The translations under genes and the position numbers were made by a program. Positions 1 through 53,765 of a DNA stretch of 53,765 nucleotides are shown here, piece after piece (positions within the stretch are counted from its first letter, which is position 1; each line of letters begins with the position of its first letter). Source of the stretch: an uncultured Candidatus Saccharibacteria bacterium (GTDB taxonomy: Bacteria > Patescibacteriota > Minisyncoccia > Phycocordibacterales > CAIZLB01); NCBI GenBank assembly GCA_964367655.1, contig CAYIYJ010000001.1, positions 1 through 53,765 on the forward strand, given 5' to 3'. The notes beneath the pieces were generated by a model. It did no database searches and had not been told where the DNA came from. It saw nothing but the letters and a program-made list of their open reading frames with translations.

Positions 1-1975
1 CTTCTTCTGTTAGAGTTTTTTCGTATGACTGGAATACGAATCGGTAGGCGTATGAGGTTTTATCTTCTTTTGGGAATTTATCAAAACAAAAATGGTTTTC
101 TATCAGGTCGGATTTCTTAGCCTGAGTTTCCATGAAAAGATCTACATCTTCTTTATTTTGGGAACCAAAGAATGCAATATCTCTAGACATGGCTGGGTAG
201 ATTGAGGCTTTTTTGTATGTTTTTTCTTCTGGAGATTTGTATCGTGAGATATTTTTTACCAAATTATCTAACATATTCGCATCTACCAATTTCTCTAATT
301 TTTGAAGATCTAATTCTGAGGTATTTCCAGAATTATCAAATAAGTCTCCGAAAGATGTTTTCTCAATATTAAAGATATTCATTAAATCAATACATATTGT
401 ATTAATAAAACCTACCGCGTTTTCACCTTTAGGCCACTTAAATACACCTACTCCAAATGATAAATGATTTGATTCAATTACATTAGGTTTAGCATCAGTA
501 AAAACATTTCCAATTTCAAATAATTTAACCTTATCTTCATCTTTAAATACAGTTCTATCTTTTGACACCAAATCCAAATGTTTTATGTTGTACTCAAGAA
601 CCTTTCCCAGGTTAACAGAAAGTTTATTTCTTAATGCGTCTCTTTCTGCGGTAAGAGAGTTATCCAATGAAACCACATCAGCCCATTGCTCTTTATTATC
701 AACCAACGTATGCAACTTCACCTCATCAAATCCAGCATTCACAAAATAATCTCGAATCACCGCCTCCAGTTTATCCATATTTTCCTTAAGACCCTCTACT
801 TTATCCTTTTTAGGCTCTACGTACTCCAAAAAGTCATATCCTTTATTTCTCAAAAACTCATCAACAACATCCGCCTGAGACACTAGATCTGATCTATAAT
901 GCGGTTGAGTTACTATATAAGTATTATCATCTTTCTTCTCAACTTTTGCCCCGGTTTTAGGCAATATATTCTCAAGAAATTCTCGTAACAAAGCAGGTAC
1001 CCGAGAATCTTCTTTGTTAACTGCAACAGATGCAGATGCAATATCTACAGATATCTTCCGAAGTTTATTTGTATCAAGAAGTGTTTTTATATCAGCAGAC
1101 ACCTGAAGCTCTCCGACTTTTGCATCAGGAAAAACATGCTTAATCATATGTAAGAATGTTTGTTGTCCAACCAAAAAACGTTCAGCTGTTAGGTTTTGCT
1201 CAAATCGTTTTGAAGAATCATTCAACAGGTTTAATCCTCGTGCAGTTCGCCTTACTTTTACAGAATTAAAATGAGCGGCTTCAAGATATATATTTTTAGT
1301 ATTAGAATCCACTTCAGCCTTGATACCACCCTTGACTCCAGCAATAGCAAGTATATCTTTATCGTCTCGTATAACCAAAGTTCCTGTAGGGAGAGCAATC
1401 TCTTTTCCACCAAGTATAGTTATCTTTTCCCCTTCCAAACTCTTTCCTACACGTATCTGCCCTTCTACTTTATCAGCATCGAACGCGTGTAGAGGCTGAC
1501 CACTATCGAACATGACAAAATTTGTTAGATCAACAATAGTACCTCGACTCTGTTGCCCAAGTATCTCAATACCCATCTTTACCCAATCTGGACTTGTCGT
1601 ATTCGCAACACCTTCTATCTTAGTCAAAGAATACATCTGGCAATCATCAGCAACATCTGCATCAACAAGATTCGAATCTGTTGTATATGTAATACCATCA
1701 ACCGAAAGATCCGCAGTATACAAATTGTACACTTCAGGAGAAAGAATGAGTTCGGGAACTAGAAGTGCCAACTCGAGCGCAACATATCTAAGAGCGTATG
1801 CATATGGTGCACGATCTGCGGTTAGTTTTAGATCATAGATAGTATCACCATCTTTTTCCTCCACACTCTCTACTTCAAATGCACGCATAGTGAAAAGTTC
1901 AGCGACTTTGTCAGGTGCTGGCACTAATTCTTTGTTTGTAAAATAGCCTTTAAGCCAATTGTGTGAGATCAACAT
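1..1975 (-). CDS. pheT: phenylalanine--tRNA ligase beta subunit; 3' part lies outside the window
   Basis: My own minus-strand translation from the ATG at 1975-1973 gives MLISHNWLKGYFTNKELVPAPDKVAELFTMRAFEVESVEEKDG, a canonical PheT N-terminus. It starts 12 nt downstream of pheS. It is missing from the ORF track because it has no stop codon in the window. The + strand track ORFs at 686-886 and 1271-1838 are antisense artefacts. Confidence 0.85.
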   Translation of the reverse strand, partial: MLISHNWLKGYFTNKELVPAPDKVAELFTMRAFEVESVEEKDGDTIYDLKLTADRAPYAYALRYVALELALLVPELILSPEVYNLYTADLSVDGITYTTDSNLVDADVADDCQMYSLTKIEGVANTTSPDWVKMGIEILGQQSRGTIVDLTNFVMFDSGQPLHAFDADKVEGQIRVGKSLEGEKITILGGKEIALPTGTLVIRDDKDILAIAGVKGGIKAEVDSNTKNIYLEAAHFNSVKVRRTARGLNLLNDSSKRFEQNLTAERFLVGQQTFLHMIKHVFPDAKVGELQVSADIKTLLDTNKLRKISVDIASASVAVNKEDSRVPALLREFLENILPKTGAKVEKKDDNTYIVTQPHYRSDLVSQADVVDEFLRNKGYDFLEYVEPKKDKVEGLKENMDKLEAVIRDYFVNAGFDEVKLHTLVDNKEQWADVVSLDNSLTAERDALRNKLSVNLGKVLEYNIKHLDLVSKDRTVFKDEDKVKLFEIGNVFTDAKPNVIESNHLSFGVGVFKWPKGENAVGFINTICIDLMNIFNIEKTSFGDLFDNSGNTSELDLQKLEKLVDANMLDNLVKNISRYKSPEEKTYKKASIYPAMSRDIAFFGSQNKEDVDLFMETQAKKSDLIENHFCFDKFPKEDKTSYAYRFVFQSYEKTLTEE

Positions 1976-1986
1976 ATATTTTAAAA

Positions 1987-2730
1987 TTAAAACCATCTAC
2001 TAAATCTAATATCCCCGCTCGACATATCTCGTATATCATCAATACCGTACTTAAGCATCACCAGACGCTCAAGACCCATACCAAACGCAAAACCACTATA
2101 TTGTTTTACATCCTCAGAACTCAACTGCCCACCGTATTGTTTGTCCAAACCATGTTGCAAGACTTCCTCATGCATCAAGCCAGCCCCGCACACTTCAAGC
2201 CATCTATCTTTCCAAAAAATATCAACTTCAATGCCAGGCTTCACGAATGGAAAATAACTCGCTCTGAATCTAACCTGGATATCATCACCAAAATATTTTT
2301 TAAACACATACGTAAGTGTATTTTTCAAATCTGCAATAGAAATCTGTTTATCAATACACACACCTTCAAGCTGATGAAACTCAGCCTCATGCGTTGCATC
2401 GGTTGCTTCATTTCGAAACACCTTACCTGCAGATATGATTCTTATTGGTGGAACGTTTTCGTTCATACACTTAATCTGTGCATTTGAAGTATGAGTTCGC
2501 GGTAACAGTTTTTGCCCATCACGTACATATCCATCAGGCATCCAAAATGTATCTTGTGCATCTCGAGCTGGGTGATCTTTAGCAACACGCAACGCGTCAA
2601 AGATCTTCCATTCAGTATCTATCTCTGGACCGTTGTATAGAGAAAAACCTATCTCAGAAAAGATGTCTGTGAATTGCTGGATTGTTTGAGTAATAGGATG
2701 CAAATGACCTAAGTTTTTTTGTGTATTCAT
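1987..2730 (-). CDS. pheS: phenylalanine--tRNA ligase alpha subunit (short form, catalytic core only)
   Basis: 247 aa with class II aaRS core motifs typical of PheS (HPARDAQDTFW, FRNEATDATHEAEFHQLEG, GFAFGMGLERL). pheT follows directly. Confidence 0.95.
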   Translation of the reverse strand: MNTQKNLGHLHPITQTIQQFTDIFSEIGFSLYNGPEIDTEWKIFDALRVAKDHPARDAQDTFWMPDGYVRDGQKLLPRTHTSNAQIKCMNENVPPIRIISAGKVFRNEATDATHEAEFHQLEGVCIDKQISIADLKNTLTYVFKKYFGDDIQVRFRASYFPFVKPGIEVDIFWKDRWLEVCGAGLMHEEVLQHGLDKQYGGQLSSEDVKQYSGFAFGMGLERLVMLKYGIDDIRDMSSGDIRFSRWF

Positions 2731-2733
2731 ACT

Positions 2734-3444
2734 CTACTTTCTTATTTTGGTTGATGTGGCAGGTGTTGTTGTAGCATTCTTCATTCGCTCTTTATCTTTT
2801 TTCCATTTTTTGATTTCAGGAATATAAGACTCTACTTTATCTATACCTTGAAATCCTACATACAACTTGTCGTTAATAACCAAACTTGGAGTTTGAGTTA
2901 CTTTGAAAACAGATGCCAGTGTTGCAAGCGCTGGAGTGTATGTTGAGAGATCAAAATAGTATATCCGTATTTCTGGATAATCACTTGTAATCTTATCCAA
3001 AATAATAGACTGGTTTGTACACTCTTTACAATCAGTACCATGGAAATACAGCACAGACACTATATTTTGTTTACATCTATCATGATATTCCTTACTTAAT
3101 AGGTAGTCCTTGATCTGTAGCAGTGTATAGTTCTTCTTTAAAGCAACCACGTCAGGGTTCTCATATCCAAGCTGGTTTTCCATGAACTTTATCCGAGACG
3201 CAAGATCTTGCAATTCAGAGTTAAATCCAATAGTACTTGTAGCTTGATCAACAATGTGTTCACACGAAGTTTTTTGAAGTAGCGAAAAACGTGTTTCAGC
3301 CGATAAGATATCGAGACTGATTTGACTACCCAACCCTCTTAAAGAGTCTATTTTTTCATCGTTAAATTTATTACTCAACCAGATGGCAAAGCTAAAGATA
3401 AACAGAGTGATAATAAATGTATATATGTATCGTTTCCAGTTCAT
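2734..3444 (-). CDS. membrane-anchored thioredoxin-fold protein (CxxC)
   Basis: N-terminal TM helix (YIYTFIITLFIFSFAIWL) and a C-terminal thioredoxin/glutaredoxin-like signature (FHGTDCKEC ... TPSLVIND). Confidence 0.6.
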   Translation of the reverse strand: MNWKRYIYTFIITLFIFSFAIWLSNKFNDEKIDSLRGLGSQISLDILSAETRFSLLQKTSCEHIVDQATSTIGFNSELQDLASRIKFMENQLGYENPDVVALKKNYTLLQIKDYLLSKEYHDRCKQNIVSVLYFHGTDCKECTNQSIILDKITSDYPEIRIYYFDLSTYTPALATLASVFKVTQTPSLVINDKLYVGFQGIDKVESYIPEIKKWKKDKERMKNATTTPATSTKIRK

Positions 3445-3484
3445 ATTTTGTATAGTACGCTATTTTTAATAATATCTCTAGAGC

Positions 3485-4732
3485 CTATCTCCAAGTCACA
3501 GTCCGAGAAAATAACCAATCATATATAGAGCGTATCACCCATAATGGGGCGACATACCCGTACACAACGATAAAATACGGAATATTGTGAAAATTTTTGT
3601 GGGTAATCCGAGAAATATATCGACCAAGTAAGAAACCTGCGATGATGGCCGTATATATAAATAAGGACATCAGCGTTGTTGCCTTGGTATCAAAATAAAA
3701 CAGATCCCACGTTCCAAATGTAAAACCTTCCCAACCGACCAACATTATCTTATGAATAGAGGCAATAGTGGCAACCGTGACTTTATATATAGAGTATGAG
3801 AAAACAAAAACAAGGAGTACATACGCAAAAACACCTGCTGGTAGTGTGAATAAACCAAAATCTCTATATTTCTTATTTACAAACATGTGACGATAATCAA
3901 CCATGTTTCGAATAAAACCATAACTCCAACGAAGTCTCTGTTTAAACAATTTTTTAATTGTATCCGGACCTTTTGTACGAACAATCGCCTCATGACAATG
4001 ATCAATCTTCATACCATGTGAGTGTAGACGCATAGTCATCTCTCCATCTTCAAGTAGATACGCATGTTTATACCCACCAACCTTATCGAACACACCTCTG
4101 CGAAATATAGCAAATGCACCCGGCACCACAAGTACGGCACCGATTAACCCAAGCATTTTCTTAGTAAATGAAAAGGTTTGATATTCAATCTCTTGAGCTT
4201 TTTGTACGAAAGTTTTTGGGTTACCAATGAGAACAGTACCACCCAATGCCATGAGCTCGTGATCTTTTACAAAATAAGGTATTGCCTTATGCAGAGCTTG
4301 CGGTTCAATTGTTGTATCAGCATCAAAAGAAACAACCAGATCAGTTTTAACAAATGGTAGCGCGTAGTTCAAAGCAGTATATTTACCACCATTCTCTTTA
4401 CGCAACAGTGTGACTTGTGGATGTCCTTCATATACTTTCAACACTTGAGGAGTATTATCCGTACTACCGTCATCTATGATGATGATGTGCAATTTTTCTT
4501 TCGGATAATCTAGACCAAGAATCGATTCAACGGTCCCCAAAACAGTTGCGCCCTCATTCCAACATGGAAGCAGAAAAGAAACAGAGAGTTTCTCAGTATC
4601 AGTAAGGCTGATCGTTGGGATCTTGGGAGAAATCTTCTGTCTATGTTCAAAAAAAACCAACAGAAAAAACACCTGAATATAAATGGCTACGAACATGATC
4701 ACTTCGTACACCAATTCAAATGTTGTAATCAT
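3485..4732 (-). CDS. family 2 glycosyltransferase, multi-pass membrane, processive type
   Basis: 415 aa with the motifs DDGSTDNT, FDADT and QRLRWSYG (QxxRW), plus flanking TM helices. Confidence 0.8.
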   Translation of the reverse strand: MITTFELVYEVIMFVAIYIQVFFLLVFFEHRQKISPKIPTISLTDTEKLSVSFLLPCWNEGATVLGTVESILGLDYPKEKLHIIIIDDGSTDNTPQVLKVYEGHPQVTLLRKENGGKYTALNYALPFVKTDLVVSFDADTTIEPQALHKAIPYFVKDHELMALGGTVLIGNPKTFVQKAQEIEYQTFSFTKKMLGLIGAVLVVPGAFAIFRRGVFDKVGGYKHAYLLEDGEMTMRLHSHGMKIDHCHEAIVRTKGPDTIKKLFKQRLRWSYGFIRNMVDYRHMFVNKKYRDFGLFTLPAGVFAYVLLVFVFSYSIYKVTVATIASIHKIMLVGWEGFTFGTWDLFYFDTKATTLMSLFIYTAIIAGFLLGRYISRITHKNFHNIPYFIVVYGYVAPLWVIRSIYDWLFSRTVTWR

Positions 4733-4804
4733 AGATAATTAAGACTCTAGAATTTTTATAATAATAGTCATACTATAACATATTTTCATTTAAAAGACAA
4801 AAAA

Positions 4805-5281
4805 CTATCTGTTTGGCAATAATACACGATCTACCATCGTATATTTTTTTTGATAGTCACCCCATCTAAAAAAAGATGTGTGCTCTGACATGTACTTAAA
4901 CGTATCTCCAACTCCCCCTTCCGATGCCGAAGTTACAGAAAATGAATCGAATCTGCTGTTTGAAATATGTATCACTTTAGAGTTATGTACTATCGATAAA
5001 AAACCATCGACAATTTTAAATGTAACTACAGCATCTCCTGATTTCCCCATAAACATACGCACATCACCTATCGACAGATCAACACCTTTAGCTGATAACA
5101 AATATGTTTGCATTGTACTCATATATACATACACATCAATAGCATGTACATATCGAGACATACCTCTTTCAAAAATCTTTTGCATGTACACAGTAGTAGT
5201 CAGCACAGTAATCATGCATATTGAAAATATGGCTATATATACTAATAATTCAATAAGTGTGGCACCTGTATTTGTTTTCAT
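4805..5281 (-). CDS. type IV pilin-like / pseudopilin protein
   Basis: N-terminus MKTNTGATLIELLVYIAIFSI is a prepilin-type cleavage/methylation motif (G|ATLIELLV). Lies in the operon with the PilB/PilC-like genes. Confidence 0.75.
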   Translation of the reverse strand: MKTNTGATLIELLVYIAIFSICMITVLTTTVYMQKIFERGMSRYVHAIDVYVYMSTMQTYLLSAKGVDLSIGDVRMFMGKSGDAVVTFKIVDGFLSIVHNSKVIHISNSRFDSFSVTSASEGGVGDTFKYMSEHTSFFRWGDYQKKYTMVDRVLLPNR

Positions 5282-6483
5282 AGGATTAATAGATGTTGTA
5301 TCGATACTATCGATACTGTTATATATAGATGACCATCTGTGCAGGTGTACGAGGTCATACGCCCAGGCAGGTCAAGACTATATTCGAGTGATAAACTTTG
5401 ATTATTACCAACAGACCATACCTGTAATTCTTTTTCGGAATTTGCAGTGAAAGCCAAAAACTTAGAACTTTGTTTATCGTGAACAACCTCTAAAGCATCC
5501 ACGGTCCCATACGTTCTTGCCGAATCAAGCATGGTCAAAGATGTATCGAGAAGTGTGAGCTCATGAGATCCTAGAGTTCTTCCAAGCACTGCATACGGAT
5601 ACATGGACAATATGCTCTTACCGTTACCGATAGATAGCGGCGCATCGTATTGCAACTCCTCCAATCCATCAAAAGAAATTTTCTTTAGTTCAGGATCACC
5701 AGCGGTAGTTACAAGTAATGATCTACCGAACACTGCCGCATGATGCGCCTGACCTCCGAGCTCTATTTCCCTATGTGGCGCACTCACATACATCGTGGTA
5801 GTGCTTAGGTTCAGAAAAAATAATTCACCTCCAGCATTATTTTTTTCAGTACCAAGAACTAATTGTTGCCCAAACATTGCTAAAGTACGTGGCATAGACA
5901 AACTTTGCGAGAGTGAGTTTATCTTTATACTTTGAATTTCTTGAATTACAGAAGATGTACTGTTGATACTGGTATCTATTTTGAAAACTTTCACATGACT
6001 GTTCACACTTGTGTTTGCAACAAACATATACGGAGGCATGAATACTGCACCCCTAATACCTGGACCAACATCCAAAGCTGCATCAATATAGACTTGATCA
6101 CCTTCCAATCTTCCTACATATATATCAGCCTCCGTTGTAGAAGCAGAATCTCCAACAAAAACAATCTTGCGTTGTGCACCGTCAAGAAATACAAACATCC
6201 TGGTGATCACAGTTGATGTGGAAAATAAATTTCCAAGATTAACATCTTGCACATTACCGTTCTTGGAATCATCAGGATTAAACATATAACACGATGCGTC
6301 TCCGTACGGGTATCTGACTAGGTTTTGTGATGAGGTTGAAATAAGCGCACTGTCTGATAGCATACGATACATAGTTTGAGAGTACTGAAAAACAAACAGC
6401 ATACATATCGTAAATACACTAACTGCGATAACAAGCTCAAATACACTAAAACCTTGTATATATGTAGACGATTGTTTGTTCAT
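5278..6483 (-). CDS. large pilin-like protein with prepilin-type N-terminus
   Basis: N-terminal QGFSVFELVIAVSVFTICM prepilin-like motif followed by a ~370 aa globular part. Overlaps the downstream gene by 4 nt (ATGA). Confidence 0.65.
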   Translation of the reverse strand: MNKQSSTYIQGFSVFELVIAVSVFTICMLFVFQYSQTMYRMLSDSALISTSSQNLVRYPYGDASCYMFNPDDSKNGNVQDVNLGNLFSTSTVITRMFVFLDGAQRKIVFVGDSASTTEADIYVGRLEGDQVYIDAALDVGPGIRGAVFMPPYMFVANTSVNSHVKVFKIDTSINSTSSVIQEIQSIKINSLSQSLSMPRTLAMFGQQLVLGTEKNNAGGELFFLNLSTTTMYVSAPHREIELGGQAHHAAVFGRSLLVTTAGDPELKKISFDGLEELQYDAPLSIGNGKSILSMYPYAVLGRTLGSHELTLLDTSLTMLDSARTYGTVDALEVVHDKQSSKFLAFTANSEKELQVWSVGNNQSLSLEYSLDLPGRMTSYTCTDGHLYITVSIVSIQHLLIL

Positions 6484-6484
6484 A

Positions 6485-7528
6485 TTATTGAAAGGATTGC
6501 GTTAGTTGATACATAGGCACAATAATAGAAATACAGATAATAAGAACCATGAGACCGACACCAACAATGAGAGCTGGTTCAATAAACTTTTGAACTCGAT
6601 CAAGCAAAGTATTCAACTCTTGCTGTATATGTGCATGACACACCAAAAACACCTCAGACAACAAGCCTGTTTGTTCGCCAGATTTAATAATCGATTGCCA
6701 GTCTTTTAACTTTTTATAAATACGTGCATCAAGTAACATCATACCTTCTGCACAAGTTCCACCCTGACCAACGTATGACTCAAGTGCTAAAAAACTACGA
6801 CGTACAGAACTGCTAGATACTGATTTATTGGAAAGAATAATGGATTCAAAAAGAGGTATCTTAGTAGATAAGCATATATACATAATCTGTAACCATTTCT
6901 CTAAATGCCAGTACAGATACACGTCTCGAACATATATAGTTCGATTCAGTATGTATTGTTTTACCCTATTTGAGTATGTTGTATACGTAATATTATTTCT
7001 AAGCCATATATGCATGGCGATAAAAAACATCACAATAATACTATCTACCCACCAAAAACGAATCACATGTTCACTCAACGCAATCAACATCGACGTTGTG
7101 CCAGGTATCGTATCCATACCTTGAAACAACGGAGTAATCTTCGGAACAATAAAAACCAGTATCATTGCAAGTAAACCACCAGATAACAGAAGTACTAGCA
7201 GAGGATATATGAGCAGCGATACAAGTTTTGTTTTCTGAGCAAAACGCATATTGAGAAGTGTACTCAATGTACAGAAGATCTCTTTTAGCATCGAAGTCTT
7301 CTCCCCTATCTCAATAAGAGAAAGTTCTGTATGGGAAAATATATACGGATACTCATTACACACAACCGATAAACGTGTTCCTGTTTGCAACTTCTCATAT
7401 ATATCTTTCGTATACACATCTTCTCCAGCAATAAAAACCGCATCAACTAAAGACTGTCCTGCCTGAAGATAATAAAAAATCTTTTTATACCAAAAAGAAC
7501 GATATTGTGTATGTTTTAAAGTTTTCAT
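6485..7528 (-). CDS. type II secretion / type IV pilus platform protein (GspF/PilC family)
   Basis: 347 aa polytopic membrane protein with two GspF-like repeats. Overlaps the upstream ATPase gene. Confidence 0.8.
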   Translation of the reverse strand: MKTLKHTQYRSFWYKKIFYYLQAGQSLVDAVFIAGEDVYTKDIYEKLQTGTRLSVVCNEYPYIFSHTELSLIEIGEKTSMLKEIFCTLSTLLNMRFAQKTKLVSLLIYPLLVLLLSGGLLAMILVFIVPKITPLFQGMDTIPGTTSMLIALSEHVIRFWWVDSIIVMFFIAMHIWLRNNITYTTYSNRVKQYILNRTIYVRDVYLYWHLEKWLQIMYICLSTKIPLFESIILSNKSVSSSSVRRSFLALESYVGQGGTCAEGMMLLDARIYKKLKDWQSIIKSGEQTGLLSEVFLVCHAHIQQELNTLLDRVQKFIEPALIVGVGLMVLIICISIIVPMYQLTQSFQ

Positions 7529-8646
7529 GAAAAAATATCAAGATTAATTCTTTTAATCTCTTCTTCGGTAGTAACGTGTCGACTATACATCTCACTACAA
7601 GCATCTCGTAACAACACATGTCCCGAATCAACTAGATATCGCTCTATCTCGTATGCAGTCTTTTTTTGATGAATCATATCACGGACCTGAGAATCCACTT
7701 GAACAAGCTCAAACACACCTCTACGTTCTCCATACAGACCAATCGAATAATCAAACACTCTGACAAGTCTTTGACTTAAGATCAAAGATACTGCAGATGA
7801 GAGAAGATATGCTTCTATACCCATATCTATCAATCGAGGAATCACAGAAGCAGCACTTGGTGCATGGATTGTGGTTAAAACAAGATGACCCGTCAAAGCA
7901 GTTTGCACTGCGGCCATCGCAGTTTCCTTATCGCGAATCTCGCCAATCATGATAACGTCAGGATCTTGACGTAAGATACCCCGTAAAGCTTCTTTAAAAC
8001 CAAAACCTTTTTCTACCGAGATAGGAATTTGTCTAATAGTCGGTACAACTGATTCAACAGGATCCTCTATGGTCACAATATTCTTTTCTGTAGATAGCTC
8101 CTCAAACATAGATGTGTTTATATCTATTCCTCGTGCAAGATATCTTAAAGCAGCATATAGCGTACTTGTTTTTCCTGACCCTGTCGGACCAGCAACAATG
8201 ATCAATCCCGATGTTTTACTTAACGAATGTTTAAACTGTACAGCCTGAGAATGAGTCATTCCCAATTCCATAAAACTACTACCTCGCATAGCGTGAGGTC
8301 GTAGTATTCGCATAACACAGTTTTCTCCAAAGAACGTTGGTGCGATCGATACTCGCACATCCAACTTCTCTCCCGTTGACTTTGATACAAAATAGAATCT
8401 CCCATCTTGTGATCGATCGTGTACATCAGAACGTAATGCAGCCAATACTTTAATCTTACCAATACAGAGATCTAACAGATCACTTTCAAAACAGCCACCC
8501 TCATGCATATGACCTGCAATACGGAATCGTACAAATACAGCAGATTCCCTTGGATCAATGTGAATATCTGACGCCGAAAGAGCAACAGCTTTTTCAATAA
8601 GCGATGAAATAAATATGTATATATCTTTTTTCGCAGAAGGATTCAC
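7525..8646 (-). CDS. GspE/PilB-family secretion ATPase (short form)
   Basis: Walker A GPTGSGKTS, the Asp box, and GEIRD ... TGHLVLTTIHA motifs typical of PilB/GspE. Confidence 0.85.
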   Translation of the reverse strand: MNPSAKKDIYIFISSLIEKAVALSASDIHIDPRESAVFVRFRIAGHMHEGGCFESDLLDLCIGKIKVLAALRSDVHDRSQDGRFYFVSKSTGEKLDVRVSIAPTFFGENCVMRILRPHAMRGSSFMELGMTHSQAVQFKHSLSKTSGLIIVAGPTGSGKTSTLYAALRYLARGIDINTSMFEELSTEKNIVTIEDPVESVVPTIRQIPISVEKGFGFKEALRGILRQDPDVIMIGEIRDKETAMAAVQTALTGHLVLTTIHAPSAASVIPRLIDMGIEAYLLSSAVSLILSQRLVRVFDYSIGLYGERRGVFELVQVDSQVRDMIHQKKTAYEIERYLVDSGHVLLRDACSEMYSRHVTTEEEIKRINLDIFS

Positions 8647-8718
8647 TCACCTAGTAAAACATATATAAGATATGCACACGGCAAATAAAATCTCAAGAAA
8701 AACCTAAGTTAAATCCTT

Positions 8719-9486
8719 CTAATGTGAAATACGTTTTATATGCAAAGCCAGCGCAGGTACGTTTAAGGCATTACCTAATTTTTCAGCCAGAGTCCTCATG
8801 TACGTACCAGAGGAACAACTTACAGTAACAGTAACTATTGAAAAAACAACTTTTTTTTCTTCAAGCTCCTTTTTCCACAGTTTCAAAATCTCTTTAATAC
8901 GAAAATCTCCAGGCATAACACAAGCATCTAGATCTGTTTTTATTCTCATCAAAAGATCTTCAGAATTAATATCTTTAACATCAACAAGTTCTAGTTTATA
9001 TATCTGAATTTCTTTTTCTCGCACAACATCAGCGTTATTTGAAGTACGACTTAACATCGGTGATGAGTACGTTGGATACTCCCACGTAAACTTTCCAATA
9101 AATTGAGGTATTGTTTTCTCCAATAATTCTCTGTCTATATTTTTTATCTCAACTTTCTGTATCTTACCTAACACATCCCCAGTATCGGTTGATGCACCAA
9201 ACAAAACTTTAACCTCATATGTTTTATCTTTTTGCATCAATGTATTTTTTAGATCCATATCACCATTGAATAAGATATCAAACCATCCTTCCGCCATAGG
9301 ATCTAAACGACCAACATATGTCATAGGACCCACGTGCCCAACCGAGCTCCTGATCTCTTCTAAAACTTGAAGTGGTGTATACCCTATCTTTTTATATGCA
9401 GACATATATCCATCTACAACATGAGACATGTCTATATCTGTATATCCAGAACCTGAATCCGGAGTTTTTAAGAAGTGATCATACAT
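8719..9486 (-). CDS. truB: tRNA pseudouridine(55) synthase-like protein
   Basis: Catalytic GRLDPMAEG motif followed by KTYEVKVLFGASTDTGDVLGKI, which matches the TruB architecture. Confidence 0.75.
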   Translation of the reverse strand: MYDHFLKTPDSGSGYTDIDMSHVVDGYMSAYKKIGYTPLQVLEEIRSSVGHVGPMTYVGRLDPMAEGWFDILFNGDMDLKNTLMQKDKTYEVKVLFGASTDTGDVLGKIQKVEIKNIDRELLEKTIPQFIGKFTWEYPTYSSPMLSRTSNNADVVREKEIQIYKLELVDVKDINSEDLLMRIKTDLDACVMPGDFRIKEILKLWKKELEEKKVVFSIVTVTVSCSSGTYMRTLAEKLGNALNVPALALHIKRISH

Positions 9487-9536
9487 ATATAGTGACTATA
9501 CCCTCTAAACCCTAAATATGCTATATATAACAACAT

Positions 9537-10793
9537 ATGAACGAAAAAGACACCACAAAAAAACTATCTACAGACTCCTATAAAGGGGTGCGGGATTTTT
9601 ACCCTGCAGATCTTTTTGTTCAACATTATATCTTCGAGACATGGCGAAAAGCTGTACAAACTTTTGGATATGAAGAATATGATGCATCAATCCTAGAAAA
9701 TTCTGAGATCTATAAAGCCAAGTCCGGACAAGAACTTGTGAATGAGCAAACATACACCTTTATTGACCGTGGCGAGCGAGAAGTAACTCTCCGACCTGAG
9801 ATGACACCAACCCTTGCACGTATGGTAGCAGCTCGAAAACGAGAACTTGGATTTCCACTACGACTCTTCTCTATTCCAAACTGTTTTCGATATGAACGAC
9901 CTCAACGAGGACGACTACGTGAATTCTGGCAATTAAACGTTGACCTTCTCACAAAAAAGACAGGTGTACGCTACGATGTTGAGATATTGCAAGTTGTCAC
10001 TCGTATCATGTCTGCATTCAATGCAAAACCTGAAGATTACGAGATTAAGATCAACTCTCGTTTGTTTATCAATGCTCTATATACAGAGTATTATGGATTA
10101 ACAGCGGAGACTGCTACACAATTTCAAAAACTTGTAGATCGAAAAAACAAAATCAGCCCAGAAGAGTTTGCTGCAGAATATGCAAAACTATCAAATAAAA
10201 AACTACTAGACATCAACAACCCTGACGATCTTGAGACTATAAAAGCATTACCCGGTGCCCAAGCTCAATTTGAAGCGATAGTTGAAGTTATGAGTTTGTG
10301 TGCTGAGGCTGGTATTACAAATATCACGTTTGATGTAGATGTAGTTCGAGGTCTTGATTATTATACAGGGCTTGTATTTGAAGTATACGACACCAACCCT
10401 GAAAACAATCGAGCTCTTTTTGGAGGCGGACGTTATGACAACTTGGTCGACATGTTTGAAGGGCCAACAGAAGAAACAACCATCTCAGGTATTGGTTTTG
10501 GTATGGGCGATGTTGCTATGGCAAACTTTTTAGAATCACGAGGATTGGTTCCAACATACACTGCCAAGACAGATACACTTGTATGTGTACTCGATGAATC
10601 AGAAAATATATTATCGTATGCAGATGAAGTCGCATCAGAACTAAGAACTGAAGGAAAAAATGTAGCTGTTAACTACACAGCCCGTAAATATCCCGACAAT
10701 GTAAAACTTGCAGAAAAACTTGGTATAAAAAATATCGTTGTAATTGGAGAAAAAGAAGTGTTGGAGAAAAAGTTTGAGGTTAAAAGTCTATAA
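9537..10793 (+). CDS. hisS: histidine--tRNA ligase
   Basis: 418 aa with class II motifs (LRPEMTPTLAR, FRYERPQRGRLREFWQ, GGGRYDNL, GFGMGD) and a C-terminal anticodon-binding domain. Confidence 0.93.
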   Translation: MNEKDTTKKLSTDSYKGVRDFYPADLFVQHYIFETWRKAVQTFGYEEYDASILENSEIYKAKSGQELVNEQTYTFIDRGEREVTLRPEMTPTLARMVAARKRELGFPLRLFSIPNCFRYERPQRGRLREFWQLNVDLLTKKTGVRYDVEILQVVTRIMSAFNAKPEDYEIKINSRLFINALYTEYYGLTAETATQFQKLVDRKNKISPEEFAAEYAKLSNKKLLDINNPDDLETIKALPGAQAQFEAIVEVMSLCAEAGITNITFDVDVVRGLDYYTGLVFEVYDTNPENNRALFGGGRYDNLVDMFEGPTEETTISGIGFGMGDVAMANFLESRGLVPTYTAKTDTLVCVLDESENILSYADEVASELRTEGKNVAVNYTARKYPDNVKLAEKLGIKNIVVIGEKEVLEKKFEVKSL

Positions 10794-10883
10794 ATCAGTT
10801 CATGAATCAAGTCAGTTCGAAGGCTATTACTGCCCTTGTATATATCCATTATAGCACCCCATTGACAAAGTGCAAGGGGTGTC

Positions 10884-10913
10884 TTGACATGGGTGTTGAC
10901 ACACACGTATAGT
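10884..10913 (+). promoter_or_regulatory. sigma70-like promoter of the ABC transporter gene
   Basis: TTGACA (10884-10889), an 18-nt spacer, then TATAGT (10908-10913). The ATG at 10922 is only 8 nt downstream. Confidence 0.55.
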
Positions 10914-10921
10914 AAGTGGAT

Positions 10922-12817
10922 ATGAAATACATCTATACAATAAAAGAGTACACAAAAGTGCTTTGGCAGTGCTTACGGTATGTTTATACTTTTGATAAAA
11001 AAGGTACTTTGGGTCGATTGGGAATCTTGATGATATTCCCTCTTATTGCAAACTTCTTAACTATCGCCAATGCACGATTAGCAGACGGTCTTCAGCAAAA
11101 TTTCGGCACAGGATTACTTTATATAATCATGCCTGTTTTTCTGGTGATTATCGGTTTAGAAATTCTTGATGAAACCTTTAGTTGGTTAAGTAGAAGTGTG
11201 ACTTGGGTGTGGCAAAGTAAACTAAGATTACTCATAGATGTGGAACGACAGAAAAAGAAATCAACATTCACAATCCCTTTCATTGATTCTGAAGATTACG
11301 ACACGTTGAACCAGCGGATTGATTACAGCGGTTCTGGTTTTAATGCACAGATCAACATGATCACAAATGTTCCTACATTAATACGTATTATCATAAACTC
11401 AGTATTTGCGGCAGGAATACTTTTTGCTTTTAGCCCCATGTTTATGGTACTGACATTGTTATCGATCATTCCAGGATTCTCCGTTGCTTTCACCCAACAG
11501 TTTGCTATGAGAAAAAACTGGGAAAAACATCTTACATACGGCCGACTCACCAGCGTATATGGAAAACATTTTGGTAATTACACAGCACTTAAAGATACAA
11601 AAGCTTCAGGATCCGCTGATAGAATCCTAGATATTTTTAGAACTCGCCGAGAGTGGTATCGTGACGAAAATTATAAGGTGTGGAAAAAATATCTTAATAT
11701 TGGATATATTACCAACCTACTAGCACTAGCAGTTGCGTTTACTGTTCAGTACTTTGTATTGAAAGATGCGATAGATGGACTTCTCATGATCGGACAGGCA
11801 ACACTTATAATCGCCCAGATTTTTAGATTGCAATCAAACCTAAAGGAACTTTCTTGGTTCCTACCAGATCAATATGAAAACGTTGTCGCTTGTAAATATC
11901 TATTCTTATACTTAGATACCAAAGAAAATACAGAAAACGTTGCTTTACCAACGCCTACACCAGACCTAACTAAAGGTATCACCCTACAAGATATCCAGTT
12001 TGAATACCCTGAAGTTATATTCAAAGAAATGCGAAAACTAAATGAAGAAATCGATACAGTTTCTGAAAAATATTTTGGACTTAAAAAAGAAGCAGACACT
12101 AAAGAATCCAAAAAGAAGGAAAGTTTTTCACTAACCATACCTACGTTGTCCATACAACCAGGAGAACGTGTCGCGATCGTTGGTAAAAATGGTAATGGTA
12201 AAACAACCTTTCTCCAGCTAATCTTGAATTTGTACCAACCTCAAAAAGGAACAATACATATATTCAACACACAGATACAGCATATGAATCAGGTAGATAT
12301 TCAAAAATACTACTCTATGCTATTTCAAGATTATGCTCAAACCGACTTGAAAGCTCATGAGTATATTGGTCTATCTGAGATAGATACTCCTGATCTTGAG
12401 CGTGTACAATGGGCTGCAAAACAAGCCACAGCAGATGAGTTTATTGAAAAGTGGAAAAACACATATACCCAACAACTCGGTATTTCTTTCAAAGGAGTGA
12501 AGCCTTCAAAAGGACAGTGGCAGAAACTTGCTCTTGCCCGTGCATTCTATAAAGATGCACCTATTCTCATCCTCGACGAACCAACTTCAGCCATAGATTC
12601 CATCTCGGCAAAAAAGATTTTTGAAAATCTTGCTCAATTTGATCCTAAAAAAATACTTCTGTTTGTATGCCACAACATGGTTGATATACCACTCGCAGCA
12701 ACACGAATACTTGTGTTCGATAAAGGTACGATAGTCGGTGATGGATCACACAAAACACTACTTAAGACTTGTGATGTATATAAAGAACTATACGAAAGCG
12801 AAAAAGGTGGAAAGTAA
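10922..12817 (+). CDS. ABC transporter, fused permease/ATP-binding protein (exporter type)
   Basis: N-terminal TM domain, Walker A GKNGNGKTT, signature SKGQWQKLALARA, Walker B ILILDEPTS. I prefer the ATG at 10922 over the track's GTG at 10916, which sits 2 nt after the -10 box. Confidence 0.88.
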   Translation: MKYIYTIKEYTKVLWQCLRYVYTFDKKGTLGRLGILMIFPLIANFLTIANARLADGLQQNFGTGLLYIIMPVFLVIIGLEILDETFSWLSRSVTWVWQSKLRLLIDVERQKKKSTFTIPFIDSEDYDTLNQRIDYSGSGFNAQINMITNVPTLIRIIINSVFAAGILFAFSPMFMVLTLLSIIPGFSVAFTQQFAMRKNWEKHLTYGRLTSVYGKHFGNYTALKDTKASGSADRILDIFRTRREWYRDENYKVWKKYLNIGYITNLLALAVAFTVQYFVLKDAIDGLLMIGQATLIIAQIFRLQSNLKELSWFLPDQYENVVACKYLFLYLDTKENTENVALPTPTPDLTKGITLQDIQFEYPEVIFKEMRKLNEEIDTVSEKYFGLKKEADTKESKKKESFSLTIPTLSIQPGERVAIVGKNGNGKTTFLQLILNLYQPQKGTIHIFNTQIQHMNQVDIQKYYSMLFQDYAQTDLKAHEYIGLSEIDTPDLERVQWAAKQATADEFIEKWKNTYTQQLGISFKGVKPSKGQWQKLALARAFYKDAPILILDEPTSAIDSISAKKIFENLAQFDPKKILLFVCHNMVDIPLAATRILVFDKGTIVGDGSHKTLLKTCDVYKELYESEKGGK

Positions 12818-12859
12818 AACTAAATACAAAAATAGAAACGTCTGATACAATATATATCT

Positions 12860-13441
12860 ATGAAAAAAATTGTACTCGATATTGAAACTCAGAACACCTT
12901 TGCCGAAGTTGGAAAGAACGACCCAACAGCACTCGATCTATCGATCATGTGTATATACGAATCAGATACAAATAAATACAGTAGCTACACCATCGAAACA
13001 CTCCCCTCACTATGGCCCATTCTTGAAGCTGCAGATCTTATCATCACCTACAACGGAGATCACTTTGACCTACCGATACTAAACAAATACTACAATGGAG
13101 ACCTAACCAAGATGCGTCACGTTGACCTCTTAAAAGAAATTCAGAAAGTTATCGGCCGACGAGTTGGATTGGATTCAGTTGCGCAAGCCACACTCAATAA
13201 AGGTAAAAGCGGTAACGGTTTGGAAGCTATTACCTGGTGGAAAAAAGGAGAAATTCAGAAAATCATTGATTATTGTATGAAAGATGTGGAGGTTACCAAG
13301 AACGTATACGAACATGCTATCAAAGAACAAAAGCTCTTCTATATGGATGGCACAGAAAAAAGAACTGTCCCTCTCGATACACGTAGCTGGGAAAAGACGT
13401 TGGATCAAAACATACGCATGACATACAGTCTACCTTTTTAA
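12860..13441 (+). CDS. RNase H-fold 3'-5' exonuclease-like protein (DEDD type)
   Basis: 193 aa with IVLDIETQ (Exo I-like), YNGDHFDLPIL (Exo II-like) and DYCMKDVE (Exo III-like). Confidence 0.6.
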   Translation: MKKIVLDIETQNTFAEVGKNDPTALDLSIMCIYESDTNKYSSYTIETLPSLWPILEAADLIITYNGDHFDLPILNKYYNGDLTKMRHVDLLKEIQKVIGRRVGLDSVAQATLNKGKSGNGLEAITWWKKGEIQKIIDYCMKDVEVTKNVYEHAIKEQKLFYMDGTEKRTVPLDTRSWEKTLDQNIRMTYSLPF

Positions 13442-13479
13442 TAGTGGAATATTACTGAGGGGTTGATATAATACTCCTC

Positions 13480-14253
13480 ATGGAACCAACAACAACACCG
13501 CCAGTAGTAGAGACTACTACTGTAGCAAAACGTCAATGGACAACACCTTTAGCAATCGTTATTGCAGGTGCATTGATTGCATTTGGACTTTCACAACAAA
13601 GCCCTGCAAAAACAGATAACAAAGCTCTTATCAACAACGCCCTTAATGAACCTAAGATCGAGGTTGCACCTATCTCTTCAGTAGATCACATACGAGGTAG
13701 TAAAGATGCAGATGTTATCTTTATCGAGTACTCAGACATTGAGTGCCCATTCTGTCAGATGTATCAAGTAACAATGGAGCAAGCATACAAAGAGTATGGC
13801 AAGGATAAGAAGTTTGCTTGGGTATATCGACACTTCCCACTCGCATACGGAAAAGATCCTTTGCACCCAACATCTGCAAAAGCTTCAGAAGCAACAGAGT
13901 GTGTAAACGAACTTGGAGGAGAAGACGCTTTCTGGACATATCTTGATACAGTCTATGCGTCTATTGATCATCAGAAAGGAGGACTTGTTATGTCTAGTCT
14001 AACAGACATCGCTGTTAAGCAAGGTATCGATAAAGCAAAGTTCACAGCATGTCTTGATAGTGGAAAATACGCAAACAAGATCAAAGAATCTTACGACGCA
14101 GGTACAAAAGCTGGTGCTCGAGGAACACCCTATACAGTTGTATTATTCAAAGATCAACATATTCCTCTAGTAAATCCTGAGGGTAATAGTCTTGGCGCTC
14201 TACCATACGAAGTAGTTGCGAGAATCATCCAAGAATTGTTGAGTAAGAAATAA
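13480..14253 (+). CDS. DsbA-family thiol:disulfide oxidoreductase, membrane anchored
   Basis: N-terminal TM segment, the CPFC active site in a thioredoxin-fold context, and GTPYTVV. Confidence 0.8.
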   Translation: MEPTTTPPVVETTTVAKRQWTTPLAIVIAGALIAFGLSQQSPAKTDNKALINNALNEPKIEVAPISSVDHIRGSKDADVIFIEYSDIECPFCQMYQVTMEQAYKEYGKDKKFAWVYRHFPLAYGKDPLHPTSAKASEATECVNELGGEDAFWTYLDTVYASIDHQKGGLVMSSLTDIAVKQGIDKAKFTACLDSGKYANKIKESYDAGTKAGARGTPYTVVLFKDQHIPLVNPEGNSLGALPYEVVARIIQELLSKK

Positions 14254-14285
14254 AAAACTGATCCATAGCGTCATATAAAAACATA

Positions 14286-14315
14286 AAAACCTTTGTAAAC
14301 ACAAGGGTTTTTATT
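14286..14315 (+). terminator. intrinsic terminator-like hairpin after the dsbA-like gene
   Basis: AACCTTTG / CAAGGGTT stem with loop TAAACA, followed by TTTTATTAT. Confidence 0.5.
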
Positions 14316-14344
14316 ATGCAATAATCCAGTATAATACATATTAC

Positions 14345-17300
14345 ATGCCATTCACCCACCTCCACACCCATAGCCACTACAGTCTTCTGCAGGCAGTACC
14401 CAAGGTAGATGACCTTATATCAAGAGCCAAAGCTTATGGAATGAGTGCAGTTGCTCTAACTGACAACGGTAACATGTACGGAGCAATCGAGTTTTATAAA
14501 GAATGCAAAAGTGCAGGAATCAAACCTATCATTGGCGTAGATTTTTATGTAGCAAATCGTACACGACATGACAAAGAAGGCCGTCTTGATACAAAGAAAA
14601 CACGTCATATTTTATTGGCAAAAAATTATGAAGGATATCTCAATCTTATTAAACTAGTTACCGATTCATATATTGAAGGTTATTACTACCGACCACGATT
14701 GGATGCAGAGCTTATTGCAAAATACAACAAAGACCTTGTGTGTATTATTCCCTTTATATACAGCAAAGTTTCTGATGCTTTAAAGATGGACGATGAAGAA
14801 ACAGCTCATAAAGAATTACTTTTTTTACAAGAGACCTACGGCGTTGATTCTGTATTTTATGAAGTAACCCGACACGTTGATATCATTGATGATAATCAGA
14901 TAGAAGCTCGAGTGTTGCGATTTATTCAAAAATACAACGTACAGCCGGTTGCAACTAACGATGTCTTTTACATGGACCCAGAGGATAAAAAAGCTCGGGC
15001 AACCATGATGTCGGTACAATCAAATTCACCTGAACGTTTTGTGGAAGATGACACCGACTATTCGTTCATCTCCCCTGCTCGAGTTGAAGAACTTTTTGTT
15101 TCCGAGACAGATCCGTCGCTTGACGCACTATACAAAAAAGCTGTTGAGAACACATCTGTCATAACTGATATGTGTAATTGGGAAATAGAACTTGGTAAGT
15201 GGGTATTTCCAAAGATCAATCTACCAGAAGGAAAAAATGCTGACGAAGCATTACGTGATGTTGTGTATCAAGGTTTTGAAAAACGAGGTGTGCCCAAAAG
15301 TGAAGACATTCTTAAACGTGTTGAGTACGAACTTGAAGTTATTAAAACCAAAGGATATTCACCGTATTTTTTGATTGTGTCTGATCTTCTAGCATATGCC
15401 AAACAAAATGAAATCCTTTCCAACATTCGTGGATCAGTGTCTGGATCTATGGTTACATACCTCTCAGGTATCACACACATTGATCCGCTCGAATTCCAGA
15501 TTCCATTTGAACGTTTTCTAAACCCAGAACGTCCATCAGCTCCAGATATCGACATGGACTACGCCGATGATAGACGCGATGACATGGTGGATTATGCACG
15601 ACGTAAGTACGGTATTGATAAGGTGGCCCAGATCGGAACCTTTGGAACCATGGCCGCGAAAGGTAGTGTGAAAGACGTAGCGCGAGCTCTTGGTTTTCCA
15701 TATACACTTGGAGATCAGATCTCAAAGATGATACCGCTCGGTTCACAAGGTTTTTTGATGACTATCAAACACGCACTTGAGATAACTCCAGAATTACAAG
15801 AGTTGTACAATAAAAATGCTGATGTACGCACAATCATCGACATGGCACAAAAGATCGAAGGCTGTGCCCGACACATTTCTGTACACGCGGCCGGTGTGGT
15901 TATCTCACCTACTGAGTTAACAGATTTTACCCCACTCCAATACGATACGAAAGGAGAAAATAAAATCATCAGTCAATATGATATGTACTCTATTGAAGAG
16001 GCAGGTCTTTTGAAGTTTGACTTCTTGGGTTTGAAAAACTTAAAGATTATCTATCAGTGTAAGCAGATGGTAAAGAATAATTACAATGTTGACATCGATA
16101 TTGACAACCTTGCACTCGATGATAAAAAAACATTTGAGATGTTGGCACGTGGGGAAACAGAAGACTTGTTTCAGCTGAACGGAGATGGTATGACCAAATA
16201 TCTGGTTGATCTTAAACCAACAACCATTCACGATATCAACGCTATGGTGGCGCTTTATCGACCTGGACCTATTCAGTTTATTCCTCTGTACATCGAACGA
16301 AAGCACAATCCTTCTCTTATCACCTATGCCGATCCTCTCCTTGAAGAAATCTTGTACAAAACATACGGGGTTCTTGTGTACCAAGACGACTTGTTGATGA
16401 TGGCCCATAAGATTGCTGGATATAGTTGGGGTGAAGTGGACAAGTTCCGTAAGGCTGTAGGTAAAAAAATTCCAGAAGAGATGGCCCTACAAAAAGAAAA
16501 ATTTATTAAAGGGTGCGTATCTCACAGTGGTTGGAGTGATAAAAAAGCTCGTGACGTATGGAAATGGATCGAACCGTTTGCATCATACGGATTCAACAAA
16601 GCTCACTCTGTGTCATACGGTCGAGTTGCATATATCACCGCATATCTTAAAGCAAACTTTCCTAGTGAATACATGGCAGCTATTCTTACAGCTGAAGCTG
16701 GAGATACAGATAACGTAGCGGTGTCCATCAAAGAATGCCGTCGTATGAGCATTGCCATACTACCACCTGATATCAATGAGAGTTTTGGAACATTTACCGT
16801 AGTAAAAAATTATCAAGAGATTGACGGTGTATCAAAAGATGCTATTCGATTCGGACTATACAGTGTTAAGAACTTCGGTGAAGCAATTGCCGATGTCATC
16901 ATCGCCAATAGAAAAGAACATGGCCCGTTTACAAGTATCGAAAACTTTCTTGAACGAATACAGGAACGAGCTCTCAACAAAAAATCAATGGAGGCACTTA
17001 TAAAAACTGGTGCAATGGATTGCTTTGGTGATCGAGTGGAACTACTTGCAAATCTTGACAGATATCTTGACTACAATCGAGAGCAGGCGAAAAAAGATAT
17101 ATCTCAAGGTGATCTGTTTGGACTATTCGCAGCATCAGAACCACAAGTTGAAATAGTTATTAAGAAAGAAGTATCACCTGAACAAAAACAGCAATATCTT
17201 CTTTGGGAAAAAGAATTACTTGGTTTTTACATCTCTGGTCACCCACTAGATAAGTATCGAGCTGTGCTTGAAAAAAGAGATGTTGATATTGCAAAAGTTC

Positions 17301-17572
17301 TTGTTGAAGGAAAAGAAGAAAGTGTATACATACTAGGAGGTATCGTGGAAAACATGAAAGAGATTCCTACAAAAAAAGATCCACTAAAACGAATCATGTT
17401 TTTCACATTGAAAGATCTCTCTGGCGAGATCGAGGTTGTTGTATTTCCAAAACAGATAGCTGAAGCTCGGCCTATTATCCAAAACGAAACATGTATCGTA
17501 CTCAAGGGTAAATTCTCCATTCGAGAGGATAAAAAAGGTCTGATGTTTGAGAATGCAAAGAAGTTGACATAA
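14345..17572 (+). CDS. dnaE: DNA polymerase III alpha subunit
   Basis: 1075 aa with an N-terminal PHP domain (HLHTHSHYSLLQA), the polymerase core (PDIDMDY) and a C-terminal OB fold. Confidence 0.95.
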   Translation: MPFTHLHTHSHYSLLQAVPKVDDLISRAKAYGMSAVALTDNGNMYGAIEFYKECKSAGIKPIIGVDFYVANRTRHDKEGRLDTKKTRHILLAKNYEGYLNLIKLVTDSYIEGYYYRPRLDAELIAKYNKDLVCIIPFIYSKVSDALKMDDEETAHKELLFLQETYGVDSVFYEVTRHVDIIDDNQIEARVLRFIQKYNVQPVATNDVFYMDPEDKKARATMMSVQSNSPERFVEDDTDYSFISPARVEELFVSETDPSLDALYKKAVENTSVITDMCNWEIELGKWVFPKINLPEGKNADEALRDVVYQGFEKRGVPKSEDILKRVEYELEVIKTKGYSPYFLIVSDLLAYAKQNEILSNIRGSVSGSMVTYLSGITHIDPLEFQIPFERFLNPERPSAPDIDMDYADDRRDDMVDYARRKYGIDKVAQIGTFGTMAAKGSVKDVARALGFPYTLGDQISKMIPLGSQGFLMTIKHALEITPELQELYNKNADVRTIIDMAQKIEGCARHISVHAAGVVISPTELTDFTPLQYDTKGENKIISQYDMYSIEEAGLLKFDFLGLKNLKIIYQCKQMVKNNYNVDIDIDNLALDDKKTFEMLARGETEDLFQLNGDGMTKYLVDLKPTTIHDINAMVALYRPGPIQFIPLYIERKHNPSLITYADPLLEEILYKTYGVLVYQDDLLMMAHKIAGYSWGEVDKFRKAVGKKIPEEMALQKEKFIKGCVSHSGWSDKKARDVWKWIEPFASYGFNKAHSVSYGRVAYITAYLKANFPSEYMAAILTAEAGDTDNVAVSIKECRRMSIAILPPDINESFGTFTVVKNYQEIDGVSKDAIRFGLYSVKNFGEAIADVIIANRKEHGPFTSIENFLERIQERALNKKSMEALIKTGAMDCFGDRVELLANLDRYLDYNREQAKKDISQGDLFGLFAASEPQVEIVIKKEVSPEQKQQYLLWEKELLGFYISGHPLDKYRAVLEKRDVDIAKVLVEGKEESVYILGGIVENMKEIPTKKDPLKRIMFFTLKDLSGEIEVVVFPKQIAEARPIIQNETCIVLKGKFSIREDKKGLMFENAKKLT

Positions 17573-17592
17573 CTACTTATAGGTGATATTAT
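17564..17592 (+). promoter_or_regulatory. near-consensus promoter overlapping the dnaE stop codon
   Basis: TTGACA (17564-17569), a 17-nt spacer, then TGaTATTAT with hexamer at 17587-17592 (extended -10). Confidence 0.6.
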
Positions 17593-17598
17593 GTATTT

Positions 17599-17732
17599 GT
17601 TGGCCGAGGTTTGCTGCCATGGTCCACAGCAAGTCAGTTCTGACGGCGACACCGGGTTTCCAGGTACTTTCTCCGGTAAACCCAAATCAGAGCTGACAGC
17701 CCGGGAGAAGCAATTCTCCTGGGCGCTTTTTT
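17599..17732 (+). ncRNA. candidate small structured RNA 1 (class unknown)
   Basis: Bracketed by the promoter above and the hairpin CCCGGGAGAAGCAATTCTCCTGGG plus T-run (17700-17732). Internal helices: GTCAGTTC/GAGCTGAC, GGGTTT/AAACCC and TGCTG/CAGCA. The only ORF here is an implausible 60-aa track ORF (17591-17773). Confidence 0.4.
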
Positions 17733-17747
17733 ATTCACATATGACTG

Positions 17748-17776
17748 TTGACACATTATCCTGTTCAGGATAATCT
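17748..17776 (+). promoter_or_regulatory. second promoter with a palindrome in the spacer
   Basis: TTGACA (17748-17753), a 17-nt spacer, then TAATCT; alternatively GATAAT with a 15-nt spacer. The spacer contains the perfect inverted repeat ATTATCCT-gttc-AGGATAAT (17755-17774). Confidence 0.4.
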
Positions 17777-17782
17777 ATATAT

Positions 17783-17874
17783 GCAACGACTTAGGTCTTG
17801 CATGCCACAAGGTCGGCGCCCTGAAAAGTTTCGGGTGGTTCCAGACACAGGGCGCCGGCCACAGCACTTTTTTT
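17783..17874 (+). ncRNA. candidate small structured RNA 2 (class unknown)
   Basis: 13-bp GC-rich stem GGTCGGCGCCCTG / CAGGGCGCCGGCC enclosing a 24-nt loop, then ACAGCAC and a T7 run (17868-17874). Confidence 0.35.
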
Positions 17875-17899
17875 AAATTTTGTTGGTAACGAGGAACCG

Positions 17900-17955
17900 C
17901 CTCCTCTCGCATAGACTTTCATCAGTTGTTTGTGTCGAGAGGAGGCCCTTTTTTT
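17900..17955 (+). terminator. third hairpin plus T-run (terminator, or the 3' end of a third small RNA)
   Basis: CCTCCTCTCG (17900-17909) pairs with CGAGAGGAGG (17936-17945), followed by CCC and T7. There is no T-run on the minus-strand side, so it is oriented for the + strand. Confidence 0.5.
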
Positions 17956-17960
17956 ATATA

Positions 17961-19214
<1,254 letters not shown>

Positions 19215-19220
19215 TCAAGC

Positions 19221-19484
19221 TTAAGAAAAAATCAATGCTGCAAATATAACAGTAAGAATTAGTGGTACTCCTAGTACAAATTGCATCGTCTTCGAATACT
19301 TATTCACTCCTTGGAAACACAAGATTGCAATAACGGATAAAACACCTAATGCCCATGTAGCATATTCTATAGAACCATGGAATAAAAAGTTGACCAAGTC
19401 TCTGAACAAGAAGACAGAGGCTGCCTGTACAATGTTTAACACAAACAAGAAGACAACCAGAGGTTTATTAGGTTCATTATTCAT
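19221..19484 (-). CDS. small integral membrane protein, unknown function
   Basis: 87 aa with three hydrophobic helices. No homology recognised. Confidence 0.5.
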   Translation of the reverse strand: MNNEPNKPLVVFLFVLNIVQAASVFLFRDLVNFLFHGSIEYATWALGVLSVIAILCFQGVNKYSKTMQFVLGVPLILTVIFAALIFS

Positions 19485-19538
19485 GAAGTTATTTTACCAT
19501 ACAAAAAGACCTAGAACCCTAGATCTTTTATATAACCC

Positions 19539-21278
19539 CTACTTCTTCTCCTCAATCTCTTTCTTCAAAAATACGATCACATCCGAAATAGTCTTTGGAT
19601 CTAATTTCCCTGTTCGTCCTTCAAGTGACATCTCGCCAGACTCCATCTCTTTATCACCAATCACAATCACATATGGAATCTTTTCTGTTTTTGCATTTCG
19701 AACTTTTTTACCAAGACTCTCACTTGATTGATCAATCTCAGCGCGAATACCTGCATTTTTTAATTCTGTATATACATCATGTGCAAAGTCTGCTTGTCGC
19801 TCGCCGATAGGTACAACTTTTACTTGGACTGGCGATAGCCATGTTGGGAATGCTCCGGCGAAGTGTTCGATAACAACACTTAAGAATCGCTCAATAGATC
19901 CCATGATAGCAACGTGCAACATCACAACGTCTTCCTTCTCACCTTTTTCATTAATACAAAATAGCTCAAATCGTTTTGGCATCACAAAATCCAATTGGAT
20001 AGTTGCAACTTGATGAGTTCGCCCTATTGCATCCTTAGCCATGAAGTCAATCTTTGGACCATAAAAAGCGGCTTCGCCTGGACCGTCAATCCATTCTTTT
20101 GTGTGAGAAAGAATAACGTTTTTCAGTGTTTCTTCTGCAATGTCCCAATTACCAGTATCACCAAGATATTTTTCTGGATTCGCAGGATCTCGTCTAGACC
20201 ACCGAGGTGTAATCTGTGTTAAACCGAATGTGGAATAAAACTCGTTAATAATATTCCACACATTTTCAACCTCTTGATTGATCTGACTTACTCGACAAAA
20301 TACATGAGCATCATCTTGTGTGATACACAACACTCGAGAGAGACCTGAAAGTTCTCCTGATTGCTCATCTCTATACACAGCAGTTGTCTCACAATATCTT
20401 TGTGGCATATCTCTATAACTACGCATCTCTGAATCAAAGATCTGGGTATGGTGAGGACAATTCATCGGCTTCATTGCATACACATGCTTCTCTCGCGTCT
20501 CGATCTTAAACAAATCATCTTTGTATTTATCCCAATGTCCAGATTTTTCATACAGATCTTTTTTTGTGATATGAGGAATGGATACTTTTTGATATGCATA
20601 TCTAGATCGCAATTCCATAACATAATCGTTCAACACTTCTCGAAGAACTGTTCCTTTTGGTGTCCACAAAGGAAGACCTGGACCAACTAACTCTGAAAAT
20701 GTAAACAGACCAAGCTCTTTACCGAGTTTTTTATGATCCCGCTTCTTCGCCTCCTCAAGCATATTCAAGTGCTCATCCAACGCCGCCTTATTCTCAAATG
20801 CCAAACCGTAGATACGAGTAAGCATCTTATTTTTCTCATTACCCTTCCAATACGCTCCTGCAAGACGACTCAACATAAAAGACTCAGGGTCAATCTTACT
20901 CATATCTTCAACATGACCTCCTCGACATAGATCTAGGAAGTTTCCAGACTTATACAATGTGATCTGTTCACCTCGAGCGATAATATCTTCAATGAGTTCA
21001 AGTTTGTATGGATTATTCTTAAAGTAATCTCGTGCAAAATCCGCATCAACATCCTGTTTTTCAAATGCAGTCCATGTTGGAAGAATCTCTTTCATCTTAG
21101 CTTCAATAGTTTTCAGATCTTCTTCTCCAACTTTTGGCATATCAATATCATAGTAAAAACCATCATCTACAGCAGGACCGATAGTTACTTGAGAGGTTGG
21201 ATACAGTTCCAATACAGCCGCAGCTAAAAGATGGGCTAATGAGTGCCGGATATTCTCTATAGGGTCATTATGTTTCAT
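19539..21278 (-). CDS. thrS: threonine--tRNA ligase (lacks N-terminal TGS/N1 region)
   Basis: HSLAHLLAAAV editing-domain motif, class II core (FRDEQSGELSGLSRV, GPGEAAFYGPKIDF) and a C-terminal anticodon-binding domain. I prefer the start at M57 (21278) because the track's N-terminal extension overlaps tyrS and reads as junk. Confidence 0.9.
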   Translation of the reverse strand: MKHNDPIENIRHSLAHLLAAAVLELYPTSQVTIGPAVDDGFYYDIDMPKVGEEDLKTIEAKMKEILPTWTAFEKQDVDADFARDYFKNNPYKLELIEDIIARGEQITLYKSGNFLDLCRGGHVEDMSKIDPESFMLSRLAGAYWKGNEKNKMLTRIYGLAFENKAALDEHLNMLEEAKKRDHKKLGKELGLFTFSELVGPGLPLWTPKGTVLREVLNDYVMELRSRYAYQKVSIPHITKKDLYEKSGHWDKYKDDLFKIETREKHVYAMKPMNCPHHTQIFDSEMRSYRDMPQRYCETTAVYRDEQSGELSGLSRVLCITQDDAHVFCRVSQINQEVENVWNIINEFYSTFGLTQITPRWSRRDPANPEKYLGDTGNWDIAEETLKNVILSHTKEWIDGPGEAAFYGPKIDFMAKDAIGRTHQVATIQLDFVMPKRFELFCINEKGEKEDVVMLHVAIMGSIERFLSVVIEHFAGAFPTWLSPVQVKVVPIGERQADFAHDVYTELKNAGIRAEIDQSSESLGKKVRNAKTEKIPYVIVIGDKEMESGEMSLEGRTGKLDPKTISDVIVFLKKEIEEKK

Positions 21279-21374
21279 TTTTTGATAGTAGCATATATTG
21301 AGGGGATTTTCAGTATATATTAACTGATATATGACCCCTTGCCACCCACCCCAAAAACCCGCATACTTATCTAC

Positions 21375-22565
21375 ATGACTCAACCAGAAAACACAGAACA
21401 CCTTATTGACACCCTTCTTAACCGTGGTGTTGATGAGATCATCCATAAAGCCGAGCTCGAAAAGAAACTTCGAGAGGGTTCCCCTTTACGTATCAAGCTT
21501 GGCATCGACCCAACAAGCCCAAACATCCACCTTGGACGAACAGTTCCCCTTCTCAAACTGCGAGATTTCCAAAACCTGGGACACAAAGTTATTTTCCTTA
21601 TCGGAGATTTTACAGGTGTTATCGGAGACACATCTGATAAGAATGCAGAACGTCCGATGCTTGTAGAGGATACTGTGAAGAAAAATATGGAAACATATCT
21701 AGAACAAGTTAGTAAGATTCTTGATATATCTAAAGTCGAAGTTCATAAAAACAGCGAATGGCTTTCTCCTCTTTCATACTTAGAGATATGTAAACAAGCT
21801 GATGCTTTTTCCATCAATGATTTTATTAGTCGAGAACTTATCGCCAAACGACTTGAGAGTGGTTCACGGGTATCAATGCGAGAACTTATGTATCCACTGA
21901 TGCAAGGATATGACTCTGTGGCATTGAAAGCAGATGTTGAACTTGGTGGAACCGATCAACGATTCAACCTACTTGCGGGAAGAACTCTACAAAAACTGTA
22001 CGGCCAACCTGAACAGCAGATTGTTATGTGTCCCCTTATCAACGGACTTGATGGACGAAAAATGAGTTCAAGTTGGGGCAATACTATCAACTTGATGGAT
22101 GATCCAAATACTATGTATGGAAAAGTGATGAGTATGCAGGATGACTTGATTGCGGAATATTTTACACTATTGACACGAGTGTTGACAGAACGTATCAACG
22201 AGATCAAAGCAGGTTTAGTTGATGCATCTATTCACCCAATGGAAGCAAAGAAAGAACTTGCTCATGTGTTGGTGACTATGTATCACAATAGTAACGAGGC
22301 TGATAAAGCTGCTGAGTACTTTAAGAAAACAATTCAAGACAAAGAAGTGCCGACTGAGGTTCCAGAATTTGAACTTGGGGCTGATGCAGACGTTGTTAGT
22401 GCTTTAGTTACTTCAGGACTTGTAAAAAGTAAAAGTGAGGCCCGTCGAGTATTAGACGAAAAAGGTATCAAGATCAATGGTGTTGTTGTGGAGGATACGA
22501 CTACGACACTAAAGAACGGTGACATACTACAAAAAGGTAAATTCAATTTTGCTAAAGTAAAATAG
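21375..22565 (+). CDS. tyrS: tyrosine--tRNA ligase
   Basis: HIGH-type motif (PTSPNIHLGR), KMSSS and a C-terminal S4-like domain. I prefer the internal ATG at 21375 (MTQPENTEHL). Confidence 0.9.
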   Translation: MTQPENTEHLIDTLLNRGVDEIIHKAELEKKLREGSPLRIKLGIDPTSPNIHLGRTVPLLKLRDFQNLGHKVIFLIGDFTGVIGDTSDKNAERPMLVEDTVKKNMETYLEQVSKILDISKVEVHKNSEWLSPLSYLEICKQADAFSINDFISRELIAKRLESGSRVSMRELMYPLMQGYDSVALKADVELGGTDQRFNLLAGRTLQKLYGQPEQQIVMCPLINGLDGRKMSSSWGNTINLMDDPNTMYGKVMSMQDDLIAEYFTLLTRVLTERINEIKAGLVDASIHPMEAKKELAHVLVTMYHNSNEADKAAEYFKKTIQDKEVPTEVPEFELGADADVVSALVTSGLVKSKSEARRVLDEKGIKINGVVVEDTTTTLKNGDILQKGKFNFAKVK

Positions 22566-22567
22566 AG

Positions 22568-23641
22568 ATGAAACCAATTCTTCAAAAGACATCTGCTATC
22601 GTTGATACACTCATCTCAGCCGTACAGAATGCTGAGAGAGAGGTCATATTGCAAACATTCTATTTTGACAATGATATCGTTGGCAAGAAGTTTTTGGAGG
22701 CTTTGATACACAAAGCTGCTCACGGAGTGAAAGTCACCTGTCTATTTGATGCGCTTGGCGCACGAGGGCTCAGTGGTAGTAAAGAAGAAAAACAAGCCAT
22801 AGCAGCCGGAGTACACATAGAGTATTTCAATTGGTTGACCCCTTGGAGCATACGAAATAAACGTTCATGGTTTTTTAGGAATCATAAACGCGTTTTAATC
22901 ATCGATGAGAAAAGTGTACATATAGGAGGTTGGTGTATTGGCAAAAAATCTTCTGATTGGATTGACAGTAACATAGAGATTACAAATCCACATGTTATTC
23001 ATCGTGCACTGGCGGATTTTAAAAACATGCACAAATTTGCTAAGAAAAGAACTCTCAAGTTTCAACATGAAAAAAGATTTACATATAGCCTTGAAGCCGA
23101 TCATACTCATCAATACGCATATCAAGCTCCTCTACTGCGTGCCCGACACATTTACTACACGTACATAAAATTAATCAAATCTGCAAATAAGGAAATTGTT
23201 TTAATAGCACCATATTTTGTACCTGGACGCCGACTAGTTCGAGAGATGCTGAAAGCAAAACGTAGAGGTGTTGATATTCACATCTACCTACCAAAATATA
23301 CAGATTACAGAACAGTTGATATCGCAGCACGAACTTTTTTTACAAAATTACTCCGATATAATATTCGTATTCATCTATGTTCAGAGATGTTGCATGCCAA
23401 AGTCTCTGTATTTGACGACACTGTGTTTGTAGGAAGTTTGAATCTGGACAACGTGTCTTTACGGTACAATTTTGAGAATGGAGTTTTTGTACGAGATGCC
23501 GGACTACTAACACAAATTCATGCAGATGTGGAATATCTAAAAACAACATCAACGCAGGTTGACTACACAGAGTGGCAACGCAGAAGCTGGTGGGATAAAC
23601 TGCTGGAGAGGATTGTCGGGGTAGTAAAAGGATTACTGTAA
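22568..23641 (+). CDS. phospholipase D-superfamily protein with two HKD motifs (cardiolipin synthase-like, no TM segments)
   Basis: HKRVLIIDEKSVHIGGWCIG and HAKVSVFDDTVFVGSLNLD. Confidence 0.7.
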   Translation: MKPILQKTSAIVDTLISAVQNAEREVILQTFYFDNDIVGKKFLEALIHKAAHGVKVTCLFDALGARGLSGSKEEKQAIAAGVHIEYFNWLTPWSIRNKRSWFFRNHKRVLIIDEKSVHIGGWCIGKKSSDWIDSNIEITNPHVIHRALADFKNMHKFAKKRTLKFQHEKRFTYSLEADHTHQYAYQAPLLRARHIYYTYIKLIKSANKEIVLIAPYFVPGRRLVREMLKAKRRGVDIHIYLPKYTDYRTVDIAARTFFTKLLRYNIRIHLCSEMLHAKVSVFDDTVFVGSLNLDNVSLRYNFENGVFVRDAGLLTQIHADVEYLKTTSTQVDYTEWQRRSWWDKLLERIVGVVKGLL

Positions 23642-23746
23642 AAGACCTGCATCCAAAAACCCTATCCCCTTGCCCCTTTCCTATCTTACTGCTACAATAC
23701 AGCCATATATATCAACACAATTTAAAGAAAAGATAAAAACAAAACC

Positions 23747-24292
23747 TTGGCACAACCATACAACCATCCCAGAAATAACACTCCCCGGATCAATATCAAC
23801 TACCACATTCGAGCTCCAGAACTTCGACTTATCGACGAAAATGGCAACAATATCGGAGTAGTCTCAAACAGTGAGGCTCAGAAGATGGCTCAGGAGGCCG
23901 GTTTGGACCTTATAGAGATATCACCAAATGCCAACCCTCCGGTTGCAAAAATCCAGGAGTATGGTAAATTTCAGTATGACGAGAACAAGAAGCAGAAAGC
24001 CTCAAAAGCTACTGCTAAGGTCGTTGAAGTAAAGAATATACAGATCAAAGTAGGTACAGGAGAGAATGACCTCGCGCTTAAGGCTAAAAAAGCCTCTGAG
24101 TGGCTTGAGGAAGGTAACCAGGTGAAAGTTGAGATCTTCCTATCAGGACGATCAAAATTCATCCTGAATGATGCGTTCCTAAGCGAACGTCTTCAAAAAT
24201 ACCTTAACCTTATCTCTGTAGACTACAAGATATCTGTCCCTATGAAGCGTGGTCCTAAAGGACCCGCACTCGTGATCGAAAGAAAGCGATAA
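23747..24292 (+). CDS. infC: translation initiation factor IF-3
   Basis: INYHIRAPELRLIDENGNNIGVV plus a C-terminal IF3 domain. The track start is a TTG codon; a non-AUG start is the classical IF3 autoregulatory feature. The exact start is uncertain. Confidence 0.88.
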   Translation: MAQPYNHPRNNTPRININYHIRAPELRLIDENGNNIGVVSNSEAQKMAQEAGLDLIEISPNANPPVAKIQEYGKFQYDENKKQKASKATAKVVEVKNIQIKVGTGENDLALKAKKASEWLEEGNQVKVEIFLSGRSKFILNDAFLSERLQKYLNLISVDYKISVPMKRGPKGPALVIERKR

Positions 24293-24390
24293 GATACACT
24301 TCACGACACATCCGTCGACAAGGCACTAGAAGTGGGAGGTTTACTTCCCCGCCTCGAGACTTATTAACATAACATATAATTCATTTCATT

Positions 24391-24582
24391 ATGGCTGTAA
24401 AAGCAAACAAATCTTTTGCCAAAAGACTTAAAGTAAGTAAAAATGGCAAAATAAAAGCACGTGTTCCAGGACACAACCACTTCAACGCAAAAGAGAGTGG
24501 ACGAAAACAAAGTAACAAACGAAGAATGGTCGACTTCAACATGTCTACAAAAGAGAAACGACGTTTCTTGGCTCATCTATAA
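24391..24582 (+). CDS. rpmI: 50S ribosomal protein L35
   Basis: 63 aa basic protein (KANKSFAKRLKVSKNGKIKARVPGHNHF) lying between infC and rplT. Confidence 0.9.
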   Translation: MAVKANKSFAKRLKVSKNGKIKARVPGHNHFNAKESGRKQSNKRRMVDFNMSTKEKRRFLAHL

Positions 24583-24625
24583 TTCTGATTGGCTTTTTAT
24601 TTATTTAATCTAAAAATATAAACAT

Positions 24626-24973
24626 ATGGTACGCGTAAAAAAAGGTGTTCACGCAGCAAAAACAAGACGAAATGTTCTTAAGATGGCCAAAGGATTCCGA
24701 GGACCACGAAAGAACAAAGAGAAACTAGCGTATGAACAGATCGTTCACTCATTAAACACAGCCTTCACACACCGACGAGATAAGAAGGGAGACTTTCGAC
24801 GATTGTGGAATGTTAAGATCAACGCCGCTCTACGAGCACAAGGTCTTACTTACAGTAAATTCATCGGTCTTCTAAAGAAGAAGAACATTGAAGTTGATCG
24901 AAAGATCATGGCTGACATGGCTCAACATGAACCTGAAGTATTCAATCGATTTGTTACATCAGTTACTGCATAA
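24626..24973 (+). CDS. rplT: 50S ribosomal protein L20
   Basis: MVRVKKGVHAAKTRRNVLKMAKGFRG is a canonical L20 N-terminus. Confidence 0.93.
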   Translation: MVRVKKGVHAAKTRRNVLKMAKGFRGPRKNKEKLAYEQIVHSLNTAFTHRRDKKGDFRRLWNVKINAALRAQGLTYSKFIGLLKKKNIEVDRKIMADMAQHEPEVFNRFVTSVTA

Positions 24974-24981
24974 CTTGCATA

Positions 24982-25022
24982 CAACAAAAAAACGTCTAGT
25001 TCGTCTAGACGTTTTTTTGTTG
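24982..25022. terminator. bidirectional intrinsic terminator
   Basis: Perfect long inverted repeat CAACAAAAAAACGTCTAG-ttcg-TCTAGACGTTTTTTTGTTG between the convergent genes rplT and the LOG-family gene. Confidence 0.8.
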
Positions 25023-25032
25023 TGACACCTTC

Positions 25033-25635
25033 CTATCTTCCATCCATCTCTTTTTTCTCTCGTACCAAGTTCAACACTTTGGTCACAAGAGTTCGAGGAT
25101 CTTTATCAAACACAATCCATCTGTCTTTTCGATGACTCTTCTCGATGATAAGCTTAATCACCTCATCAGTTTCCCAAAGATTACTTTCAAGTATACCAAG
25201 AGGTTTATCATCCTCAAACGCAATAGTAAACTCATGGATAGTTCCGATACGTCCTGGACCGATAATAATACCGTCACATGAACGAGTAAAGATAAGATCT
25301 CTTCCTGGATATCCAAAACCTGTAAATGAAATCAAATCCATATAATCCAACGGAAGTCGATATACATCAGTATGTTCTTTAGGGCTTACAGCTGGAGAGA
25401 ATCCTATAGACAATCCTCCGGCTTGTTTAGCGCCCATAGCTGACCAATACGGGAATCCAGTAGACGCACCAGTAACAACAATACCTCCTTGTTCAACAAC
25501 TTGTCGACCAAGCTCTTTTCCTATTTCACTTGCCTCTTGATTCAAAAAACTTCCGTCTGCTGAAGCACTGATACCTATTTTTGGTGTCAGATATGCTTTT
25601 TTAATATCAGATTGAATGGTTGAAGTTACTTTCAT
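25033..25635 (-). CDS. LOG / TIGR00725-family Rossmann-fold protein
   Basis: GIVVTGASTGFPYW and GPGRIGTIHE (PGGxGTxxE-like) motifs. Confidence 0.65.
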   Translation of the reverse strand: MKVTSTIQSDIKKAYLTPKIGISASADGSFLNQEASEIGKELGRQVVEQGGIVVTGASTGFPYWSAMGAKQAGGLSIGFSPAVSPKEHTDVYRLPLDYMDLISFTGFGYPGRDLIFTRSCDGIIIGPGRIGTIHEFTIAFEDDKPLGILESNLWETDEVIKLIIEKSHRKDRWIVFDKDPRTLVTKVLNLVREKKEMDGR

Positions 25636-25653
25636 AGCGTAAAGTATATCATG

Positions 25654-26646
25654 TTATAGTCGTACTAATCCAACAGGTACACGGTCTTCGAGCACATCTA
25701 TTATATTTTGTGCAGCAATACGAGACATCTCTTCGCGCGCATACACACTAGCTGATGCGATATGAGGAGTCAGGACAACATGTTCTAGTTTTGCTAAACC
25801 TTTTGTTAGTTTTGGTTCAAACTCAAACACATCAAGAGCTGCACCAGCAATCCATTTTTCTTTTAGAGCTTTAACCAATAGCACTTCGTCAACAACAGGT
25901 CCGCGAGATGTATTGATCAATACCGCATCTTTTTTCATCTTCTTTAAAAAAGATTCATTTACCATATGTCGAGTGCTTGGTAGTAGTGGAACATGCAGTG
26001 TGACCACATCTGACTGCTCCAACAATGATTCGATTGTCGGCATCTTTTTTGCGCCATATTCCTGCTCTAATTTTTCATTTGGTTTCAAATCAAAATACAA
26101 AATCTCAGTATCAAATCCTTTTTTAAAATGATATGCAGTTCTTTCCCCTATTCGCCCTGCACCAATAATACCGATTGTTTGTTTTGATATATTTTTACCT
26201 ACAAACAGCATGGGATCCCATCCGACATATTTTCCCTTTCGCATAAACCTATCTCCCGCAACCACACTGTTCACCAACGATAATGTAAGAGCTACCACGT
26301 GCTCAGCAACAGTATCACAATAATCCCCTGGCGTGTTTGTAACAGCAACATGCTTGTCAGATAAACCTTTCACATCTATGTTATCGAACCCTATCGCCAT
26401 GTTTGAAACAATCTTCAATCTTGGAGCATGTTCAAGTATATCCACACCGATCTTATCAGTGAGCAATGTTAGTACAGCATCATAACCTCGACCTTTTTTT
26501 TCAGCTTTACCTAGGATGGTATTTAACTTTCCAGGTTTTAAAGGTTTTGTATCAGCACCAACCACAACTTCATATCCTTTTTGAACCAACATATCAATTC
26601 CGTTTTGAGGAATAGCGCGAGTAACATATATTCGGTGAGTATTCAT
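25654..26646 (-). CDS. D-isomer-specific 2-hydroxyacid dehydrogenase (glyoxylate/hydroxypyruvate reductase-like)
   Basis: NAD site GIIGAGRIGERTA, then LINTSRGPVVDE and the catalytic HIASAS. Confidence 0.85.
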   Translation of the reverse strand: MNTHRIYVTRAIPQNGIDMLVQKGYEVVVGADTKPLKPGKLNTILGKAEKKGRGYDAVLTLLTDKIGVDILEHAPRLKIVSNMAIGFDNIDVKGLSDKHVAVTNTPGDYCDTVAEHVVALTLSLVNSVVAGDRFMRKGKYVGWDPMLFVGKNISKQTIGIIGAGRIGERTAYHFKKGFDTEILYFDLKPNEKLEQEYGAKKMPTIESLLEQSDVVTLHVPLLPSTRHMVNESFLKKMKKDAVLINTSRGPVVDEVLLVKALKEKWIAGAALDVFEFEPKLTKGLAKLEHVVLTPHIASASVYAREEMSRIAAQNIIDVLEDRVPVGLVRL

Positions 26647-26670
26647 ATATATCTAATACTACCGAAAGCA

Positions 26671-28122
26671 CTAATAAAGCACAACAGTATCTCCGTCTTG
26701 AGGGTGTGTAGCATCTACCCCTAGATAATCACGAAGTCGTTGTACAAGAAACAATGCAGACTTACTTTCGCCCATAGTAACAAACACTTTCTTAACACTG
26801 TGTGCAGTATCCTCGACAAAAGAAACCAGGTGATCTGAATCTTTGTGACCTGAATATCCATCAATGGTTCGAATCTCAGCATGTACAGGGACGCTTGTTC
26901 CATAGACTTCAACTACTTTAGCACCATCTCGAATCTCTCTACCGAGAGTTCCTAGAGCTTGAAAACCCATGAACAACAGGATTGTATTTGTATCACCGAG
27001 ATAGTTAAGTTCGTGATGTAAAATACGGCCACCTGTCGACATACCAGAACCTGCCATGATGATCTTTGGGTTTTTAGTAAACTTTATAGATTTTGATTCT
27101 TCCGCATCACGGATGATCTTCAGTGTTTTAAAATTCAAAATATCATCACCGTGTGTACGTCTTTCTGTTGCCTCCTTGTTATAGTCTTTGATGTATTTTT
27201 TGTATACAGGAATAAGTTTTGAAGCCAAAGGAGAATCCAGATACAGTGGAATCTCTCGAACGATACCGTCCTCAAACAACTTATTGATCTCGTACATAAC
27301 CTCTTGCGTTTTTTCTAGAGAGAAAGAAGGAATAAGCAGTATCCCTTGTCGGCTAATAGTGTCCTCAATAGCCTCCTGCAGCTTCCTCACGCGTTCTGGT
27401 TTATCTTCATGATTACGATCACCATATACACTCTCCATAACAACATAATCGACATCCTCAATCTTCTCTGTATCTTTTAAGATAGGTGCAGGACTGTTGC
27501 CCAAGTCTCCAGTAAACAAAAACTTACGTACAACACCATTTAAAGGAACAGATATCTCAAACATAGAAGAACCGAGCACATGCCCAGCATCCTTCAAGAA
27601 AACAGATATCTTTTCTTCACCCTTCTCACCTTCCGCTGAAAACAGTGTGAAGTCTTTGTGATAAGGAATAGTTTTCCACAAATCAAAAGCTCTGCGCACA
27701 TCCTCCGCTTCAAACAAAGCAGGTTTGTGTTCATGCTCAGCTTCTTGAGTGATAATCTTCAAACAATCATCAAGCATGTATACAGATAAGTCTCGAGTCT
27801 CCGGAGTACTGTATATTATTCCTCTAAAACCATGTCGAACAAGTTTTGGTATAAGTCCGATGTGATCCATGTGGGCATGCGTTACAAGCAATATATCGAT
27901 ATCTGCAGGATCAAATATAAAAGGAGAAGCGTTATAGGTCTTGGCTTTTGCAGTACCTTGTTCCATACCACAATCAACAAGAACCTTTCGATGCTTACCG
28001 TCTTTTTTGTAAATCTCAAAAAGAAAGTTGGCACCTGTCACAGAAGTGACACCGCCACAGAATGTAATATGAGCACACTCCTCTTCTACTTTATTTACTT
28101 TTTTAGTCGTTGATGGAAACAT
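26671..28122 (-). CDS. MBL-fold beta-CASP ribonuclease
   Basis: THAHMDHIG (HxHxDH) with beta-CASP-type later motifs (GDLGN, ESVYGDRNH, SGHKDS). The 5' end overlaps the upstream gene by 28 nt, so the start is uncertain. Confidence 0.8.
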   Translation of the reverse strand: MFPSTTKKVNKVEEECAHITFCGGVTSVTGANFLFEIYKKDGKHRKVLVDCGMEQGTAKAKTYNASPFIFDPADIDILLVTHAHMDHIGLIPKLVRHGFRGIIYSTPETRDLSVYMLDDCLKIITQEAEHEHKPALFEAEDVRRAFDLWKTIPYHKDFTLFSAEGEKGEEKISVFLKDAGHVLGSSMFEISVPLNGVVRKFLFTGDLGNSPAPILKDTEKIEDVDYVVMESVYGDRNHEDKPERVRKLQEAIEDTISRQGILLIPSFSLEKTQEVMYEINKLFEDGIVREIPLYLDSPLASKLIPVYKKYIKDYNKEATERRTHGDDILNFKTLKIIRDAEESKSIKFTKNPKIIMAGSGMSTGGRILHHELNYLGDTNTILLFMGFQALGTLGREIRDGAKVVEVYGTSVPVHAEIRTIDGYSGHKDSDHLVSFVEDTAHSVKKVFVTMGESKSALFLVQRLRDYLGVDATHPQDGDTVVLY

Positions 28123-28508
28123 ATGTAACTAAGTATTCCACCAAATGTATCCATTAGCAAATCTTTTATAGTATCAAACCAGAAACTACCACCAAAGATA
28201 ACAGACACTTTATAAAAAACTTCAACAAGCTCCCAGACAAGACCAACACCTAGTACTAAAAACAACGTATACCAGAACTGTGGAGTGTTATCATATTTTT
28301 CTTTTGTAAAAAACCAACGCAATAACCCAAGAGCAACTATACCTACACCAAATCCTCCAAGAAAATGCATCGGCGTATCGAACCATTTATATATATAGAA
28401 GATATGGAACCGTACAGCAAGTTCGTTTATACACAGTAAAAGAAACAAACACACAAAACCTAATCCCAATATCTTTTTGTATGAGTATCTGTCCATAAGC
28501 TTCAGCAA
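28095..28508 (-). CDS. small 4-TM membrane protein, unknown function
   Basis: 137 aa with HFLGGFGVG, VWELVEVFY and DTIKDLLMDTFGG. This resembles half of the DUF2238-like gene at 31061-31663 (E..EW and D...D...D..G patterns). Confidence 0.6.
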   Translation of the reverse strand: MLKLMDRYSYKKILGLGFVCLFLLLCINELAVRFHIFYIYKWFDTPMHFLGGFGVGIVALGLLRWFFTKEKYDNTPQFWYTLFLVLGVGLVWELVEVFYKVSVIFGGSFWFDTIKDLLMDTFGGILSYICFHQRLKK

Positions 28509-28668
28509 GAGTTAACTTATACTTAACTCTTAGTGAAGCCCCCCAATGAGTTGGACCTAGTGAAAACTAGGTGGGTGATCCGAGAAAGAAACCAAGGCCT
28601 CCTTCTACGACGATCTCCCTGAAAAAAATTGTTTAAGCCAACTATCAGGAGACTCTTTTATTATACCA
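28509..28668 (-). promoter_or_regulatory. structured ~150-nt leader, candidate cis-regulatory RNA
   Basis: On the minus strand, TGgTATAAT sits right after the upstream stop codon. It is followed by stems TCTCCTGA/TCAGGGAGA, ACCTAG/CTAGGT and AGAGTTAA/TTAACTCT just before the ATG. Confidence 0.35.
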
Positions 28669-29292
28669 CTACTTACTCAACTTCAAGCTAGACAATTGCT
28701 GAATTTCTTTGTTTTGTACTTCGATGATCTTTTTTGCAAAATCTCGCATAGTCTCAACGTTTGGATGAGATTCACGAACGGTTAATTCTCCATCTGTACT
28801 ACTTCGCTCTTTATCAGTTTTATCGAAGAAAGCCAGAAGCTCTTCTGCCATCTCAACAGCCATCTTATGATGCTTGATCATTCCTTCTACATATCTTTGC
28901 TCCAGCACAGCACCTGTTGTACTTGCTGTATCCATCATAGGAATATACTTTTTTGCATGAGATGCACCTGACAGATCAAACTCCATACCAAACCATTCTT
29001 CATACCAGTTCAGCATCTGAATAATTTCGAATGTTTGATTATCGATGATTCGTCCTGACAAGATCTTAACATCTACATTTTCAGCAGTTCTGTCCTCCGC
29101 AATCTGCATAGAGGTTCGAACGGCCTCTTGATGATGAGGAACCATCAACTCTATGAAGGTTTTTGTAGCAGCATCAGGAGTTGTGATGGACTTATCGATA
29201 AAGTGGTGGGTACCACCTGTTTTTATAAAAATAGCGATGATTGCCAAAATGACAACTATGGCTATAATGATGAGGGTTGAAGGTTTACGCAT
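28669..29292 (-). CDS. DUF305-family protein, N-terminal TM anchor
   Basis: Two HH-containing DUF305 repeats (MVPHHQEAV, MIKHHKMAVEMA). I prefer the start at MRKPST (29292) because the track extension runs through tRNA-Leu. Confidence 0.75.
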   Translation of the reverse strand: MRKPSTLIIIAIVVILAIIAIFIKTGGTHHFIDKSITTPDAATKTFIELMVPHHQEAVRTSMQIAEDRTAENVDVKILSGRIIDNQTFEIIQMLNWYEEWFGMEFDLSGASHAKKYIPMMDTASTTGAVLEQRYVEGMIKHHKMAVEMAEELLAFFDKTDKERSSTDGELTVRESHPNVETMRDFAKKIIEVQNKEIQQLSSLKLSK

Positions 29293-29313
29293 ACATGCTA
29301 TTATAGCACATAT

Positions 29314-29394
29314 GCCGAAGTGGCGGAATGGTAGACGCACACGACTCAAAATCGTGCGGGGCAACCCGTGAGAGTTCAAGTCTCTCCTTCGGCA
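29314..29394 (+). tRNA. tRNA-Leu(CAA)
   Basis: Manual cloverleaf: acceptor GCCGAAG/CTTCGGC, anticodon arm CACGA-CTCAAAA-TCGTG, a long variable arm (CGGGGCAACCCGT) and T arm GAGAG-TTCAAGT-CTCTC. CCA is not encoded. Confidence 0.9.
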
Positions 29395-29438
29395 CAAACA
29401 ACAAAAACACCCTTGAAAGAGGGTGTTTTTGTTGTTTG
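29395..29438. terminator. 19-bp perfect inverted repeat after tRNA-Leu
   Basis: CAAACAACAAAAACACCCT-tgaaag-AGGGTGTTTTTGTTGTTTG. Confidence 0.75.
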
Positions 29439-29652
29439 GCACGAAGAGCAAGTGCTAATGCACTTGCGTGGGAGACTTGAAGGGCTTTGTGATGTTTTTG
29501 AGGATTCGAAGAATCTGAAAAAACCACAAAGGCGTACTGGTCCTGTAAGGACCAAGTCTCTATACTTTGGCATAAAAAATTCCCCAGAGGCATCCTAAGT
29601 CTTTGTTAGACCTTGGAATACCTCTGAGGATTGAACGGACTCTGTTGTCTCC

Positions 29653-29955
29653 TCAACCTGTACAATGCGTACACTCCCCACACCCATCCCCTGTACTTTG
29701 ACGACTCCCTTTCGCAGGATCACTACCCTTCTTCCCCTTCCCATACAGATCAAGCGTCCTCTGACCATCGTCGAACGGCAACTCCGGAACTTTATCCATA
29801 CTCGCAGAATTTATCAAGGCCTGCCCCAGCATATCCAACCGCTCCGCCTCAGATACACCAGGGGCGAAGAGGCTTTCGATCAATTTGACATCAGCCGGGG
29901 TTGTTGGAATAAGCGATATAGATCCGCCACCACCTGCATTAAGAATAACATTCAT
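29653..29955 (-). CDS. small orphan protein with a C-terminal CxxCxxC motif
   Basis: 100 aa from the ATG at 29955 (the track start is a TTG 9 nt upstream). It ends in GDGCGECTHCTG and has elevated GC. A hairpin plus T-run follows on the minus strand (29585-29630). Confidence 0.45.
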   Translation of the reverse strand: MNVILNAGGGGSISLIPTTPADVKLIESLFAPGVSEAERLDMLGQALINSASMDKVPELPFDDGQRTLDLYGKGKKGSDPAKGSRQSTGDGCGECTHCTG

Positions 29956-30101
29956 AAAAAACAAAGTTCTTGATTGTTTAAAAAATTGGAACCCACACAG
30001 GCTCCGCCCCTACATAATGACCCCAAAAACCAAAACCGACCACTTCCCTTTTTTCACAAAAAGTATCGTAATTTGCGGTAGATGTGCTATGCTCAATCTA
30101 C

Positions 30102-31007
30102 ATGAAAAAACCAAAGGTTATAGTTATATGTGGACCCACAGCGACAGGAAAAAGTGACCTGGCTGTTTCTATAGCTAAACACCTGCAGAAAGCAGAGGTT
30201 ATCTCGACCGACTCAAGACAGATATATAGATATCTTGACCTCGGCACCGGAAAGATAACAAGAGATGAGATGCAGTCTATTCCTCATCACATGCTTGATC
30301 TTATAACACCATTCAACACATATACCGTAGATCGATTCAGAAGAGAGGCTGGACAGATTCTTACAGATATATGCAACAGATCAAACACTCCCATACTTTG
30401 TGGTGGAACAGGGTTATACATCGAAGCACTCATTCACGATCTAAACTTTCCTGATGTTTCTATAAACCAAACACTCCGAGATGAACTTGAAACAAAAACA
30501 GTTGATGAATTAACTTCTCAATTTCACGAACTTAACAAAGATAAACCTCACAACGTAGATTTAAAAAATAAAAGAAAAATAATCCGCGCTATCGAAGTCA
30601 TACAAGAACTAGGTGCTATTCCCCCACTTGAGAAAAAAGATATCTACGATGTTTTATATATAGGACTCAACGGATCAGATACTGTTCTTCAAGAAAAAAT
30701 AAAAAACCGAATAGACACTCGGATAGAAAAAGGAATGATACAAGAATCAGAAGATTTACTACGACAAGGCGCCCTCACACACGAACGAATGCAAACTCTT
30801 GGTTTGGAATATAAGTTTATATCCGACTTATTACAAAAGAAGATCAACCTTGAAGAATTTAAACGCAGACTATTCTTCGCTATTTGGCACTACGCAAAAC
30901 GACAGAGAACTTGGTTTAAGAGAAATAAAGATATTCACTGGTTTGATATACAAGATACGGATCTACTAGAGAAAACTAAAAGTTTGATAACTCAGTTTTT
31001 AAAATAA
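30102..31007 (+). CDS. miaA: tRNA dimethylallyltransferase
   Basis: P-loop ICGPTATGKSDLA, then DSRQIYRYLDLGTGK and the KRQRTWFKR motif. TGcTATGCT lies 8 nt upstream of the ATG at 30102. Confidence 0.9.
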   Translation: MKKPKVIVICGPTATGKSDLAVSIAKHLQKAEVISTDSRQIYRYLDLGTGKITRDEMQSIPHHMLDLITPFNTYTVDRFRREAGQILTDICNRSNTPILCGGTGLYIEALIHDLNFPDVSINQTLRDELETKTVDELTSQFHELNKDKPHNVDLKNKRKIIRAIEVIQELGAIPPLEKKDIYDVLYIGLNGSDTVLQEKIKNRIDTRIEKGMIQESEDLLRQGALTHERMQTLGLEYKFISDLLQKKINLEEFKRRLFFAIWHYAKRQRTWFKRNKDIHWFDIQDTDLLEKTKSLITQFLK

Positions 31008-31060
31008 AAAACCTGTAGGGTGCGGTGTGCAGAATACAATATCCACACACCTATATTCTA

Positions 31061-31663
31061 CTACACAATAACCCTCCTTCTCCATCTTCGAACAACAGCA
31101 AGTACAAACATTGCAATCACAGCCCCAACCGTCGCTAGCCACATATCCTTTTGCGCATCCCATATATCACCTTGAGCACCCAAAAAAGCAATTCCAGCTG
31201 CAGGATTTACAGTTGCTGCAGCATACCACTCCATAATCTCATACAAAGCTGAAGCTGCCAAAGTCATCTCTACAGGGATATAGTACGTCCACAATCCTCT
31301 AGTTTGTGAGACATGTCTAAACACTTCCCAAGTTGGATACGCCAATAATAAACCGTACGAAAAATGAACCATTCGGTCGTACATGTTTCTACTTTCGCCT
31401 AACAGTTCTTGTAGTGTGTAACCGAACGGTACTTCCGCGTATGTATAGTGAGATCCTATAACATGCAATATTAAAAATAAGGTGATAAGACCGTATGATG
31501 CGTTTGAAAATCTAAACCATCGCAAAGAAATAAATAGACCGATGATGGCAACAAACACAAGACAGTTTTCCAAAAACCAATCATCTCTATATATAGGCTC
31601 TATTGCGGCCCAAACCCACACCAAAACAAAGGATACGGTAAGAAATACGTTATATGGCTTCAT
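31061..31663 (-). CDS. DUF2238/YjdF-like inner membrane protein
   Basis: Polytopic, with ALYEIMEWYAA and GDIWDAQKDMWLATVGA motifs. I prefer the start at MKPYNV (31663). Confidence 0.65.
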   Translation of the reverse strand: MKPYNVFLTVSFVLVWVWAAIEPIYRDDWFLENCLVFVAIIGLFISLRWFRFSNASYGLITLFLILHVIGSHYTYAEVPFGYTLQELLGESRNMYDRMVHFSYGLLLAYPTWEVFRHVSQTRGLWTYYIPVEMTLAASALYEIMEWYAAATVNPAAGIAFLGAQGDIWDAQKDMWLATVGAVIAMFVLAVVRRWRRRVIV

Positions 31664-31720
31664 TGCTTGGAGTATAGCACAGAGATAGGCAGACCTCACC
31701 AAATCTGCTATGCTCCTTAC

Positions 31721-32296
31721 ATGGATATCAAGTCTGTCACATTTGTAAAATCGGTCACCAATGACCACAACCTTATCATAGATGATCTACCCCAGATCGC
31801 TTTTATAGGTAGGTCAAACGTCGGCAAATCCTCAGTTATAAACTCATTTGTTGGTAGAAAAGAACTAGTACGTTCCAGCAAGACTCCAGGCTTCACCAAA
31901 GAAGCAAACTTTTTTCTTATCAATGAAGACACCTATCTCGTAGATCTTCCAGGCTACGGATACGCAAAAGGATCTAAAACAGATCAAGAAAAGATCATTG
32001 CACTTATACAGTGGTATGTTTTCCACCCCACCCTACAACAAAAAAAGATAGTACTTGTCTTAGATGCAAAAGTTGGACCATCATATGATGACTTAGGAAC
32101 GCTTAAAGAGTTAGAACGCGCAAAAAAAGACATTGTGATCGTGGTTAACAAGATAGACAAACTCAAACAAAGTGAATTACACAAATCACTTCAATCAATA
32201 GAAAAGCTAGTAGGTGCACACACTATTGTCCCCTATTCTGCAGAAAAAAAGATCGGAGTTGAGAAGTTACGAGAGGTCTTGCTTGGTGGTGTATAA
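31721..32296 (+). CDS. engB: ribosome-biogenesis GTPase EngB/YsxC
   Basis: G1 GRSNVGKSS, G3 DLPGYG and G4 NKIDK. I prefer the start at MDIKSV (31721), 6 nt after TGcTATGCT. Confidence 0.88.
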   Translation: MDIKSVTFVKSVTNDHNLIIDDLPQIAFIGRSNVGKSSVINSFVGRKELVRSSKTPGFTKEANFFLINEDTYLVDLPGYGYAKGSKTDQEKIIALIQWYVFHPTLQQKKIVLVLDAKVGPSYDDLGTLKELERAKKDIVIVVNKIDKLKQSELHKSLQSIEKLVGAHTIVPYSAEKKIGVEKLREVLLGGV

Positions 32297-32359
32297 TAGA
32301 GGTAAGACGTCTTCTGGACGCCGATTACTCACACTACAAAATACAATAACAACAAACAT

Positions 32360-32758
32360 ATGAATATAAACTACAAAATTACAACATGGGTACTATTAGG
32401 TATAATCCTTGCAACACTTTGTTGGAGCTGGGGTTCAATGCATGGACGTGGACATATGAGATATGATCACGGTATGCACATGAAGGGTAAGATGATGCAT
32501 CAGATGAATCCAGATCAATCTATGGGATCCATGATGATGGATATGACAGCACGGATGAAAGGAAAAACAGGAGATGATCTTGATAAAATATTCCTTGAAG
32601 ACATGGTTGTTCATCATCAAGGAGCAGTTGATATGGCAGTTGAATTACAGAAAGGAACAAAACGGCCTGAACTGCAGAAGATGGCAAAAGACATCATCGA
32701 TGCACAAACAAAAGAGATTGAGATGATGAAGGGTTGGAAGAGTGTTTGGTTTAAGTAA
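32360..32758 (+). CDS. DUF305-family protein with a Met/His-rich segment
   Basis: Signal/TM N-terminus, the stretch HGRGHMRYDHGMHMKGKMMHQMNPDQSMGSMMMDM, then the DUF305 motif HHQGAVDMA. Confidence 0.75.
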   Translation: MNINYKITTWVLLGIILATLCWSWGSMHGRGHMRYDHGMHMKGKMMHQMNPDQSMGSMMMDMTARMKGKTGDDLDKIFLEDMVVHHQGAVDMAVELQKGTKRPELQKMAKDIIDAQTKEIEMMKGWKSVWFK

Positions 32759-32786
32759 TCCCCACGTCTCTATATCTAAAAATAAG

Positions 32787-32816
32787 AGCCCGATTCTCAC
32801 TTCTGAGAATCGGGCT
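32787..32816 (+). terminator. intrinsic terminator-like hairpin
   Basis: 13-bp stem AGCCCGATTCTCA-cttc-TGAGAATCGGGCT. Confidence 0.7.
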
Positions 32817-33053
32817 TAAATTTGTCTTCCTGGAGCATACCACATCTCAACAACACGTTGTGACAGGTGGGCATTCCCCCATTCGACAAATACGTTCTTG
32901 TATTTTCCTGGCACGATCCAGTAAATACGACCTTTCCCTTTCGGGCACTGCGAGGTCTGCCAGAGCATCATCCAGCAAGACTCGTATGTTTTGAAAGACG
33001 TGGTCAATGTGAGATCTGCCAAAATAATATCATATTATATACACATGTCAACA

Positions 33054-35828
33054 CTATCTCACCCCAAATCTAACTTGAATAAATTTTCTTGTGGCAAGGT
33101 TGAAGGATCCGGTAGCAGGTTTAATCTTATAATACTTCTGGAATCTAATCAGCGCGGATCTTGTCGCAAAACCAAAGAGTCGAGTTTCTTTTCCTTTTGA
33201 ACCAACACCTGTTCGAGCAATGAGGAAGCCTTTTTTGTTGAGAAACTTCTGAAGAGCAAGAACATCGTCACCTTTCATACCAATAGAGAGATTCCTAGCA
33301 AAAACAGGTTTTGGAGCTACAGTCGTTATCGGAAGTGGAGAGGTAGTACTTCCATACACAATAGCCGGTGAACTATCTCTACCACCATCAGATGATGTCT
33401 GCTGCTGTGGTACAGATACAGGTACAGGCGTAGGCACTGGTGCCAATACGTTTGTGTTACCACCACCCCCCGCACCAGAATCAGCAACACGAGTAGGCTC
33501 AGCAGATATAGATCCAGATCCAGCAAGACCATTTCCTCCGAATTGATATGCACCAATATCAAACCCTCCCTCACCCGCACCTAGAGCACGAGACCCTGTC
33601 TGAAGTATTAACCCGTCATCTGCAGTAAATGGTATACCGTCATTTCCAAGAGGGTTTGAGTAGTTTGTGAATTTTGGATCTCCACCGTTAATCAAAGAAG
33701 GTTCGTTGACAGCATCGGACCAGTTTGTTTTTACCTTATATGCTGGAGGAGTACCTGTAATAAAATTATGATCCGCAACAAAACCAACAAGTACAGGTTC
33801 TGATGAGTACAAAGAATTACGAAGATCTACGCCACCATCAACAAACAAGTTATTTCTGACCACTCCACGATCAGCAGAACTCTTTTTTCCACCAGTCACC
33901 ACAGCACGATAAATCAAAACTATACTAGTTGGTTTTACATTGAAAAATGTATTATTCACAAACTTAAATCCAGGAGCAAAGATGTTGGCTTGTCCTCCAA
34001 CGTTAACAAATACATTACCTCTAAATGTCCAGTCTCTGATATCAGAAACACCGTCCTGAGTGAAATTACCTATTTGAGCATCACTATTGTAAATAAAATT
34101 GTTCTCAAACAAGATATCATGTGCAACAAAGTCATTGTTACCAAATGTTTGTATTATGTCAGTATGGTTCCCATTGGATGCAACAGATGAGATATTTACA
34201 AAATAATTCTTTCGAATAACATGATCCTTTCCATTCAGTCTCATCGCATCGGTTCCATTTGCTTGTTCAAGCTTATTATTTTCTATAACATGACCTCTAC
34301 CATTAATCCCTACCAATGCTCCGTAGCGAATATTCTTAATATAATTATTTTTTACTAAAAAGTTGTCAGATGTGTACAAAACACCGTACTGATACGCAAA
34401 ACCAATTCCACCTCCATTGATCGGCAGGTCGTGTACATAATTATTCAAAATCTTTCCATAACTAGCTTGAGCCATCACGTCGATACCATTTTGGTATCCA
34501 CCACCTTTACCTATTATTTCAAACCCTTCTACGGTTACATAGTCATGAGCAATAATAACATTACGGACTATAGAAGTAGGAAGTCTTGTTGGTGTTATAT
34601 CTATACCTTGACCACCTGCAACAATAGCTGCATTTTCAGCTTTTATGATTATAGGCAGCGAAGGGGTGCCATGTGTTTTTGTGGTAATCACCTCATCATA
34701 ATCACCACTATGAGCCAAACATGTACTACCCGCTGTAGCAGCATCTACACAAGATTGAATCGTTGAAAACGTCCTAACTAATACACCTGACGAATTCTTT
34801 AAATCAACTCTGTTTCCCGTTAACGTATTTATGCTCACAACATTTCCGCTAGCTGAAAAATTTCCAGCAGCATCATAAGCAGAAACTTTGTAAGAATACA
34901 AAACATTAGGAGATAGACCCACATCACTAAACGAGGGGCTACCAACAACATCAGCAATTAATACATCATTTCTGAATAATTTATACCCAACAACTCCCAC
35001 ATTATCAGTAGAAGCTGTCCAATTTAAACTAATTTCTGTACCAGACAAAGCTGCTGCACTTAGATTAGATGGCATGGAAGGAGCAATTGAATCTGTTTGA
35101 GAATTTGTCACTATTACATTTCCAGCAGTATATATCTCTGCGATTTCACCAGCACTCAAGTCTCTATCATATATACGAACATCATCAACCTTGCCAGAGA
35201 ATGGATATGACGGAACATTATTATTGTTAAGAGCTCCAATATATGTAGCTCGCAAAGATGAATCGAAAGCACCTGCATTGTTTGCCGTAGCAACAGATAC
35301 ACCGTTTACATACAAAGAAGCTGTGGTGCCTGATTGTACAAGCGTTACAAGCGCCCACTGCCCTGCAGTAGCATCAACAGTTGAGCTCAAGGCTGCACTT
35401 GTACTAGTCCAATATCTCGCACCCCATTTTCCATTTTCAACTAGAAATCCAAATCCAGCCGTAGCACCAAATGTTCGAGGAACAGCAAATATAAATCCTG
35501 TAGCCGAACCTGACGGATTGACCCAAGCAGAGATAGTTTTTGTAGTATCTGATCCCAAAGACGCAAAGGTACCAGTATTCACATAATCATCTACACCATC
35601 AAAACGAAGTGAACCGTTTCCTATTTTACCCTCAACCCATGTAGTTCCATTTGCTAAGCTTGCACTGTTTGATCCTGCAGAATTAACAGCAGTCGTACCA
35701 GAACCAGCATCATCAAATGTCCAGTACCCTATCAAACCATCAGCAGTTATAGCGATGACACTTTTTGAACCACTTAGTGTGGACAAAATGAGAAATAATA
35801 AGGCAAAAGATATTTTTAATATACGCAT
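33054..35828 (-). CDS. giant secreted surface protein: LamG-like, FN3-like, parallel beta-helix repeats and a C-terminal peptidoglycan-binding domain
   Basis: 924 aa with a signal peptide. LamG-type segment (GLIGYWTFDD ... SLRFDGVDDYV ... DDVRIYDRDLS), FN3-like segment (APSMPSNLSAA ... YSYKVSAYDAAGN), repeated NN-rich beta-helix turns, and a PG_binding_1-like tail (GDDVLALQKFLNKKGF). Confidence 0.75.
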   Translation of the reverse strand: MRILKISFALLFLILSTLSGSKSVIAITADGLIGYWTFDDAGSGTTAVNSAGSNSASLANGTTWVEGKIGNGSLRFDGVDDYVNTGTFASLGSDTTKTISAWVNPSGSATGFIFAVPRTFGATAGFGFLVENGKWGARYWTSTSAALSSTVDATAGQWALVTLVQSGTTASLYVNGVSVATANNAGAFDSSLRATYIGALNNNNVPSYPFSGKVDDVRIYDRDLSAGEIAEIYTAGNVIVTNSQTDSIAPSMPSNLSAAALSGTEISLNWTASTDNVGVVGYKLFRNDVLIADVVGSPSFSDVGLSPNVLYSYKVSAYDAAGNFSASGNVVSINTLTGNRVDLKNSSGVLVRTFSTIQSCVDAATAGSTCLAHSGDYDEVITTKTHGTPSLPIIIKAENAAIVAGGQGIDITPTRLPTSIVRNVIIAHDYVTVEGFEIIGKGGGYQNGIDVMAQASYGKILNNYVHDLPINGGGIGFAYQYGVLYTSDNFLVKNNYIKNIRYGALVGINGRGHVIENNKLEQANGTDAMRLNGKDHVIRKNYFVNISSVASNGNHTDIIQTFGNNDFVAHDILFENNFIYNSDAQIGNFTQDGVSDIRDWTFRGNVFVNVGGQANIFAPGFKFVNNTFFNVKPTSIVLIYRAVVTGGKKSSADRGVVRNNLFVDGGVDLRNSLYSSEPVLVGFVADHNFITGTPPAYKVKTNWSDAVNEPSLINGGDPKFTNYSNPLGNDGIPFTADDGLILQTGSRALGAGEGGFDIGAYQFGGNGLAGSGSISAEPTRVADSGAGGGGNTNVLAPVPTPVPVSVPQQQTSSDGGRDSSPAIVYGSTTSPLPITTVAPKPVFARNLSIGMKGDDVLALQKFLNKKGFLIARTGVGSKGKETRLFGFATRSALIRFQKYYKIKPATGSFNLATRKFIQVRFGVR

Positions 35829-35874
35829 ATTTTATAAGTATAAATTCTATTTTGATATGTTTTCATACCATGAA

Positions 35875-36447
35875 TTATAGCATTTTTTCAGAACTATCTA
35901 TTGCAGAATTTACAAAATCAATCCAAACTTTCTCGGTATCTATAGGTGCATAGAATATATATTCAGCTACCCCCTTATAATCAACATGTAACCTCCCTCC
36001 TCCACACAGTCCCGTCCCCTCATCACAAGAATATAAAGAATAGTATCCGGTTATACCGTCATGCAATGATACAGGGATCATACGGTCATCAAACTCTATC
36101 TTTCCGTTAGAATTTCCAACCTCAATAGCAGCCAACTCACAATGTGTTCCACCAGTCTCATCACATCCCTCTTCGTCACTAAATGTTATTTTGTAACCAC
36201 CACTATTAAAAGAAAGTGTCCCGTAGACAGGATATTCCTTTTCATTTGGAAATGAAAGCATTGGTACTTTCAAAGGGACTATCTTCGGAATCTTCGAATT
36301 TGGAAACGTATCTTCTATCTTATTCAACAACTCACTGCGATTGTTAACCGTTGCCATAAAGGTTGAAGAGGTGCTCTGTGCGGGTTTGTGTTGGGAAACG
36401 GCATAAAATACCAGGAGTAGTGTGATTAGTGAGAGGGTGATTTTCAT
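35875..36447 (-). CDS. secreted orphan protein
   Basis: I prefer the start MKITLSLITLLLVFYA (36447), 8 nt after TGaTACAAT. It has a signal peptide. Confidence 0.6.
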   Translation of the reverse strand: MKITLSLITLLLVFYAVSQHKPAQSTSSTFMATVNNRSELLNKIEDTFPNSKIPKIVPLKVPMLSFPNEKEYPVYGTLSFNSGGYKITFSDEEGCDETGGTHCELAAIEVGNSNGKIEFDDRMIPVSLHDGITGYYSLYSCDEGTGLCGGGRLHVDYKGVAEYIFYAPIDTEKVWIDFVNSAIDSSEKML

Positions 36448-36505
36448 ATTATTTGATTGTATCAAATTTGTAATACTCTTTATTTCTTCTTCAATTTGGT
36501 TTTAT

Positions 36506-36525
36506 GTCCCACTCGGGTGGGTCAA
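36506..36525 (-). repeat. junction repeat, degenerate copy (stop-proximal block only)
   Basis: GTCCCACTCGGGTGGGTCAA resembles the TCGACCCCACTCGGGC / TTGACCCCACTCGTGCGGGTCAA blocks of the full copies. It lies directly after the stop codon at 36529. Confidence 0.45.
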
Positions 36526-36528
36526 TAT

Positions 36529-37134
36529 TTACTGCGTAACAGTAAAACCAACCCTATTACTCTGGACCTGATTTTTAGAGCCGTCTTCACTCATCGATAT
36601 ATATATCTCATATGTTCCAGGCACAACTTTAGCAGGATACGGATCACAACCGACGGACATATTCACAGGGATACTCTCTCTCACACTCGTACAGCCACTA
36701 TTGATTATGTCTGGGACAACATACATAATCTGCTTTGAACCTTCAGGTATGTCATATATATAACTTGCAGTGTCAGATGTATTTTTAAAATTAACACGAA
36801 CCTTATTGGATGCATTCATGTGTGGTACAGTTGCGGACAGATAGATAACAATATTTGCACCAGCAGGACCAGAAGTTTTACTAAGAGAGATCACTGGAAA
36901 CCCTTTATTCGTAGTTGCTGAAGATCTAATAATGGTTTTTTTCGTAGAAGTAGAGACATTTTGTGACTGAAGTTTTTGTCCTTCTAATCGTGCAGGTGTC
37001 GATGTAGCAAACCACTGATAAGTAAGGCTGTCTGAAGTTGTACCTGTATTACCATAATATAGAGAAATGCCTATAACGATAGCAATCACAATAACGGCCA
37101 CGAGACCAGTAAAACCTTTTTGATATGTTTTCAT
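36529..37134 (-). CDS. secreted/anchored orphan protein with a pilin-like leader lacking Glu5
   Basis: I prefer the start MKTYQKGFTGLVAVIVIAIVIG (37134), 6 nt after TGcTACAAT. Confidence 0.6.
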   Translation of the reverse strand: MKTYQKGFTGLVAVIVIAIVIGISLYYGNTGTTSDSLTYQWFATSTPARLEGQKLQSQNVSTSTKKTIIRSSATTNKGFPVISLSKTSGPAGANIVIYLSATVPHMNASNKVRVNFKNTSDTASYIYDIPEGSKQIMYVVPDIINSGCTSVRESIPVNMSVGCDPYPAKVVPGTYEIYISMSEDGSKNQVQSNRVGFTVTQ

Positions 37135-37142
37135 ACATAAAT

Positions 37143-37178
37143 TGTAGCACTGATAGCCTCTCTCAAACAGTTGACCCC
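37143..37178 (-). repeat. junction repeat, short promoter-proximal copy
   Basis: The + strand reads tgtagcactgatagcctctctc, matching tgtagcattgataacccctctcg at 38047-38069. Confidence 0.5.
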
Positions 37179-37179
37179 T

Positions 37180-37214
37180 AAAAAATATAAGACCAGTCAT
37201 TTGCATGACTGGTC
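37180..37214 (-). terminator. intrinsic terminator
   Basis: Perfect 10-bp stem GACCAGTCAT-ttgc-ATGACTGGTC, followed on the minus strand by TTATATTTTTT. Confidence 0.75.
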
Positions 37215-37219
37215 ATTGT

Positions 37220-37675
37220 TTAATCCCCACTACCATTCTTGGTCACGAATGGAGGTTTCATTGCAGGCGAATATGCTTTATCCAGATAGCTGGCATAGGT
37301 TTTGTAACCTTCCGGCCTTTTTTCGAAAGAGGTATTTTTGCCTACAAAATCATGTTCTCCAAGAAATGCAAGCAGCACCTGTATGCCGTCAGATTGATCA
37401 CCGTCAGGGAGATGACAGATCACAGACAAGCACTCAGCATAACCATTCGCACCGTTGTCACACAGAGTATACAACTCTACTCGTTCATCGTAACCTGCAT
37501 GAAATAAGTTCCACTCAGCAGTCTCTTCGTGCAAATCACCATCTCCACCTCCGGAGACATGAAATTCAGTCGAAGTAAGTCTGAAGAATTCTTTCATCAG
37601 CTTGCGGACCTTGTCTGCAAATCCTTTTTTTTCCTCACCAACACGTAAATAATATCGAGTTTCTTTCTGACTCAT
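37220..37675 (-). CDS. orphan cytoplasmic protein
   Basis: I prefer the start MSQKETRYYL (37675), which is preceded by AAGGAG at 6 nt. It is one of the few Shine-Dalgarno-led genes in the island. Confidence 0.6.
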   Translation of the reverse strand: MSQKETRYYLRVGEEKKGFADKVRKLMKEFFRLTSTEFHVSGGGDGDLHEETAEWNLFHAGYDERVELYTLCDNGANGYAECLSVICHLPDGDQSDGIQVLLAFLGEHDFVGKNTSFEKRPEGYKTYASYLDKAYSPAMKPPFVTKNGSGD

Positions 37676-37822
37676 AAGATTCTCCTTGTCTTTTGGGTAT
37701 TTAATGTTCAATACACATATCACCAGTAGGTCACCCTACTTAAAAAGCAATATAGGCAAAAAGCAGTATGGCATGGTGTATATAATAAGTCAATTTAAGT
37801 TAATTGGTGTCTTTCCACCCTT

Positions 37823-38038
37823 CTATTTCCCTGAGACAGCTTTTTTAATTCCGTAAACCACAGCCCATATGATAGCAAGAGCGACACCTATAAAAATAAT
37901 AAAAGGTAAGACAAGCATAAAGCTTTCCCATGAATGCGAAGAGGTTGTTACTTCTTCTTTTTTAGAAACTATAGTTCCTAGTATTACTAAAAAAGCTATT
38001 ATACCCACCATTGTATACAAAAGACTCTTTCTTATCAT
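37823..38038 (-). CDS. small 2-TM membrane protein
   Basis: 71 aa with two hydrophobic helices. The promoter-to-ATG segment is identical to that of the gene starting at 37134. Confidence 0.55.
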   Translation of the reverse strand: MIRKSLLYTMVGIIAFLVILGTIVSKKEEVTTSSHSWESFMLVLPFIIFIGVALAIIWAVVYGIKKAVSGK

Positions 38039-38060
38039 ACATAAATTGTAGCATTGATAA

Positions 38061-38090
38061 CCCCTCTCGTGCTAGCTCTAATTGGCGGGC
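38061..38090 (-). repeat. junction repeat, short copy
   Basis: The + strand reads CCCCTCTCGTGCTAGCTCTAATTGGCGGGC, near-identical over the 23-nt CTCGTGCTAGCTCTAATTGGCGGG core to 45911-45933 and similar to 44054-44076. Confidence 0.7.
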
Positions 38091-38118
38091 ATCACTTACC
38101 TATTTAATCCTTTCACCA

Positions 38119-39300
38119 TTAAAACAATCCAACAAACTGATCTCCATATACATGCTTCAGAGAAGCATACAATTCCTTTGCTGTACAACCTATACCCTCA
38201 ATAACAACCTGTCCGTAATCAGGATGATTAACCACATGCCTAGATTCTATTAATTGAGGATGTTGTGCACCTGCATCTAAAAATAATGGATAGTAGGTAC
38301 TTAGAATATCATCTTCTTCAAGTTGAAGCCTAGCACAGTATAGTTCACCTGCATAAGGATGATGATCTTGCTGTCGACTATCTTTATTTACCGTCCAAAA
38401 GAGGGTACCGTCCGGATCAAGTGGATCAAAATCTTCACTATCTATTATCAATCTAAATTTAGTACCACTGTCAATTTTATCAAGAACTAAAGAAAGTTTC
38501 TCCATATCAGATCTTTCAACCTGTTCAGAATACGGCTGAGGAGAACCTAAAATATTTGTAGACCAGTAGTGAACATTTTTAAGACTATCGATGTTAATCT
38601 TTCCAATATCAAGCTTAGAATGTGGTAGCTGATCCATATCTCCTAATAACCACCCCTGCTGTATCTCAGTTATTTGATTCTCCCTTAGCTCCCTAATATT
38701 TCCCCCTATTCTTTCTCCTGGAATCACTCTTTTTTCAAATTGAAGCCCTCCAATATCTGCCCATGGATCTTTTTTAACTCGATGTAATTCCATAGACATA
38801 ACCCCTGACTCTAAACCTTCTTGTTGCGGAATAACATCAAATATTTCCGTATCCTCAACAGACAGCTTCTCAGCTACAAAAGTACACCACTCTGACAAAT
38901 CTACACCTACAGGAATTGAAGAAAAAAAATCATATAAATCATGATATCCTGTTTTACCCAAACCAGAACTTCTCTCTTCAATCTCATCGAATATTTTACC
39001 CAACAAAGTACCATGTAGTCTTGTGGGAACATAATCAGTAAAACACATAGTCTTGATACTTTCTGCCAAAGCATCTAACGCTCTTCCTTTCTCCCTCTCA
39101 TTTAAAAAAAGAATCTGCCGCCGATCTGTATTTTCACTAGTACTAATTTTATGAATTCTAGCTTCTCGATACCGTTGATATTCAGAGCCGACACCGAGAG
39201 AAAAGATCTGTTTATGTAAATTTATTCTTTGCGTATGGTCAGATTCTGATCTTAGACGCTTAGCAAGATCATTTCGAAACTCCTGATGCATATTTTCCAT
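38119..39300 (-). CDS. orphan protein, 393 aa
   Basis: Long ORF with TGgTATAAT 7 nt upstream of the ATG. No family recognised. Confidence 0.65.
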   Translation of the reverse strand: MENMHQEFRNDLAKRLRSESDHTQRINLHKQIFSLGVGSEYQRYREARIHKISTSENTDRRQILFLNEREKGRALDALAESIKTMCFTDYVPTRLHGTLLGKIFDEIEERSSGLGKTGYHDLYDFFSSIPVGVDLSEWCTFVAEKLSVEDTEIFDVIPQQEGLESGVMSMELHRVKKDPWADIGGLQFEKRVIPGERIGGNIRELRENQITEIQQGWLLGDMDQLPHSKLDIGKINIDSLKNVHYWSTNILGSPQPYSEQVERSDMEKLSLVLDKIDSGTKFRLIIDSEDFDPLDPDGTLFWTVNKDSRQQDHHPYAGELYCARLQLEEDDILSTYYPLFLDAGAQHPQLIESRHVVNHPDYGQVVIEGIGCTAKELYASLKHVYGDQFVGLF

Positions 39301-39396
39301 ATTTAATATTATACCACTAAAAGAGATACCTGTAGTACCTTGACTGTATCAGCAGGTACTCAATTAAGCCACTGTCTGCCTCTCCTCCTGTAAAAC

Positions 39397-40173
39397 TCAT
39401 ACTTTATTTAGCTGTTCAACCAATTGATGTAATCGATTTATTAATTCATTTTGGAAAGATGCTACCTTGTCTTCTCCTGGAGCTTGCATAATAACTTCAG
39501 GCTCCTCCTGGCTAGCTTGCCGTATAGATATAACAATATTATTCAGAAATCGATACCCTTCTGCGCCATCAAAGGCACTCATTAATTCATTTATTTTTAC
39601 ACGTAGCATGCTTATCGCAGCTTCATCAAAACCCTTTAATTGCTTGGCATTGTTAGCAAGACGATACTCGCTTAATGGCTCCCAGAAACCTCCAAACCAA
39701 TCAAAATCAAAAAACACATGCCCGTTTTCCCCTACCCTAATATTGTGAAGAGGATCCTCATCGTTTGGCAAAAGATGGTCCGTATCGTGAAAAACATTTG
39801 TCAGTATGAATATATCTGTCTTTAGCGGCATCAAAAGATCCGAGCGTATGTCCCTAACGCTTTCATTTTTTATAGATAGCACATTTGAATAAAACCATTT
39901 TTGTCCACCTGTATTTTCAACACAGACAACATCCGACACTGGAATGATGCCCTTGAGCATTCTCGTCAGAAGCATTTGATCCGCGCCACGTTCGAAGCCC
40001 TCTCCGCCATATAATTTTCGGCCAGTTGAATCCTCGACCATATCGAGAGGGATCCGACTTTCCAGTGCCCGCGGACCAGAATCACCTTTTACCGTCAGCT
40101 CTTCGACTCGAATAATTGAAGACAGACCGTCTTCTTGTTCTGTATTTTTTGATTTCGGAAATTCTTGAGACAT
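39397..40173 (-). CDS. orphan protein with a possible kinase-like catalytic signature
   Basis: 258 aa. TDHLLPN (DxxxxN) is followed 18 residues later by DFD, reminiscent of the kinase/APH catalytic and Mg loops. This is a weak motif-level call only. TGgTACAAT lies 7 nt upstream of the ATG. Confidence 0.6.
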   Translation of the reverse strand: MSQEFPKSKNTEQEDGLSSIIRVEELTVKGDSGPRALESRIPLDMVEDSTGRKLYGGEGFERGADQMLLTRMLKGIIPVSDVVCVENTGGQKWFYSNVLSIKNESVRDIRSDLLMPLKTDIFILTNVFHDTDHLLPNDEDPLHNIRVGENGHVFFDFDWFGGFWEPLSEYRLANNAKQLKGFDEAAISMLRVKINELMSAFDGAEGYRFLNNIVISIRQASQEEPEVIMQAPGEDKVASFQNELINRLHQLVEQLNKV

Positions 40174-40196
40174 ATCGAATATTGTACCAGACTTAT

Positions 40197-40250
40197 CTCT
40201 CGAGTGCCCGAATGGGATACCTCACTCGGGCAGATCAAAAAGTGACAAAC
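40197..40250 (-). repeat. junction repeat, variant copy
   Basis: It shares tcaaaaagtgacaaa with 46166-46180, cactcgggc with the other copies, and gaatgggatacc with 45191-45202. Confidence 0.55.
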
Positions 40251-42563
40251 TTACAACTGACGAGTAAAGGGATTATCAGTCATAGGTTTATATTCGTCAA
40301 CCAGAGGATCTCCTTTATACCTTACCTGATTAAAGCCAACAGCCACACAGTCATCACCGCCAGTATGACCATCAACTAACACGCCGTCTACCATTCTCAA
40401 ATATTTTAACCCTGACTCACCCTGAGTTGGATCTTCCACAATAAACATTGTACCTTCATATGTAGACATATCGTTCTTCAGCAATGAATCAACCTCATCC
40501 TTTTCAAGAGGGCGGAGTCCTAATTTGTTAAGGTTAGACAAAACCTCCTCACTAGAGAACTCTTGATATTCTTCATAATCCCCTGCAATATTTTGAGCCT
40601 CTGTGATACAAAATGGCAAGGTGAGAACTTCACAAGTTTTACCACCTGTAGTAAATGTCCTGGATCTAATTACAGATTGTATCGCTGTTCTCAAACCACA
40701 GTCAAAAAACTTAATTGATGCATTCGACGGAAAAGTACTAAAATAATTCCTACGGAACTTTGAGAATTCAGTCTTAAGGACAGGGCCTCTATGCAGTAGT
40801 GTTTTAGTGTCAGGACTCAAAGGATCTAAACCACAAAAAGAAACTGAATTTCTTTCTGCTTCATCTAATTTTACCCCCCTGAAGATTTCAGGTAAAACCA
40901 ATCGTGATGCTGTAGATAAATTTTGCAGGTCAAGTATGCCGTGAATTTTTTTTGGCAAAACAATATCAGATTCGTCTTCGGTACAAATTGACAGCCCCCC
41001 AACCTCCTCTGACAAAGTAAGATCTTTTACAGATTCAACTTCTAAAATTAACATCCTGCCCACTTTTTGTGGAAGTACAATACTTTCCAAAGAACCTTTT
41101 TTATGCAAATGGACATCACTTTTCGCATATTTCGGCAAGACTGGCCTACTATCAAAATCCCAGTTATCCTCGTCCAAATCGACAGTAGTGTAGATGACGT
41201 CTTTCGCAATCAAATCTTCAGATGAAAGGGCAATTTGATTTTGATCACAGTCCAAAGCTTTTGATAATTCTGTTCTCAGACCAAGTCTGACCGCCAATAT
41301 TTCTGATATTCGCGGATCAGTCTCATATCCAAAACCTTGAATTGGCCCATTGAGTTCAAACAAAAACTCAACTTCATCGAAACTTAATTTCGAATCACAT
41401 ACGATCTTTTCTTTGGTATTTTTATCAACCTTAAAACATTTTTCATAAATCGCCGTCAACATTTTCATATCACGATCAGCTTTCTCATATTGTTCCGCAC
41501 CATCCAGTTTAGAGTAATGTTCTTTCGCGATATCAATCAGCACAGGCTCAAGAGCTTGACCGGGATCAACCCCTCGTATCTCAGCAACGTTTTGCACATT
41601 ATTATAATTTTCCATTCTCACTGCAATTCGAGGTTCAGTTGGAATACCAGCCTTGTTTTTTGTATAGAACACATGAAAATCACCAGAAGCAAGTTGTCCT
41701 TCTGCTGATCCTGAAGCTGTACACCAACCCGTACCCTTACCCTTAAGCCCTCTTTCTAGTTCTCTATAATCAGAACCTTGAGGATATATCACCCATTCTC
41801 CCTCTAGTGATTCACGATCAAGATTTCCAGCACATTCAACTTGAGCAAAGGCATACAGTTTGGAAAAGTCTTTTGAGGCAAGTCTTTTATCAAGCTCTTT
41901 TTCTAATTCATCCTTTCTCTCAGTATTCAATTCTAAACCCTCTTTCTCGAGTTCACCTATCAGCGCTCTGAATACGAACCTTAAAGATTCTGCATTTGCC
42001 TCTGGAAAAGGAGCAACTGTCTTTTCTGTTCTTGTAGAATAGCTCATGCTACCACGATTGAATTGACCCATCTTTTTAAGCGACCGGACAACGTAATATT
42101 TAAACCATATCGGATAACCTTCTCCTTCTTTGAGATATGTAATCCACGATTGCAAAGATCTTTTCTGGATTTGAGCCTTCTCAATTATTGATTCCTTGTA
42201 TCGTTTAAAAATTTCTTCACCATCTAACCTTTTGATATCACCACCTCTACCCTGATCGATAGCTATTTTCTTTTCAGATTCATATAAGTCTTGCGCAAGT
42301 GATCTCACAAGATCTTCATCTTGAACATTCAATATATAATCATCGGTGATTGATTCCTCAATCATCTTTACGACAGACGGTCGTTTTTTCATGATCCTAT
42401 CAAGACCTCTGAGATACCGATCGATAGTTGCATGCTTAGATTTTTTTTGAGGCAAATGCTCTTTTTTGGTTGTATATTCAGCCAAAGTCTGAGCTTCTTC
42501 AGATGTATGTATATCTTGGAATTTTTGTCCAAGGAATTCTGTGCCGTTGAAGGATTCTTTCAT
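40251..42563 (-). CDS. large orphan protein, 770 aa
   Basis: Long uninterrupted ORF with a KGTGWCTASGSAEGQLASGDFHVFYT segment. No family assigned confidently. TGaTACAAT lies 9 nt upstream of the ATG. Confidence 0.7.
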   Translation of the reverse strand: MKESFNGTEFLGQKFQDIHTSEEAQTLAEYTTKKEHLPQKKSKHATIDRYLRGLDRIMKKRPSVVKMIEESITDDYILNVQDEDLVRSLAQDLYESEKKIAIDQGRGGDIKRLDGEEIFKRYKESIIEKAQIQKRSLQSWITYLKEGEGYPIWFKYYVVRSLKKMGQFNRGSMSYSTRTEKTVAPFPEANAESLRFVFRALIGELEKEGLELNTERKDELEKELDKRLASKDFSKLYAFAQVECAGNLDRESLEGEWVIYPQGSDYRELERGLKGKGTGWCTASGSAEGQLASGDFHVFYTKNKAGIPTEPRIAVRMENYNNVQNVAEIRGVDPGQALEPVLIDIAKEHYSKLDGAEQYEKADRDMKMLTAIYEKCFKVDKNTKEKIVCDSKLSFDEVEFLFELNGPIQGFGYETDPRISEILAVRLGLRTELSKALDCDQNQIALSSEDLIAKDVIYTTVDLDEDNWDFDSRPVLPKYAKSDVHLHKKGSLESIVLPQKVGRMLILEVESVKDLTLSEEVGGLSICTEDESDIVLPKKIHGILDLQNLSTASRLVLPEIFRGVKLDEAERNSVSFCGLDPLSPDTKTLLHRGPVLKTEFSKFRRNYFSTFPSNASIKFFDCGLRTAIQSVIRSRTFTTGGKTCEVLTLPFCITEAQNIAGDYEEYQEFSSEEVLSNLNKLGLRPLEKDEVDSLLKNDMSTYEGTMFIVEDPTQGESGLKYLRMVDGVLVDGHTGGDDCVAVGFNQVRYKGDPLVDEYKPMTDNPFTRQL

Positions 42564-42587
42564 AATATGGGTATTGTATCAAATTAA

Positions 42588-42718
42588 GCTCTCATACGCT
42601 CTTGTTGGCGGGCCGACTCGTGCTAGAACCGTGGGCGGTTAAGGTCTGTAATGTCCGTTGGGGATATTGTAACATAGCTGACTCGACCCCAATCGGGCGT
42701 GTCAAAAAGTGATACAGG
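42588..42718 (-). repeat. junction repeat, full copy A
   Basis: + strand blocks: ttggcgggccgaCTCGTGCTAGaaccgtgggcggttaag ... gtccgtt ... tcgaccccaatcgggc ... gtcaaaaagtga. Confidence 0.8.
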
Positions 42719-42779
42719 TTGAGGTACTAAGAGTTATAGTTAAATGTCACTTTCTAAGAAACAAAACTGTCCTTTCCTA

Positions 42780-43397
42780 TTAGAACTTCACAGAGCCTTT
42801 AATCTTGTCCAATGCTTCCTGCGATATGCCGATTTTGGTAGCTGGTTCGAAGAATCCGACTACACGAACAGAAGGTACGATAATCATTTCTGCGCCAGTG
42901 TCATTCGAATAGTAGATTCCATTATACTCACTCAGCATCTTTAAGGTATAAGCCGAATTTTTCTCTGGGTTCGCACTGTCATATGCTTGCTGGTTGTCAT
43001 ATCGCACAAGAGAAAGAACTTCTTTGCCGTTGAAATATACAGTTAAACCTTTGGCATCCTTATGTGTTCTTGAAAAATTCGTTGTATATGTAAAATTATC
43101 CGGTACAGTTACAGAAAAGCTATTTACTGAAACAACCTTTGTCTGAGCTGATGGTGTTGTAGAGACCTTTGTAGGTGCGACAATTTGGTTTACAGAGGGG
43201 TCTGTCTGACCAGGAGTGAGAGTAGAAGAGGCTGAACTATTATTCTGTGTATCACGCGTATCACTCACAGTTTCAGAATTCACCATGACATTATCACCAT
43301 TTTGCTGCATATACCAGTATGTACCTCCGATTCCTAGCACAAGAGCAATGATGACTGCGACAATGATTCCAGTAAAACCATTTTGTTTATTTTTCAT
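42780..43397 (-). CDS. secreted/anchored orphan protein with a pilin-like leader lacking Glu5
   Basis: I prefer the start MKNKQNGFTGIIVAVIIALVLG (43397), 9 nt after TGaTATAAT. Confidence 0.6.
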   Translation of the reverse strand: MKNKQNGFTGIIVAVIIALVLGIGGTYWYMQQNGDNVMVNSETVSDTRDTQNNSSASSTLTPGQTDPSVNQIVAPTKVSTTPSAQTKVVSVNSFSVTVPDNFTYTTNFSRTHKDAKGLTVYFNGKEVLSLVRYDNQQAYDSANPEKNSAYTLKMLSEYNGIYYSNDTGAEMIIVPSVRVVGFFEPATKIGISQEALDKIKGSVKF

Positions 43398-43443
43398 AAT
43401 AATCAAATTATATCATTAAATTAAATATACCACTACTATATAA

Positions 43444-43484
43444 CCCCTCTCAGGTGCCCTTGTTGGCGGACCTACTCGTGCAGG
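43444..43484 (-). repeat. junction repeat, short copy
   Basis: The + strand reads cccctctcaggtgcccttgTTGGCGGAcctaCTCGTGCAGg, i.e. only the tRNA-3'-like block and the CTCGTGC block. Confidence 0.6.
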
Positions 43485-43488
43485 TAAA

Positions 43489-44040
43489 TTAACCTAAAAT
43501 ACTCTTCAGATCTAATTCCAGATTTTTGAATAGAATCTTGTTCTTGGCATGTCCTGTAGGGTTAACGGGTGACGGGTGAAAAATTGGAAAAACTTTATAT
43601 GTTTTATTTCCGAACTTAATATTCAAAATTTCTCCCATAACTAAGTTTTGATCAATTATTTTCGATAAAATACTTGTAGTCTGTACGCCTAAAATTATCA
43701 ATAATTCATATTCTTGATCTTTAATTTGTTCTAAAAAAATTGGCCAACATTTTTTACCACAAGATTCAAGCTCTGTTCGTTTTGAAACAAAACACTTTGA
43801 TAGTTCTGTAAATCCACTATTTTCGACAGAAAGACCAAAAGGTTCTAAAAGTTCATTTAACCTCTTTCCTGTTGGAAGTATTTTTCCATCAGGGCGATAA
43901 CAAGCCTTACCAGATAAAATCCAACCATTTGGTGCAGGAGACTCTCCAACAATTAACAACTTTTCTCCTTTTCCCACACCTAGCTGATGAAACTTTTCCA
44001 AAGGAAATTTTTTTATATCGTGACAAACATGATTTTTCAT
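43489..44040 (-). CDS. uracil-DNA glycosylase superfamily protein (family 4/5-like)
   Basis: 183 aa with LLIVGESPAPNGW (motif A-like GE.P.) and FHPSPVNP (motif B HPSP). Confidence 0.6.
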   Translation of the reverse strand: MKNHVCHDIKKFPLEKFHQLGVGKGEKLLIVGESPAPNGWILSGKACYRPDGKILPTGKRLNELLEPFGLSVENSGFTELSKCFVSKRTELESCGKKCWPIFLEQIKDQEYELLIILGVQTTSILSKIIDQNLVMGEILNIKFGNKTYKVFPIFHPSPVNPTGHAKNKILFKNLELDLKSILG

Positions 44041-44050
44041 ATATTTATTA

Positions 44051-44167
44051 TGTCTCGTACTAGCTCTAATTGGCGGGTCGATTCGGGCTGGAACCGTGGG
44101 TGGTTAAGCCCTGCTTAGTCCGTTTTGGATATTTCCATAATACCACATCGACCCCACTCGGGCAGCC
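44051..44167 (-). repeat. junction repeat, full copy B
   Basis: + strand blocks: ctcgtactagctctaaTTGGCGGGtcgattcgggctggaaccgtgggtggttaag ... gtccgtt ... tcgaccccactcgggc. Confidence 0.8.
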
Positions 44168-44179
44168 TAGATTAATGAT

Positions 44180-45127
44180 TTATAGACCGCCTTGCAATCC
44201 AATTTCCGGAAAAGAATTCGAGTCTATTTCCAAATCAGAAATATACTTATGCATGCACGAGAGCATAACTTTTTTTCTCCATTCCCATCGGGCCGAGTAC
44301 ACCTCATCCTTTTCATACGAGAGTGCCCATATCGATTTCAGGAAAATAAAATCATTTTTGAAATCAGAAATATTAGAAATATTGTATTTTTTACACAACA
44401 TGTCAATTTGATCAAAGTAGGACGTAAGTTGTTCATTTGAAAAATCCCATAATTTCATCGTTCCTGAGCCGTTTGGTTTAGGGTGATCCCAAAATTTTTG
44501 GAATACCACCCCTGTAACAATGTCATATCCAAATGGCATCATGACACGAGTTTCAAAATCAATAACTCCACCTTCCATTATATTAAAAGGGGTGAAATCT
44601 CCGTGACTAATCACCACAGGAAGTAAGTTTGTACGTTTTTTAAATTTTTCCATCGCCGTGTTTATAAGATCTTCGGGAAGATCCGGATTCTCGAGTAGCA
44701 CATTTCCTAGTTGAATCGCTTCGACCAACTGAATTGTTTCTAACTCGCGGTTTGAGTTATCAAGCTGAGCAACAGCAAATAACTTTACAGTCTCAGTGAA
44801 CTTTTTAAAAAGATCATCATTTATTTTTCCTATATCCCTGTAATCCGAGGCAAACATTTCACCAAACGTCTTGTTGCCAACCGATGTCTCAACAAAATAT
44901 GAAACTTCTCCATCTATTTCACCCCTCTCTACAGGTGCAGGGATCGGAAAACCAACATGGTACAATTTCTGTGCAAAATCTGCTTCATTTTGAATCTCAT
45001 CTTTTCCACCAGTTCTCAGAATGTACTTCGAATCTTGCGAGCGATAAACAGCGCCCGTCCTTACCAAAGCCCCTCTGTTCTTGATGAGGATCCATTCATC
45101 TAAATTGATCGGTTTTTGATATGACAT
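44180..45127 (-). CDS. aminoglycoside/choline-kinase-like phosphotransferase (APH family fold)
   Basis: ISHGDFTPFNIMEGGVIDFETRV matches the HGDxxxxN ... IDxE pattern. I prefer the start MSYQKP (45127) because the track extension runs into the repeat. Confidence 0.65.
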   Translation of the reverse strand: MSYQKPINLDEWILIKNRGALVRTGAVYRSQDSKYILRTGGKDEIQNEADFAQKLYHVGFPIPAPVERGEIDGEVSYFVETSVGNKTFGEMFASDYRDIGKINDDLFKKFTETVKLFAVAQLDNSNRELETIQLVEAIQLGNVLLENPDLPEDLINTAMEKFKKRTNLLPVVISHGDFTPFNIMEGGVIDFETRVMMPFGYDIVTGVVFQKFWDHPKPNGSGTMKLWDFSNEQLTSYFDQIDMLCKKYNISNISDFKNDFIFLKSIWALSYEKDEVYSARWEWRKKVMLSCMHKYISDLEIDSNSFPEIGLQGGL

Positions 45128-45185
45128 TGAATAATTAATTATATAGTAAATTAGATGGAAATAGCTATTCCTAAAGATAATATGC

Positions 45186-45323
45186 ACCTGAATGGGATAC
45201 CCCACAGAGGCGCCTTAATTGGCGGGCGCATTCGTGCTAGAACCGTGGGGAGCAGGGCCTGTAACGTCCGTTTCGAGCATTGTGGTATGTCGCGGTCGAC
45301 CCCACCCGTGCGGGTTGAAAATC
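45186..45323 (-). repeat. junction repeat, full copy C
   Basis: + strand blocks: cctgaatgggatacc ... ccttaaTTGGCGGGcgcaTTCGTGCTAGaaccgtgggg ... gtccgtt ... tcgaccccacccgtgcggg. Confidence 0.8.
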
Positions 45324-45325
45324 TA

Positions 45326-45877
45326 TTAAATTTGAGACTGTTGTTTTTCTCTAAATTCCTCTGACATCTTTGCCAAAGAATCAAAATCTGTGGCACCAAT
45401 ATCCCAAGAGTCCAACCCTTCTGCAATTATCACTCGCCCATCTTGTTCGATATTTGCATTTTCATTTCTTGCAGATGGATCGATCACTTTCCATTCAACC
45501 CCATTTTGTATTCCAACATACACATGTCCATTGATAGGACGTCCTCCATTCTTAAGCCACGTAAGATCAAGGGTTTCGATATATTTTGTTGGAATACTTA
45601 ATGCCCGGGCAAGTGCTATAAATACAAGTGCATCATCAGTACAACCTGTTACGTATCCATCGGTAATAATTTGAGATGCTGTCCTCTTTCGAAACACTTC
45701 ATTTTTATTTTCAGTTTGATATCTGAGAGTTCTTAAAAACTGAACCATCTGATGAATTTTCTGTTCGGTTGTTCCCTCGAAGGAACGAGCAATTTCAAGA
45801 ACTGCGGGAGTAATCACCGTCTGCTTCCCGGATTCTAAATATTTTTCAAAATTTTCTTGTTTTGGTGATTCTATCAT
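45326..45877 (-). CDS. transglutaminase-like cysteine protease-fold protein
   Basis: GYVTGCTDDALVFIALARALSIPTKYI (Cys), NGHVYVG (His) and KVIDPS (Asp) form a Cys-His-Asp arrangement. Confidence 0.65.
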   Translation of the reverse strand: MIESPKQENFEKYLESGKQTVITPAVLEIARSFEGTTEQKIHQMVQFLRTLRYQTENKNEVFRKRTASQIITDGYVTGCTDDALVFIALARALSIPTKYIETLDLTWLKNGGRPINGHVYVGIQNGVEWKVIDPSARNENANIEQDGRVIIAEGLDSWDIGATDFDSLAKMSEEFREKQQSQI

Positions 45878-45890
45878 TTAATTTTATGAT

Positions 45891-45926
45891 AGCACGAGAC
45901 GACCACCTCTCTCGTGCTAGCTCTAA
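45891..45926 (-). repeat. junction repeat, promoter-proximal part, with a 9-bp hairpin
   Basis: AGCACGAGA-cgaccacctc-TCTCGTGCT (45891-45918), then agctctaa leading into TTGGCGGG. Confidence 0.65.
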
Positions 45927-46077
45927 TTGGCGGGCCGACTCCGACTCGAAGCTTACAGCTTCAGTACACCTTTGCGGTTTGACTCGGACAAACGTCCTCG
46001 CAAACATCGCAAAGCTTTTCGAGTCGGGGAAAAGCTACGCTTTTCCTAACTCTAACATATTGTGGTAACTGCGGGCC
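45927..46077 (-). repeat. 151-bp ORF-less structured unit, copy 1
   Basis: Identical to 49172-49322 apart from 2 mismatches. It is bounded by GGCCCGC at both ends and contains TTCGAGTCGGAGTCGGCCCGCCAA (read on the minus strand). Confidence 0.85.
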
Positions 46078-46189
46078 TATTCGTGCTAGAACCGTGGGTG
46101 GTTAAGACCTGTATAGTCCGTTTCAAGGATTGTAGCATGTCTTAATTGACCCCACTCGTGCGGGTCAAAAAGTGACAAAAGTGACAGTT
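46078..46189 (-). repeat. junction repeat, full copy D (tRNA-like end interrupted by the 151-bp unit)
   Basis: + strand blocks: (gcgggcc)taTTCGTGCTAGaaccgtgggtggttaag ... gtccgtt ... ttgaccccactcgtgcgggtcaaaaagtgacaaaagtgac. Confidence 0.8.
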
Positions 46190-46618
46190 TTAGCTCTTTT
46201 CAAGAAGGCCCTTAATCCCCTTCAAAAACTTCTCACCGTCAGATCTTTTAACTTTGTTTCTCATATCCATCACTTTATCGCGATGACAGCGTCTCAATTC
46301 CTTACCACTACCACAATAACAAGGCCAGTGGCCTTTCACTTTTTTACAAGTGTGATATTCCAGAAATTTTATAATCCCATATAAGTCACTAATACCGAGT
46401 TCTTCCTGATAAAATTCGAGATTACCTTTTATGTTATGACTTCTGGCTTTCATAGTCGGGTTGCCACTTGTTGAATCATAATCAATTTGCCAAACAAAAA
46501 AGCTTTTCACACACGTCTCAATGAATTCAAGAATATTATTTTGAGATGAATAATGCTTATACTCTTCATCTTTCAAGAACAGGCACGCATTTCCGTTCGG
46601 GTAGAAGTGTCTACACAT
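46190..46618 (-). CDS. SEC-C-motif-containing protein
   Basis: 142 aa with HWPCYCGSGKELRRCH, a SEC-C-type metal-binding motif. An in-frame stop lies 9 nt upstream of the ATG. Confidence 0.6.
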   Translation of the reverse strand: MCRHFYPNGNACLFLKDEEYKHYSSQNNILEFIETCVKSFFVWQIDYDSTSGNPTMKARSHNIKGNLEFYQEELGISDLYGIIKFLEYHTCKKVKGHWPCYCGSGKELRRCHRDKVMDMRNKVKRSDGEKFLKGIKGLLEKS

Positions 46619-46895
46619 ACCACCCTATTTCAAACCGTGATCTGAAACATTCTCGATATGTAGATACTGGATTCGGCAGCAGGAAACCTTGATCTCCCGC
46701 ATATTCGCCTATTACCGGGTATCAGCATATCATAATTTATATAAGGGAACACTTATGCAAAGCAACAAAAATAGCCCAAGCACGACATGTGCAAGGGCTG
46801 GAAGTTTTTTAACGCTGTATCTTCCCGAGCGTTTGGCGATAAATCGCCGAAGAGCAAAGTTCAAAGTGACCAAGGAGGTCACAGTGGCAAAGCTC

Positions 46896-47597
46896 TTAGG
46901 GCTTACTTGCGAGAGACAACGCAGGACTGTAGGCACTACGGTCGTAGTCGAGCCAGCTGTAGCTCCAGCCCCACGAACCGCCACCCTGACGATCGAGGTA
47001 CAGGGCACCACGGCGGCCATCGGAGCGCCGCAGAGTGGTACCCAGCAGCTCGAACCAGGTGATACCGAGGGTGTCGAGCCAACGGAGCGTCTTTTGCCCC
47101 TCCTCCTCAAAAAGCGCCTGACCGATGCGAGCATCGGCTTGGATCGCTTTGGCGATGAGGCGGGCGCGCTTTACTTCGCTCGTGACGACTGTTTCCGACC
47201 CTTCGAGTCCTGTCAGGAAGTTTGCTTCTTTGGTCATGCCTCTGAAGTCCACTTCCTTGAGGGCAAGCGATCGCTTGTCCTGTTCCTCGTCACCCTTGAG
47301 ACCGTCACCTTTGGCAGGGCCTTTCCAGATCGTCCAGCCGCTACCCACGAACGTGGAAGGGTTGAATGTTGCGGGAAGGACCAACGGGCCGGTGGGCGGT
47401 TCGACGACAACTTTCACAGGCTCGGGAAGAGCGGGGACCTCATACCCATTGATATGGGCGGTGATCCAAGCGTTGAACTCGGCCGGCGGCAGATCGAGAA
47501 TGAGTTGGGTTTTGTCTTTGTCCCATCCGCTTCGTTCCCCAGCGTTGAGGAAAAGGGCTGCGAATTGGCGATGTTGTTTTTCAGTGGCTTGAGCCAT
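46896..47597 (-). CDS. GC-rich orphan protein, likely horizontally acquired
   Basis: 233 aa from MAQATEKQHRQF; the track ORF extends to 47693. The coding body has ~38 G+C per 60 nt by my counts at 46921-46980 and 47341-47400. The composition is plausible for a protein and is Trp-rich. The hairpin GTGACC-tcct-TGGTCAC follows the stop codon. The overlapping + strand ORF reads as Arg/Ala/Thr-rich low complexity. Confidence 0.55.
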   Translation of the reverse strand: MAQATEKQHRQFAALFLNAGERSGWDKDKTQLILDLPPAEFNAWITAHINGYEVPALPEPVKVVVEPPTGPLVLPATFNPSTFVGSGWTIWKGPAKGDGLKGDEEQDKRSLALKEVDFRGMTKEANFLTGLEGSETVVTSEVKRARLIAKAIQADARIGQALFEEEGQKTLRWLDTLGITWFELLGTTLRRSDGRRGALYLDRQGGGSWGWSYSWLDYDRSAYSPALSLASKP

Positions 47598-47914
47598 TGC
47601 GTAGTCTGGGTTACTAAATCCTTCAAAGTGGTACGTTCCAAGATAGGCTCTTGGAAAATGACGTATCACTCCGAATGTTTTTCGCCTCAGCATTTCACAT
47701 CTTATAAAATAAGATTCAAAATGCTGAAGCGAATTCGCAAGTTATTTCAAGGTACTTTATGCTATATATTATACACCACAAATGCCATATATGTCAATAT
47801 GCGGGTTTTGGGCTAAATTAGCCTGAAAAATAAAGGTATTTTGACGCGACCACACTACGTATTCCCTATTCTGCATAGCTATGCAGGGTTTACAGGTCTG
47901 TCATTAATTAATAT

Positions 47915-49024
47915 ATGCAACAGCTCGGTATAAATGCCCAGATACGGATGGCGGAGATAGTGCCACAAGCAAGAGTGAAGTACTGCCTCTATGCAAGAAA
48001 ATCTACAGAATCGGATGAGAAACAAGCTCTATCAATCGAATCGCAAGTAAAGGAAATGCTGCAGATTGCCGAACGAGATGGTTTGGAAATAATTGATATT
48101 CGAAGAGAATCCCACTCAGCCAAAGATTCAGGCCAACGTCCTGTATATAAAGAATTGTTGGAAGATATACGAAGACAAAGATTCAATGGAATTCTGACTT
48201 GGGCGCCAGACAGACTTTCCAGAAATGCGGGCGATCTTGGATCAGTCGTAGATTTGATGGATCAAGGATTATTATCTGAAATTAGAACCTATGGACAACA
48301 GTTCAGAAATTCACCTAATGAAAAGTTTCTACTAATGATTCTCTGCTCTCAGGCAAAATTAGAGAACGATAATAAGAGCATAAACGTGAAGCGTGGGATG
48401 AGAACTCGTTGCGAAATGGGATTGTGGCCAGGGAGAGCACCGACTGGATATCTGAGTGAAAAGAGGATAGATAGGAAATGTCAGGTATACATAGATCCAG
48501 AGCGAGGCCATATCATCAAGAGCATATTTGAAAAGGTTGCATATGAAAAGTGGACTGGCAGAAAAATAATGCACTGGCTCAAATTCGATCTGAATTTCAG
48601 GACGGCTTGCGGACATAAGCACATGAGTCTGGGTAATATCTACACCCTGCTCGAAAATCACTTCTATTATGGAGTATTTGAATACCCTTCAAAAAGCGGA
48701 AACTGGTACACAGGCAAACATGAACCCCTCATAACAAAAGAATTATTCGAACTAGTGCAATCTCAGATCAAAAGCCAAATCCTTCGCACTGGAGAGCCTA
48801 AAGAGTTCGCGTTCACCAAGCTCATGGCTTGCGGATTATGCGGATCAGGTATCTGTGCAGATGAGAAATTCAAGAAGCTGAAAGACGGATCGGTTAACAG
48901 GCATATCTACTACGCCTGTACCAGAGCAAGAAATCCGGACTGCAAGCGAGAGTACATAAATGAACCCGATTTGATAGAACAATTCATAAGACTCATGGAT
49001 GAGAGTTCATATAAATCATACTAA
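47915..49024 (+). CDS. large serine recombinase, probably C-terminally truncated
   Basis: Resolvase-type catalytic N-terminus (YARKSTESDEKQALSIESQ ... RLSRN), a recombinase domain, and a zinc ribbon (CGLCGSG ... YYACTRARNPDC). It stops ~25 aa after the last Cys. That is where large serine recombinases normally continue with a coiled coil, and all three frames are closed downstream. Confidence 0.8.
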   Translation: MQQLGINAQIRMAEIVPQARVKYCLYARKSTESDEKQALSIESQVKEMLQIAERDGLEIIDIRRESHSAKDSGQRPVYKELLEDIRRQRFNGILTWAPDRLSRNAGDLGSVVDLMDQGLLSEIRTYGQQFRNSPNEKFLLMILCSQAKLENDNKSINVKRGMRTRCEMGLWPGRAPTGYLSEKRIDRKCQVYIDPERGHIIKSIFEKVAYEKWTGRKIMHWLKFDLNFRTACGHKHMSLGNIYTLLENHFYYGVFEYPSKSGNWYTGKHEPLITKELFELVQSQIKSQILRTGEPKEFAFTKLMACGLCGSGICADEKFKKLKDGSVNRHIYYACTRARNPDCKREYINEPDLIEQFIRLMDESSYKSY

Positions 49025-49082
49025 CAGAAATACATAACCCTTAACAGCTTCCCTAACACAATAAAAAATGTGCGGTTTGAGC

Positions 49083-49171
49083 TCAGTAACCTTAGGTTCT
49101 AAGCCCGAGTGGGGTCGAAATTCAGACCTTCAAAATATCCTTAAAAACTAGCCTATTCGTGCTAGCACGAG
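49083..49171 (+). repeat. junction-repeat fragment in inverted orientation, with a 14-nt perfect palindrome
   Basis: GCCCGAGTGGGGTCGA (49103-49118) reads on the + strand here, whereas it reads on the minus strand in every other copy. It is followed by cctatTCGTGCTAGCACGAg, with the palindrome at 49157-49170. Confidence 0.7.
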
Positions 49172-49322
49172 TTGGCGGGCCCACTCCGACTCGAAGCTTA
49201 CAGCTTCAGTATACCTTTGCGGTTTGACTCGGACAAACGTCCTCGCAAACATCGCAAAGCTTTTCGAGTCGGGGAAAAGCTACGCTTTTCCTAACTCTAA
49301 CATATTGTGGTAACTGCGGGCC
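49172..49322 (-). repeat. 151-bp ORF-less structured unit, copy 2, abutting tRNA-Trp
   Basis: See copy 1. Its right-hand GCGGGCC (49316-49322) is the 3' acceptor end of the tRNA. Confidence 0.85.
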
Positions 49323-49388
49323 CACTCCGACTCGAACGGAGAATTGCGCGTTTGGAGTGCGATGTTTTACCATTGAAACTATAGGCCC
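49317..49388 (-). tRNA. tRNA-Trp(CCA), with a weak anticodon stem
   Basis: Manual fold, 72 nt: acceptor GGGCCTA/TGGGCCC, D arm GTTT-CAATGGTA-AAAC, anticodon loop CTCCAAA and T arm CTCCG-TTCGAGT-CGGAG. The anticodon stem TCGCA/CGCGC has only 3 Watson-Crick pairs. CCA is not encoded. Confidence 0.65.
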
Positions 49389-49453
49389 TTGTGTGCAAAA
49401 ACCTGCACTACATCAATATAGCACAGGTTTTCGCAATATATAAGTCAGGAATC

Positions 49454-49618
49454 TTATTTCTTTGACTCTTCAAAAACCTCTCTTTTTCGAGTGATTTTAC
49501 TATACTTTTTAAGCTTTAGTTTTGGCATAACAGAAGAACCTGGCTTACCTGACTTTCGCATATGGATAGTCTCACCAGTTTTTTTATTTCTAAGCTTTAC
49601 TAATTTTTTCTGTGGCAT
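49454..49618 (-). CDS. rpmG: 50S ribosomal protein L33 (Cys-less form)
   Basis: My own translation gives MPQKKLVKLRNKKTGETIHMRKSGKPGSSVMPKLKLKKYSKITRKREVFEESKK (54 aa). The C-terminal KLKLKKYSKITRKREVFEESK matches the L33 consensus LELKKYCP.CRKHT.HKE.K. It is below the size cut-off of the ORF track. Confidence 0.6.
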   Translation of the reverse strand: MPQKKLVKLRNKKTGETIHMRKSGKPGSSVMPKLKLKKYSKITRKREVFEESKK

Positions 49619-49661
49619 GTGATGCGTCTTGTATTATGTTAATAATTAAATCTTTTCGATT

Positions 49662-49747
49662 TGGTGCGCAGAGTAGGATTTGAACCTACGTAGCCCGAAG
49701 GCGTCTGATTTACAGTCAGATGCGATTGACCACTCCGCCATCTGCGC
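49662..49747 (-). tRNA. tRNA-Tyr(GTA), class II with a long variable arm
   Basis: Manual fold: acceptor GCGCAGA/TCTGCGC, anticodon arm TCTGA-CTGTAAA-TCAGA, variable arm CGCCTTCGGGCTAC and T arm TAGG?TTCAAATCCTA. ACCA is encoded. Confidence 0.88.
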
Positions 49748-49800
49748 TCGTGCATATGACAAATATACACTATTTTTGAGGAAAATCAATCCTCCCTGCC

Positions 49801-52500
49801 TTAATCAACCTCCTCAACCAGCTCCTTTATAGTACCTCGAGACTTGGACTTATTTGACTTCTGTTTTACATCGAAAGTCAGTTCTCCTCGTTTATCCATA
49901 TCAATAGTCACTCGAGCACCCGATGTGAGACCTTCAGATATCATCATAGACGCAAGTGGAGTAAGCACTTTTGATTGTATTAATCGTCGTAGTGGTCGAG
50001 CACCGTATTGTGGGTTGTATCCCTCCTTGGCAAGGTATTCATATACTGCGTCAGTAAAATGCAATGATATCTCTTTTTCAGTAAGACGTGCTTGCACCTT
50101 GTTGATCTCAATATCCACGATCTTTCGTATTGCTTCAGGACGCAATACATCGAATGTAATAATCTCATCAAGACGGTTCAAGAACTCTGGACGGAAATGT
50201 TCTTTCAAACTTTCCATCACTTTTTCTTTCACTTCATCATACTGAGATGTTTTATCTGCAGTGTCTGAAAAACCAATACTTTTCATCCGATCGATGTATT
50301 GAGCGCCAATGTTTGATGTCATGATGATAACTGTATTTTTAAAGTTTACAGTTCTTCCTTTTGAATCAGTAAGACGTCCGTTGTCCAAGATCTGTAGAAG
50401 CACGTTGAAGATATCAGGATGAGCCTTCTCGATCTCATCAAAGAGAATAACTGAGTATGGTCGATGTTTTACCTTGTCAGCCAGTGTTCCAGTATCTTCA
50501 TGTCCAACATATCCTGGAGGTGCGCCGATGATCTTAGACACAGTATGACGTTCTGCATATTCTGACATATCGATACGGATAAGCGCCTTCTCATCATCAA
50601 ACATAAAGTTAGCAAGTGCTTTTGTAAGCTCAGTCTTTCCTACTCCAGTTGGACCAAGGAATATGAATGAACCAATAGGTCGCAATGGATCATGAATACC
50701 AACTCGTGATCGTTTGATTGTATCAACAACTGTTTTAACAGCTGCATCTTGTCCGATCACCTGACTCTTAAGAACCTCTTCCATACGTGCAAGTTTTCGA
50801 ACCTCCTCTTCAAGCATGCGAGTAACTGGGATACCAGTCCATCGTGCAACTACTTGTGCAATATCAGCTTCGTTTATTTCTTCTTTAAGAATTCTTTTAT
50901 TTGCATCCATCTTTCTTAGCTTTTTAGTTTTAGCTTCAAGTTCTTTTTCCAAAAGCGGTAGACGACCGTATCGTATCTCGGCTGCTTTACCCAGATCAGC
51001 TCGTGCTTCTGCACGTTCCGCTTCTTGTCGTAATGTTTCCAATTCTTTTTTGATTTCTTTGATACCAGAAAGAGATTCTTTTTCTGATTTCCATTTTGCC
51101 TCTACATCCTTGACATCATCCTTGACATCAGCGATGTTTTGCTCGATCTCTTTAATACGCTCTTTAGTTGCTTTGTTTGCAGGATCTTTGATAAGAGCTT
51201 CTCGTTCAATCTCAAGACGCATGATCTTTCGATGAGCCTCTTCAACCGCTTGTGGTTTATTTTCCAAAGATATCTTTAGTGATGAAGCAGCTTCATCGAT
51301 AAGGTCTATAGCTTTATCTGGAAGTTGTCTGTCTGTTATGTATCGACTTGAAAGTGATACTGCAGCAACAATAGCTTCGTCCAAGATTCGTACTCCGTGG
51401 AACAATTCGTACTTATCTTTCAAACCTCGCAAGATTGCTGTCGCATCTTCAATAGACGGCTCCTGAACATACACAGGTTGAAAACGTCGCTGTAATGCGG
51501 GATCTTTTTCAATATGTTTCTGATACTCACGAAGAGTTGTTGCACCGATCGCACGAAGATCTCCTCGAGCAAGTGCAGGTTTCAACATGTTTGACGCATC
51601 GAGAGAACCTTCTGTTCCTCCCGCTCCAACCATAGTATGAGTTTCATCGATGAAGAGAAGAATCTTTCCTTCTGCTTTTTCAATCTCTTTCAAAATAGTT
51701 TTCAATCGATCTTCAAATTCACCTCTATACTTTGTACCAGCAACAAGTGTTCCCATATCAAGAGAAAGAAGTTCTTTATCTTTCAAAGATTCTGGAACAT
51801 CTCCCATCGCGATACGATTGGCCAAACCTTCAACGATAGCTGTTTTACCGACACCGGCTTCTCCAAGAAGAATAGGATTGTTTTTTGTTCGTCGTGAAAG
51901 AATCTGTATTACTCGACCGATCTCAACATCTCGTCCGATAACTGGATCAAGTTTGTGTTCACGTGCCAATGCAGTTAGATTGCGTGTGTATTTTGTAAGT
52001 GCTTTTGCTTTTTTTGAATCACCTGTTTGTGCAGTACCTACTCCACCATTTTTTTGAGACTTTAAGGCTTCAAGTGTTTCAATACATTGATCTTGATTGA
52101 TCTTAAACTTCTCTATAAGTTCTCGACCAGGATTCATAGTTTCAAAAAAGGCAATAAAAAGATGTTCTACAGATACGAAGTTGTCTTTAACCTGTGCAGA
52201 TATCTTACCTGATGATTCGATAATAGATGCAAGTTCTGGTGTAAGGAACAGCTGATATGCTGGACTCAAAGTATTTGAGGTTTCTCCAGAATCAATAGCT
52301 TCAAAAGCATTGTCTGTCATCAATATAAAATCCACCCCCATACGTTCAAGCATGGTGACAACAAGAGAGTCTTCTTGTGTAAGCAGTGAGGCTAGGAGGT
52401 GCATAGGCTGGACATTGGTTTGCCCTCGCTCTATTGCCAATTCGTGAGCTCTGCGAATGGCCTCTTTAGCCCTCGTAGTAAAGTGGTTCAAAGGTATCAT
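49801..52500 (-). CDS. clpB: ATP-dependent chaperone ClpB
   Basis: 899 aa with a Clp N domain, two AAA+ modules ([18 protein letters not shown]) and a long coiled-coil middle domain between them. Confidence 0.93.
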
Positions 52501-52641
52501 ATGCGGAGTAGTATAGCATAAATGTCAAGCGGATGAACTATGGTTTTTAACCATCTCCCAGCCGTTGTGCAAATTTGACTTGTATAGAAAACAGTGAGAG
52601 TATTTAACCACCTCAGCGTGAGGTACAACATACACAAACCC

Positions 52642-53715
52642 ATGAACACTTGTACATTTAAACCGGGTGATGTATGTGTAGTACTTCACCCCGACGAATC
52701 AACCCCCTACACATTTCACCTGCTTAGCGATGAAGGCTGGTGGTATGACGGCAAACACAACCTGGCACTAGAGCCCAAAGGAACATCACTACTTCTTGAG
52801 CGTGCAATAAGTTCTGTAAAAGAAGGCTTGTTGGACGAAAATATAATTTCTCTACTGAAGATTCCGATGGCATACGAAAAATCTGCACGAGCTTTTCTCA
52901 AAAACCTGCGAAGAGTCTTGGATACACCAAACCCCAAGCCATACAAGACCGCAGACAACATGAGTATATCTGTAGGACGATTCCTCTTGGGTCTTCCTCG
53001 AAGAAAAACTCTTCCATCACAAGATGTGATCAGAGGAGCGGCTATGCTTCGTAGACTCATTACAACTGAGATGTTTTTGGAATCAGGTTCGTGGCCAGAA
53101 TCCGCGGCAAAGGTACTGAAGGCTGAGCAGTATCTGCTCGGAATCACGGAACCCAAGAGTTCTAAAAAACTTCTTCACCCTTTGTCGTCCGCCCACATAA
53201 TCATGGCCGAAGAAGGTGAAGTTTGTGCGGTGACTACATGGAATGGAGAAATTTATTTTGGAGTTTTTCTTGGAATGCGTAAAAAACTTGGTTATGAAAA
53301 CCCATTGATTTTAACACCTCCAAGCATCTTCGAAGCGAAGCAGGCTAATCCTGTGGTTGTCATCCCAGCAGGAAGCCCTGCACGCACGCGCAGTGTACTA
53401 CTAGACATCCGAACACCCACGATACGTCATGACAGGTTCGGCGAAATGGTCACCGCGGCCTTAGATTCCCAAAACAGACTCTCTGTACTAAGTCCCCCAA
53501 GCAGATTACCGGATTCGGTCATCGATCCTGAGAGAGTTCTTGGAATACGGGATTTGCGCGAGAGAAGGTTACAAATCCCACCCGTTGGCTGCATATTGAA
53601 AGCAAAGTTTCTGGGAGCTATACACCTTGCAGAAACCTCACCTGAGAGAGCACATTCTGCTTTCGTTGCAGCAGCTACAGCAATGAGGGCAGTAGAGCAA
53701 CTGCTCAAACAATAA
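52642..53715 (+). CDS. GC-elevated orphan protein
   Basis: Long ORF. The track start is a GTG at 52594; an internal ATG at 52642 gives MNTCTFKPGD. Spot counts give 32-35 G+C per 60 nt. No family recognised. Confidence 0.55.
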   Translation: MNTCTFKPGDVCVVLHPDESTPYTFHLLSDEGWWYDGKHNLALEPKGTSLLLERAISSVKEGLLDENIISLLKIPMAYEKSARAFLKNLRRVLDTPNPKPYKTADNMSISVGRFLLGLPRRKTLPSQDVIRGAAMLRRLITTEMFLESGSWPESAAKVLKAEQYLLGITEPKSSKKLLHPLSSAHIIMAEEGEVCAVTTWNGEIYFGVFLGMRKKLGYENPLILTPPSIFEAKQANPVVVIPAGSPARTRSVLLDIRTPTIRHDRFGEMVTAALDSQNRLSVLSPPSRLPDSVIDPERVLGIRDLRERRLQIPPVGCILKAKFLGAIHLAETSPERAHSAFVAAATAMRAVEQLLKQ

Positions 53716-53760
53716 CGAGCGGCCGAGCCCTTTGGGGCGAGGCCGTGTTTTTTTGTTTAT
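53716..53760 (+). terminator. GC-rich intrinsic terminator
   Basis: GGCCGAGCCC-tttg-GGGCGAGGCC followed by GTGTTTTTTTG. Confidence 0.7.
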
Positions 53761-53765
53761 TTTTT

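Follow-up and report, generated by a model that had tools for sequence, protein, structure and literature searches.

How does a row of unrelated single genes come to stand beside one tRNA gene, all facing the same way and spaced by copies of one repeat? The window, i.e. the whole 53,765-nt stretch of DNA analysed here, raises this question at tRNA-Trp(CCA) of a Saccharibacteria-like genome. As the original prediction had it, genes down to ~33 kb lie on the minus strand except for the recombinase: every long ORF from 33054 to 47693 is on that strand, with the recombinase gene 47915-49024 (+) as the sole exception. An insertion hotspot at the tRNA-Trp 3' end, a serine-type recombinase associated with the array, and the cargo annotations UDG, APH, transglutaminase-core and SEC-C (Pfam) are likewise supported, as is the claim of a layout that is integron-like without being an integron. 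The locus probably represents tandem island accretion; it resembles an SCC composite island and has a layout similar to that of an integron, but is not an integron and has a recombinase of the serine type. It looks like an integron-style gene-collecting site made of other parts, because its single genes are separated by the attachment-site arms of a mobile element with a serine recombinase, widespread among ultra-small (CPR) bacteria. The stretch from ~36.5 kb to 49.3 kb is probably an accretion island at the tRNA-Trp 3' end, and its likely maker is a CPR integrative-element family with a conserved ~440-aa large serine recombinase (LSR). The features are listed in Table 1.

We made a profile from copies of the repeat, R, and searched with nhmmer. 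In the window, the profile found four full copies (46072-46194, 45223-45343, 44074-44193 and 42609-42729; E 1e-34 to 4e-25), confirming that the predicted repeat family is real, and weak matches at 40219-40252 and 49103-49176; outside the island, the best match in the rest of the window had only E = 0.15, and the family is restricted to 36.5-49.2 kb. R is about 120-190 nt long and consists, from 5' to 3', of GTCAC repeats, Box1 (GCnCGAGTGGGGTCGA), an extended -10 motif in most copies, AACGGAC, CCACGGTT and Box2 (CTAGCnCGAGTnGGCC), Box1 and Box2 being direct repeats around a ~75-nt interior. The motif TTGGCGGG is present in 6 copies vs 0.5 expected (0/100 shuffles), all of them inside the island and on the + strand; GCCCGAGTGGGGTCGA is present in 5 copies vs 0.1 expected, with the copy at 49103-49118 inverted; and AACGGAC..CAG is present in 4 copies vs 0.06 expected. 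R 46.1 reads GTCACTTTT twice, Box1, TGCTACAAT, AACGGAC and CCACGGTTCTAGCACGAATAGGCCCG, and upstream of R 42.6 AAAGTGAC/GTCAC motifs reach about 42760. The short or degenerate copies reported earlier had to be re-typed: 43444-43484 is a Box1/Box2 fusion, 40197-40250 is Box1 with a hairpin-type P' arm (see below), 38061-38090 and 37143-37178 are P'-arm/promoter remnants (38060-38090 and 37128-37178), and 36506-36525 is a Box1 remnant only. The 38060-38090 remnant is followed by TGCTACAAT and then by a 71-aa ORF (37823-38038). The 37128-37178 remnant immediately precedes the ATG (about 37133) that is probably the true start of the ORF ending at 36529.

It is very improbable that R is simply a REP/MITE-like intergenic repeat of the ordinary kind, or a promoter or terminator module that has spread, with no role in recombination at the tRNA. 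An extended -10 motif is indeed present in most copies, the units provide promoters, Box1 and Box2 flank the interior as a target duplication would, and in L007, L010 and L014 no tRNA lies near R within the stretch examined. However, the other ~40 kb of the window contain no R, and R is nearly absent among GTDB representatives (one strict match among 185,579 species), with 8 loci in JGI metagenomes; by these searches it is not a genome-wide repeat. Moreover, the coding strand of R has no terminator-like site, R and its partner arm Y mark the very ends of a strain-polymorphic insertion and of a recombinase element of ~15 kb, and Y/P' arms adjoin tRNA 3' ends in six independent loci.

In the original prediction, the repeats carried tRNA-like 3' ends that were displaced fragments of the tRNA. 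R indeed ends ..GGCCCGCCA, as tRNA-Trp with CCA would, its global similarity to tRNA-Trp is above that of shuffles (z = 2.8-4.7), ~60 nt before this end there is an extended -10 motif, and a strong terminator hairpin follows GCCCG in L007, L010 and L014. All this would suit a small RNA or pseudo-tRNA, i.e. a copy derived from tRNA-Trp that each insertion would create, with a CCA end and perhaps with transcription from an internal promoter; we regard this reading as extremely unlikely. ARAGORN and the Rfam tRNA model (E <= 10) called none of the expected pseudo-tRNAs across the island, R had no tRNA or other match in Rfam even at E <= 10, RNAalifold of 15 R copies gave -3.4 kcal/mol and no compensatory pair, and the proposed acceptor-like Box1-Box2 helix was no better than shuffles (124/500). 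What is conserved is the primary sequence, and only the last ~10-20 nt of R are tRNA-like. R as a pseudo-tRNA gene or structured RNA was rejected on these grounds. The repeats are recombination-site sequences ending ..GGCCCG/CCAA (a slash marks the junction), and rather than being simply displaced tRNA fragments they are the conserved P (R) and P' arms of a CPR-wide LSR element family, the same arms that bound ~15-kb islands elsewhere.

Table 1. Features of the tRNA-Trp locus (positions in the window)
Feature	Position	Strand	Evidence
tRNA-Trp(CCA), integration target	49316..49388	-	ARAGORN; Rfam 48.2 bits
Direct repeat copy A	49157..49337	-	repeat family D2, 181 nt, 94%; alignment
Y, P' arm of recombinase element	49090..49175	-	CCAA, palindrome CTCGTGCTAGCACGA (49157-49171), inverted Box1 (49103-49118)
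Large serine recombinase, 3'-truncated	47915..49024	+	Pfam Resolvase + Recombinase + Zn_ribbon_recom
Orphan ORF, cargo of recombinase unit	46896..47693	-	composition
SEC-C-motif ORF, matches C-terminal two thirds of defence-system 'E2' protein	46190..46618	-	PADLOC; Pfam SEC-C
R copy 46.1, P arm at far end of recombinase unit	46072..46194	-	nhmmer E = 1.3e-34
Direct repeat copy B	45912..46092	-	repeat family D2; alignment
Cassette ORF, transglutaminase-core-like, 183 aa	45326..45877	-	Pfam; directly after tRNA-Trp-X in L001
R copy 45.3 + CCAA, then hairpin-type (type B) P' arm	45219..45343	-	nhmmer E = 3.7e-25; sequence
Cassette ORF, APH-like kinase, 315 aa	44180..45127	-	Pfam
R copy 44.1 + CCAA, then type-A P' arm	44070..44193	-	nhmmer E = 4.2e-25
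Cassette ORF, UDG-superfamily, 183 aa	43489..44040	-	Pfam
Short R, Box1/Box2 fused (TGCACGAGTAGGTCCG/CCAA), ~75-nt interior deleted, then P' arm	43444..43484	-	repeat family D3; sequence
Cassette ORF, 205 aa, N-terminal hydrophobic segment	42780..43397	-	
R copy 42.6 + CCAA	42605..42729	-	nhmmer E = 7.8e-31; sequence
Cassette ORF, 770-aa orphan	40251..42563	-	Pfam, PADLOC: no match; absent from L001
Short R, GTCACTTTTTGA + Box1 fused to hairpin-type P' arm (TGCCCGAGTGAGG-TAT-CCCATTCGGGCA)	40197..40250	-	repeat family D6; nhmmer E = 0.0013; sequence
R remnant, GCCCG/CCAA + type-A P' arm TTAGAGCTAGCACGAGAGGGG	38060..38090	-	repeat family D5, 97% identical to 45905-45935 copy
P'-arm/promoter remnant, 89% identical to 38032-38068	37128..37178	-	repeat family D8; extended -10 motif 37141-37149
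Box1-only remnant (CCCACCCGAGTGGGAC) after stop codon of ORF 36529-37206	36506..36525	-	sequence; alone too short for significance

The recombinase unit is enclosed by a pair of 181-nt direct repeats of 94% identity (45912-46092 and 49157-49337), a feature missed in the original prediction. Copy A contains the last 22 nt of the tRNA, a module X (49196-49316), a duplicate of the tRNA 3' end (49176-49195), CCAA (49172-49175) and the start of Y; copy B contains the end of R, X, the tRNA 3'-end duplicate (45931-45950), CCAA (45927-45930) and the start of a type-A P' arm (TTAGAGCTAGCACGAG). X itself consists of a hairpin (GGAAAAGC-GTA-GCTTTTCC), an inverted copy of the T arm and TTGTCC-17-TATACT, with a promoter-like site at 49236-49208 in copy A. 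The "partly inverted copy" of the repeat described at 49083-49171 does hold an inverted Box1, but we reinterpret it as Y, the other terminal arm. Y-like segments of 93-97% identity follow tRNA-Trp or its duplicate in L016, L017, L018, L019 and L021, and Y directly adjoins the tRNA-Trp 3' end in L016 and L021. P' arms begin with CGCCAA, followed by an inverted half-site CTCGTGCTAG and further boxes, and occur as Y in large elements and as the shorter type A or type B in small units. Joined together, R46.1 and Y have 13/16 dyad symmetry about GGCC/CGCC (hand count); array junctions have 7-12/16 vs ~4 by chance, the R 44.1 junction being 10/16 palindromic. All four combinations of half-sites are present, i.e. 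tRNA/x, tRNA/P' (Y), R/x and R/P', and the box motif varies by lineage in parallel across Box1, Box2 and P' arm (GAGTGGGG vs GAGACGCG in L012, L015, L025 and L026). In total, we conclude that R and Y are the terminal att arms (P and P') of one integrative-element family and that the site has a palindromic core. The exact crossover dinucleotide would fall within GGCC/CG, which in tRNA-Trp places the crossover centre at GGGCC/CG, presumably between 49319 and 49318.

We favour, as the probable explanation of the whole, an accretion island at tRNA-Trp built of att arms and P'-gene-R units. The attachment site would be a long quasi-palindromic region in which R is the P arm and the CGCCAA-led side is the P' arm. 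Because the crossover sequence is also the acceptor-stem end of tRNA-Trp, each junction would end like a tRNA 3' end. Insertion beside the tRNA would displace older units outward, so that P/P' (attP-like) junctions are left between units. The older units would be single genes, each with a short P' arm, its own promoter and R directly after the stop codon; a full-length recombinase of the LSR family may have moved these small units in trans, and some R copies would later have been eroded by Box-to-Box deletions.

Comparison with related strains bears on this model. L001, a sister strain of 97-99% identity, lacks exactly the 3.06-kb recombinase unit (window 46078-49156); its order is ClpB, tRNA-Tyr, L33, tRNA-Trp, X and the transglutaminase gene, with a single copy of the 181-nt repeat, and R 46.1 is the end point of the insertion that it is missing. 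In L006, a third allele, another variant of R, with 79% identity to R46.1, is joined to the same X-transglutaminase sequence (97% identical). Thus, presence or absence at tRNA-Trp is site-specific, and the recombinase unit, present in the window and absent in the sister strain, is likely the newest unit. The repeat-associated breakpoints sought in sister genomes were therefore found (the empty site of L001, the alternative R allele of L006), but not for single cassettes: no single-cassette polymorphism was seen, and the order transglutaminase-APH-UDG-205 aa is the same in all six near-identical contigs. The only difference within the array is that L001 lacks 39544-42780, a gene-truncating deletion with breakpoints outside R. 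As to the serial insertion originally proposed, we infer that single-gene units entered one by one.

The 181-nt repeat flanks the recombinase unit, and homologous recombination could therefore account for its gain and loss. Accordingly, a possible, if rather doubtful, alternative is that the unit, and perhaps the cassettes, owe their gain and loss solely to homologous recombination between R/X repeats, e.g. after natural transformation, the serine recombinase having no current role. Besides the flanking repeats, the SNP pattern puts the exchange inside X, the SNPs in the 3' part of copy B being those of the single copy in L001, and the resident recombinase is truncated. Moreover, recombination between attP and attB by canonical LSRs creates no long direct repeats, and typical LSR sites are ~50 bp; the flanking repeat, and arms that are far longer (at least 120-190 nt), both count against the accretion model. 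By contrast, homologous recombination leaves unexplained the one precise position of the arms at tRNA 3' ends in many lineages and at different tRNAs, as well as the dyad symmetry of the junctions. We infer catalysis by an LSR rather than homologous recombination across the repeat; the latter is compatible with the accretion model as the mechanism of recent turnover.

The recombinase unit comprises Y, the truncated recombinase, a G+C-rich ORF, an E2 fragment and R. The recombinase (best PDB match SPbeta SprA/YokA, 5e-11) has 369 aa vs 425-450 aa (~440) in full-length relatives; it is 96% identical to P0001 over residues 1-362, after which a stop removes ~75-80 C-terminal residues. This truncation had also escaped the original prediction. 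As a 3'-truncated remnant, the recombinase probably drives nothing at present. ORF 46896-47693 lies in a stretch of ~50% G+C vs ~38% for the genome, has no Pfam or PADLOC match, and is unlike its positional counterparts in L017 and L025. ORF 46190-46618 matches E2 in PADLOC (E = 5e-31, profile positions 76-213 of 216) and is probably an N-truncated remnant. The truncated recombinase and the fragmentary E2-like gene show that erosion does occur in the array region.

Erosion might even have made the array: several large (10-15 kb) recombinase islands would have integrated successively at tRNA-Trp, deletions would have taken nearly everything between the att arms, and the single genes would be survivors that were never mobile units. 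We consider this unlikely. In its favour, signs of erosion are plain in the newest unit, the same arms are known from large elements, L001 has an ordinary deletion inside the array, short R copies are products of Box-to-Box deletion, and tandem pairs of recombinase genes on single IMG/VR contigs show accretion of large elements. However, the array units are extremely compact and intact. At least five in the window have the order P' arm, leaderless promoter, ORF and R, with a P' arm of 20-45 nt, a leaderless-type TGnTAyAAT promoter 6-10 nt before the ATG, a complete ORF, R 0-60 nt past the stop codon, and no gene fragments between; moreover, their P' arms belong to types A and B, whereas large elements have the 95-nt Y. 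The same P'-gene-R layout with unrelated cargo is found in three other contigs, i.e. L009 (six co-oriented R copies, of which at least three separate single genes: DUF5071, B3_4 and LMW phosphatase), L014 (one unit after a large element) and L008 (tRNA-Ser(gct)/P'-SLOG gene-R). Counted against the accretion model, R is missing between some adjacent genes in the window (39.3 kb, 37.8 kb and 37.2 kb), and the CYTH, kinase and NUDIX genes of L009 are adjacent without an intervening R. Within the window array, R copies are 62-79% identical to each other, and the closest relatives of the four full copies (81-85%) are R copies in other genomes, that of R 44.1 being in L009 (84%). Being nearer to the R of other genomes than to their neighbours argues for separate acquisitions and against local duplication.

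Large elements with these arms are found elsewhere. Contig JACCDM011075096.1 (L017 plus L014) has the structure tRNA-Trp/X2-dup/CCAA-Y, ~14.9 kb, R/X2-dup/CCAA, and the element carries a recombinase (95% identical), CBASS genes, a methylase, an S24 peptidase and metal-related genes. In L025, a Parcubacteria genome, R (E = 1.6e-23) is found 7.3 kb upstream of a recombinase, and in L026 a variant palindrome comes after tRNA-Trp/CCAA. At E < 1e-20 there are at least 8000 homologues of the recombinase, many of them 75-96% identical. In 13 of 57 IMG/VR loci with relatives, the recombinase gene, like that of the window, has a tRNA gene (Asp, Gln, Ser, Trp or Asn) downstream on the opposite strand. 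In total, we conclude that the family is widely distributed in CPR bacteria and targets tRNA genes. Finally, homologues of the APH-like kinase elsewhere (44% identity) occur without R in a core context, topA-ASCH-APH-GIDA(trmFO-like)-phage-integrase(xerC-like).

The island is anchored at tRNA-Trp(CCA), upstream of which lie a tRNA-Tyr gene, a small L33-like ORF and, farther out, ClpB. From 47693 down to 33054, all long ORFs are on the minus strand. The repeat (R), with its conserved parts Box1, AACGGAC and Box2, forms a genuine family: in the window, TTGGCGGG occurs six times (0.5 expected), GCCCGAGTGGGGTCGA five times (0.1 expected; one inverted copy at 49103-49118) and AACGGAC..CAG four times (0.06 expected). 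An R-copy profile recovered four full copies as well as weak copies at 40.2 kb and 49.1 kb, and had no significant match in the remaining ~40 kb of the 53.8-kb window; thus, the repeat coordinates of the original prediction hold. The short copies are also present as placed, and reading their sequences adds that they are deletion derivatives. Pairwise identity among R copies within the array is 62-79%, while the nearest relative of each of the four full copies (81-85%) is in another genome; therefore, these copies are not local duplicates. With regard to a dispersed repeat of the REP/MITE type, the window and the GTDB species representatives were checked: no R lies outside the island in the 53.8 kb, and a strict R pattern matched a single representative, the Candidatus Saccharibacteria MAG L007. 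In JGI metagenome contigs the same pattern matched eight times, and IMG/VR gave no match.

Features of the window and of comparison loci (window coordinates unless a locus is named)
Feature	Position	Strand	Remark
tRNA-Trp(CCA)	49316-49388	minus	ARAGORN, Rfam
Recombinase	47915-49024	plus	sole strand exception among island long ORFs
181-nt direct repeat	45912-46092; 49157-49337		
Orphan ORF, 265 aa	46896-47693	minus	~50% G+C; genome ~38% G+C
SEC-C ORF	46190-46618	minus	
Full R copies	46072-46194; 45223-45343; 44074-44193; 42609-42729		R-copy profile
Short R	43444-43484		Box1-Box2 fusion; deletion derivative by sequence
Short R	40197-40250		Box1 joined to hairpin-type downstream arm; deletion derivative by sequence
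R remnants	38060-38090; 37128-37178		downstream arm and promoter only, by sequence
R remnant	36506-36525		Box1 only, by sequence
ORF, 71 aa	37823-38038		
DUF305 protein	32360-32758	plus	
GTCACTTTT/AAAGTGAC sites	window 42700-42760; L007 2440-2520; L009 4720-4790; L010; L012; L025 2700-2735		
X modules	49196-49316; 45951-46071		
X2/X3 modules	L007 2620-2843; L009 2211-2532; L010 10307-10524; L014 10975-11197; L017 13960-14182		
X2 three-way junction	L007 2780-2843; L010; L014; L017		alignment A3 columns 99-162
LOOT RNA	L014 402-523		Rfam RF03000, 78.5 bits
Second R, in opposite orientation	L008 12207-12327; L008 9030-9060	minus; plus	
tRNA-Ser(gct) region	L039 15900-16310		3300000970_000154

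In long R copies, the stretch 5' of Box1 contains GTCACTTTT in two to three tandem copies together with inverted AAAGTGAC, which brings the conserved arm to ~190 nt; this stretch may represent a putative binding site for an accessory protein. The DUF305 protein is 57% identical to a DUF305 cargo gene beside the recombinase of comparison locus L017, and from this match the island, or an older island remnant, may extend below 33 kb.

The original prediction held that the repeat carries pseudo-tRNA 3' ends. A check of the island with tRNA models (ARAGORN; Rfam at gathering thresholds and at E <= 10) called only the real tRNA-Trp, arguing against R as a pseudo-tRNA, and no Rfam family was matched by R. 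R was also rejected as a structured RNA, with RNAalifold on 15 copies giving -3.4 kcal/mol and no compensatory pairs, and a hand-proposed acceptor-like helix between Box1 and Box2 was no better than in shuffled sequences. The similarity of R to tRNA-Trp is modest overall (z = 2.8-4.7) and strongest in the last 10-20 nt. The proposed resemblance to a tRNA 3' end is thus retained for these nucleotides, while R has no tRNA fold or model match and the rest is an element arm. No intrinsic terminator was found within R on the coding strand, and canonical -35/-10 promoters were not enriched.

The unit next to the tRNA is bracketed by a 181-nt direct repeat (94% identity) that the original prediction had overlooked. 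This repeat is made up of the final 22 tRNA nucleotides, a module of ~120 nt (X), a duplicate of the final 20 tRNA nucleotides (dup) and CCAA; the 3.06 kb between its copies hold the recombinase, an orphan ORF, a SEC-C ORF and the R copy at 46.1 kb (R46.1). The orphan ORF has no match in Pfam or PADLOC, bears no relation to the genes that occupy its position in other elements, and is probably foreign cargo. The SEC-C ORF matches the PADLOC E2 profile (E = 5e-31) only over positions 76-213 of 216 and appears to be what is left of a defence gene after loss of its N-terminal part. CBASS genes are present in related elements, with SMODS/SAVED in L017 and CD-NTase/Cap15 in L025.

An exact-protein look-up with the transglutaminase-like (TGase) ORF led to contigs from other samples. 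In L001, which is 97-99% identical to the window, the order is ClpB, tRNA-Tyr, L33, tRNA-Trp, X-dup, TGase, APH, UDG and a 205-aa ORF. Because tRNA-Trp, X-dup and TGase follow one another directly, L001 lacks the sequence corresponding to window 46078-49156, and the 181-nt repeat is single-copy. Hence, the site is occupied in the window and empty in L001, which is the pattern of site-specific insertion used for elements of large serine recombinases (LSR). SNPs show that the 3' part of the repeat copy beside TGase is of the resident type, while that of the copy beside Y, the arm adjoining tRNA-Trp, is of another type. In L006, another of the near-identical strains, a different R variant (79% identical to R46.1) is joined to the same X-TGase sequence (97% identical). 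The window, L001 and L006 differ, and therefore at least three alleles of the tRNA-adjacent junction exist among close strains. Since the 181-nt repeat flanks the recombinase unit, gain or loss of this unit could also have occurred by homologous recombination alone.

L001 additionally lacks window 39544-42780 (3.2 kb), in place of which it has 44 nt of unrelated sequence (L001 8977-9020). The missing DNA comprises the R copy at 42.6 kb, a 770-aa gene, the short R at 40.2 kb and most of a 258-aa gene. This is an ordinary deletion: the 258-aa gene is truncated and both ends lie outside repeats. Single-cassette polymorphism was not found among the near-identical strains compared. In total, the expected repeat-linked presence and absence between sister strains was seen at the tRNA-adjacent junction (the empty site in L001 and the third allele in L006); by contrast, presence and absence of single units was not seen, and the deletion within the L001 array has its breakpoints outside the repeats.

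The window recombinase contains the Pfam domains Resolvase (PF00239), Recombinase (PF07508) and zinc ribbon (PF13408). Among proteins of solved structure, the best match is the SPbeta integrase SprA, over residues 26-410, and the nearest annotated relatives found are phage integrases with at most 27% identity. There are at least 8000 homologues at E < 1e-20, many at 75-96% identity, including proteins labelled Parcubacteria and Woesearchaeota. Full-length relatives have 425-450 aa; the window protein is 96% identical to the homologue P0001 through residue 362, where it stops, and thus lacks the C-terminal ~75-80 residues. Exact-protein look-ups with ClpB, the recombinase and a 393-aa ORF gave no return, and that with the 205-aa ORF gave no new context. 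In the window, L017 and L025, the recombinase has mutually unrelated genes divergently upstream of it, so there is no conserved partner gene at this position.

In the loci of the closest homologues, the recombinase lies downstream of tRNA-Trp in the same geometry as in the window, with 2.8-9 kb of cargo in between. Y (~95 nt; CCAA-CTCGTGCTAGCACGAATAGGC...TCGACCCCACTCGGGC) is 93-97% conserved across these loci. In L016 and L021, Y is immediately adjacent to the tRNA; in L017, L018 and L019, a tRNA|X2-dup module precedes it. What had been described as a partly inverted repeat copy at the tRNA is a real repeat-related segment, now identified as Y, a terminal element arm. On contig JACCDM011075096.1, which comprises L017 and L014, the element has the order tRNA-Trp, Y, metal-related genes and the recombinase. 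The next stretch contains a faint terminase match and genes for a methylase, an S24 peptidase and CBASS; a 314-aa gene then precedes R, which is located ~14.9 kb from tRNA-Trp and is followed by X2-dup and CCAA again. Within this ~15-kb element, a LOOT RNA lies just 5' of the recombinase gene. Parcubacteria LiPW_30 (L025), with a similar gene backbone, also has an R copy (E = 1.6e-23), at a distance of 7.3 kb upstream of its recombinase. It follows that R and Y are the arms at the two ends of a single integrative-element family, and we consider it highly probable that they are the att arms of the window's recombinase family.

The junction sequences are in line with such arms. The end of R46.1 joined to Y gives CTAGCACGAATAGGCC|CGCCAACTCGTGCTAG, in which 13 of 16 positions are dyad-symmetric by hand count; at the array junctions this holds for 7-12 of 16, compared with ~4 by chance. 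Left halves are either tRNA (or dup) or R, and right halves are either the start of the X module or P', which consists of CCAA and an inverted half-site. Each of the four possible pairings was seen, and these would represent the expected attB, attL, attR and attP classes. The tRNA|Y junction falls at the same nucleotide in L016 and L021, as does tRNA|CCAA with a variant P' arm in L026. Moreover, a box motif, GCnCGAG(T)GGGG, is present in Box1, Box2 and the P' arm; it reads GAGTGGGG alongside recombinases of 90-96% identity and GAGACGCG in L012, L015, L025 and L026, whose recombinases are ~78-79% identical. This parallel change at all three places between lineages fits a putative protein recognition motif. 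The conserved arms are at least 120 nt long, and the elements are flanked by the 181-nt direct repeat in the window and by a ~220-nt X2-dup module in L017/L014. A crossover in the T-loop, after which the tRNA 3' end would be restored by the element, was rejected for R46.1 because it needs a defective tRNA before integration.

tRNA targeting is a trait of the recombinase family. Among IMG/VR relatives (44-75% identity), 13 of 57 loci have a tRNA downstream of the recombinase, on the opposite strand and with its 3' end facing the recombinase; these tRNAs are Asp, Gln, Ser, Trp or Asn, and the gap is only 120-150 nt in three of the 13. In L026, tRNA-Trp|CCAA is followed by a variant palindrome; in L008, tRNA-Ser(gct) is followed by AGTCGTGCTAGCACGAG; and in L011, tRNA-Gln is followed by an R whose end (..ACACCCAGC) is similar to that of this tRNA. 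Five IMG/VR contigs (3300014205_009253, 3300000970_000154, 3300042286_000458, 3300032737_000190 and 3300009873_002614) each carry two copies of the recombinase family, consistent with tandem elements. A second R in L008 has the opposite orientation; at its crossover end it borders a tRNA-like T-arm/acceptor fragment in reverse complement (CGTTCAAATCCCGCAAAGGTG), which may point to an inversion or to insertion in inverted orientation.

On the far side of the recombinase unit from the tRNA, the array contains compact units, each with CCAA, a P' arm of 20-45 nt, one intact ORF preceded by an extended -10 box, and R. The P' arm is either of type A (TTAGAGCTAGCACGAG..) or a box hairpin (type B). 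The extended -10 box lies 6-10 nt before the ATG and R 0-60 nt past the stop codon. TGnTAyAAT occurs 18 times in the window (6.6 expected), including ten occurrences on the minus strand of the island (35.8-46.2 kb), and its spacing to the ATG suggests that island mRNAs would be leaderless. Such a site also precedes the 71-aa ORF, which may thus be a real gene. The P'-gene-R layout recurs with unrelated cargo in three other contigs: in L009, six R copies share one orientation, and at least three of them separate single genes (cargo: DUF5071, B3/4, LMW phosphatase, CYTH, kinase and NUDIX); L014 has one 133-aa unit past the large element; and in L008, tRNA-Ser|P'-SLOG gene-R is followed by further island DNA. 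TGase and UDG have no relatives in IMG/VR. Relatives of the APH-like gene (39-46% identity) have a conserved core neighbourhood that lacks R in both contigs examined, which is uninformative on mobility.

We infer that the P'-gene-R units went in as units. Alternatively, the single genes could be the last survivors of eroded large islands, as would agree with the decay visible in the newest unit and with the lack of single-cassette polymorphism among the strains compared; however, this explanation is weakened by the compactness of the window units, by P' arms that differ from Y, and by the recurrence of the same layout in other contigs. For insertion of the single-gene units one by one, we see even chances.

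In its layout, the locus most resembles the SCC composite islands as generally described, and it also resembles serial accretion at tRNA genes. SCC/SCCmec composite islands of staphylococci lie at the 3' end of rlmH (orfX), use the large serine recombinases CcrAB/CcrC and have an ~18-bp att repeat; the composites contain tandem units with heterogeneous cargo, and pseudo-SCC elements lack their own recombinase. Likewise, the window has an LSR, its units follow one another from the 3' end of a conserved gene with repeated att sequences as borders, the cargo is heterogeneous, and many units have no recombinase of their own. It differs from SCC in its target (tRNA-Trp rather than rlmH), in its arm (120-190 nt rather than ~18 bp), in units that can be single genes of 0.6-2.4 kb, in a recombinase distant from characterised LSRs, and in its host, a CPR bacterium.

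Integrons have the tyrosine recombinase IntI, attI, attC hairpins conserved in structure and promoterless cassettes under a common Pc. As in integrons, the units of the window point the same way, mostly hold a single ORF and have small, varied cargo; L009 has the same layout of co-oriented units. Each ORF is followed by a repeat of the recombination site, and the newest unit is beside the anchor. However, its repeat is conserved in sequence without a conserved hairpin, each unit has its own predicted promoter in place of a common Pc, the anchor is a tRNA 3' end, and no island ORF of at least 120 aa contains a Phage_integrase domain in Pfam, the sole recombinase being of the serine type. Lacking a tyrosine recombinase and attC-like structures and having per-cassette promoters, the locus is not an integron, in agreement with the original description of it as integron-like only.

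With serine-integrase prophages and islands (phiC31, Bxb1, A118, SPbeta SprA) the window has in common the Resolvase, Recombinase and zinc ribbon domains and a dyad-symmetric att core, and IMG/VR lists relatives on predicted viral contigs. Canonical LSR elements have short att sites (~40-50 bp) and no long direct repeats at their ends, and targeting of tRNA 3' ends is typical of tyrosine rather than serine integrases. By contrast, this family consistently targets tRNA 3' ends, its arms are long and multi-boxed, and long direct repeats (X-dup) flank the element in the window and L017/L014. Islands of tyrosine integrases at tRNA/tmRNA genes show similar serial accretion at one tRNA and unit borders resembling the tRNA 3' end; they differ in recombinase class, and the window repeat is mostly element arm with 10-20 tRNA-like nt.

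Overall, the original observation is confirmed, and its interpretation as a tRNA-anchored cassette array is partly supported. In a more far-reaching reading, the tRNA 3' end would serve as a docking site, and resident islands or phages would provide in trans a conserved LSR of ~440 aa that inserts and excises single-gene circles; every circle would have a leaderless promoter of its own and a single long attP-like site formed by R and P'. The outcome would be a self-expressing cassette array anchored at a tRNA and shared across Saccharibacteria and perhaps other CPR lineages. This whole reading, under which CPR bacteria would have a serine-recombinase counterpart of the integron, is a tentative proposal, which we regard as somewhat doubtful.

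CPR/Patescibacteria genomes are tiny, and to our knowledge few mobile elements have been described in them. One conserved family of serine-recombinase elements tied to defined att arms and tRNA 3' ends offers a concrete means to recognise its islands in CPR genomes. If the single-gene units are mobile, they would represent a second, mechanistically independent route to integron-like gene capture, based on a serine recombinase, a sequence-defined site and per-cassette promoters, and could explain how reduced CPR genomes sample accessory genes. As large serine recombinases are used for genome integration, this recombinase and its well-defined sites might also serve as tools.

The modules inserted at the crossover point occur in three forms, i.e. 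X in the window, X2 in L007, L009, L010, L014 and L017, and a 54-nt X3 in L009. Whether at a tRNA end or at an R end, they are placed precisely between GCCCG and CCAA, and they are present on both sides of the element in the window and L017/L014. In X and X2, a hairpin starts immediately after GCCCG, and both end with an 18-20-nt GCCCG-type copy of the 3' end of the local tRNA-Trp in which the T-stem bases match the host tRNA; X3 ends with a weaker GCCCCG copy before CCAA. The simplest reading, which fits the SNP pattern, is that X-dup is a candidate optional inner part of the P' arm of the element. The 3' ~65 nt of X2 fold as a three-way junction without a match in Rfam, and its central 3' hairpin has 8-9 compensatory pairs between the L007/L010 and L014/L017 types. 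In L039, tRNA-Ser(gct) precedes an X-like module, after which come a duplicate of the final 17 nt of this tRNA and a second tRNA-Ser-like gene with anticodon ACT; the module shares with X the motif AAAGGTATACTG, a hairpin and direct as well as inverted T-arm copies, while the target tRNA differs.

Follow-up and report, generated by a model that had tools for sequence, protein, structure and literature searches.

A repeated 10-mer in a composite island beside tRNA-Trp of a Patescibacteria genome is most likely where a very widespread serine recombinase joins DNA

Anatomy of the island

The window analysed here, a stretch of 53,765 nucleotides from an uncultured Candidatus Saccharibacteria bacterium, contains at positions 38,066-49,170 a composite integrative island that lies immediately 3' of a tRNA-Trp gene in this Patescibacteria (CPR) genome (Table 1). 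The island comprises one decayed element with a large serine recombinase (LSR) gene (~45.9-49.17 kb) and at least five cassettes of one or a few genes that carry no recombinase, and each gene is followed by a module, termed X, or by a remnant of it. Altogether, four full copies and three remnants of X are found alongside the one truncated LSR gene, and direct att-like repeats delimit the tandem recombinase-less sub-elements, as in SCC/ECC-type islands. Just beyond the tRNA-Trp lie tRNA-Tyr and ClpB, and this ClpB-tRNA-Tyr-tRNA-Trp synteny is common to the window and to five of the loci compared with it (L123, L124, L135, L137, L138). The 770-aa gene has its ortholog in a 681-aa gene of L135, which is likewise preceded by X, and the 258-aa and 393-aa genes gave no match in Pfam, PADLOC or NCBIfam. 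The distal boundary is followed by a native promoter and then a 71-aa gene; the promoter context, GAGAGGGG..TGCTACAAT, is repeated at 37128-37164 before a paralogue that lacks any repeat.

Table 1. Features of the island and its anchor in the window.
Feature	Position	Strand	Basis and details
Distal island boundary	38061..38093	-	GATGCCCGCCA-A-TTAGAGC-TA-GCACGAGAGGGG; 10-mer at 38066
Two more genes of the island (258 and 393 aa)	38119..40173	-	
770-aa gene cassette	40207..42563	-	blastn 74-77% to L135
5' remnant of X after 770-aa gene	~40219-40250	-	GTCACTTTTTGA and GCCCGAGTGAGGT
208-aa gene cassette	42606..43406	-	X copy D follows
Module X copy D	42606-42707	-	nhmmer E=5.8e-19; 10-mer at 42617
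UDG-family cassette	43444..44040	-	gene 43489-44040 (Pfam)
3' remnant of X, UDG-family cassette	43444-43483	-	CTGCACGAGTAGGTCCGCCAA and CAAGGGCACCTGAGAGGGG
APH-like phosphotransferase cassette	44054..45205	-	Pfam
Junction core variant, APH-like cassette	44054-44063	-	CTAGTACGAG, after X copy F
Module X copy F, APH-like cassette	44070-44170	-	nhmmer E=4.4e-21; variant core at 44082
Transglutaminase-like cassette	45219..45877	-	gene 45326-45877 (Pfam)
Module X copy G, transglutaminase-like cassette	45219-45320	-	nhmmer E=2.9e-14; 10-mer at 45231
P copy 2, tRNA-like fragment and junction	45892..46071	-	181-nt repeat, 94% identical to 49157-49337
P element copy 2	45951-46071	-	followed by tRNA-Trp-like 3' fragment with CCA at 45931-45950
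Module X copy H	46069..46170	-	nhmmer E=2.7e-21; preceded by GTCACTTTTGTCACTTTTTGA (46165-46185); 10-mer at 46080
Decayed cargo gene, E2-like fragment	46190..46618	-	PADLOC E2 5e-31, profile positions 76-213/216; directly followed by X copy H
Truncated LSR gene, 369 aa	47915..49024	+	Pfam Resolvase, Recombinase, Zn_ribbon_recom
X-inv element-end module	49103..49156	+	inverted partial copy of X 5' half (GCCCGAGTGGGGTCGA..AAATATCC..), running into palindrome
Palindrome junction	49157..49170	.	between tRNA-Trp 3' end (..GGGCCCGCCA-A-C) and recombinase element
P element copy 1, 121-nt structured insert	49196..49316	-	flanked by 20-nt direct repeat TTCGAGTCGGAGTGGGCCCG
tRNA-Trp (CCA anticodon), chromosomal anchor of island	49316..49388	-	ARAGORN and Rfam

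The repeated 10-mer and module X

The initial annotation had listed six plus-strand copies of YTCGTGCTAG (38066, 42617, 45231, 45911, 46080 and 49156), and all of them are present; a seventh match, on the minus strand, comes from the palindrome, whose second half it forms. Seven matches compare with a mean of 0.12 in shuffled sequences, of which none in 100 reached seven, and the core was not found in the remaining 42 kb of the window. The variants ctcgtactag (44054) and ttcgggctgg (44082) were recovered as well, and a further degenerate copy, actcgtgcag at ~43472-43481, had been missed. Extended versions of 18 nt and 23 nt recur at an expectation of 0; the 23-mer, which holds the flank CTCTAATTGGCGGG, occurs three times. 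This flank follows the 10-mer at 38076, 44064 and 45921 as described, and so does CACGAGTTGGCGGG at 49166. The flank AACCGTGGG.GGTTAAG is found at 42627, 44092 and 46090, but of the copy claimed at 45241 only AACCGTGGGG matches, followed by GAGCAGG.

On the gene strand, the motif reads CTAGCACGAR and occurs in two contexts. It lies either within module X, which explains the AACCGTGGG flank, or 7-8 nt 3' of a tRNA-like end (..CCGCCA), of which the CTCTAA and CACGAG flanks are variants. The idea of three different flanks thus had to be given up: the first and the third are homologous, since both show, in reverse complement, a tRNA-like 3' end (..GGCCCGCCA-A) with 6-7 variable nt, and the second is the interior of a conserved module. 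Of the proposed half-site exchange, a shared core with alternative sequences on both sides, at boundaries of inserted DNA, withstood the analysis, but the three unrelated partners did not. The window contains three direct junctions of the form CCGCCAATTAGAGCTAG[C/T]ACGAG, and the clustering of breakpoints that half-site exchange had led one to expect was indeed seen, since at no fewer than 25 sites the similarity stops at two points, directly 5' of CTAG and right behind GCACGAR.

Module X is ~100 nt long, conserved across distant Patescibacteria and always located 3' of a co-oriented ORF. Same-orientation arrays of X with 0.5-3 kb of accessory genes in between were found at seven loci (L106, L112, L013, L018, L004, L135, L138), and at five LSR loci (the window, L128, L131, L140, L147) X lies on the opposite side of the LSR, facing outward. 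At the X-array loci from the genome scan, the 2-8 kb of sequence available per locus contained no LSR, and the arrays of L135 and L138 had none within 10 kb.

The recombinase, the palindrome and their counterparts elsewhere

The recombinase has the domains of an LSR (PF00239, 5e-19; PF07508, 1.4e-11; PF13408, 9e-7), and its YARKST motif, including the serine, is invariant throughout the family alignment. However, its homology to relatives of ~440 aa (P0001, P0002, P0055 and others) stops near residue 362, and the last ~80 residues are absent. The C-terminal region of LSRs, with its coiled coil and C-terminal segment, is required for synapsis, and activity of the truncated protein can therefore not be assumed. 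The nearest named families are CcrB, XisF and CcrC; CcrB is the best NCBIfam match (2.4e-32), and its 112 bits and the 62 bits of CcrC fall far short of the equivalog cutoff of 900. The family is highly conserved, with 73-96% identity over the top 120 matches, which span CPR lineages, and the conserved neighbours at LSR loci (S24/LexA-like repressor, ParB-methylase, TerL-like) suggest that the element is phage-derived or satellite-like.

The perfect palindrome TCGTGCTAGCACGA (TCGTGC-TA-GCACGA) is exactly where it had been described, starting 133 nt past the recombinase stop codon, and the extended arms match at 10 of 12 positions. What it represents is a conserved junction on the tRNA-proximal side of an integrated element, and the earlier reading as the symmetric parental site was not supported. 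The junction shows what is known from LSR attachment sites, namely dyad half-sites, a central dinucleotide and a position at the element-host junction beside the recombinase gene. In characterised LSR sites, a non-palindromic central dinucleotide sets the polarity. The dyad centre is here TA, which is itself palindromic and thus atypical. As the identity common to all arms (GC-TA-GCACGA) is too long and hides the crossover position, the true crossover could lie elsewhere within the shared GCTAGCACGA.

This junction keeps its anatomy far beyond the window, and the LSR is found at tRNA 3' ends there as well. In L123, L124-126 and L127, a full-length LSR (92-96% protein identity) is followed by variable cargo, the conserved X-inv, TTCGTGC-TA-GCACGAG and tRNA-Trp, with the same palindrome 1 nt after the tRNA. 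The window is homologous to these loci at 47842-49000 and then, after a jump, at 49095-49198. X-inv, which forms a 16-nt perfect inverted repeat with 44148-44163, is 91-94% identical to its counterparts in L123, L124 and L127, and the adjoining genes 69-82%. In other lineages, LSR elements end at tRNA-Gln, Asn, Ser, Asp or Glu, in every case convergent with the LSR, for example with CCA-AGTCGTGC-TA-GCACGAG after tRNA-Gln in L129 (tRNA-Gln also in L131 and L139) or CCA-ACTCGTGC-TA-GG.. after tRNA-Asn in L140; more distant LSR lineages have other sequences after their tRNAs. For relatives encoded at 51 viral-contig loci, the LSR and the first tRNA on its downstream side were convergent in 14 of 14 cases, and this tRNA often lay 60-140 nt from the stop codon of the LSR gene or at the end of the contig. 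Analogous dyads occur in L129, L002, L004, L018, L112 and L159, the last with 9-bp arms directly after tRNA-Glu, and in distant Patescibacteria ..CCGC(C)A plus 7-8 nt plus CTAGCACGAR follows tRNA-Ser (L002, L112), fragments that resemble tRNAs, and copies of X. Between close relatives, an orthologous cassette junction differs by a 28-nt unit starting with TA-GCACGAG, and the cassettes at tRNA-Trp differ between L135 and L138.

The small inserts P and Z are of another kind. In the window, L135, L124 and L138 they are flanked by host-specific direct repeats of 18-20 nt from the tRNA-Trp 3' end, which points to another recombination process at the same spot, and a P-like insert is also found at tRNA-Leu. 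The repeat around P copy 1 lies once inside the tRNA-Trp (49317-49336) and once displaced and followed by CCA (49176-49195); in L123 and L127, P is absent and the tRNA runs directly into the palindrome. Of the 38 predicted pairs of P, 12 show compensatory changes. The tRNA-Trp-like fragment at P copy 2 is followed by the junction ATTAGAGC-TA-GCACGAGA..TCTCGTGC-TA, and the 10-mer at 45911 lies inside a 26-nt hairpin unit (45892-45917). Flanking by displaced tRNA fragments holds for these small inserts, whereas the cassette boundaries consist of X and the core without tRNA fragments.

Origin of the repeated site and comparison with known systems

We consider it probable, if far from certain, that the 10-mer is the core of the site at which a widespread and conserved LSR family joins host DNA, and that the island was built in tandem from such events. 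C-TA-GCACGAR would be the conserved core, mainly the right arm, of the recombination site between LSR element and host, and the full site would consist of a tRNA or tRNA-like 3' end (..CCGC(C)A), 7-8 nt and CTAGCACGAR, most commonly as TCGTGC-TA-GCACGA. Read in tRNA orientation, an element begins with the tRNA and the junction, continues with a short X-like end in inverted orientation, cargo in some cases and the LSR gene, which converges on the tRNA, and closes with accessory genes, module X and again the core. The 3' end of X imitates a tRNA acceptor end, and the core returns ~28 nt after the X-internal copy; since the distal junction (X 3' end and core) resembles the original target (tRNA 3' end and core), tandem addition of further elements or cassettes would be possible. 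From the association of the LSR with the site we infer that it catalyses the exchange at the core, probably with TA as the crossover, and that the cassettes move in trans; the products of recombination, an empty site and a circle, were not seen for any one element. The left arms (CTCGTG, TTAGAG, CTAACAG, GAAGAG) are far more variable than the right ones, contrary to what one would expect of a simple symmetric dimer site, and in L137 the tRNA-Trp is bare (..GGGCCCGCAC-AATG) and lacks CCA, site and X alike, so that crossover at a CTAG site already in place does not explain how a tRNA is first colonised. The X arrays that have no LSR nearby, the other sequences after the tRNAs of more distant LSR lineages, the palindromic TA, the P and Z inserts and the truncation of the window's LSR also speak against this reading. 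The proposed joining site makes this little-known mobile-DNA system directly testable.

The bare tRNA of L137 also indicates that CCA and site came with the inserted DNA, and this would suit a different system whose crossover falls within the tRNA 3' end, between T-loop and acceptor, in the manner of tyrosine integrases at tRNA genes. In such a scenario, which we regard as rather unlikely, that system would have built the island, CCA-N8-CTAGCACGAR would be a carried flank, perhaps promoter-proximal, an operator or a processing signal, and the LSR would be a passenger or serve its own element only. The repeats around the P and Z inserts and the P-like insert at tRNA-Leu speak for it, as does the collinearity of the window with L135, which stops at 49171, directly after CCAA and 7 nt before TA; extended -10 promoters and short hairpins also follow the core in many copies. 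However, the spacing between core and -10 element is inconstant, the absence of the core from the other 42 kb argues against a general promoter element, and many independent lineages have the LSR gene directly at the tRNA junction. Neither the called genes of 12 LSR loci nor the window ORFs at 33-53.7 kb were reported to contain a tyrosine recombinase domain, the latter also giving no Pfam match to Phage_integrase.

The conservation of X over distant Patescibacteria and its constant position behind a co-oriented ORF would also be expected of a small RNA gene or 3'-UTR family with a tRNA-like 3' end, of which the 10-mer is a part, spread by duplication and homologous recombination, the arrays being regulatory or terminator modules and not recombination sites. 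An intrinsic-terminator hairpin directly 3' of at least eight copies and a TGnTAAAAT-like box in the centre of X agree with this reading, which is improbable in our view but not mutually exclusive with an LSR joining site. On the other hand, no covariation supports any fold of X, the measures being no higher than in shuffles, with 0 compensatory pairs in the Saccharibacteria-type set; in Rfam only tRNAs reached threshold, and permissive searches of 37.9-49.5 kb and L060 brought no relevant match, leaving X and P unmatched. Furthermore, the bases after CGAG vary in parallel in both boxes of X, as would sooner be expected of half-sites that are exchanged or repeatedly bind protein than of a helix, and the 10-mer is not confined to X but is found after genuine tRNAs and at the ends of LSR elements too. 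Chance recurrence or an assembly artefact, for which only the shortness of the motif could be cited, can practically be dismissed: it is already refuted by the enrichment, including the 18- and 23-nt versions, and by the junctions of relatives, as the identical site architecture is found in independent assemblies from several projects.

For the LSR joining site that we favour, the closest analogue is SCCmec/ECC. Ccr elements leave multiple attR-type repeats with dyad symmetry, and several such repeats delimit recombinase-less sub-elements of composite islands (PMC6222049). Both systems combine a large serine recombinase, best matched here by CcrB among the named families, with changing cargo, inserted at the 3' end of a single conserved housekeeping gene, and with att repeats that are dyad-symmetric about a conserved core. 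The target here, however, is the immediate 3' flank of a tRNA (Trp in the window; Gln, Asn, Ser and others in other lineages) and not the 3' end of rlmH, one recombinase of ~440 aa replaces the CcrA/CcrB pair, the cassettes are often single-gene, each with a ~100-bp module and a tRNA-like end, and the core is CTAGCACGAR instead of TATCATAA. With the large serine integrases of phages and ICEs (Bxb1, phiC31, TP901-1, A118; TnpX/TndX as transposase-type), the system shares the Resolvase, Recombinase and zinc-ribbon domains, a recombinase gene adjoining one att site, dyad-symmetric sites and phage-type neighbours, but the central dinucleotide would be palindromic, the identity between sites reaches ~10 bp, there are many tandem junctions, and the family is unusually conserved.

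In tycheposons, of which a minority use a large serine recombinase, successive integrations displace older elements outward and leave partial tRNA copies and degraded integrases (10.1101/2020.12.28.424599). Adjacency to tRNA genes, serial integration and the partial tRNA repeats around P and Z are common to both, but most of the repeats here are X and core beyond the tRNA end instead of tRNA fragments, and a tyrosine integrase was not seen in the 12 LSR loci and the ORFs at 33-53.7 kb. Integron arrays differ by an IntI-type tyrosine recombinase, which these ORFs lack, and by their anchoring at attI beside the integrase gene instead of at a tRNA, and the cassettes here have their own promoters. 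The attC sites of integrons are imperfect hairpins conserved in structure and poorly conserved in sequence, whereas X is conserved in sequence without covariation or a conserved hairpin. What the two kinds of array have in common is the same orientation of small, often single-gene cassettes, a recombination-associated module after each gene, and a fast turnover of cassettes between close relatives.

The shared core and module X

The initial annotation had described six copies of the 10-mer YTCGTGCTAG, two degenerate copies, three flank types and an exact 14-nt palindrome, and all of these are present in the window (see the table). In a pattern search of the window, the six copies lie on the + strand and the single − strand match is the second half of the palindrome; these 7 matches compare with 0.12 expected, and 0 of 100 shuffles reached 7. 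The stop codon of a large serine recombinase (LSR) gene, whose product carries Resolvase, Recombinase and Zn_ribbon_recom domains, lies 133 nt before the start of the palindrome. On the gene strand, the motif reads CTAGCACGAR and has two contexts, either within a conserved module of ~100 bp, here called X (context a), or 7–8 nt past a tRNA-like 3′ end with CCA (context b). The view of the three flanks as unrelated partners therefore had to be given up: flank 2 is the product of the X context, and flanks 1 and 3 are homologous, as both consist of a tRNA-like 3′ end with CCA, followed by 7–8 nt and then the motif. The description of flank 2 as AACCGTGGG.GGTTAAG also fails at 45241, where the match is limited to the first ten bases. 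In distant Patescibacteria, the 10-mer is likewise preceded by ..CCGC(C)A and 7–8 nt; tRNAs without an island have no CCA at their end and run into a terminator instead. Anchored on CTAG, the information content is highest across CTAGCACGA, intermediate over the acceptor end (−13 to −9) and at −5 to −1, and about zero past +9, and the similarity of the copies therefore breaks directly 5′ of CTAG and just past the 10-mer, which is the kind of breakpoint clustering at CTAG that the initial annotation had called for.

Coordinates and sequence contexts of the features (window positions unless a comparison locus, L###, from another genome or contig is named)
Feature	Position or locus	Strand	Remark
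10-mer YTCGTGCTAG	38066, 42617, 45231, 45911, 46080, 49156	+	
10-mer, degenerate copies	44054, 44082		
Palindrome TCGTGC-TA-GCACGA	49157-49170		14 nt, exact
Context (b), flank 1		gene strand	..GCCCGCCA-A-TTAGAG-CTAGCACGAG; three occurrences
Context (b), flank 3 + palindrome		gene strand	..GGGCCCGCCA-A-CTCGTG-CTAGCACGAA; tRNA-Trp side
X, four full copies	42606-42707, 44070-44170, 45219-45320, 46069-46170		nhmmer E 3e-14 to 4e-21
X remnants, 3′ or 5′	43444-43483, about 40219-40250, 38076-38093		
10-mer after genuine tRNA-Ser	L002, L112		L002: CCA-AG-TCGTGCTAGCACGA-GG
10-mer after tRNA-like fragments	L004, L018, L071, L111, L106		
10-mer after X copies	L004, L013, L018, L059, L106, L112		
Cargo end at tRNA-Gln	L129		CCA-AGTCGTGC-TA-GCACGAGACGCGTCG
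Cargo end at tRNA-Asn	L140		CCA-ACTCGTGC-TA-GGTCATC
Cargo end at tRNA-Gln	L131, L139		diverged cores
P element, 121 nt	49196-49316, 45951-46071	−	inserted in tRNA 3′ end
P element, related copy	about 29440-29565	+	after tRNA-Leu
P element in other loci	L135:13173-13316, L135:17385-17502, L138:16978-17110		
Z element, ~200 nt, GC-rich	L060:2630-2845; L122 about 10300-10515; L124:13985-14176	− (L122)	conserved across three contigs

The island genes at 38.1–46.6 kb all share the − strand with tRNA-Trp, tRNA-Tyr and ClpB. Behind every cassette gene, at a distance of a few to ~70 nt, comes X or one of its remnants, and every such gene is preceded, close to its start codon, by an extended −10 box of its own. 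X has the layout GCNCGAGTGGGGTCGA ... AACGGAC ... CAGGGCTTAACCNCCCACGGTT-CTAGCACGAG-TCGGCCCGCCA. An alignment of 24 X sequences across Patescibacteria revealed strong conservation in sequence, with CCCACGGTTCYAGCMCGAG nearly invariant, and gave no support for any fold; the observed values for a hand-built hairpin were reached by 110 to 467 of 500 shuffles, depending on the measure, and RNAalifold found zero compensatory pairs in the Saccharibacteria-type subset. An attC-like hairpin reading was rejected, as X lacks conserved inverted ends. ARAGORN and Rfam recognized only three tRNAs, at gathering and permissive thresholds alike, and X as a tRNA, tmRNA, SRP, RNase P or riboswitch was rejected because neither tool matched it and because covariation backed neither the hand-built nor the RNAalifold structures. 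The bases past CGAG in the 5′ and 3′ boxes of X co-vary in parallel by lineage (GAGAC/GAGAC, GAGGA/GAGGT, GAGTG/GAGTC), which would be the pattern expected of repeated binding sites or exchanged half-sites. As an intrinsic terminator lies directly behind many single X copies, transcription likely runs through X, and the module may be located in 3′ UTRs and may have an RNA role.

The extended −10 boxes (TGnTAYAAT) lie only ~7–12 nt before the starts at 38038, 39300, 40173, 42563, 43406 and 45877 (− strand), and this proximity, together with the lack of an obvious Shine–Dalgarno sequence in the cassette genes, points to mRNAs with no leader or almost none. A reading of the core as a −35 promoter element was rejected because its distance to the −10 box varies. 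Directly upstream of X (window 46165–46185, 42702–42711 and 40235–40244) there is a tandem GTCACTTTT GTCACTTTTTGA motif, which is also found in L060, L122, L018, L103, L106, L128, L131 and L140, is conserved in very distant Patescibacteria, and may be a binding site for a regulator or accessory protein. Outside the island, TTGACCCACCCGAGTGGGAC at about 36505–36530 (−), upstream of an apparently native gene (35875–36465), resembles the X 5′ box (TTGACCCGCACGAGTGGGGTC).

Recombinase elements at tRNA ends

In the closest relatives (L123, L127 and L124–126), the LSR gene (+) is followed by 4–9 kb of unrelated cargo (metal resistance) and a conserved ~55-nt inverted X-like end, past which TTCGTGC-TA-GCACGAG leads into TTGGCGGGCCC, the 3′ end of tRNA-Trp; the palindrome is identical to that of the window and lies 1 nt past the encoded CCA. 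Identity of these loci to the window is 91–94% for the element-end block, 69–75% for ClpB DNA and about 81% for the LSR gene. Among viral-collection loci, whose LSRs are 49–76% identical relatives, a tRNA lies downstream of the LSR in 14 of 51, and in all 14 the first downstream tRNA is convergent with the LSR, often just 60–140 nt past its stop codon or at the predicted provirus end. On the other side of the LSR, an outward-pointing X is found 1.7–10 kb upstream in the window and in L128, L131, L140 and L147.

The recombinase on which the initial annotation relied is indeed encoded beside the palindrome, as a truncated enzyme of 369 aa whose homology to ~440-aa relatives, among them the full-length homologues P0001 and P0002 with 442–443 aa, stops near residue 362; an exact look-up of its sequence found no record. 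The family is very large, with at least 8000 matches in the search, the best 120 of which (P0001–P0120) are 73–96% identical to the window copy, and labels among the matches include Parcubacteria and also archaeal 'Woesearchaeota'. Among named families, CcrB, XisF and CcrC come closest, all with scores far under the cutoffs. The stretch between X and the LSR often holds a conserved set of genes for an S24/LexA-like repressor, a ParB-N6/N4 methylase, a small protein and a TerL-like protein, and the cargo of the elements is mostly defence (CBASS, restriction-modification, Gabija-like, Dnd-associated, DGR) or metal resistance. The high conservation of the family, the kept neighbourhood and the archaeal labels suggest that the LSR belongs to an element of satellite or phage type that has been spreading recently. 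At window 47871–47886, ~30 nt before the recombinase start codon, is a perfect 16-bp palindrome, CTGCATAGCTATGCAG, conserved in L123, L124 and L127, which may serve as an operator or as a second site bound by the recombinase.

Cassette turnover and small inserts at the tRNA end

Same-orientation arrays of two or three X copies 0.5–3 kb apart are found in L106, L112, L013, L018 and L004. Genomes with synteny to the window were sought by means of ClpB as an anchor. Of these, L135 (ClpB 86% identical) is collinear with the window from ClpB across tRNA-Trp, the displaced tRNA fragment and the P insert between the two, up to 49171, so that collinearity ends 1 nt from the palindrome. Beyond this point, L135 carries other cassettes (two methyltransferases, a 681-aa gene and an acetyltransferase), separated by X and CCAATT(A/C)GAGCTAG(C/T)ACGAG, and no LSR was found within 10 kb of this array. 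In L138, tRNA-Trp-CCA-A-GAAGAGC-TA-GCACGAGAGGGG is followed by a gene/X/gene/X array. L137 has a bare tRNA-Trp (..GGGCCCGCAC-AATG..) without encoded CCA, core or X; it was rejected as an 'empty' attB, as this tRNA-Trp has no site at all rather than an unoccupied palindrome, and its bare state shows that CCA and core are not ancestral chromosomal sequence.

The 681-aa gene of L135 is the orthologue of a 770-aa gene of the window, and X precedes both; at its junction, L135 has a 28-nt unit, TAGCACGAGAGAGATGTCCGTCTCGGGC, that the window lacks, and similar hairpin units, GCACGAGA-N10-TCTCGTGC, lie behind the core at 45892–45917 and in L135. With the exception of this gene, found at the DNA level, homologues of the window cassette proteins were found in none of the comparison loci examined, and the cargo therefore cannot be used to trace cassette movement. 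An 18-mer scan of the genome collection gave mainly chance matches in high-GC genomes and only ~15 true Patescibacteria loci, the composite pattern matched one locus in metagenomes, and a core scan of viral contigs gave two matches, both chance.

A second process is active at the same place as the cassette junctions. The P element (~120 nt) lies directly behind a tRNA or X and ends in an 18–20-nt copy of the host tRNA 3′ end plus CCA; its fold is well supported (RNAalifold, 38 pairs, 12 of them compensatory in six sequences), and one of its helices, formed with the tRNA fragment, shows covariation when the Trp and Leu versions are compared. The Z element, a terminator hairpin followed by GACGAGAAAGCCGGACGC...GGCGAAGCGCGACAAGGAGGCGGGGTCGA, occupies the same position, between tRNA-Trp or X and the displaced tRNA-Trp 3′ fragment. 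Neither insert had a match in Rfam. As both sit in the tRNA 3′ end between host-specific repeats of 18–20 nt, a recombination system working within the tRNA end is a serious rival explanation for how the islands start. The tRNA-Trp gene itself (49316–49388) has a low score of 48 bits and two non-canonical pairs in the anticodon stem; its sequence is kept in L123, L135, L137 and L138, and it is therefore probably functional and not a pseudogene.

A probable composite island and its possible origin

The anatomy of the island fits a composite island of the SCCmec/ECC kind, which it resembles in having an LSR element at the 3′ end of a conserved gene and dyad-symmetric att repeats bounding recombinase-less sub-elements; multiple attR sites have been documented for ECC and SCC (PMC6222049). 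On such a model, the LSR element would insert at the gene end, and repeated att-type junctions would delimit the sub-elements. On the left, the outer junction in the window reads CTCGTGC-TA/GCTCTAATTGGCGGG; its counterpart on the right reads GCCTATTCGTGC-TA/GCACGAGTTGGCGGG. From these sequences, we infer that joining the outer halves would give a target tRNA-Trp-CCA-A-CTCGTGC-TA-GCACGAG-AGGGG, a 16-bp palindrome of the type seen beside tRNA-Ser in L002, that the distal junction (X 3′ end ..GCCCGCCA-A-TTAGAGC-TA-GCACGAG) would mimic this target, and that tandem accretion would thus be possible. The empty site would then be tRNA-Trp-CCAACTCGTGC-TA-GCACGAGAGGGG, joining the 38,065/49,165-type flanks, and the circular joint would be X-TTAGAGC-TA-GCACGAATAGGC; no such pair was seen.

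The half-site exchange proposed in the initial annotation is upheld in part: the comparative data support a common core joined to alternative partners, the association of this core with the serine recombinase, and a special status for its palindromic form. The palindrome as an unrecombined parental site was not established, nor was CTAG/TA as a demonstrated crossover, since the identity common to the arms, GC-TA-GCACGA, hides the crossover position. The left arms of the sites are far more variable than the right arms, and the central dinucleotide of characterized LSR cores is, unlike TA, not palindromic.

A more far-reaching reading, which we regard as rather unlikely, is that Patescibacteria use an integron-like capture of X cassettes at the palindromic core. 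Each small cassette would bring its own promoter and X, and X would be a functional analogue of attC, with a 3′ end that mimics the tRNA acceptor end. The cassettes would be captured and shuffled at the TCGTGC-TA-GCACGA core 8–10 nt past the tRNA or the previous X, each insertion would regenerate the target, and arrays would extend outward from tRNA genes, with a single highly conserved ~440-aa LSR serving the recombinase-less cassettes in trans.

Among described systems, SCCmec/ECC, phage LSR integrases, tycheposons and integrons come closest. The islands described here are LSR cassette-chromosome-like, are anchored at tRNA 3′ flanks and have a conserved end module of ~100 bp. Literature searches on Patescibacteria, Saccharibacteria or CPR that covered serine recombinases, integrons and integrative elements found no description of such a system. 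Much of bacterial diversity belongs to CPR/Patescibacteria, and their mobile DNA and genetic tools have barely been described. The short candidate recombination site, defined with its position relative to tRNA genes, and the compact (~440 aa), extremely conserved LSR family with thousands of members form a directly testable enzyme/site pair. If the mechanism is true, it would account for the accumulation of defence and resistance cassettes beside tRNA genes in these reduced genomes, and the engineering of organisms that now have no tools would gain a natural landing pad and an integrase.

A 142-aa ORF at 46190–46618 (−) aligns with PADLOC 'E2' defence-associated proteins over their C-terminal two-thirds (5e-31, profile positions 76–213 of 216) and looks like a decayed defence gene. 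Between this fragment and the recombinase promoter, the segment 46689–47816 has a G+C content of about 47%, compared with about 39% around it, contains long ORFs that overlap on the two strands (375 aa on +, 265 aa on −) and have no family matches, and breaks the homology to relatives upstream of 47842.

Follow-up and report, generated by a model that had tools for sequence, protein, structure and literature searches.

The ssrA-specific genomic islands of Dehalococcoides carry a DsiB/CcrB-like serine recombinase (PMC3146451). As at the locus described here, these islands are arrayed in tandem on the downstream side of a tRNA-like gene, a direct repeat of about 20 bp of the gene's 3' end delimits each one after insertion in the T-loop, and a large serine recombinase is found at one edge; islands without an integration module have been interpreted as cis-mobilizable elements collected by accretion, which is a further likeness (PMC3146451). 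In contrast, our target is tRNA-Trp of Saccharibacteria, the recombinase belongs to a different family of about 440 aa, and the cassettes are single-gene ones with a junction repeat (JR) of about 113 bp, whose tRNA mimic is 6 nt shorter. Furthermore, the unit that we describe is just 141 bp long and gene-less with a covarying structured core, and its paralogues at other tRNAs have no recombinase in their neighbourhood.

Definitions of CIMEs and of accretion, together with the ICESt1/ICESt3 relatives in streptococci, provide a second point of comparison (PMC5704250). Like our unit, CIMEs are att-flanked, have no recombination or transfer genes and stand in tandem with an integrase-bearing element using the same site, and repeated att-bearing segments resembling those seen here have been explained by composite excision and integration (PMC5704250). 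However, CIMEs are remnants of decayed ICEs or IMEs that measure kilobases and are associated with tyrosine integrases and conjugative helpers (PMC5704250), and the conserved hairpin core of the unit has no CIME counterpart. In the tycheposons of Prochlorococcus, as here, successive integrations at one tRNA displace earlier elements outwards, with partial repeats of the tRNA and degraded remnants left behind, and large serine recombinases occur, in a minority of the elements; unlike the unit, tycheposons have several genes and carry replication modules, and a miniature ORF-less structured member has not been described (bioRxiv 10.1101/2020.12.28.424599).

Integron non-coding cassettes and attC sites resemble the unit in being short and ORF-less with an imperfect palindromic fold, and such cassettes likewise occur inside, or as the first member of, an array of single-gene cassettes that share one orientation. 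In our locus, however, there is no IntI among the ORFs tested and there are no R/L boxes and no attI, the other cassette junctions are non-folding, and the site mimics a tRNA end. The 178-bp repeats of E. coli tyrT (RtT RNA, RF00391) are also ORF-poor repeated units downstream of a tRNA gene, each closing with a copy of about 19 nt of the 3' end of its own tRNA, and the structured RNA is released from the tRNA operon transcript. Rfam scans gave no sequence or structure match between RtT and the unit. To our knowledge, RtT is tandem at one locus and does not occur with cognate ends at multiple tRNAs, nor do we know of a link to cassette arrays or recombinases.

Two copies of the unit beside tRNA-Trp

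The window, i.e., the whole stretch of DNA that was analysed (53,765 nucleotides), carries the unit twice on the minus strand, at 45927-46077 (copy 1) and 49172-49322 (copy 2). The original prediction of two 151-bp copies with two mismatches was exact: the alignment is gapless, the differing positions are G/C at 45937/49182 and C/T at 45967/49212, and the copies start 3245 bp apart. An intact tRNA-Trp(cca) gene occupies 49317-49388 of the minus strand (48.2 bits for Rfam tRNA, and ARAGORN), and thus copy 2 opens with the tRNA's own GGCCCGC (49316-49322), the core common to the tRNA-Trp end and the unit. CCA is not encoded and the sequence runs on as CAGTTACC. Copy 1 opens with the GGCCCGC that closes a JR of about 113 nt (46070-46182, minus strand), whose pseudo-tRNA end ...CTAGCACGAATAGGCCCGC passes straight into it. 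The view that one copy starts at a real tRNA 3' end and the other at a pseudo-tRNA end was therefore correct.

In copy 2, the core is followed by a body of 120 nt (49196-49315) with hairpin 1 (49273-49291), the 5' arm CCGACTCGAA (49263-49272), hairpin 2 (49215-49259), the linker GTATACTG (49207-49214) and hairpin 3 (49193-49207), and then by a displaced tRNA end (T', 49175-49195) and CCAA (49172-49175), all on the minus strand. The layout of copy 1 is the same, with hairpin 1 at 46028-46046, the 5' arm at 46018-46027, hairpin 2 at 45970-46014, hairpin 3 at 45948-45962 and T' with the G-to-C variant at 45930-45950, after which come CCAA and TTAGAGCTAGCACGAGAGAGG, the leader of a transglutaminase-like cassette. 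The 3' ends of both copies read ...AAGCTTCGAGTCGGAGT(G/C)GGCCCGCCAA. The 151 bp consist of the 7-bp shared core, the unique 120-bp body, a 21-bp tRNA repeat and CAA, so that the insertion proper is 141 bp (body and tRNA copy) and the repeat period 141 nt. The last 21 nt of tRNA-Trp (49316-49336, TTCGAGTCGGAGTGGGCCCGC) are the proximal copy of this direct repeat, which spans the gene from the first T-loop base to the base after the discriminator and has three matches in the window (45930, 49175 and 49316; at most one mismatch) against none expected. Since the insertion carries this copy, the tRNA is regenerated, and the displaced end sits 120 bp downstream, here with CCA after it. This agrees with the suggestion that the unit is non-coding and restores the tRNA by a repeat at its boundary, and the best reading of the unit is a gene-less miniature element integrated in the 3' part of tRNA-Trp in a Candidatus Saccharibacteria chromosome. 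As also foreseen, the identity over 151 bp does not represent an att site of a serine recombinase, and the crossover core in common is just GGCCCGC.

The related Saccharibacteria records, which are metagenome contigs throughout, confirm the unit as a discrete block with changing junction contexts. L001 equals the window minus 3245 bp: ClpB, tRNA-Tyr, L33 and tRNA-Trp are followed by one unit and the transglutaminase, APH and UDG cassettes, without the module that separates the copies in the window. In L002 the tRNA and unit are followed by other cassettes, in L006 the tRNA end ...GGGCCCGCCAA continues without a unit into CTCGTGCTAGCACGAATAGGC, the module end, and in L022 another JR ending in GGCCCGC precedes the unit and the transglutaminase cassette. 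L007 represents a second species (about 80% identity across the ClpB region) and has the unit at the tRNA with 92.7% identity, as well as a 5'-truncated second copy with 99% identity over 112 nt that terminates a 681-aa cassette. With these further copies, the pair in the window is not a single local duplication. Native tRNA-Trp flanks (L029, L031 and L036) diverge directly past GGGCCCGC. When left halves (the real tRNA end T, T' and JR) were compared with right halves (unit, type-1 leader, type-2 leader and recombinase-element end), every combination was found except T with the unit-less natives.

Fold, covariation and relatives at other tRNA genes

The minus-strand RNA of the unit has an MFE of -61.2 kcal/mol and z = -6.3 (200 dinucleotide shuffles), compared to z = -6.45 when folded as ssDNA and z = -4.35 for the plus strand. 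The three hairpins originally described are real, and the fold also has a closing helix, CCGACTCGAA/TTCGAGTCGG, that was absent from that description. Paralogues at other tRNA genes had been overlooked, including one in the window at 29396-29572 (plus strand), downstream of tRNA-Leu(caa) at 29314-29395. This Leu unit has a terminator-like hairpin (29396-29437), a further hairpin (29448-29467), the 5' arm GAGACTTGAA (29472-29481), which is the reverse complement of the tRNA-Leu T-loop/T-stem, hairpin 2 (29485-29531) followed by the linker GCGTACTG, hairpin 3 (29539-29553) and a degenerate copy of the tRNA-Leu 3' end (29553-29572), all on the plus strand. The unit HMM matches the window at 29474-29558 (E = 3.5e-8), and covariance models gave the Leu unit 64 and then 101 bits, a tRNA-Tyr unit in L011 51 bits (E = 1e-11), the start of L035 37 bits and a core within the tRNA-Glu insert of L024 26 bits (E = 7.6e-5). 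The family is thus also found after tRNA-Leu in the window, and related genomes have it downstream of tRNA-Tyr and within tRNA-Glu; every member is flanked by a repeat of its cognate tRNA (21, 9+, 11 and 45 nt). Both the Trp and Leu units have an inverted 10-mer, a 10-nt arm complementary to the cognate T-loop/T-stem. Viral, phage and plasmid collections held no copy of the unit and no autonomous parent, and one metagenome scan gave just two matches, both due to chance.

Folded independently, the Leu unit has the architecture of the Trp unit (z = -10.3). In the family alignment 98.3% of cells are paired and 20 of the 39 pairs have changed on both sides in a compensated manner, which was reached by none of 500 shuffles, while slid controls gave 0-5 pairs; hairpin 3 has three compensated pairs among the Trp units alone. 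The structure-preserving substitutions that the original prediction called for are therefore present. The conserved core consists of the long hairpin, a YRUACWG linker and the short hairpin with a UGUAA loop, and it would adjoin the tRNA-identity block in circular permutation.

It is possible, though in our view unlikely, that the unit is a structured ncRNA gene or module transcribed from its own promoter or, by read-through, from that of tRNA-Trp, its mobility and duplication being incidental. The fold would then sequester the duplicated tRNA tail (e.g., against pre-tRNA misfolding) or act as a small RNA, which is partly compatible with a mini-element. The strong folds of the Trp and Leu units, covariation in every helix, and conservation of the single-stranded linker and loop all fit such a function, as does the 5' arm that follows the cognate tRNA (Trp CCGACTCGAA, Leu GAGACTTGAA and L035 GGACTCGA with T-stem CCTAG). 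The tRNA-Trp promoter is immediately upstream and the cassettes are all co-oriented, and helix cells have four G-U against two A-C, a count too small for choosing the strand. However, the Leu, Tyr and Glu members have a long terminator-like hairpin between tRNA and core, the L024 core is antisense to tRNA-Glu, no promoter or terminator was convincing (one 9/12 promoter-like match in copy 2, with counts at shuffle level), and Rfam scans of the unit returned no family.

The recombinase module and the cassette stack

The 3.1-kb module between the units (46078-49171) encodes a SEC-C motif protein (46190-46618, minus strand), a GC-rich ORF of 265 aa with no family (46896-47693, minus strand) and a large serine recombinase of 369 aa with Resolvase, Recombinase and Zn ribbon domains (47915-49024, plus strand). 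The recombinase, the sole one here, aligns to residues 1-362 of homologues of 430-450 aa, and the DNA homology ends at 49000. It is C-terminally truncated with about 80 residues missing and is probably inactive. There are at least 8000 homologues across the CPR, and among the 120 matches listed the identity is 73-96% and the length mostly about 440 aa. None of the 30 ORFs tested encodes a tyrosine integrase. A conserved recombinase-element end (49097-49171, plus strand; 91-96% identity in L010, L011, L015 and L016) is a weak inverted JR-like sequence that, with a JR 3' end, rebuilds the dyad CTAGCACGAGT-CGGCCCGCCA-ACTCGTGCTAG, which we infer to be attP. The recombinase gene is separated from tRNA-Trp ...GGGCCCGCCAA by the element in L010, L016, L011-13 and L024, and the element follows a JR in L015.

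The single-gene cassette stack (38082-46182, minus strand) is co-oriented with tRNA-Trp and contains transglutaminase-like, APH and UDG genes and unknowns of 208, 770, 258 and 393 aa. Cassettes are separated by JRs or JR fragments ending in (G)GCCCGCCAA (45219, 44070, 43463, 42605, 40219-40249 and 38082), and the JR at 46070-46182 closes the SEC-C cassette and the module. In other JR copies GGCCCGC is followed by CAA, instead of the unit as at copy 1.

Origin of the duplication

On balance, it is probable that the unit is a minimal cis-mobilizable element and that its displaced tRNA end serves as a second landing site in the cassette stack. T, T' and the JRs of about 113 bp hold the common 7-bp core, and recombination at GGCCCGC would join any left half with any right half, probably catalysed by the family of large serine recombinases that has its elements next to this sequence. 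Because the core is shared, the unit would double the landing site and travel as a passenger. It would not have transposed by itself; the second copy in the window would exist because the 3.1-kb module became joined to a unit. The joints of T' with the module (left) and of JR with the unit (right) are not obtainable from one simple integration. They could arise if a composite circle of unit, module and JR integrated between tRNA and unit, by two core recombinations in succession, or by homologous exchange within the module between variants having it at T and at T'. Excision would be predicted to leave tRNA...GGCCCGC followed by the CAA leader, with the unit lost, and a circle joint ...GGCCCGC followed by AGTTACC; candidate recombination partners are the joints of tRNA-Trp with the unit and of JR with CAACTCGTGCTAG, with a full-length recombinase homologue such as P0001.

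Several points speak against this reading. No recombinase is assignable to the insertion of the unit itself. Its repeat starts in the T-loop, as is reportedly typical of tyrosine integrases (Williams 2002), and the ORFs tested include none of these. The serine recombinase of the module is probably inactive, the collections named above gave no autonomous parent, and the two junctions of the module do not fit one simple integration. In addition, recombination of attP with attL is not a reaction of canonical large serine integrases, although cassette stacking seems to need it.

It is quite unlikely that the window is an assembly chimera, in which two co-existing variants sharing the 3.1-kb module, namely tRNA-unit-module-JR-CAA-cassette and tRNA-CCAA-module-JR-unit-cassette, were threaded into one contig while each genome has one unit. 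The left and right junctions of the module would fit two different simple integration products, the variant with the module at the tRNA is real in a related sample (L006), the window is the sole attestation of the T'-module joint, and the related records all come from metagenomes. However, there is no direct evidence of misassembly, L017 matches the module over 984 bp at 100%, and tandem accretion with repeated att-bearing segments is documented in comparable systems (PMC3146451, PMC5704250).

The original prediction favoured two independent insertions of an actively moving unit of 141-151 bp, after the tRNA end and the JR pseudo-tRNA end, which we consider very unlikely. Both copies do begin exactly past GGCCCGC in two left contexts, with a third in L022, they differ at two positions with copy 2 having L002/L007-like and copy 1 L001-like alleles, and a species of just about 80% identity has a partial copy that is nearly identical. 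Nevertheless, any other element that enters GGCCCGC where the tRNA meets a resident unit would automatically give the copy-1 context, JR GGCCCGC followed by AGTTA. L001 shows the resident state (tRNA, unit and transglutaminase cassette, no module), L006 the tRNA and module with no unit, and L022 another JR with the unit and the same cassette. The unit is also followed by one and the same cassette in the window, L001, L018, L020, L021 and L022, the family within 53.7 kb is confined to the neighbourhood of tRNAs, and a double-stranded circle of 141 bp recombines poorly. A reading of the unit as an attI/attC-type site that recombines in folded single-stranded form, among integron-style cassettes, is hardly credible and integron membership is largely refuted, since despite co-oriented single-gene cassettes, repeats of about 110 nt, an ORF-less 'empty' cassette, the strong ssDNA fold and a helix CCGACTCGAA/TTCGAGTCGG that matches the duplex sequence of the tRNA T-loop region, no IntI-type tyrosine recombinase is present among the ORFs tested, JRs fold no better than shuffles (z -1.8 to +1.5), GTTRRRY/R-L box organisation is absent with GGCCCGC-CAA as the shared core, and the enzyme associated with the locus is of the serine type.

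Accretion or composite recombination with the recombinase module accounts for the duplication better than independent transposition does, and homologous recombination or an assembly chimera of two population variants across the 3.1-kb module would be further explanations. The unit, here a joining piece of the recombinase-associated cassette stack, belongs to a small, previously undescribed family lodged in several tRNA genes. A decayed scar is not expected to hold 20 compensated pairs or an arm that tracks the cognate tRNA, and thus the conserved core has a function, most likely as a cis-acting recombination/transfer module, or as an RNA.

The unit and its fold

The unit, a 151-bp structured stretch without an ORF, is present as copy 1 at 45927-46077 and copy 2 at 49172-49322 (minus strand), and as predicted their alignment is gapless with two mismatches, at a spacing of 3245 bp. 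On the minus strand, copy 2 begins with the terminal GGCCCGC of tRNA-Trp(cca) (49317-49388, minus strand; Rfam tRNA, 48 bits) and continues with AGTTACC...GAAGCTGTAAGCTTCGAGTCGGAGTGGGCCCGCCAA. The far end of the unit is indeed a second tRNA fragment (T'), as the 21 nt before CAA repeat tRNA-Trp, beginning at the first T of its T-loop and running one base past the discriminator. This 21-nt direct repeat lies at 49316-49336 and 49175-49195 and also at 45930-45950, which makes three occurrences in the window versus none expected. The insertion proper counts 141 bp, 120 for the body and 21 for the repeat, and the match between the copies reaches 151 bp because copy 1 also has GGCCCGC before and CAA after it.

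The unit had been proposed to be non-coding, and no credible ORF was found in the 120-nt body; genes for recombination or transfer are absent. ORFs overlapping the unit (45862-46068 and 49206-49373) were considered spurious because the frame is not kept in a second species (contig L007). The anticodon stem of tRNA-Trp has two non-standard pairs in the Rfam alignment, and the tRNA-Trp gene encodes CCA only with a cassette leader behind it, not with the unit or the native flank. A promoter-like match in copy 2 (49208-49236, minus strand; TTGTCC-17-TATACT) is aimed at the downstream cassette, and copy 1 has TGTACT where copy 2 has TATACT. Promoter and terminator scans of the region gave counts at shuffle level.

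The hairpins drawn on paper in the original prediction are real, with the fold reaching z = -6.3 as RNA and -6.45 as single-stranded DNA against shuffles. The first hairpin (hp1) is GGAAAAGC-GTA-GCTTTTCC, and a closing helix, CCGACTCGAA/TTCGAGTCGG, encloses the 45-nt hairpin hp2 together with hp3 (GAAGCT-GTA-AGCTTC). A further helix of the tRNA-Trp unit, pairing GGCCCGC with GUGGGCC, was kept out of the model, as it rests on the palindrome GGGCCC; it is broken by a G-to-C variant in three copies. In the nine-sequence alignment, itself fitted to the model, 20 of the 39 pairs changed on both sides and 98.3% of the cells were paired, a level of covariation reached by none of 500 shuffles, and slid controls gave 0-5 such pairs. 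In the L007 unit, for example, hp3 is GCTCCT/AGGAGC instead of GAAGCT/AGCTTC, which makes three compensated pairs. The covariation argues against the unit being a mere scar, and helices with compensated changes make an origin of the unit by simple decay from an autonomous element less likely. In Rfam 15, including RtT and the tRNA-like families, gathering scores were reached by three tRNAs only, and permissive Rfam scans of both unit types gave chance-level hairpin matches.

Relatives at other tRNA genes and in related contigs

The unit family goes beyond the original prediction in being found also at other tRNAs. The profile of the unit matches the window at 29474-29558, directly downstream of tRNA-Leu(caa) (29314-29395), and the covariance model scored this region at 64 bits, rising to 101 after one iteration. 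This Leu unit (29396-29572, plus strand) consists of a terminator-like hairpin, a second hairpin, an arm, hp2, a linker, hp3 and a copy of the tRNA-Leu end. The arm, GAGACTTGAA, is the exact reverse complement of the T-loop and T-stem of tRNA-Leu, hp2 and hp3 (GGTCCT-GTA-AGGACC) are homologous to those of the tRNA-Trp unit with compensated changes, the linker GCGTACTG is conserved, and the copy of the tRNA-Leu 3' end at the far end is degenerate. Folded alone, the Leu unit (z = -10.3) showed the architecture of the Trp unit again, and it also formed an outer stem that mimics the acceptor stem and is analogous to the excluded GGCCCGC helix. Its setting of DUF305 gene, tRNA-Leu, unit and miaA is ordinary chromosome, with neither cassette array nor recombinase. 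An origin of the unit as a tRNA pseudogene was rejected, the Trp and Leu cores being homologous to each other and not to their own tRNAs. Altogether the window holds three copies of the family in 53.7 kb, each abutting a tRNA gene.

Other members were found in related contigs. The member downstream of tRNA-Tyr in L011 and L012 scored 51 bits and has a tRNA-Tyr repeat of 11 nt, and L035 has the 5' portion of a Trp unit that has diverged, with an arm, GGACTCGA, that matches the T-stem of that lineage. In L024 (17800-18064), tRNA-Glu(ctc) has an ORF-less insert of ~220 nt which opens with a terminator-like hairpin, contains the family core antisense to the tRNA and is bounded by a 45-nt repeat that starts in the anticodon region and reaches the tRNA 3' end. 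L024 has also a recombinase element at tRNA-Trp, with DruA/DUF87 cargo. An unrelated but analogous ORF-less insert of ~214 bp was seen at the same point of tRNA-Trp in L011 (13960-14176) and in L012 and L013, with a 19-nt repeat, z = -6.8 and a GC-rich interior; a perfect hairpin of 21 bp stands at its start, and the outer arms of this hairpin, GAAAAGC/GCTTTTC, are similar to hp1.

It had been asked whether the unit exists elsewhere and in which contexts, and the related contigs with the same 54-aa L33-like protein or with the transglutaminase cassette showed four states. In L001, tRNA-Trp is followed by one unit and transglutaminase-APH-UDG, that is, the window minus 3245 bp, and in L002 the tRNA is followed by the unit and then other cassettes. 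L006 has tRNA...GGGCCCGCCAA continuing directly into CTCGTGCTAGCACGAATAGGC, which is the module end with the unit absent, and in L022 a different junction repeat (JR) ending in GGCCCGC is followed by the unit and the transglutaminase cassette. In addition, L007 has a full unit behind tRNA-Trp (92.7% identity) and a 5'-truncated copy (99% over 112 nt) that, instead of a JR, closes a 681-aa cassette. The host is related to Candidatus Saccharibacteria. The only species-representative genome with the unit is labelled Candidatus Saccharibacteria, with ~80% identity over the ClpB region. The tRNA-Trp gene is without the unit in L006, where it abuts the module, and in the other lineages L010, L016 and L025-L037; an empty site from the same strain was not recovered. 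In lineages without the array the native flanks diverge right behind GGGCCCGC and encode no CCA. Overall, left halves (the real tRNA-Trp end, T' and JR) are joined to right halves (the unit, the two leader types and the recombinase-element end) in nearly all combinations, with GGCCCGC invariant across them.

Cassette stack and recombinase module

The stack of single-gene cassettes (38082-46182) is co-oriented with tRNA-Trp throughout, and its cassettes, separated by JRs, carry genes for a transglutaminase-like protein, for APH, for UDG and for a number of unknown proteins. The JRs are ~113 nt long and end in ...GGTTCTAGCACGA.T.GGCCCGCCAA, a pseudo-tRNA-Trp tail, behind which stands either of two leader types, TTAGAGCTAGCACGAGAG.. 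or CAAGGGCGCC..GGGGTATCCCATTC... By direct reading, the JR end is the tRNA end minus six bases (CGAGTCGG[AGTSGG]CCCGCC). The same JRs are present in L001, L007, L015, L022 and L026, and a JR-like sequence in the Parcubacteria contig VMEP01000001.1 (L023, 2613-2723; nhmmer E = 3e-14) shows that the JR is conserved beyond the Saccharibacteria. The latter lies ~7 kb from a recombinase homologue, has no tRNA within 10 kb, and has CBASS-like genes (CD_NTase, Cap15) and phage-like genes beside it. Within the stack, the 5' part of a JR is fused to the type-2 leader palindrome (GAGTGAGGTATCCCATTCGGGCAC) at 40219-40249, and only the last ~35 nt of a JR are left at 43447-43481 (at 43463); these hybrid and shortened junctions suggest further recombination or deletion points, for example GTGGGGT.

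The module between the two units contains genes for a SEC-C protein and a large serine recombinase, a GC-rich ORF of 265 aa and a conserved end (49097-49171). The recombinase gene (47915-49024, plus strand, opposite to tRNA-Trp; Pfam Resolvase, Recombinase and zinc-ribbon) encodes a protein that aligns to residues 1-362 of homologues of 430-450 aa and then stops, so that ~80 C-terminal residues are missing. It shares 96% amino-acid and ~81% nucleotide identity with its nearest relatives and is a shortened version of a protein under strong constraint; an exact-protein look-up gave no match. The recombinase family is very large and tightly conserved: homologues number at least 8000, and the best 120 of these, mostly ~440 aa long and 73-96% identical, come from Candidate Phyla Radiation (CPR) sources such as Parcubacteria and Saccharibacteria, with one labelled Woesearchaeota. 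A GC-rich island at 46689-47816 (51% vs ~39%) has the 265-aa ORF at 46896-47693 (minus strand; no Pfam match) and an overlapping long antisense ORF at 46689-47816 (plus strand), and the island sequence occurs at 100% identity in L017.

Loci with the full-length recombinase (L010, L016, L011-L013 and L024) show tRNA-Trp...GGGCCCGCCAA, the conserved end, cargo and the recombinase gene at the far edge, the cargo being metal and redox genes or defence genes such as DruA. In L015 the recombinase element stands behind a JR instead of the tRNA. The GGCCCGC core flanks the unit left and right and likewise marks each end of the recombinase element (window, L010, L011, L015 and L016), and the element end is a weak inverted JR-like sequence (E = 4e-4 to 2e-2). 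Reconstructed by sequence reading, the JR 3' end and the element end form a dyad, CTAGCACGAGT-N10-ACTCGTGCTAG, with centre GGCCCGCC and spacer CGGCCCGCCA, from which we infer a putative attP with crossover within GGCCCGC. Attachment sites of large serine recombinases are imperfect dyads of ~40-50 bp with a central dinucleotide, and long identity is unnecessary. The doubt raised earlier about the 151-bp identity was justified: it is not a serine-recombinase att, and the core shared around the joints is GGCCCGC only.

Origin and nature of the unit

The suggestion of two independent insertions of the unit is not supported. The context of copy 1 needs no separate insertion, because the joint of JR...GGCCCGC with AGTTACC arises whenever any element enters at the core with the tRNA on one side and a resident unit on the other. 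A single integration cannot explain the window either, because the left joint of T' with the module is combined with the right joint of JR with the unit. The arrangement could have arisen when a composite circle of unit, module and JR integrated between tRNA and unit, through two core recombinations, or by homologous exchange within the module between two simple variants, and L006 shows that one of these two variants exists. It is also possible that the two-copy arrangement is an assembly chimera across the 3.1-kb module (46078-49171). The predicted joint of a unit circle is ...GGAGTGGGCCCGC with AGTTACC, a composite circle would show JR...GGCCCGC with AGTTACC together with T' with CAACTCGTGC, and excision would leave tRNA...GGGCCCGC followed by the CAA leader. 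Candidate recombination substrates are the junctions of tRNA-Trp with the unit, T' with the leader and JR with CAACTCGTGCTAG, with the crossover predicted inside GGCCCGC.

Members of the family share a tRNA-restoring identity block, in many cases with a fresh terminator hairpin behind it, then a body and finally the original tRNA end in its displaced position. This order is what site-specific integration into a tRNA gene typically leaves, here shrunk to a gene-less 141-270 bp. Under circular permutation the family core immediately adjoins the identity block, where cis-acting recombination sites are expected. The unit is bounded, as in an Islander-type island, by the intact tRNA-Trp and a displaced 3' repeat, and it has no integrase gene inside. 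A repeat that begins within the T-loop would suggest a tyrosine integrase as the inserting enzyme, and no tyrosine recombinase was found among the 30 window ORFs scanned. Like a CIME (PMC5704250), the unit has an att-like core on both sides with the same specificity as a neighbouring integrase-bearing element, and no recombination or transfer genes. By analogy, the closest documented system is the island array at ssrA of Dehalococcoides, with a CcrB-like serine recombinase, 20-bp ssrA-end repeats and insertion in the T-loop, where integrase-less islands were interpreted as cis-mobilizable elements gathered by accretion (PMC3146451). Tycheposons follow the same stacking logic (bioRxiv 10.1101/2020.12.28.424599). 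Based on the integration anatomy and these parallels, our reading of the unit is that of a minimal CIME-like element with putative function and mobility, whose T' end would duplicate the landing site. Searches of genomes, metagenomes, viral, phage and plasmid sequences gave no autonomous parent: the closing-helix pattern had two metagenome matches, both unrelated high-GC coding sequence, three unit segments, the module joint and a degenerate core pattern found nothing real in viral contigs (20 core-pattern matches all failed the covariance model and had no nearby tRNAs), and blastn against phage and plasmid records did not match the unit.

It is unlikely that the family is a new kind of miniature mobile element with an attachment site that acts in the form of a folded single strand. 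If it were, the arm complementary to T-loop and T-stem would pair with the unit's own tRNA-end copy and rebuild the target duplex at the crossover; CTX-phage attP and integron attC rebuild the target duplex in a hairpin. The conserved hp2-hp3 core would then recruit a host or trans-acting recombinase, single strands could enter the naturally competent, episymbiotic Saccharibacteria, retargeting to different tRNAs could occur via a swap of both arms, and cassette stacks could be seeded through duplication of the landing site. Even more remote is an RNA form that guides recombination by its target-identical and target-complementary segments. The idea that the unit is necessarily co-transcribed with the tRNA is argued against by the terminator hairpins and the antisense member. 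A MITE, which would have terminal inverted repeats, a short target-site duplication and many dispersed copies, does not fit, with three copies only in 53.7 kb, all at tRNA genes, and a 9-45-nt tRNA segment as the flanking repeat. Finally, an integron was dismissed, with no IntI tyrosine recombinase among the ORFs scanned, no GTTRRRY core of attC, and eight JRs without excess single-strand stability (z -1.8 to +1.5), only the unit folding as a single strand.

The cassette stack and the recombinase element belong to an already known kind; the unit family, a miniature element copying tRNA ends with a covarying core, is new in that it was not found in the libraries searched here, and no description of the tRNA-Trp locus in Saccharibacteria was found in the literature. 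The CPR has tiny genomes and poorly known routes of gene exchange, and at this locus tRNA-Trp is a hot spot, its single-gene cassettes being stacked beside a recombinase family conserved across the radiation, with cargo including defence, metal and modification genes. Here a gene-less 141-bp element copies its landing site, with structured relatives known from further tRNA genes, and the structure and distribution of the family are both surprising and directly testable. The covariance model makes a direct survey possible, be the core a cis-acting signal or an RNA. If the core is an RNA, it would be a new tRNA-linked RNA family. If it is a cis-acting signal for recombination or transfer, it would define the minimal requirements of mobility in these organisms and possibly provide compact sites for a new large serine recombinase.

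Follow-up and report, generated by a model that had tools for sequence, protein, structure and literature searches.

The closest known systems to the locus analysed here are the target genes of the cell-encoded diversity-generating retroelements (DGRs) of Patescibacteria/CPR bacteria (clade 2 in Roux et al. 2021, PMC8144416; CPR set UVR1-6, PMC5758913). DGRs are abundant in Patescibacteria, where their reverse transcriptases (RTs) group in a separate clade (PMC8144416; PMC11661182). The types of variable region (VR) that belong to these Patescibacteria DGRs are largely unclassified, and a deviating GC content was taken, in the same work, as a sign that a whole DGR had recently been transferred (Wu et al. 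2018, PMC5758913).

In the window, by which we mean the whole 53,765-nt stretch of DNA that was analysed, a GC-rich block of the size of a gene is found on the minus strand, next to a gene encoding a serine recombinase and close to a tRNA-Trp gene. Altogether, we consider it probable that this block is the coding sequence (CDS) of a DGR variable protein of the Patescibacteria type, that this copy is orphaned or frozen, that it is borne by a recombinase module and that its GC content is independent of that of the host.

A GC-rich coding sequence in an AT-rich genome

A first-pass annotation had described a GC-rich block in this part of the window, and the base counts that it gave were exactly reproduced: 38 of 60 nucleotides are G or C at 46921-46980 and again at 47341-47400, compared to 22 of 60 at 43501-43560. 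Between 46896 and 47597, the GC content is 0.587, while it is 0.391 in the remaining window. When 500-nt windows were used, it reached 0.60 at 47001-47500 (window mean of 0.39), and 100-nt windows stayed at 0.50 or above over approximately 46850-47600, with a maximum of 0.69. The genome (631,788 nt on 21 contigs, 91% complete), which is placed in the Patescibacteria/Paceibacterota by its ClpB, has a mean GC content of 0.3895 (sd 0.036) in 600-nt windows taken over all 21 contigs. The annotation had pointed to this genome-wide distribution as a way of finding out whether many such blocks are native. The block is the genome-wide maximum and the only one at 0.60 (z 5.9); about 20 further blocks reach 0.49-0.58. 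RNA genes were considered as a cause of these other elevated blocks and rejected, since an Rfam search of 13 of them returned a single tRNA, with no rRNA among those examined.

All three codon positions of the gene are richer in GC than those of the genome (GC1/GC2/GC3 of 0.63/0.48/0.65 versus 0.50/0.37/0.30), with a GC3 of 0.645 for the gene compared to 0.302 (sd 0.056) for 245 long ORFs of the genome. Considering this high GC3, the amino acid content alone cannot account for the composition of the gene. A gene-wide depletion of adenines through self-templated mutagenesis was also considered and rejected, since T (0.19) is more depleted than A (0.22) on the coding strand.

As the annotation had stated, the GC-rich block coincides with the body of a minus-strand ORF, which starts with the ATG at 47595-47597, ends with the TAA at 46896-46898 and encodes 233 aa; this ORF is referred to below as the target gene (46896-47597, minus strand), and it was assigned from its homologues, from dN/dS ratios and from the VR/TR pairs of its relatives, TR being the template repeat. 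It was also correct that long ORFs are open on both strands, with 265 aa for the longest minus-strand reading and 375 aa on the plus strand (46689-47816). One could then imagine that the block is a large structured non-coding RNA, since structured RNAs frequently stand out as GC-rich islands when the genome is AT-rich, or that the 375-aa plus-strand ORF is the real gene, both strands being open. An Rfam search of the window returned three tRNAs only, none of its matches being in the GC-rich block, and the substitutions observed among homologues fit the minus-strand coding frame. In a word-indexed search of 5.8 billion proteins, we found 22 close homologues of the 233-aa protein, and a profile search of 1.84 billion representatives gave 1,492 clusters at E ≤ 0.001 (250 of these at E ≤ 1e-30), which corresponds to a family of at least 1,492 clusters at 50% identity. 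Comparisons with the four closest homologues showed that, outside the VR (the last ~45 codons), the dN/dS ratio of the gene is 0.04-0.27 and its dS 0.65-4.7, with changes mainly at third codon positions. This is the conservation pattern that the annotation had proposed to look for, and it bears out its preference for a coding gene over a structured RNA. As for the plus-strand ORF, it lies in the codon-aligned antisense frame, which contains 0-6 stops in the homologues and is thus not conserved among them, and its product has no match in Pfam, PHROGs or NCBIfam; this frame is open in the window only since the target gene contains no TTA, CTA or TCA codons, which is a by-product of its GC-rich codon choice. 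Both the structured RNA and the plus-strand gene were thus rejected, and we leave them virtually no probability next to a minus-strand coding gene.

The target gene is preceded by a 5' leader that is conserved in relatives (47598-47767, minus strand) and that contains an inverted repeat at 47681-47733. Since the ATG of the 265-aa reading (47693) falls in the 3' arm of this leader hairpin and since two close relatives, P0004 and P0005, begin at the site that corresponds to 47597, the latter is the likelier start. Upstream of the leader, a sigma-70 promoter (TTGACA-18-TATAAT; 47768-47797, minus strand) agrees with the consensus at 12 of 12 positions. This promoter is also kept in four related contigs (L002, L004, L012 and L013), two of which (L012 and L013) do not carry the recombinase described below. 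Another contig, L042, is the sole other one encoding an identical protein; the two do not differ at all over 1,898 nt (100% identity) and may share their source, so that L042 may not be an independent sample for the invariance of the VR.

The 233-aa protein matched no family in Pfam, PHROGs or NCBIfam, Pfam searches with all 21 members of the alignment gave nothing meaningful, and a profile search against PDB sequences gave chance matches only. No paralogue of the gene was found in its own genome, and no signal peptide or membrane segment was seen when the protein sequence was inspected by eye. AF2 predicted N-terminal helices and a C-terminal beta-rich domain (pLDDT 80). With this model, Foldseek returned no PDB match with E ≤ 0.001, and an exhaustive VIA structure search gave weak matches (best Z of 4.2), most of which were C-type-lectin-like domains. 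Two DGR proteins were included in this list: TvpA from Treponema denticola (2y3c, Z of 3.4) and a Nanoarchaeota variable protein (5ioo, Z of 3.0). Like the window protein, these two carry their VR at the extreme C-terminus and have helices before a beta-rich domain, but the structural similarity is weak at such Z values and is not accompanied by sequence similarity. The predicted fold is consistent with the usual C-type-lectin-like scaffold of DGR proteins. A search of the ESM Atlas found the same domain mostly in hypothetical proteins of Minisyncoccota and once fused to an AAA_5 ATPase.

The variable region and the cassettes of relatives

Although the family has no match to any model, the genomic context of its relatives is decisive and indicates that the 233-aa protein is a DGR variable protein. 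On the related contig L003, the 3' end of the homologue is repeated over 126 nt downstream of the gene, followed by bAvd and RVT_1 genes, and the mismatches between the two copies (VR and TR) are located at adenines of the downstream copy in 20 cases out of 20. On L002, whose protein is 76% identical (aa) to that of the window, a VR/TR pair of 128 nt displays 23 mismatches, all of them at TR adenines, while 9 of the 11 mismatches found on L012 are at TR adenines, with a bAvd fragment after the pair. The TR is located approximately 350 nt downstream of the gene in three relatives, with an Avd gene beside two of them and an RT gene also beside one. At a larger scale, 20 of 61 related genomes contain a match to the family, and many of these have a second small match (TR) 500-700 nt away. 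An RVT_1 search found RTs in the relatives G031, G039 and G003, and the RT adjoins the TR match in G031.

In intact relatives, the cassette consists of a promoter of its own, a structured 5' leader, the target gene, whose 3' end is a VR of ~128 nt, a hairpin and a terminator, then a structured leader, the TR, Avd and the RT. The RT copies the TR RNA and misreads its adenines, and the resulting cDNA overwrites the VR, which would recode some 15 codons of the AAC type at the binding face of the C-terminal domain that looks C-type-lectin-like.

In the window, the VR corresponds to the last ~128 nt of the gene (46907-47034, minus strand) and carries an adenine-mutagenesis signature relative to foreign TRs. 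An ungapped comparison with the TRs of L012 and L002 showed that the window VR differs from both at 18 sites, 17 of which are adenines in both TRs: 17 of 31 adenine sites were changed relative to these foreign TRs, compared to 1 of 85 other sites (Fisher p 4e-11). Each of these 17 altered adenines falls on codon position 1 or 2, which is what AAC codons would lead one to expect. When the VR was compared with those of homologues, the changes at codon positions 1/2/3 were 10/9/6, 12/11/2 and 10/13/3, the dN/dS ratio was 1.1-4.1 and the dS only 0.06-0.20. This dS is low relative to the rest of the gene, suggesting that a conserved template has maintained the uniformity of the scaffold nucleotides. 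Among the changes from TR to VR, A to G strongly predominates; this bias raises the GC content of the VR itself and cannot, therefore, explain that of the remainder of the gene.

Two further elements that were recognised at the 3' end of the gene are shared with relatives. The first is an IMH-like invariant end of the VR (TCCTGCGTTGTCTCTCGCAAGT; 46905-46926, minus strand), which was detected by comparison with relatives: these 22 nt are near-identical in the window, L002 (one substitution), L012, L005 and L013, and the copies found in TRs diverge at the last bases only. The second, located 3' of the stop codon, is a candidate DGR target-site hairpin (GTGACC-TCCTT-GGTCAC; 46866-46882, minus strand; -9.8 kcal/mol) that is kept in L002, L005 and L013, with a changed stem at the same place in L003 (GGTC...GACC).

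Probable loss of the template, and the link with a serine-recombinase module

Past the stop codon, the collinearity of the window with L002, L012, L003 and L005 extends through the hairpin, a terminator-like stem and about 120 nt of leader. The terminator-like stem-loop is followed by a T-run (46767-46799, minus strand; -16.3 kcal/mol) and is kept through differing sequences in L002, L005, L012, L013 and L003; a simple terminator scan did not call it. The segment at 46604-46723 (minus strand), as delimited by alignment and by blastn end points, is what is left of the structured non-coding leader found ahead of the TR in intact relatives, and the consensus fold of five such leaders has 12 of its 38 pairs kept through changes on both sides. 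Homology to intact cassettes ends at 46604, about 115 nt short of where the TR would begin, indicating that the window copy is an orphaned allele. An ORF of 142 aa (46190-46618, minus strand), which matches the SEC-C motif of Pfam exactly at the cut-off, sits in the place of the TR, Avd and RT, with its ATG inside the conserved DGR leader; no homologue of this ORF was found in the related loci.

No second copy of the VR, hence no TR, was found in the window or in the 632-kb genome, six-frame searches of the 632-kb assembly with RVT_1 and bAvd gave 0 matches each (it was this same RVT_1 search that detected the RTs of G031, G039 and G003), and tblastn searches of this genome with the RT and the Avd of a relative gave no match. 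Since the VR keeps the imprint of adenine mutagenesis while the TR, Avd and RT are absent from the assembly, we infer that the window copy is probably a frozen allele, encoding a ligand-binding protein that was diversified in the past. An alternative is that the gene is a live remote target, whose VR would be rewritten in trans by a TR-Avd-RT unit that is carried by a phage or plasmid of the same cell or belongs to the ~9% of the genome lacking from the assembly. The ORF is intact, its scaffold is under purifying selection and it retains the IMH-like end and the downstream hairpin, just as a live remote target would, but the cassette is visibly cut within the TR leader at 46604 and the adjacent recombinase is decayed too. 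Remote DGR targets are known to exist and to be overlooked by metagenome surveys (Roux et al. 2021, PMC8144416), and an assembly in 21 contigs that is 91% complete leaves room for a TR-RT unit, either in what it lacks or on a phage or plasmid that was not binned with it; against this, the TR, RT and Avd were absent in four different searches of 632 kb. Moreover, the relative element of L004/L005 lost its TR at another breakpoint, showing that TR loss is recurrent. A live remote target is therefore unlikely in our view, and a frozen allele is the reading that we retain.

A gene encoding a large serine recombinase (47915-49024, plus strand; 369 aa) is located upstream of the target gene and is divergent from it. 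Its product has the Pfam domains Resolvase, Recombinase and Zn_ribbon_recom and is 90-92% identical to orthologues of 432-444 aa that are encoded beside homologues of the target gene in L002, L004 and L005. The window gene is truncated at its 3' end, however: homology to these orthologues extends no further than 49000 and their C-terminal ~81 residues are missing, so that the recombinase, even with its three Pfam domains, is not full-length. The missing end is absent from the rest of the genome as well. The recombinase and the target gene are collinear with three metagenome contigs (78-82% nt identity) in other contexts, and the outer neighbours differ among L002, L004 and L005. Together with the direct repeats found at the tRNA-Trp gene, this collinearity supports the proposal of the annotation that the gene was carried on a recombinase module.

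These direct repeats (45912-46092 on the left and 49157-49337 on the right) were detected by a repeat finder as 181 nt at 94%, with a near-identical stretch of about 170 nt and a spacing of 3,245 nt. The right repeat ends within the 3' end of the gene for tRNA-Trp(CCA) (49316-49388, minus strand; ARAGORN and Rfam), which anchors the island, and the 3.2-kb unit between the two repeats consists of the SEC-C ORF, the target gene and the recombinase. A core GCGGGCC, which is common to the direct repeats and to the 3' end of the tRNA-Trp gene, is found at five sites, including 45930, 46071 and 49175. The flanks of these sites, among them 46071 and 49175, look like recombined hybrids between the tRNA-Trp end and a second site, which is unsplit in L005 and L007. 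A related 18-nt motif is found four times between genes to the left (42617, 44082, 45231 and 46080), and the module is thus the unit nearest to the tRNA gene within a more extended island. Exactly 24 nt are shared between the end of L005 and the beginning of L004, a hint of a form of approximately 4.4 kb that would be circular or flanked by repeats. As for the relatives with intact DGRs in sister genera, they have no such recombinase nearby, so that the link with a recombinase is specific to this sub-lineage.

Altogether, these observations suggest a scenario in which the target gene would have arrived on a module that also carried the gene of a large serine recombinase, now truncated at its 3' end. 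This module would have lodged in the tRNA-Trp island between the ~170-nt direct repeats, with the target-gene half of the cassette as the only half to survive.

Origin of the high GC content and comparison with described elements

The annotation had proposed that the gene was recently acquired from a GC-rich donor, for example the host lineage if the organism is an episymbiont, in which case the GC content would be the signature of that donor. The gene does lie in a mobile-looking module at a tRNA gene and its distribution is patchy: the family was matched, and only weakly, in 5 of 17 genomes of the same genus, with the best matches in another genus and another family. Horizontal arrival is thus plausible, and this part of the proposal stood, but "recently" did not, considering that dS is at least 0.65 to the closest relatives; with dS values from 0.65 to more than 1.5 among GC-rich copies found in AT-rich hosts, long residence without amelioration is more to be expected. 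Nor does the composition of what travels with the gene point to a GC-rich donor. In the module, only the target CDS deviates, with a GC content of 0.418 for the recombinase that travels with it and 0.366 for the SEC-C ORF. In complete cassettes, the RT and Avd genes are as AT-rich as the host (0.33-0.39), compared to about 0.5 for the template and 0.59-0.60 for the target gene.

Comparing the gene with its flanks at 17 loci, we found that the GC content of the gene (0.44-0.60) is uncorrelated with that of the flanks (0.29-0.58; r = -0.10) and exceeds it at 16 of the 17. The exception is a homologue on a GC-rich Verrucomicrobiales contig (0.51 versus 0.58), which could by itself evoke a GC-rich source, but this copy shares no more than 45% identity and is less GC-rich than its host. 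In the word-indexed search of 5.8 billion proteins, no homologue above 76% came from a GC-rich host. Singleton third-position changes include 26 from GC to AT and 10 in the opposite direction, as during amelioration, although parsimony inflates this lean; it fits either an AT-biased mutation opposed by a restoring force or a slow amelioration. Considering the AT-rich recombinase, RT and Avd genes and the lack of relationship between gene GC and host GC, a GC-rich donor is not supported, and a recent import from one is very unlikely. Instead, the high GC content is a host-independent trait of the gene family.

Copies whose GC3 has in every case stayed at 0.60-0.65 are nearly saturated at synonymous sites when compared with each other. 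It is conceivable, albeit on balance doubtful, that the GC content of the family is actively held at approximately 0.55-0.60 whatever the composition of the host, either by a locus-specific GC-biased process tied to retrohoming or by selection, while serine recombinases shuttle its members into an array anchored at tRNA-Trp. A candidate for the GC-biased process would be the A-to-G bias of TR-to-VR changes combined with biased repair around the integrating cDNA, and the shuttled target genes would move between Patescibacteria genomes with or without their template.

A lone GC-rich gene in AT-rich ultra-small bacteria is, then, not automatically an import from a GC-rich donor: here, a large unnamed family without a Pfam model carries its own composition. 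Single GC-rich genes may be usable as beacons for DGR target genes, including orphans that are missed by RT-centred surveys. The locus also illustrates one route by which DGR cassettes decay and move: a target gene can be severed from both template and enzyme and reach, in the company of a serine recombinase, an island anchored at a tRNA gene.

With respect to known mobile elements, the module resembles the integrative elements of large serine recombinases of the phage-integrase type, as seen from the Resolvase, Recombinase and zinc-ribbon architecture of its enzyme, from its presence in varied genomic contexts and from its bracketing repeats with hybrid-looking flanks. It differs from these elements by the loss of the last ~81 residues of the enzyme and by the ~170-nt repeats abutting the 3' end of the tRNA gene. 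Long repeats abutting the 3' end of a tRNA gene are typical of tyrosine-integrase islands and not of serine integrases, and serine recombinases neither need nor create long repeats.

With respect to the DGR targets of Patescibacteria and CPR bacteria, the window gene encodes a similarly small protein with a C-terminal VR made of AAC-derived codons, in a host that resembles Paceibacterota with a genome of 0.63 Mb, and its relatives carry TRs that differ almost exclusively at adenines, Avd genes and RTs of the RVT_1 type. Unlike these targets, the window copy has no TR, Avd or RT, its cassette is truncated and its neighbour in the module is a large serine recombinase; moreover, the whole gene is GC-rich whatever the GC content of the host, beyond the IMH and its flanking segments. 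We found no mention of a GC richness restricted to the target gene or of a link with a serine recombinase in PMC8144416, PMC11661182 or PMC5758913. The feature is ordinary in kind, and what is unusual is its setting, in a decayed serine-recombinase module within a tRNA-Trp island.

Putative recombination sites and the recombinase

The 3.2-kb module, which carries a SEC-C ORF, the target gene of the diversity-generating retroelement (DGR) and a large serine recombinase gene, is enclosed in the window by a pair of direct repeats (45912-46092 and 49157-49337) that are 94% identical over 181 nt, approximately 170 nt being nearly identical. Five GCGGGCC core sites were found at 42608, 45930, 46071, 49175 and 49316, and their flanking sequences resemble hybrids of the tRNA-Trp 3' terminus with a second, pseudo-tRNA-like site, the unsplit form of which is present in the contigs L005 and L007. 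To the left of the module, the 18-nt motif YTCGKGCTAGAACCGTGG occurs between successive minus-strand genes in four copies (42617, 44082, 45231 and 46080) versus 0.01 expected by chance, a four-fold recurrence that suggests a tRNA-Trp-anchored cassette array.

Relative to orthologues with 90-92% identity, the recombinase itself (47915-49024) is truncated by ~81 residues at its C-terminus, and this missing part was not found anywhere else in the genome assembly that holds the window. Contigs L004 and L005, which come from separate runs and share 2.7 kb of identical sequence, carry an element that encodes a recombinase, a target protein, RIO1 and a 219-aa protein. Since positions 1-24 of L004 overlap positions 3229-3252 of L005 head to tail over exactly 24 nt, this element may be a circle of ~4.4 kb or be flanked by repeats.

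Distant relatives and other GC-elevated blocks

A homologue that is 45% identical to the target gene and preceded by a Recombinase-domain gene was found in a Verrucomicrobiales contig (L015, 6030-8714). This locus contains a tandem duplication (~464 nt; 6892-7200 and 7357-7663) and lacks a template repeat (TR). The GC content of the homologue is below that of its host, so that it is likely an import there. In an ESM Atlas cluster, the C-terminal domain of the target protein appears in fusion with a 745-aa AAA_5 ATPase from Minisyncoccota, indicating that the variable domain of this family is modular.

Approximately 20 further gene-sized blocks with a GC content of 0.49-0.58 were detected in the 39%-GC genome of the organism itself (for example C4:40901-41700, C10:3501-4900, C7:39501-40800 and C20:2201-3300). 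Several encode secreted-looking proteins, one of them ending with a PEP-CTERM-like tail, and no DGR-target paralogues were found among these blocks.

Non-coding sequences and base changes at the target gene

A perfect promoter (TTGACA-18-TATAAT) and a conserved leader of ~160 nt, including a hairpin with 25-nt arms (47681-47733), lie within 47598-47797, 5' of the target gene, and both are also kept in relatives without the recombinase. The non-coding stretch from the target gene to the TR (window 46604-46723; L002 6783-6927; L012 1650-1797; L003 6765-6914) has a conserved fold, in which double changes preserve 12 of 38 pairs among five sequences; the window, where this stretch had no Rfam match, retains only its 5' part.

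Comparing variable regions (VR) with TRs (L003 6499-6624/7027-7152; L002 6570-6697/7042-7169; window VR 46907-47034 against the TRs of L012 and L002) revealed that TR-to-VR changes were A to G in 16/20 cases in L003, 18/23 in L002 and 13-15 of 17-19 in the window, corresponding to a strong A-to-G skew rather than to an even A-to-any-base spread.
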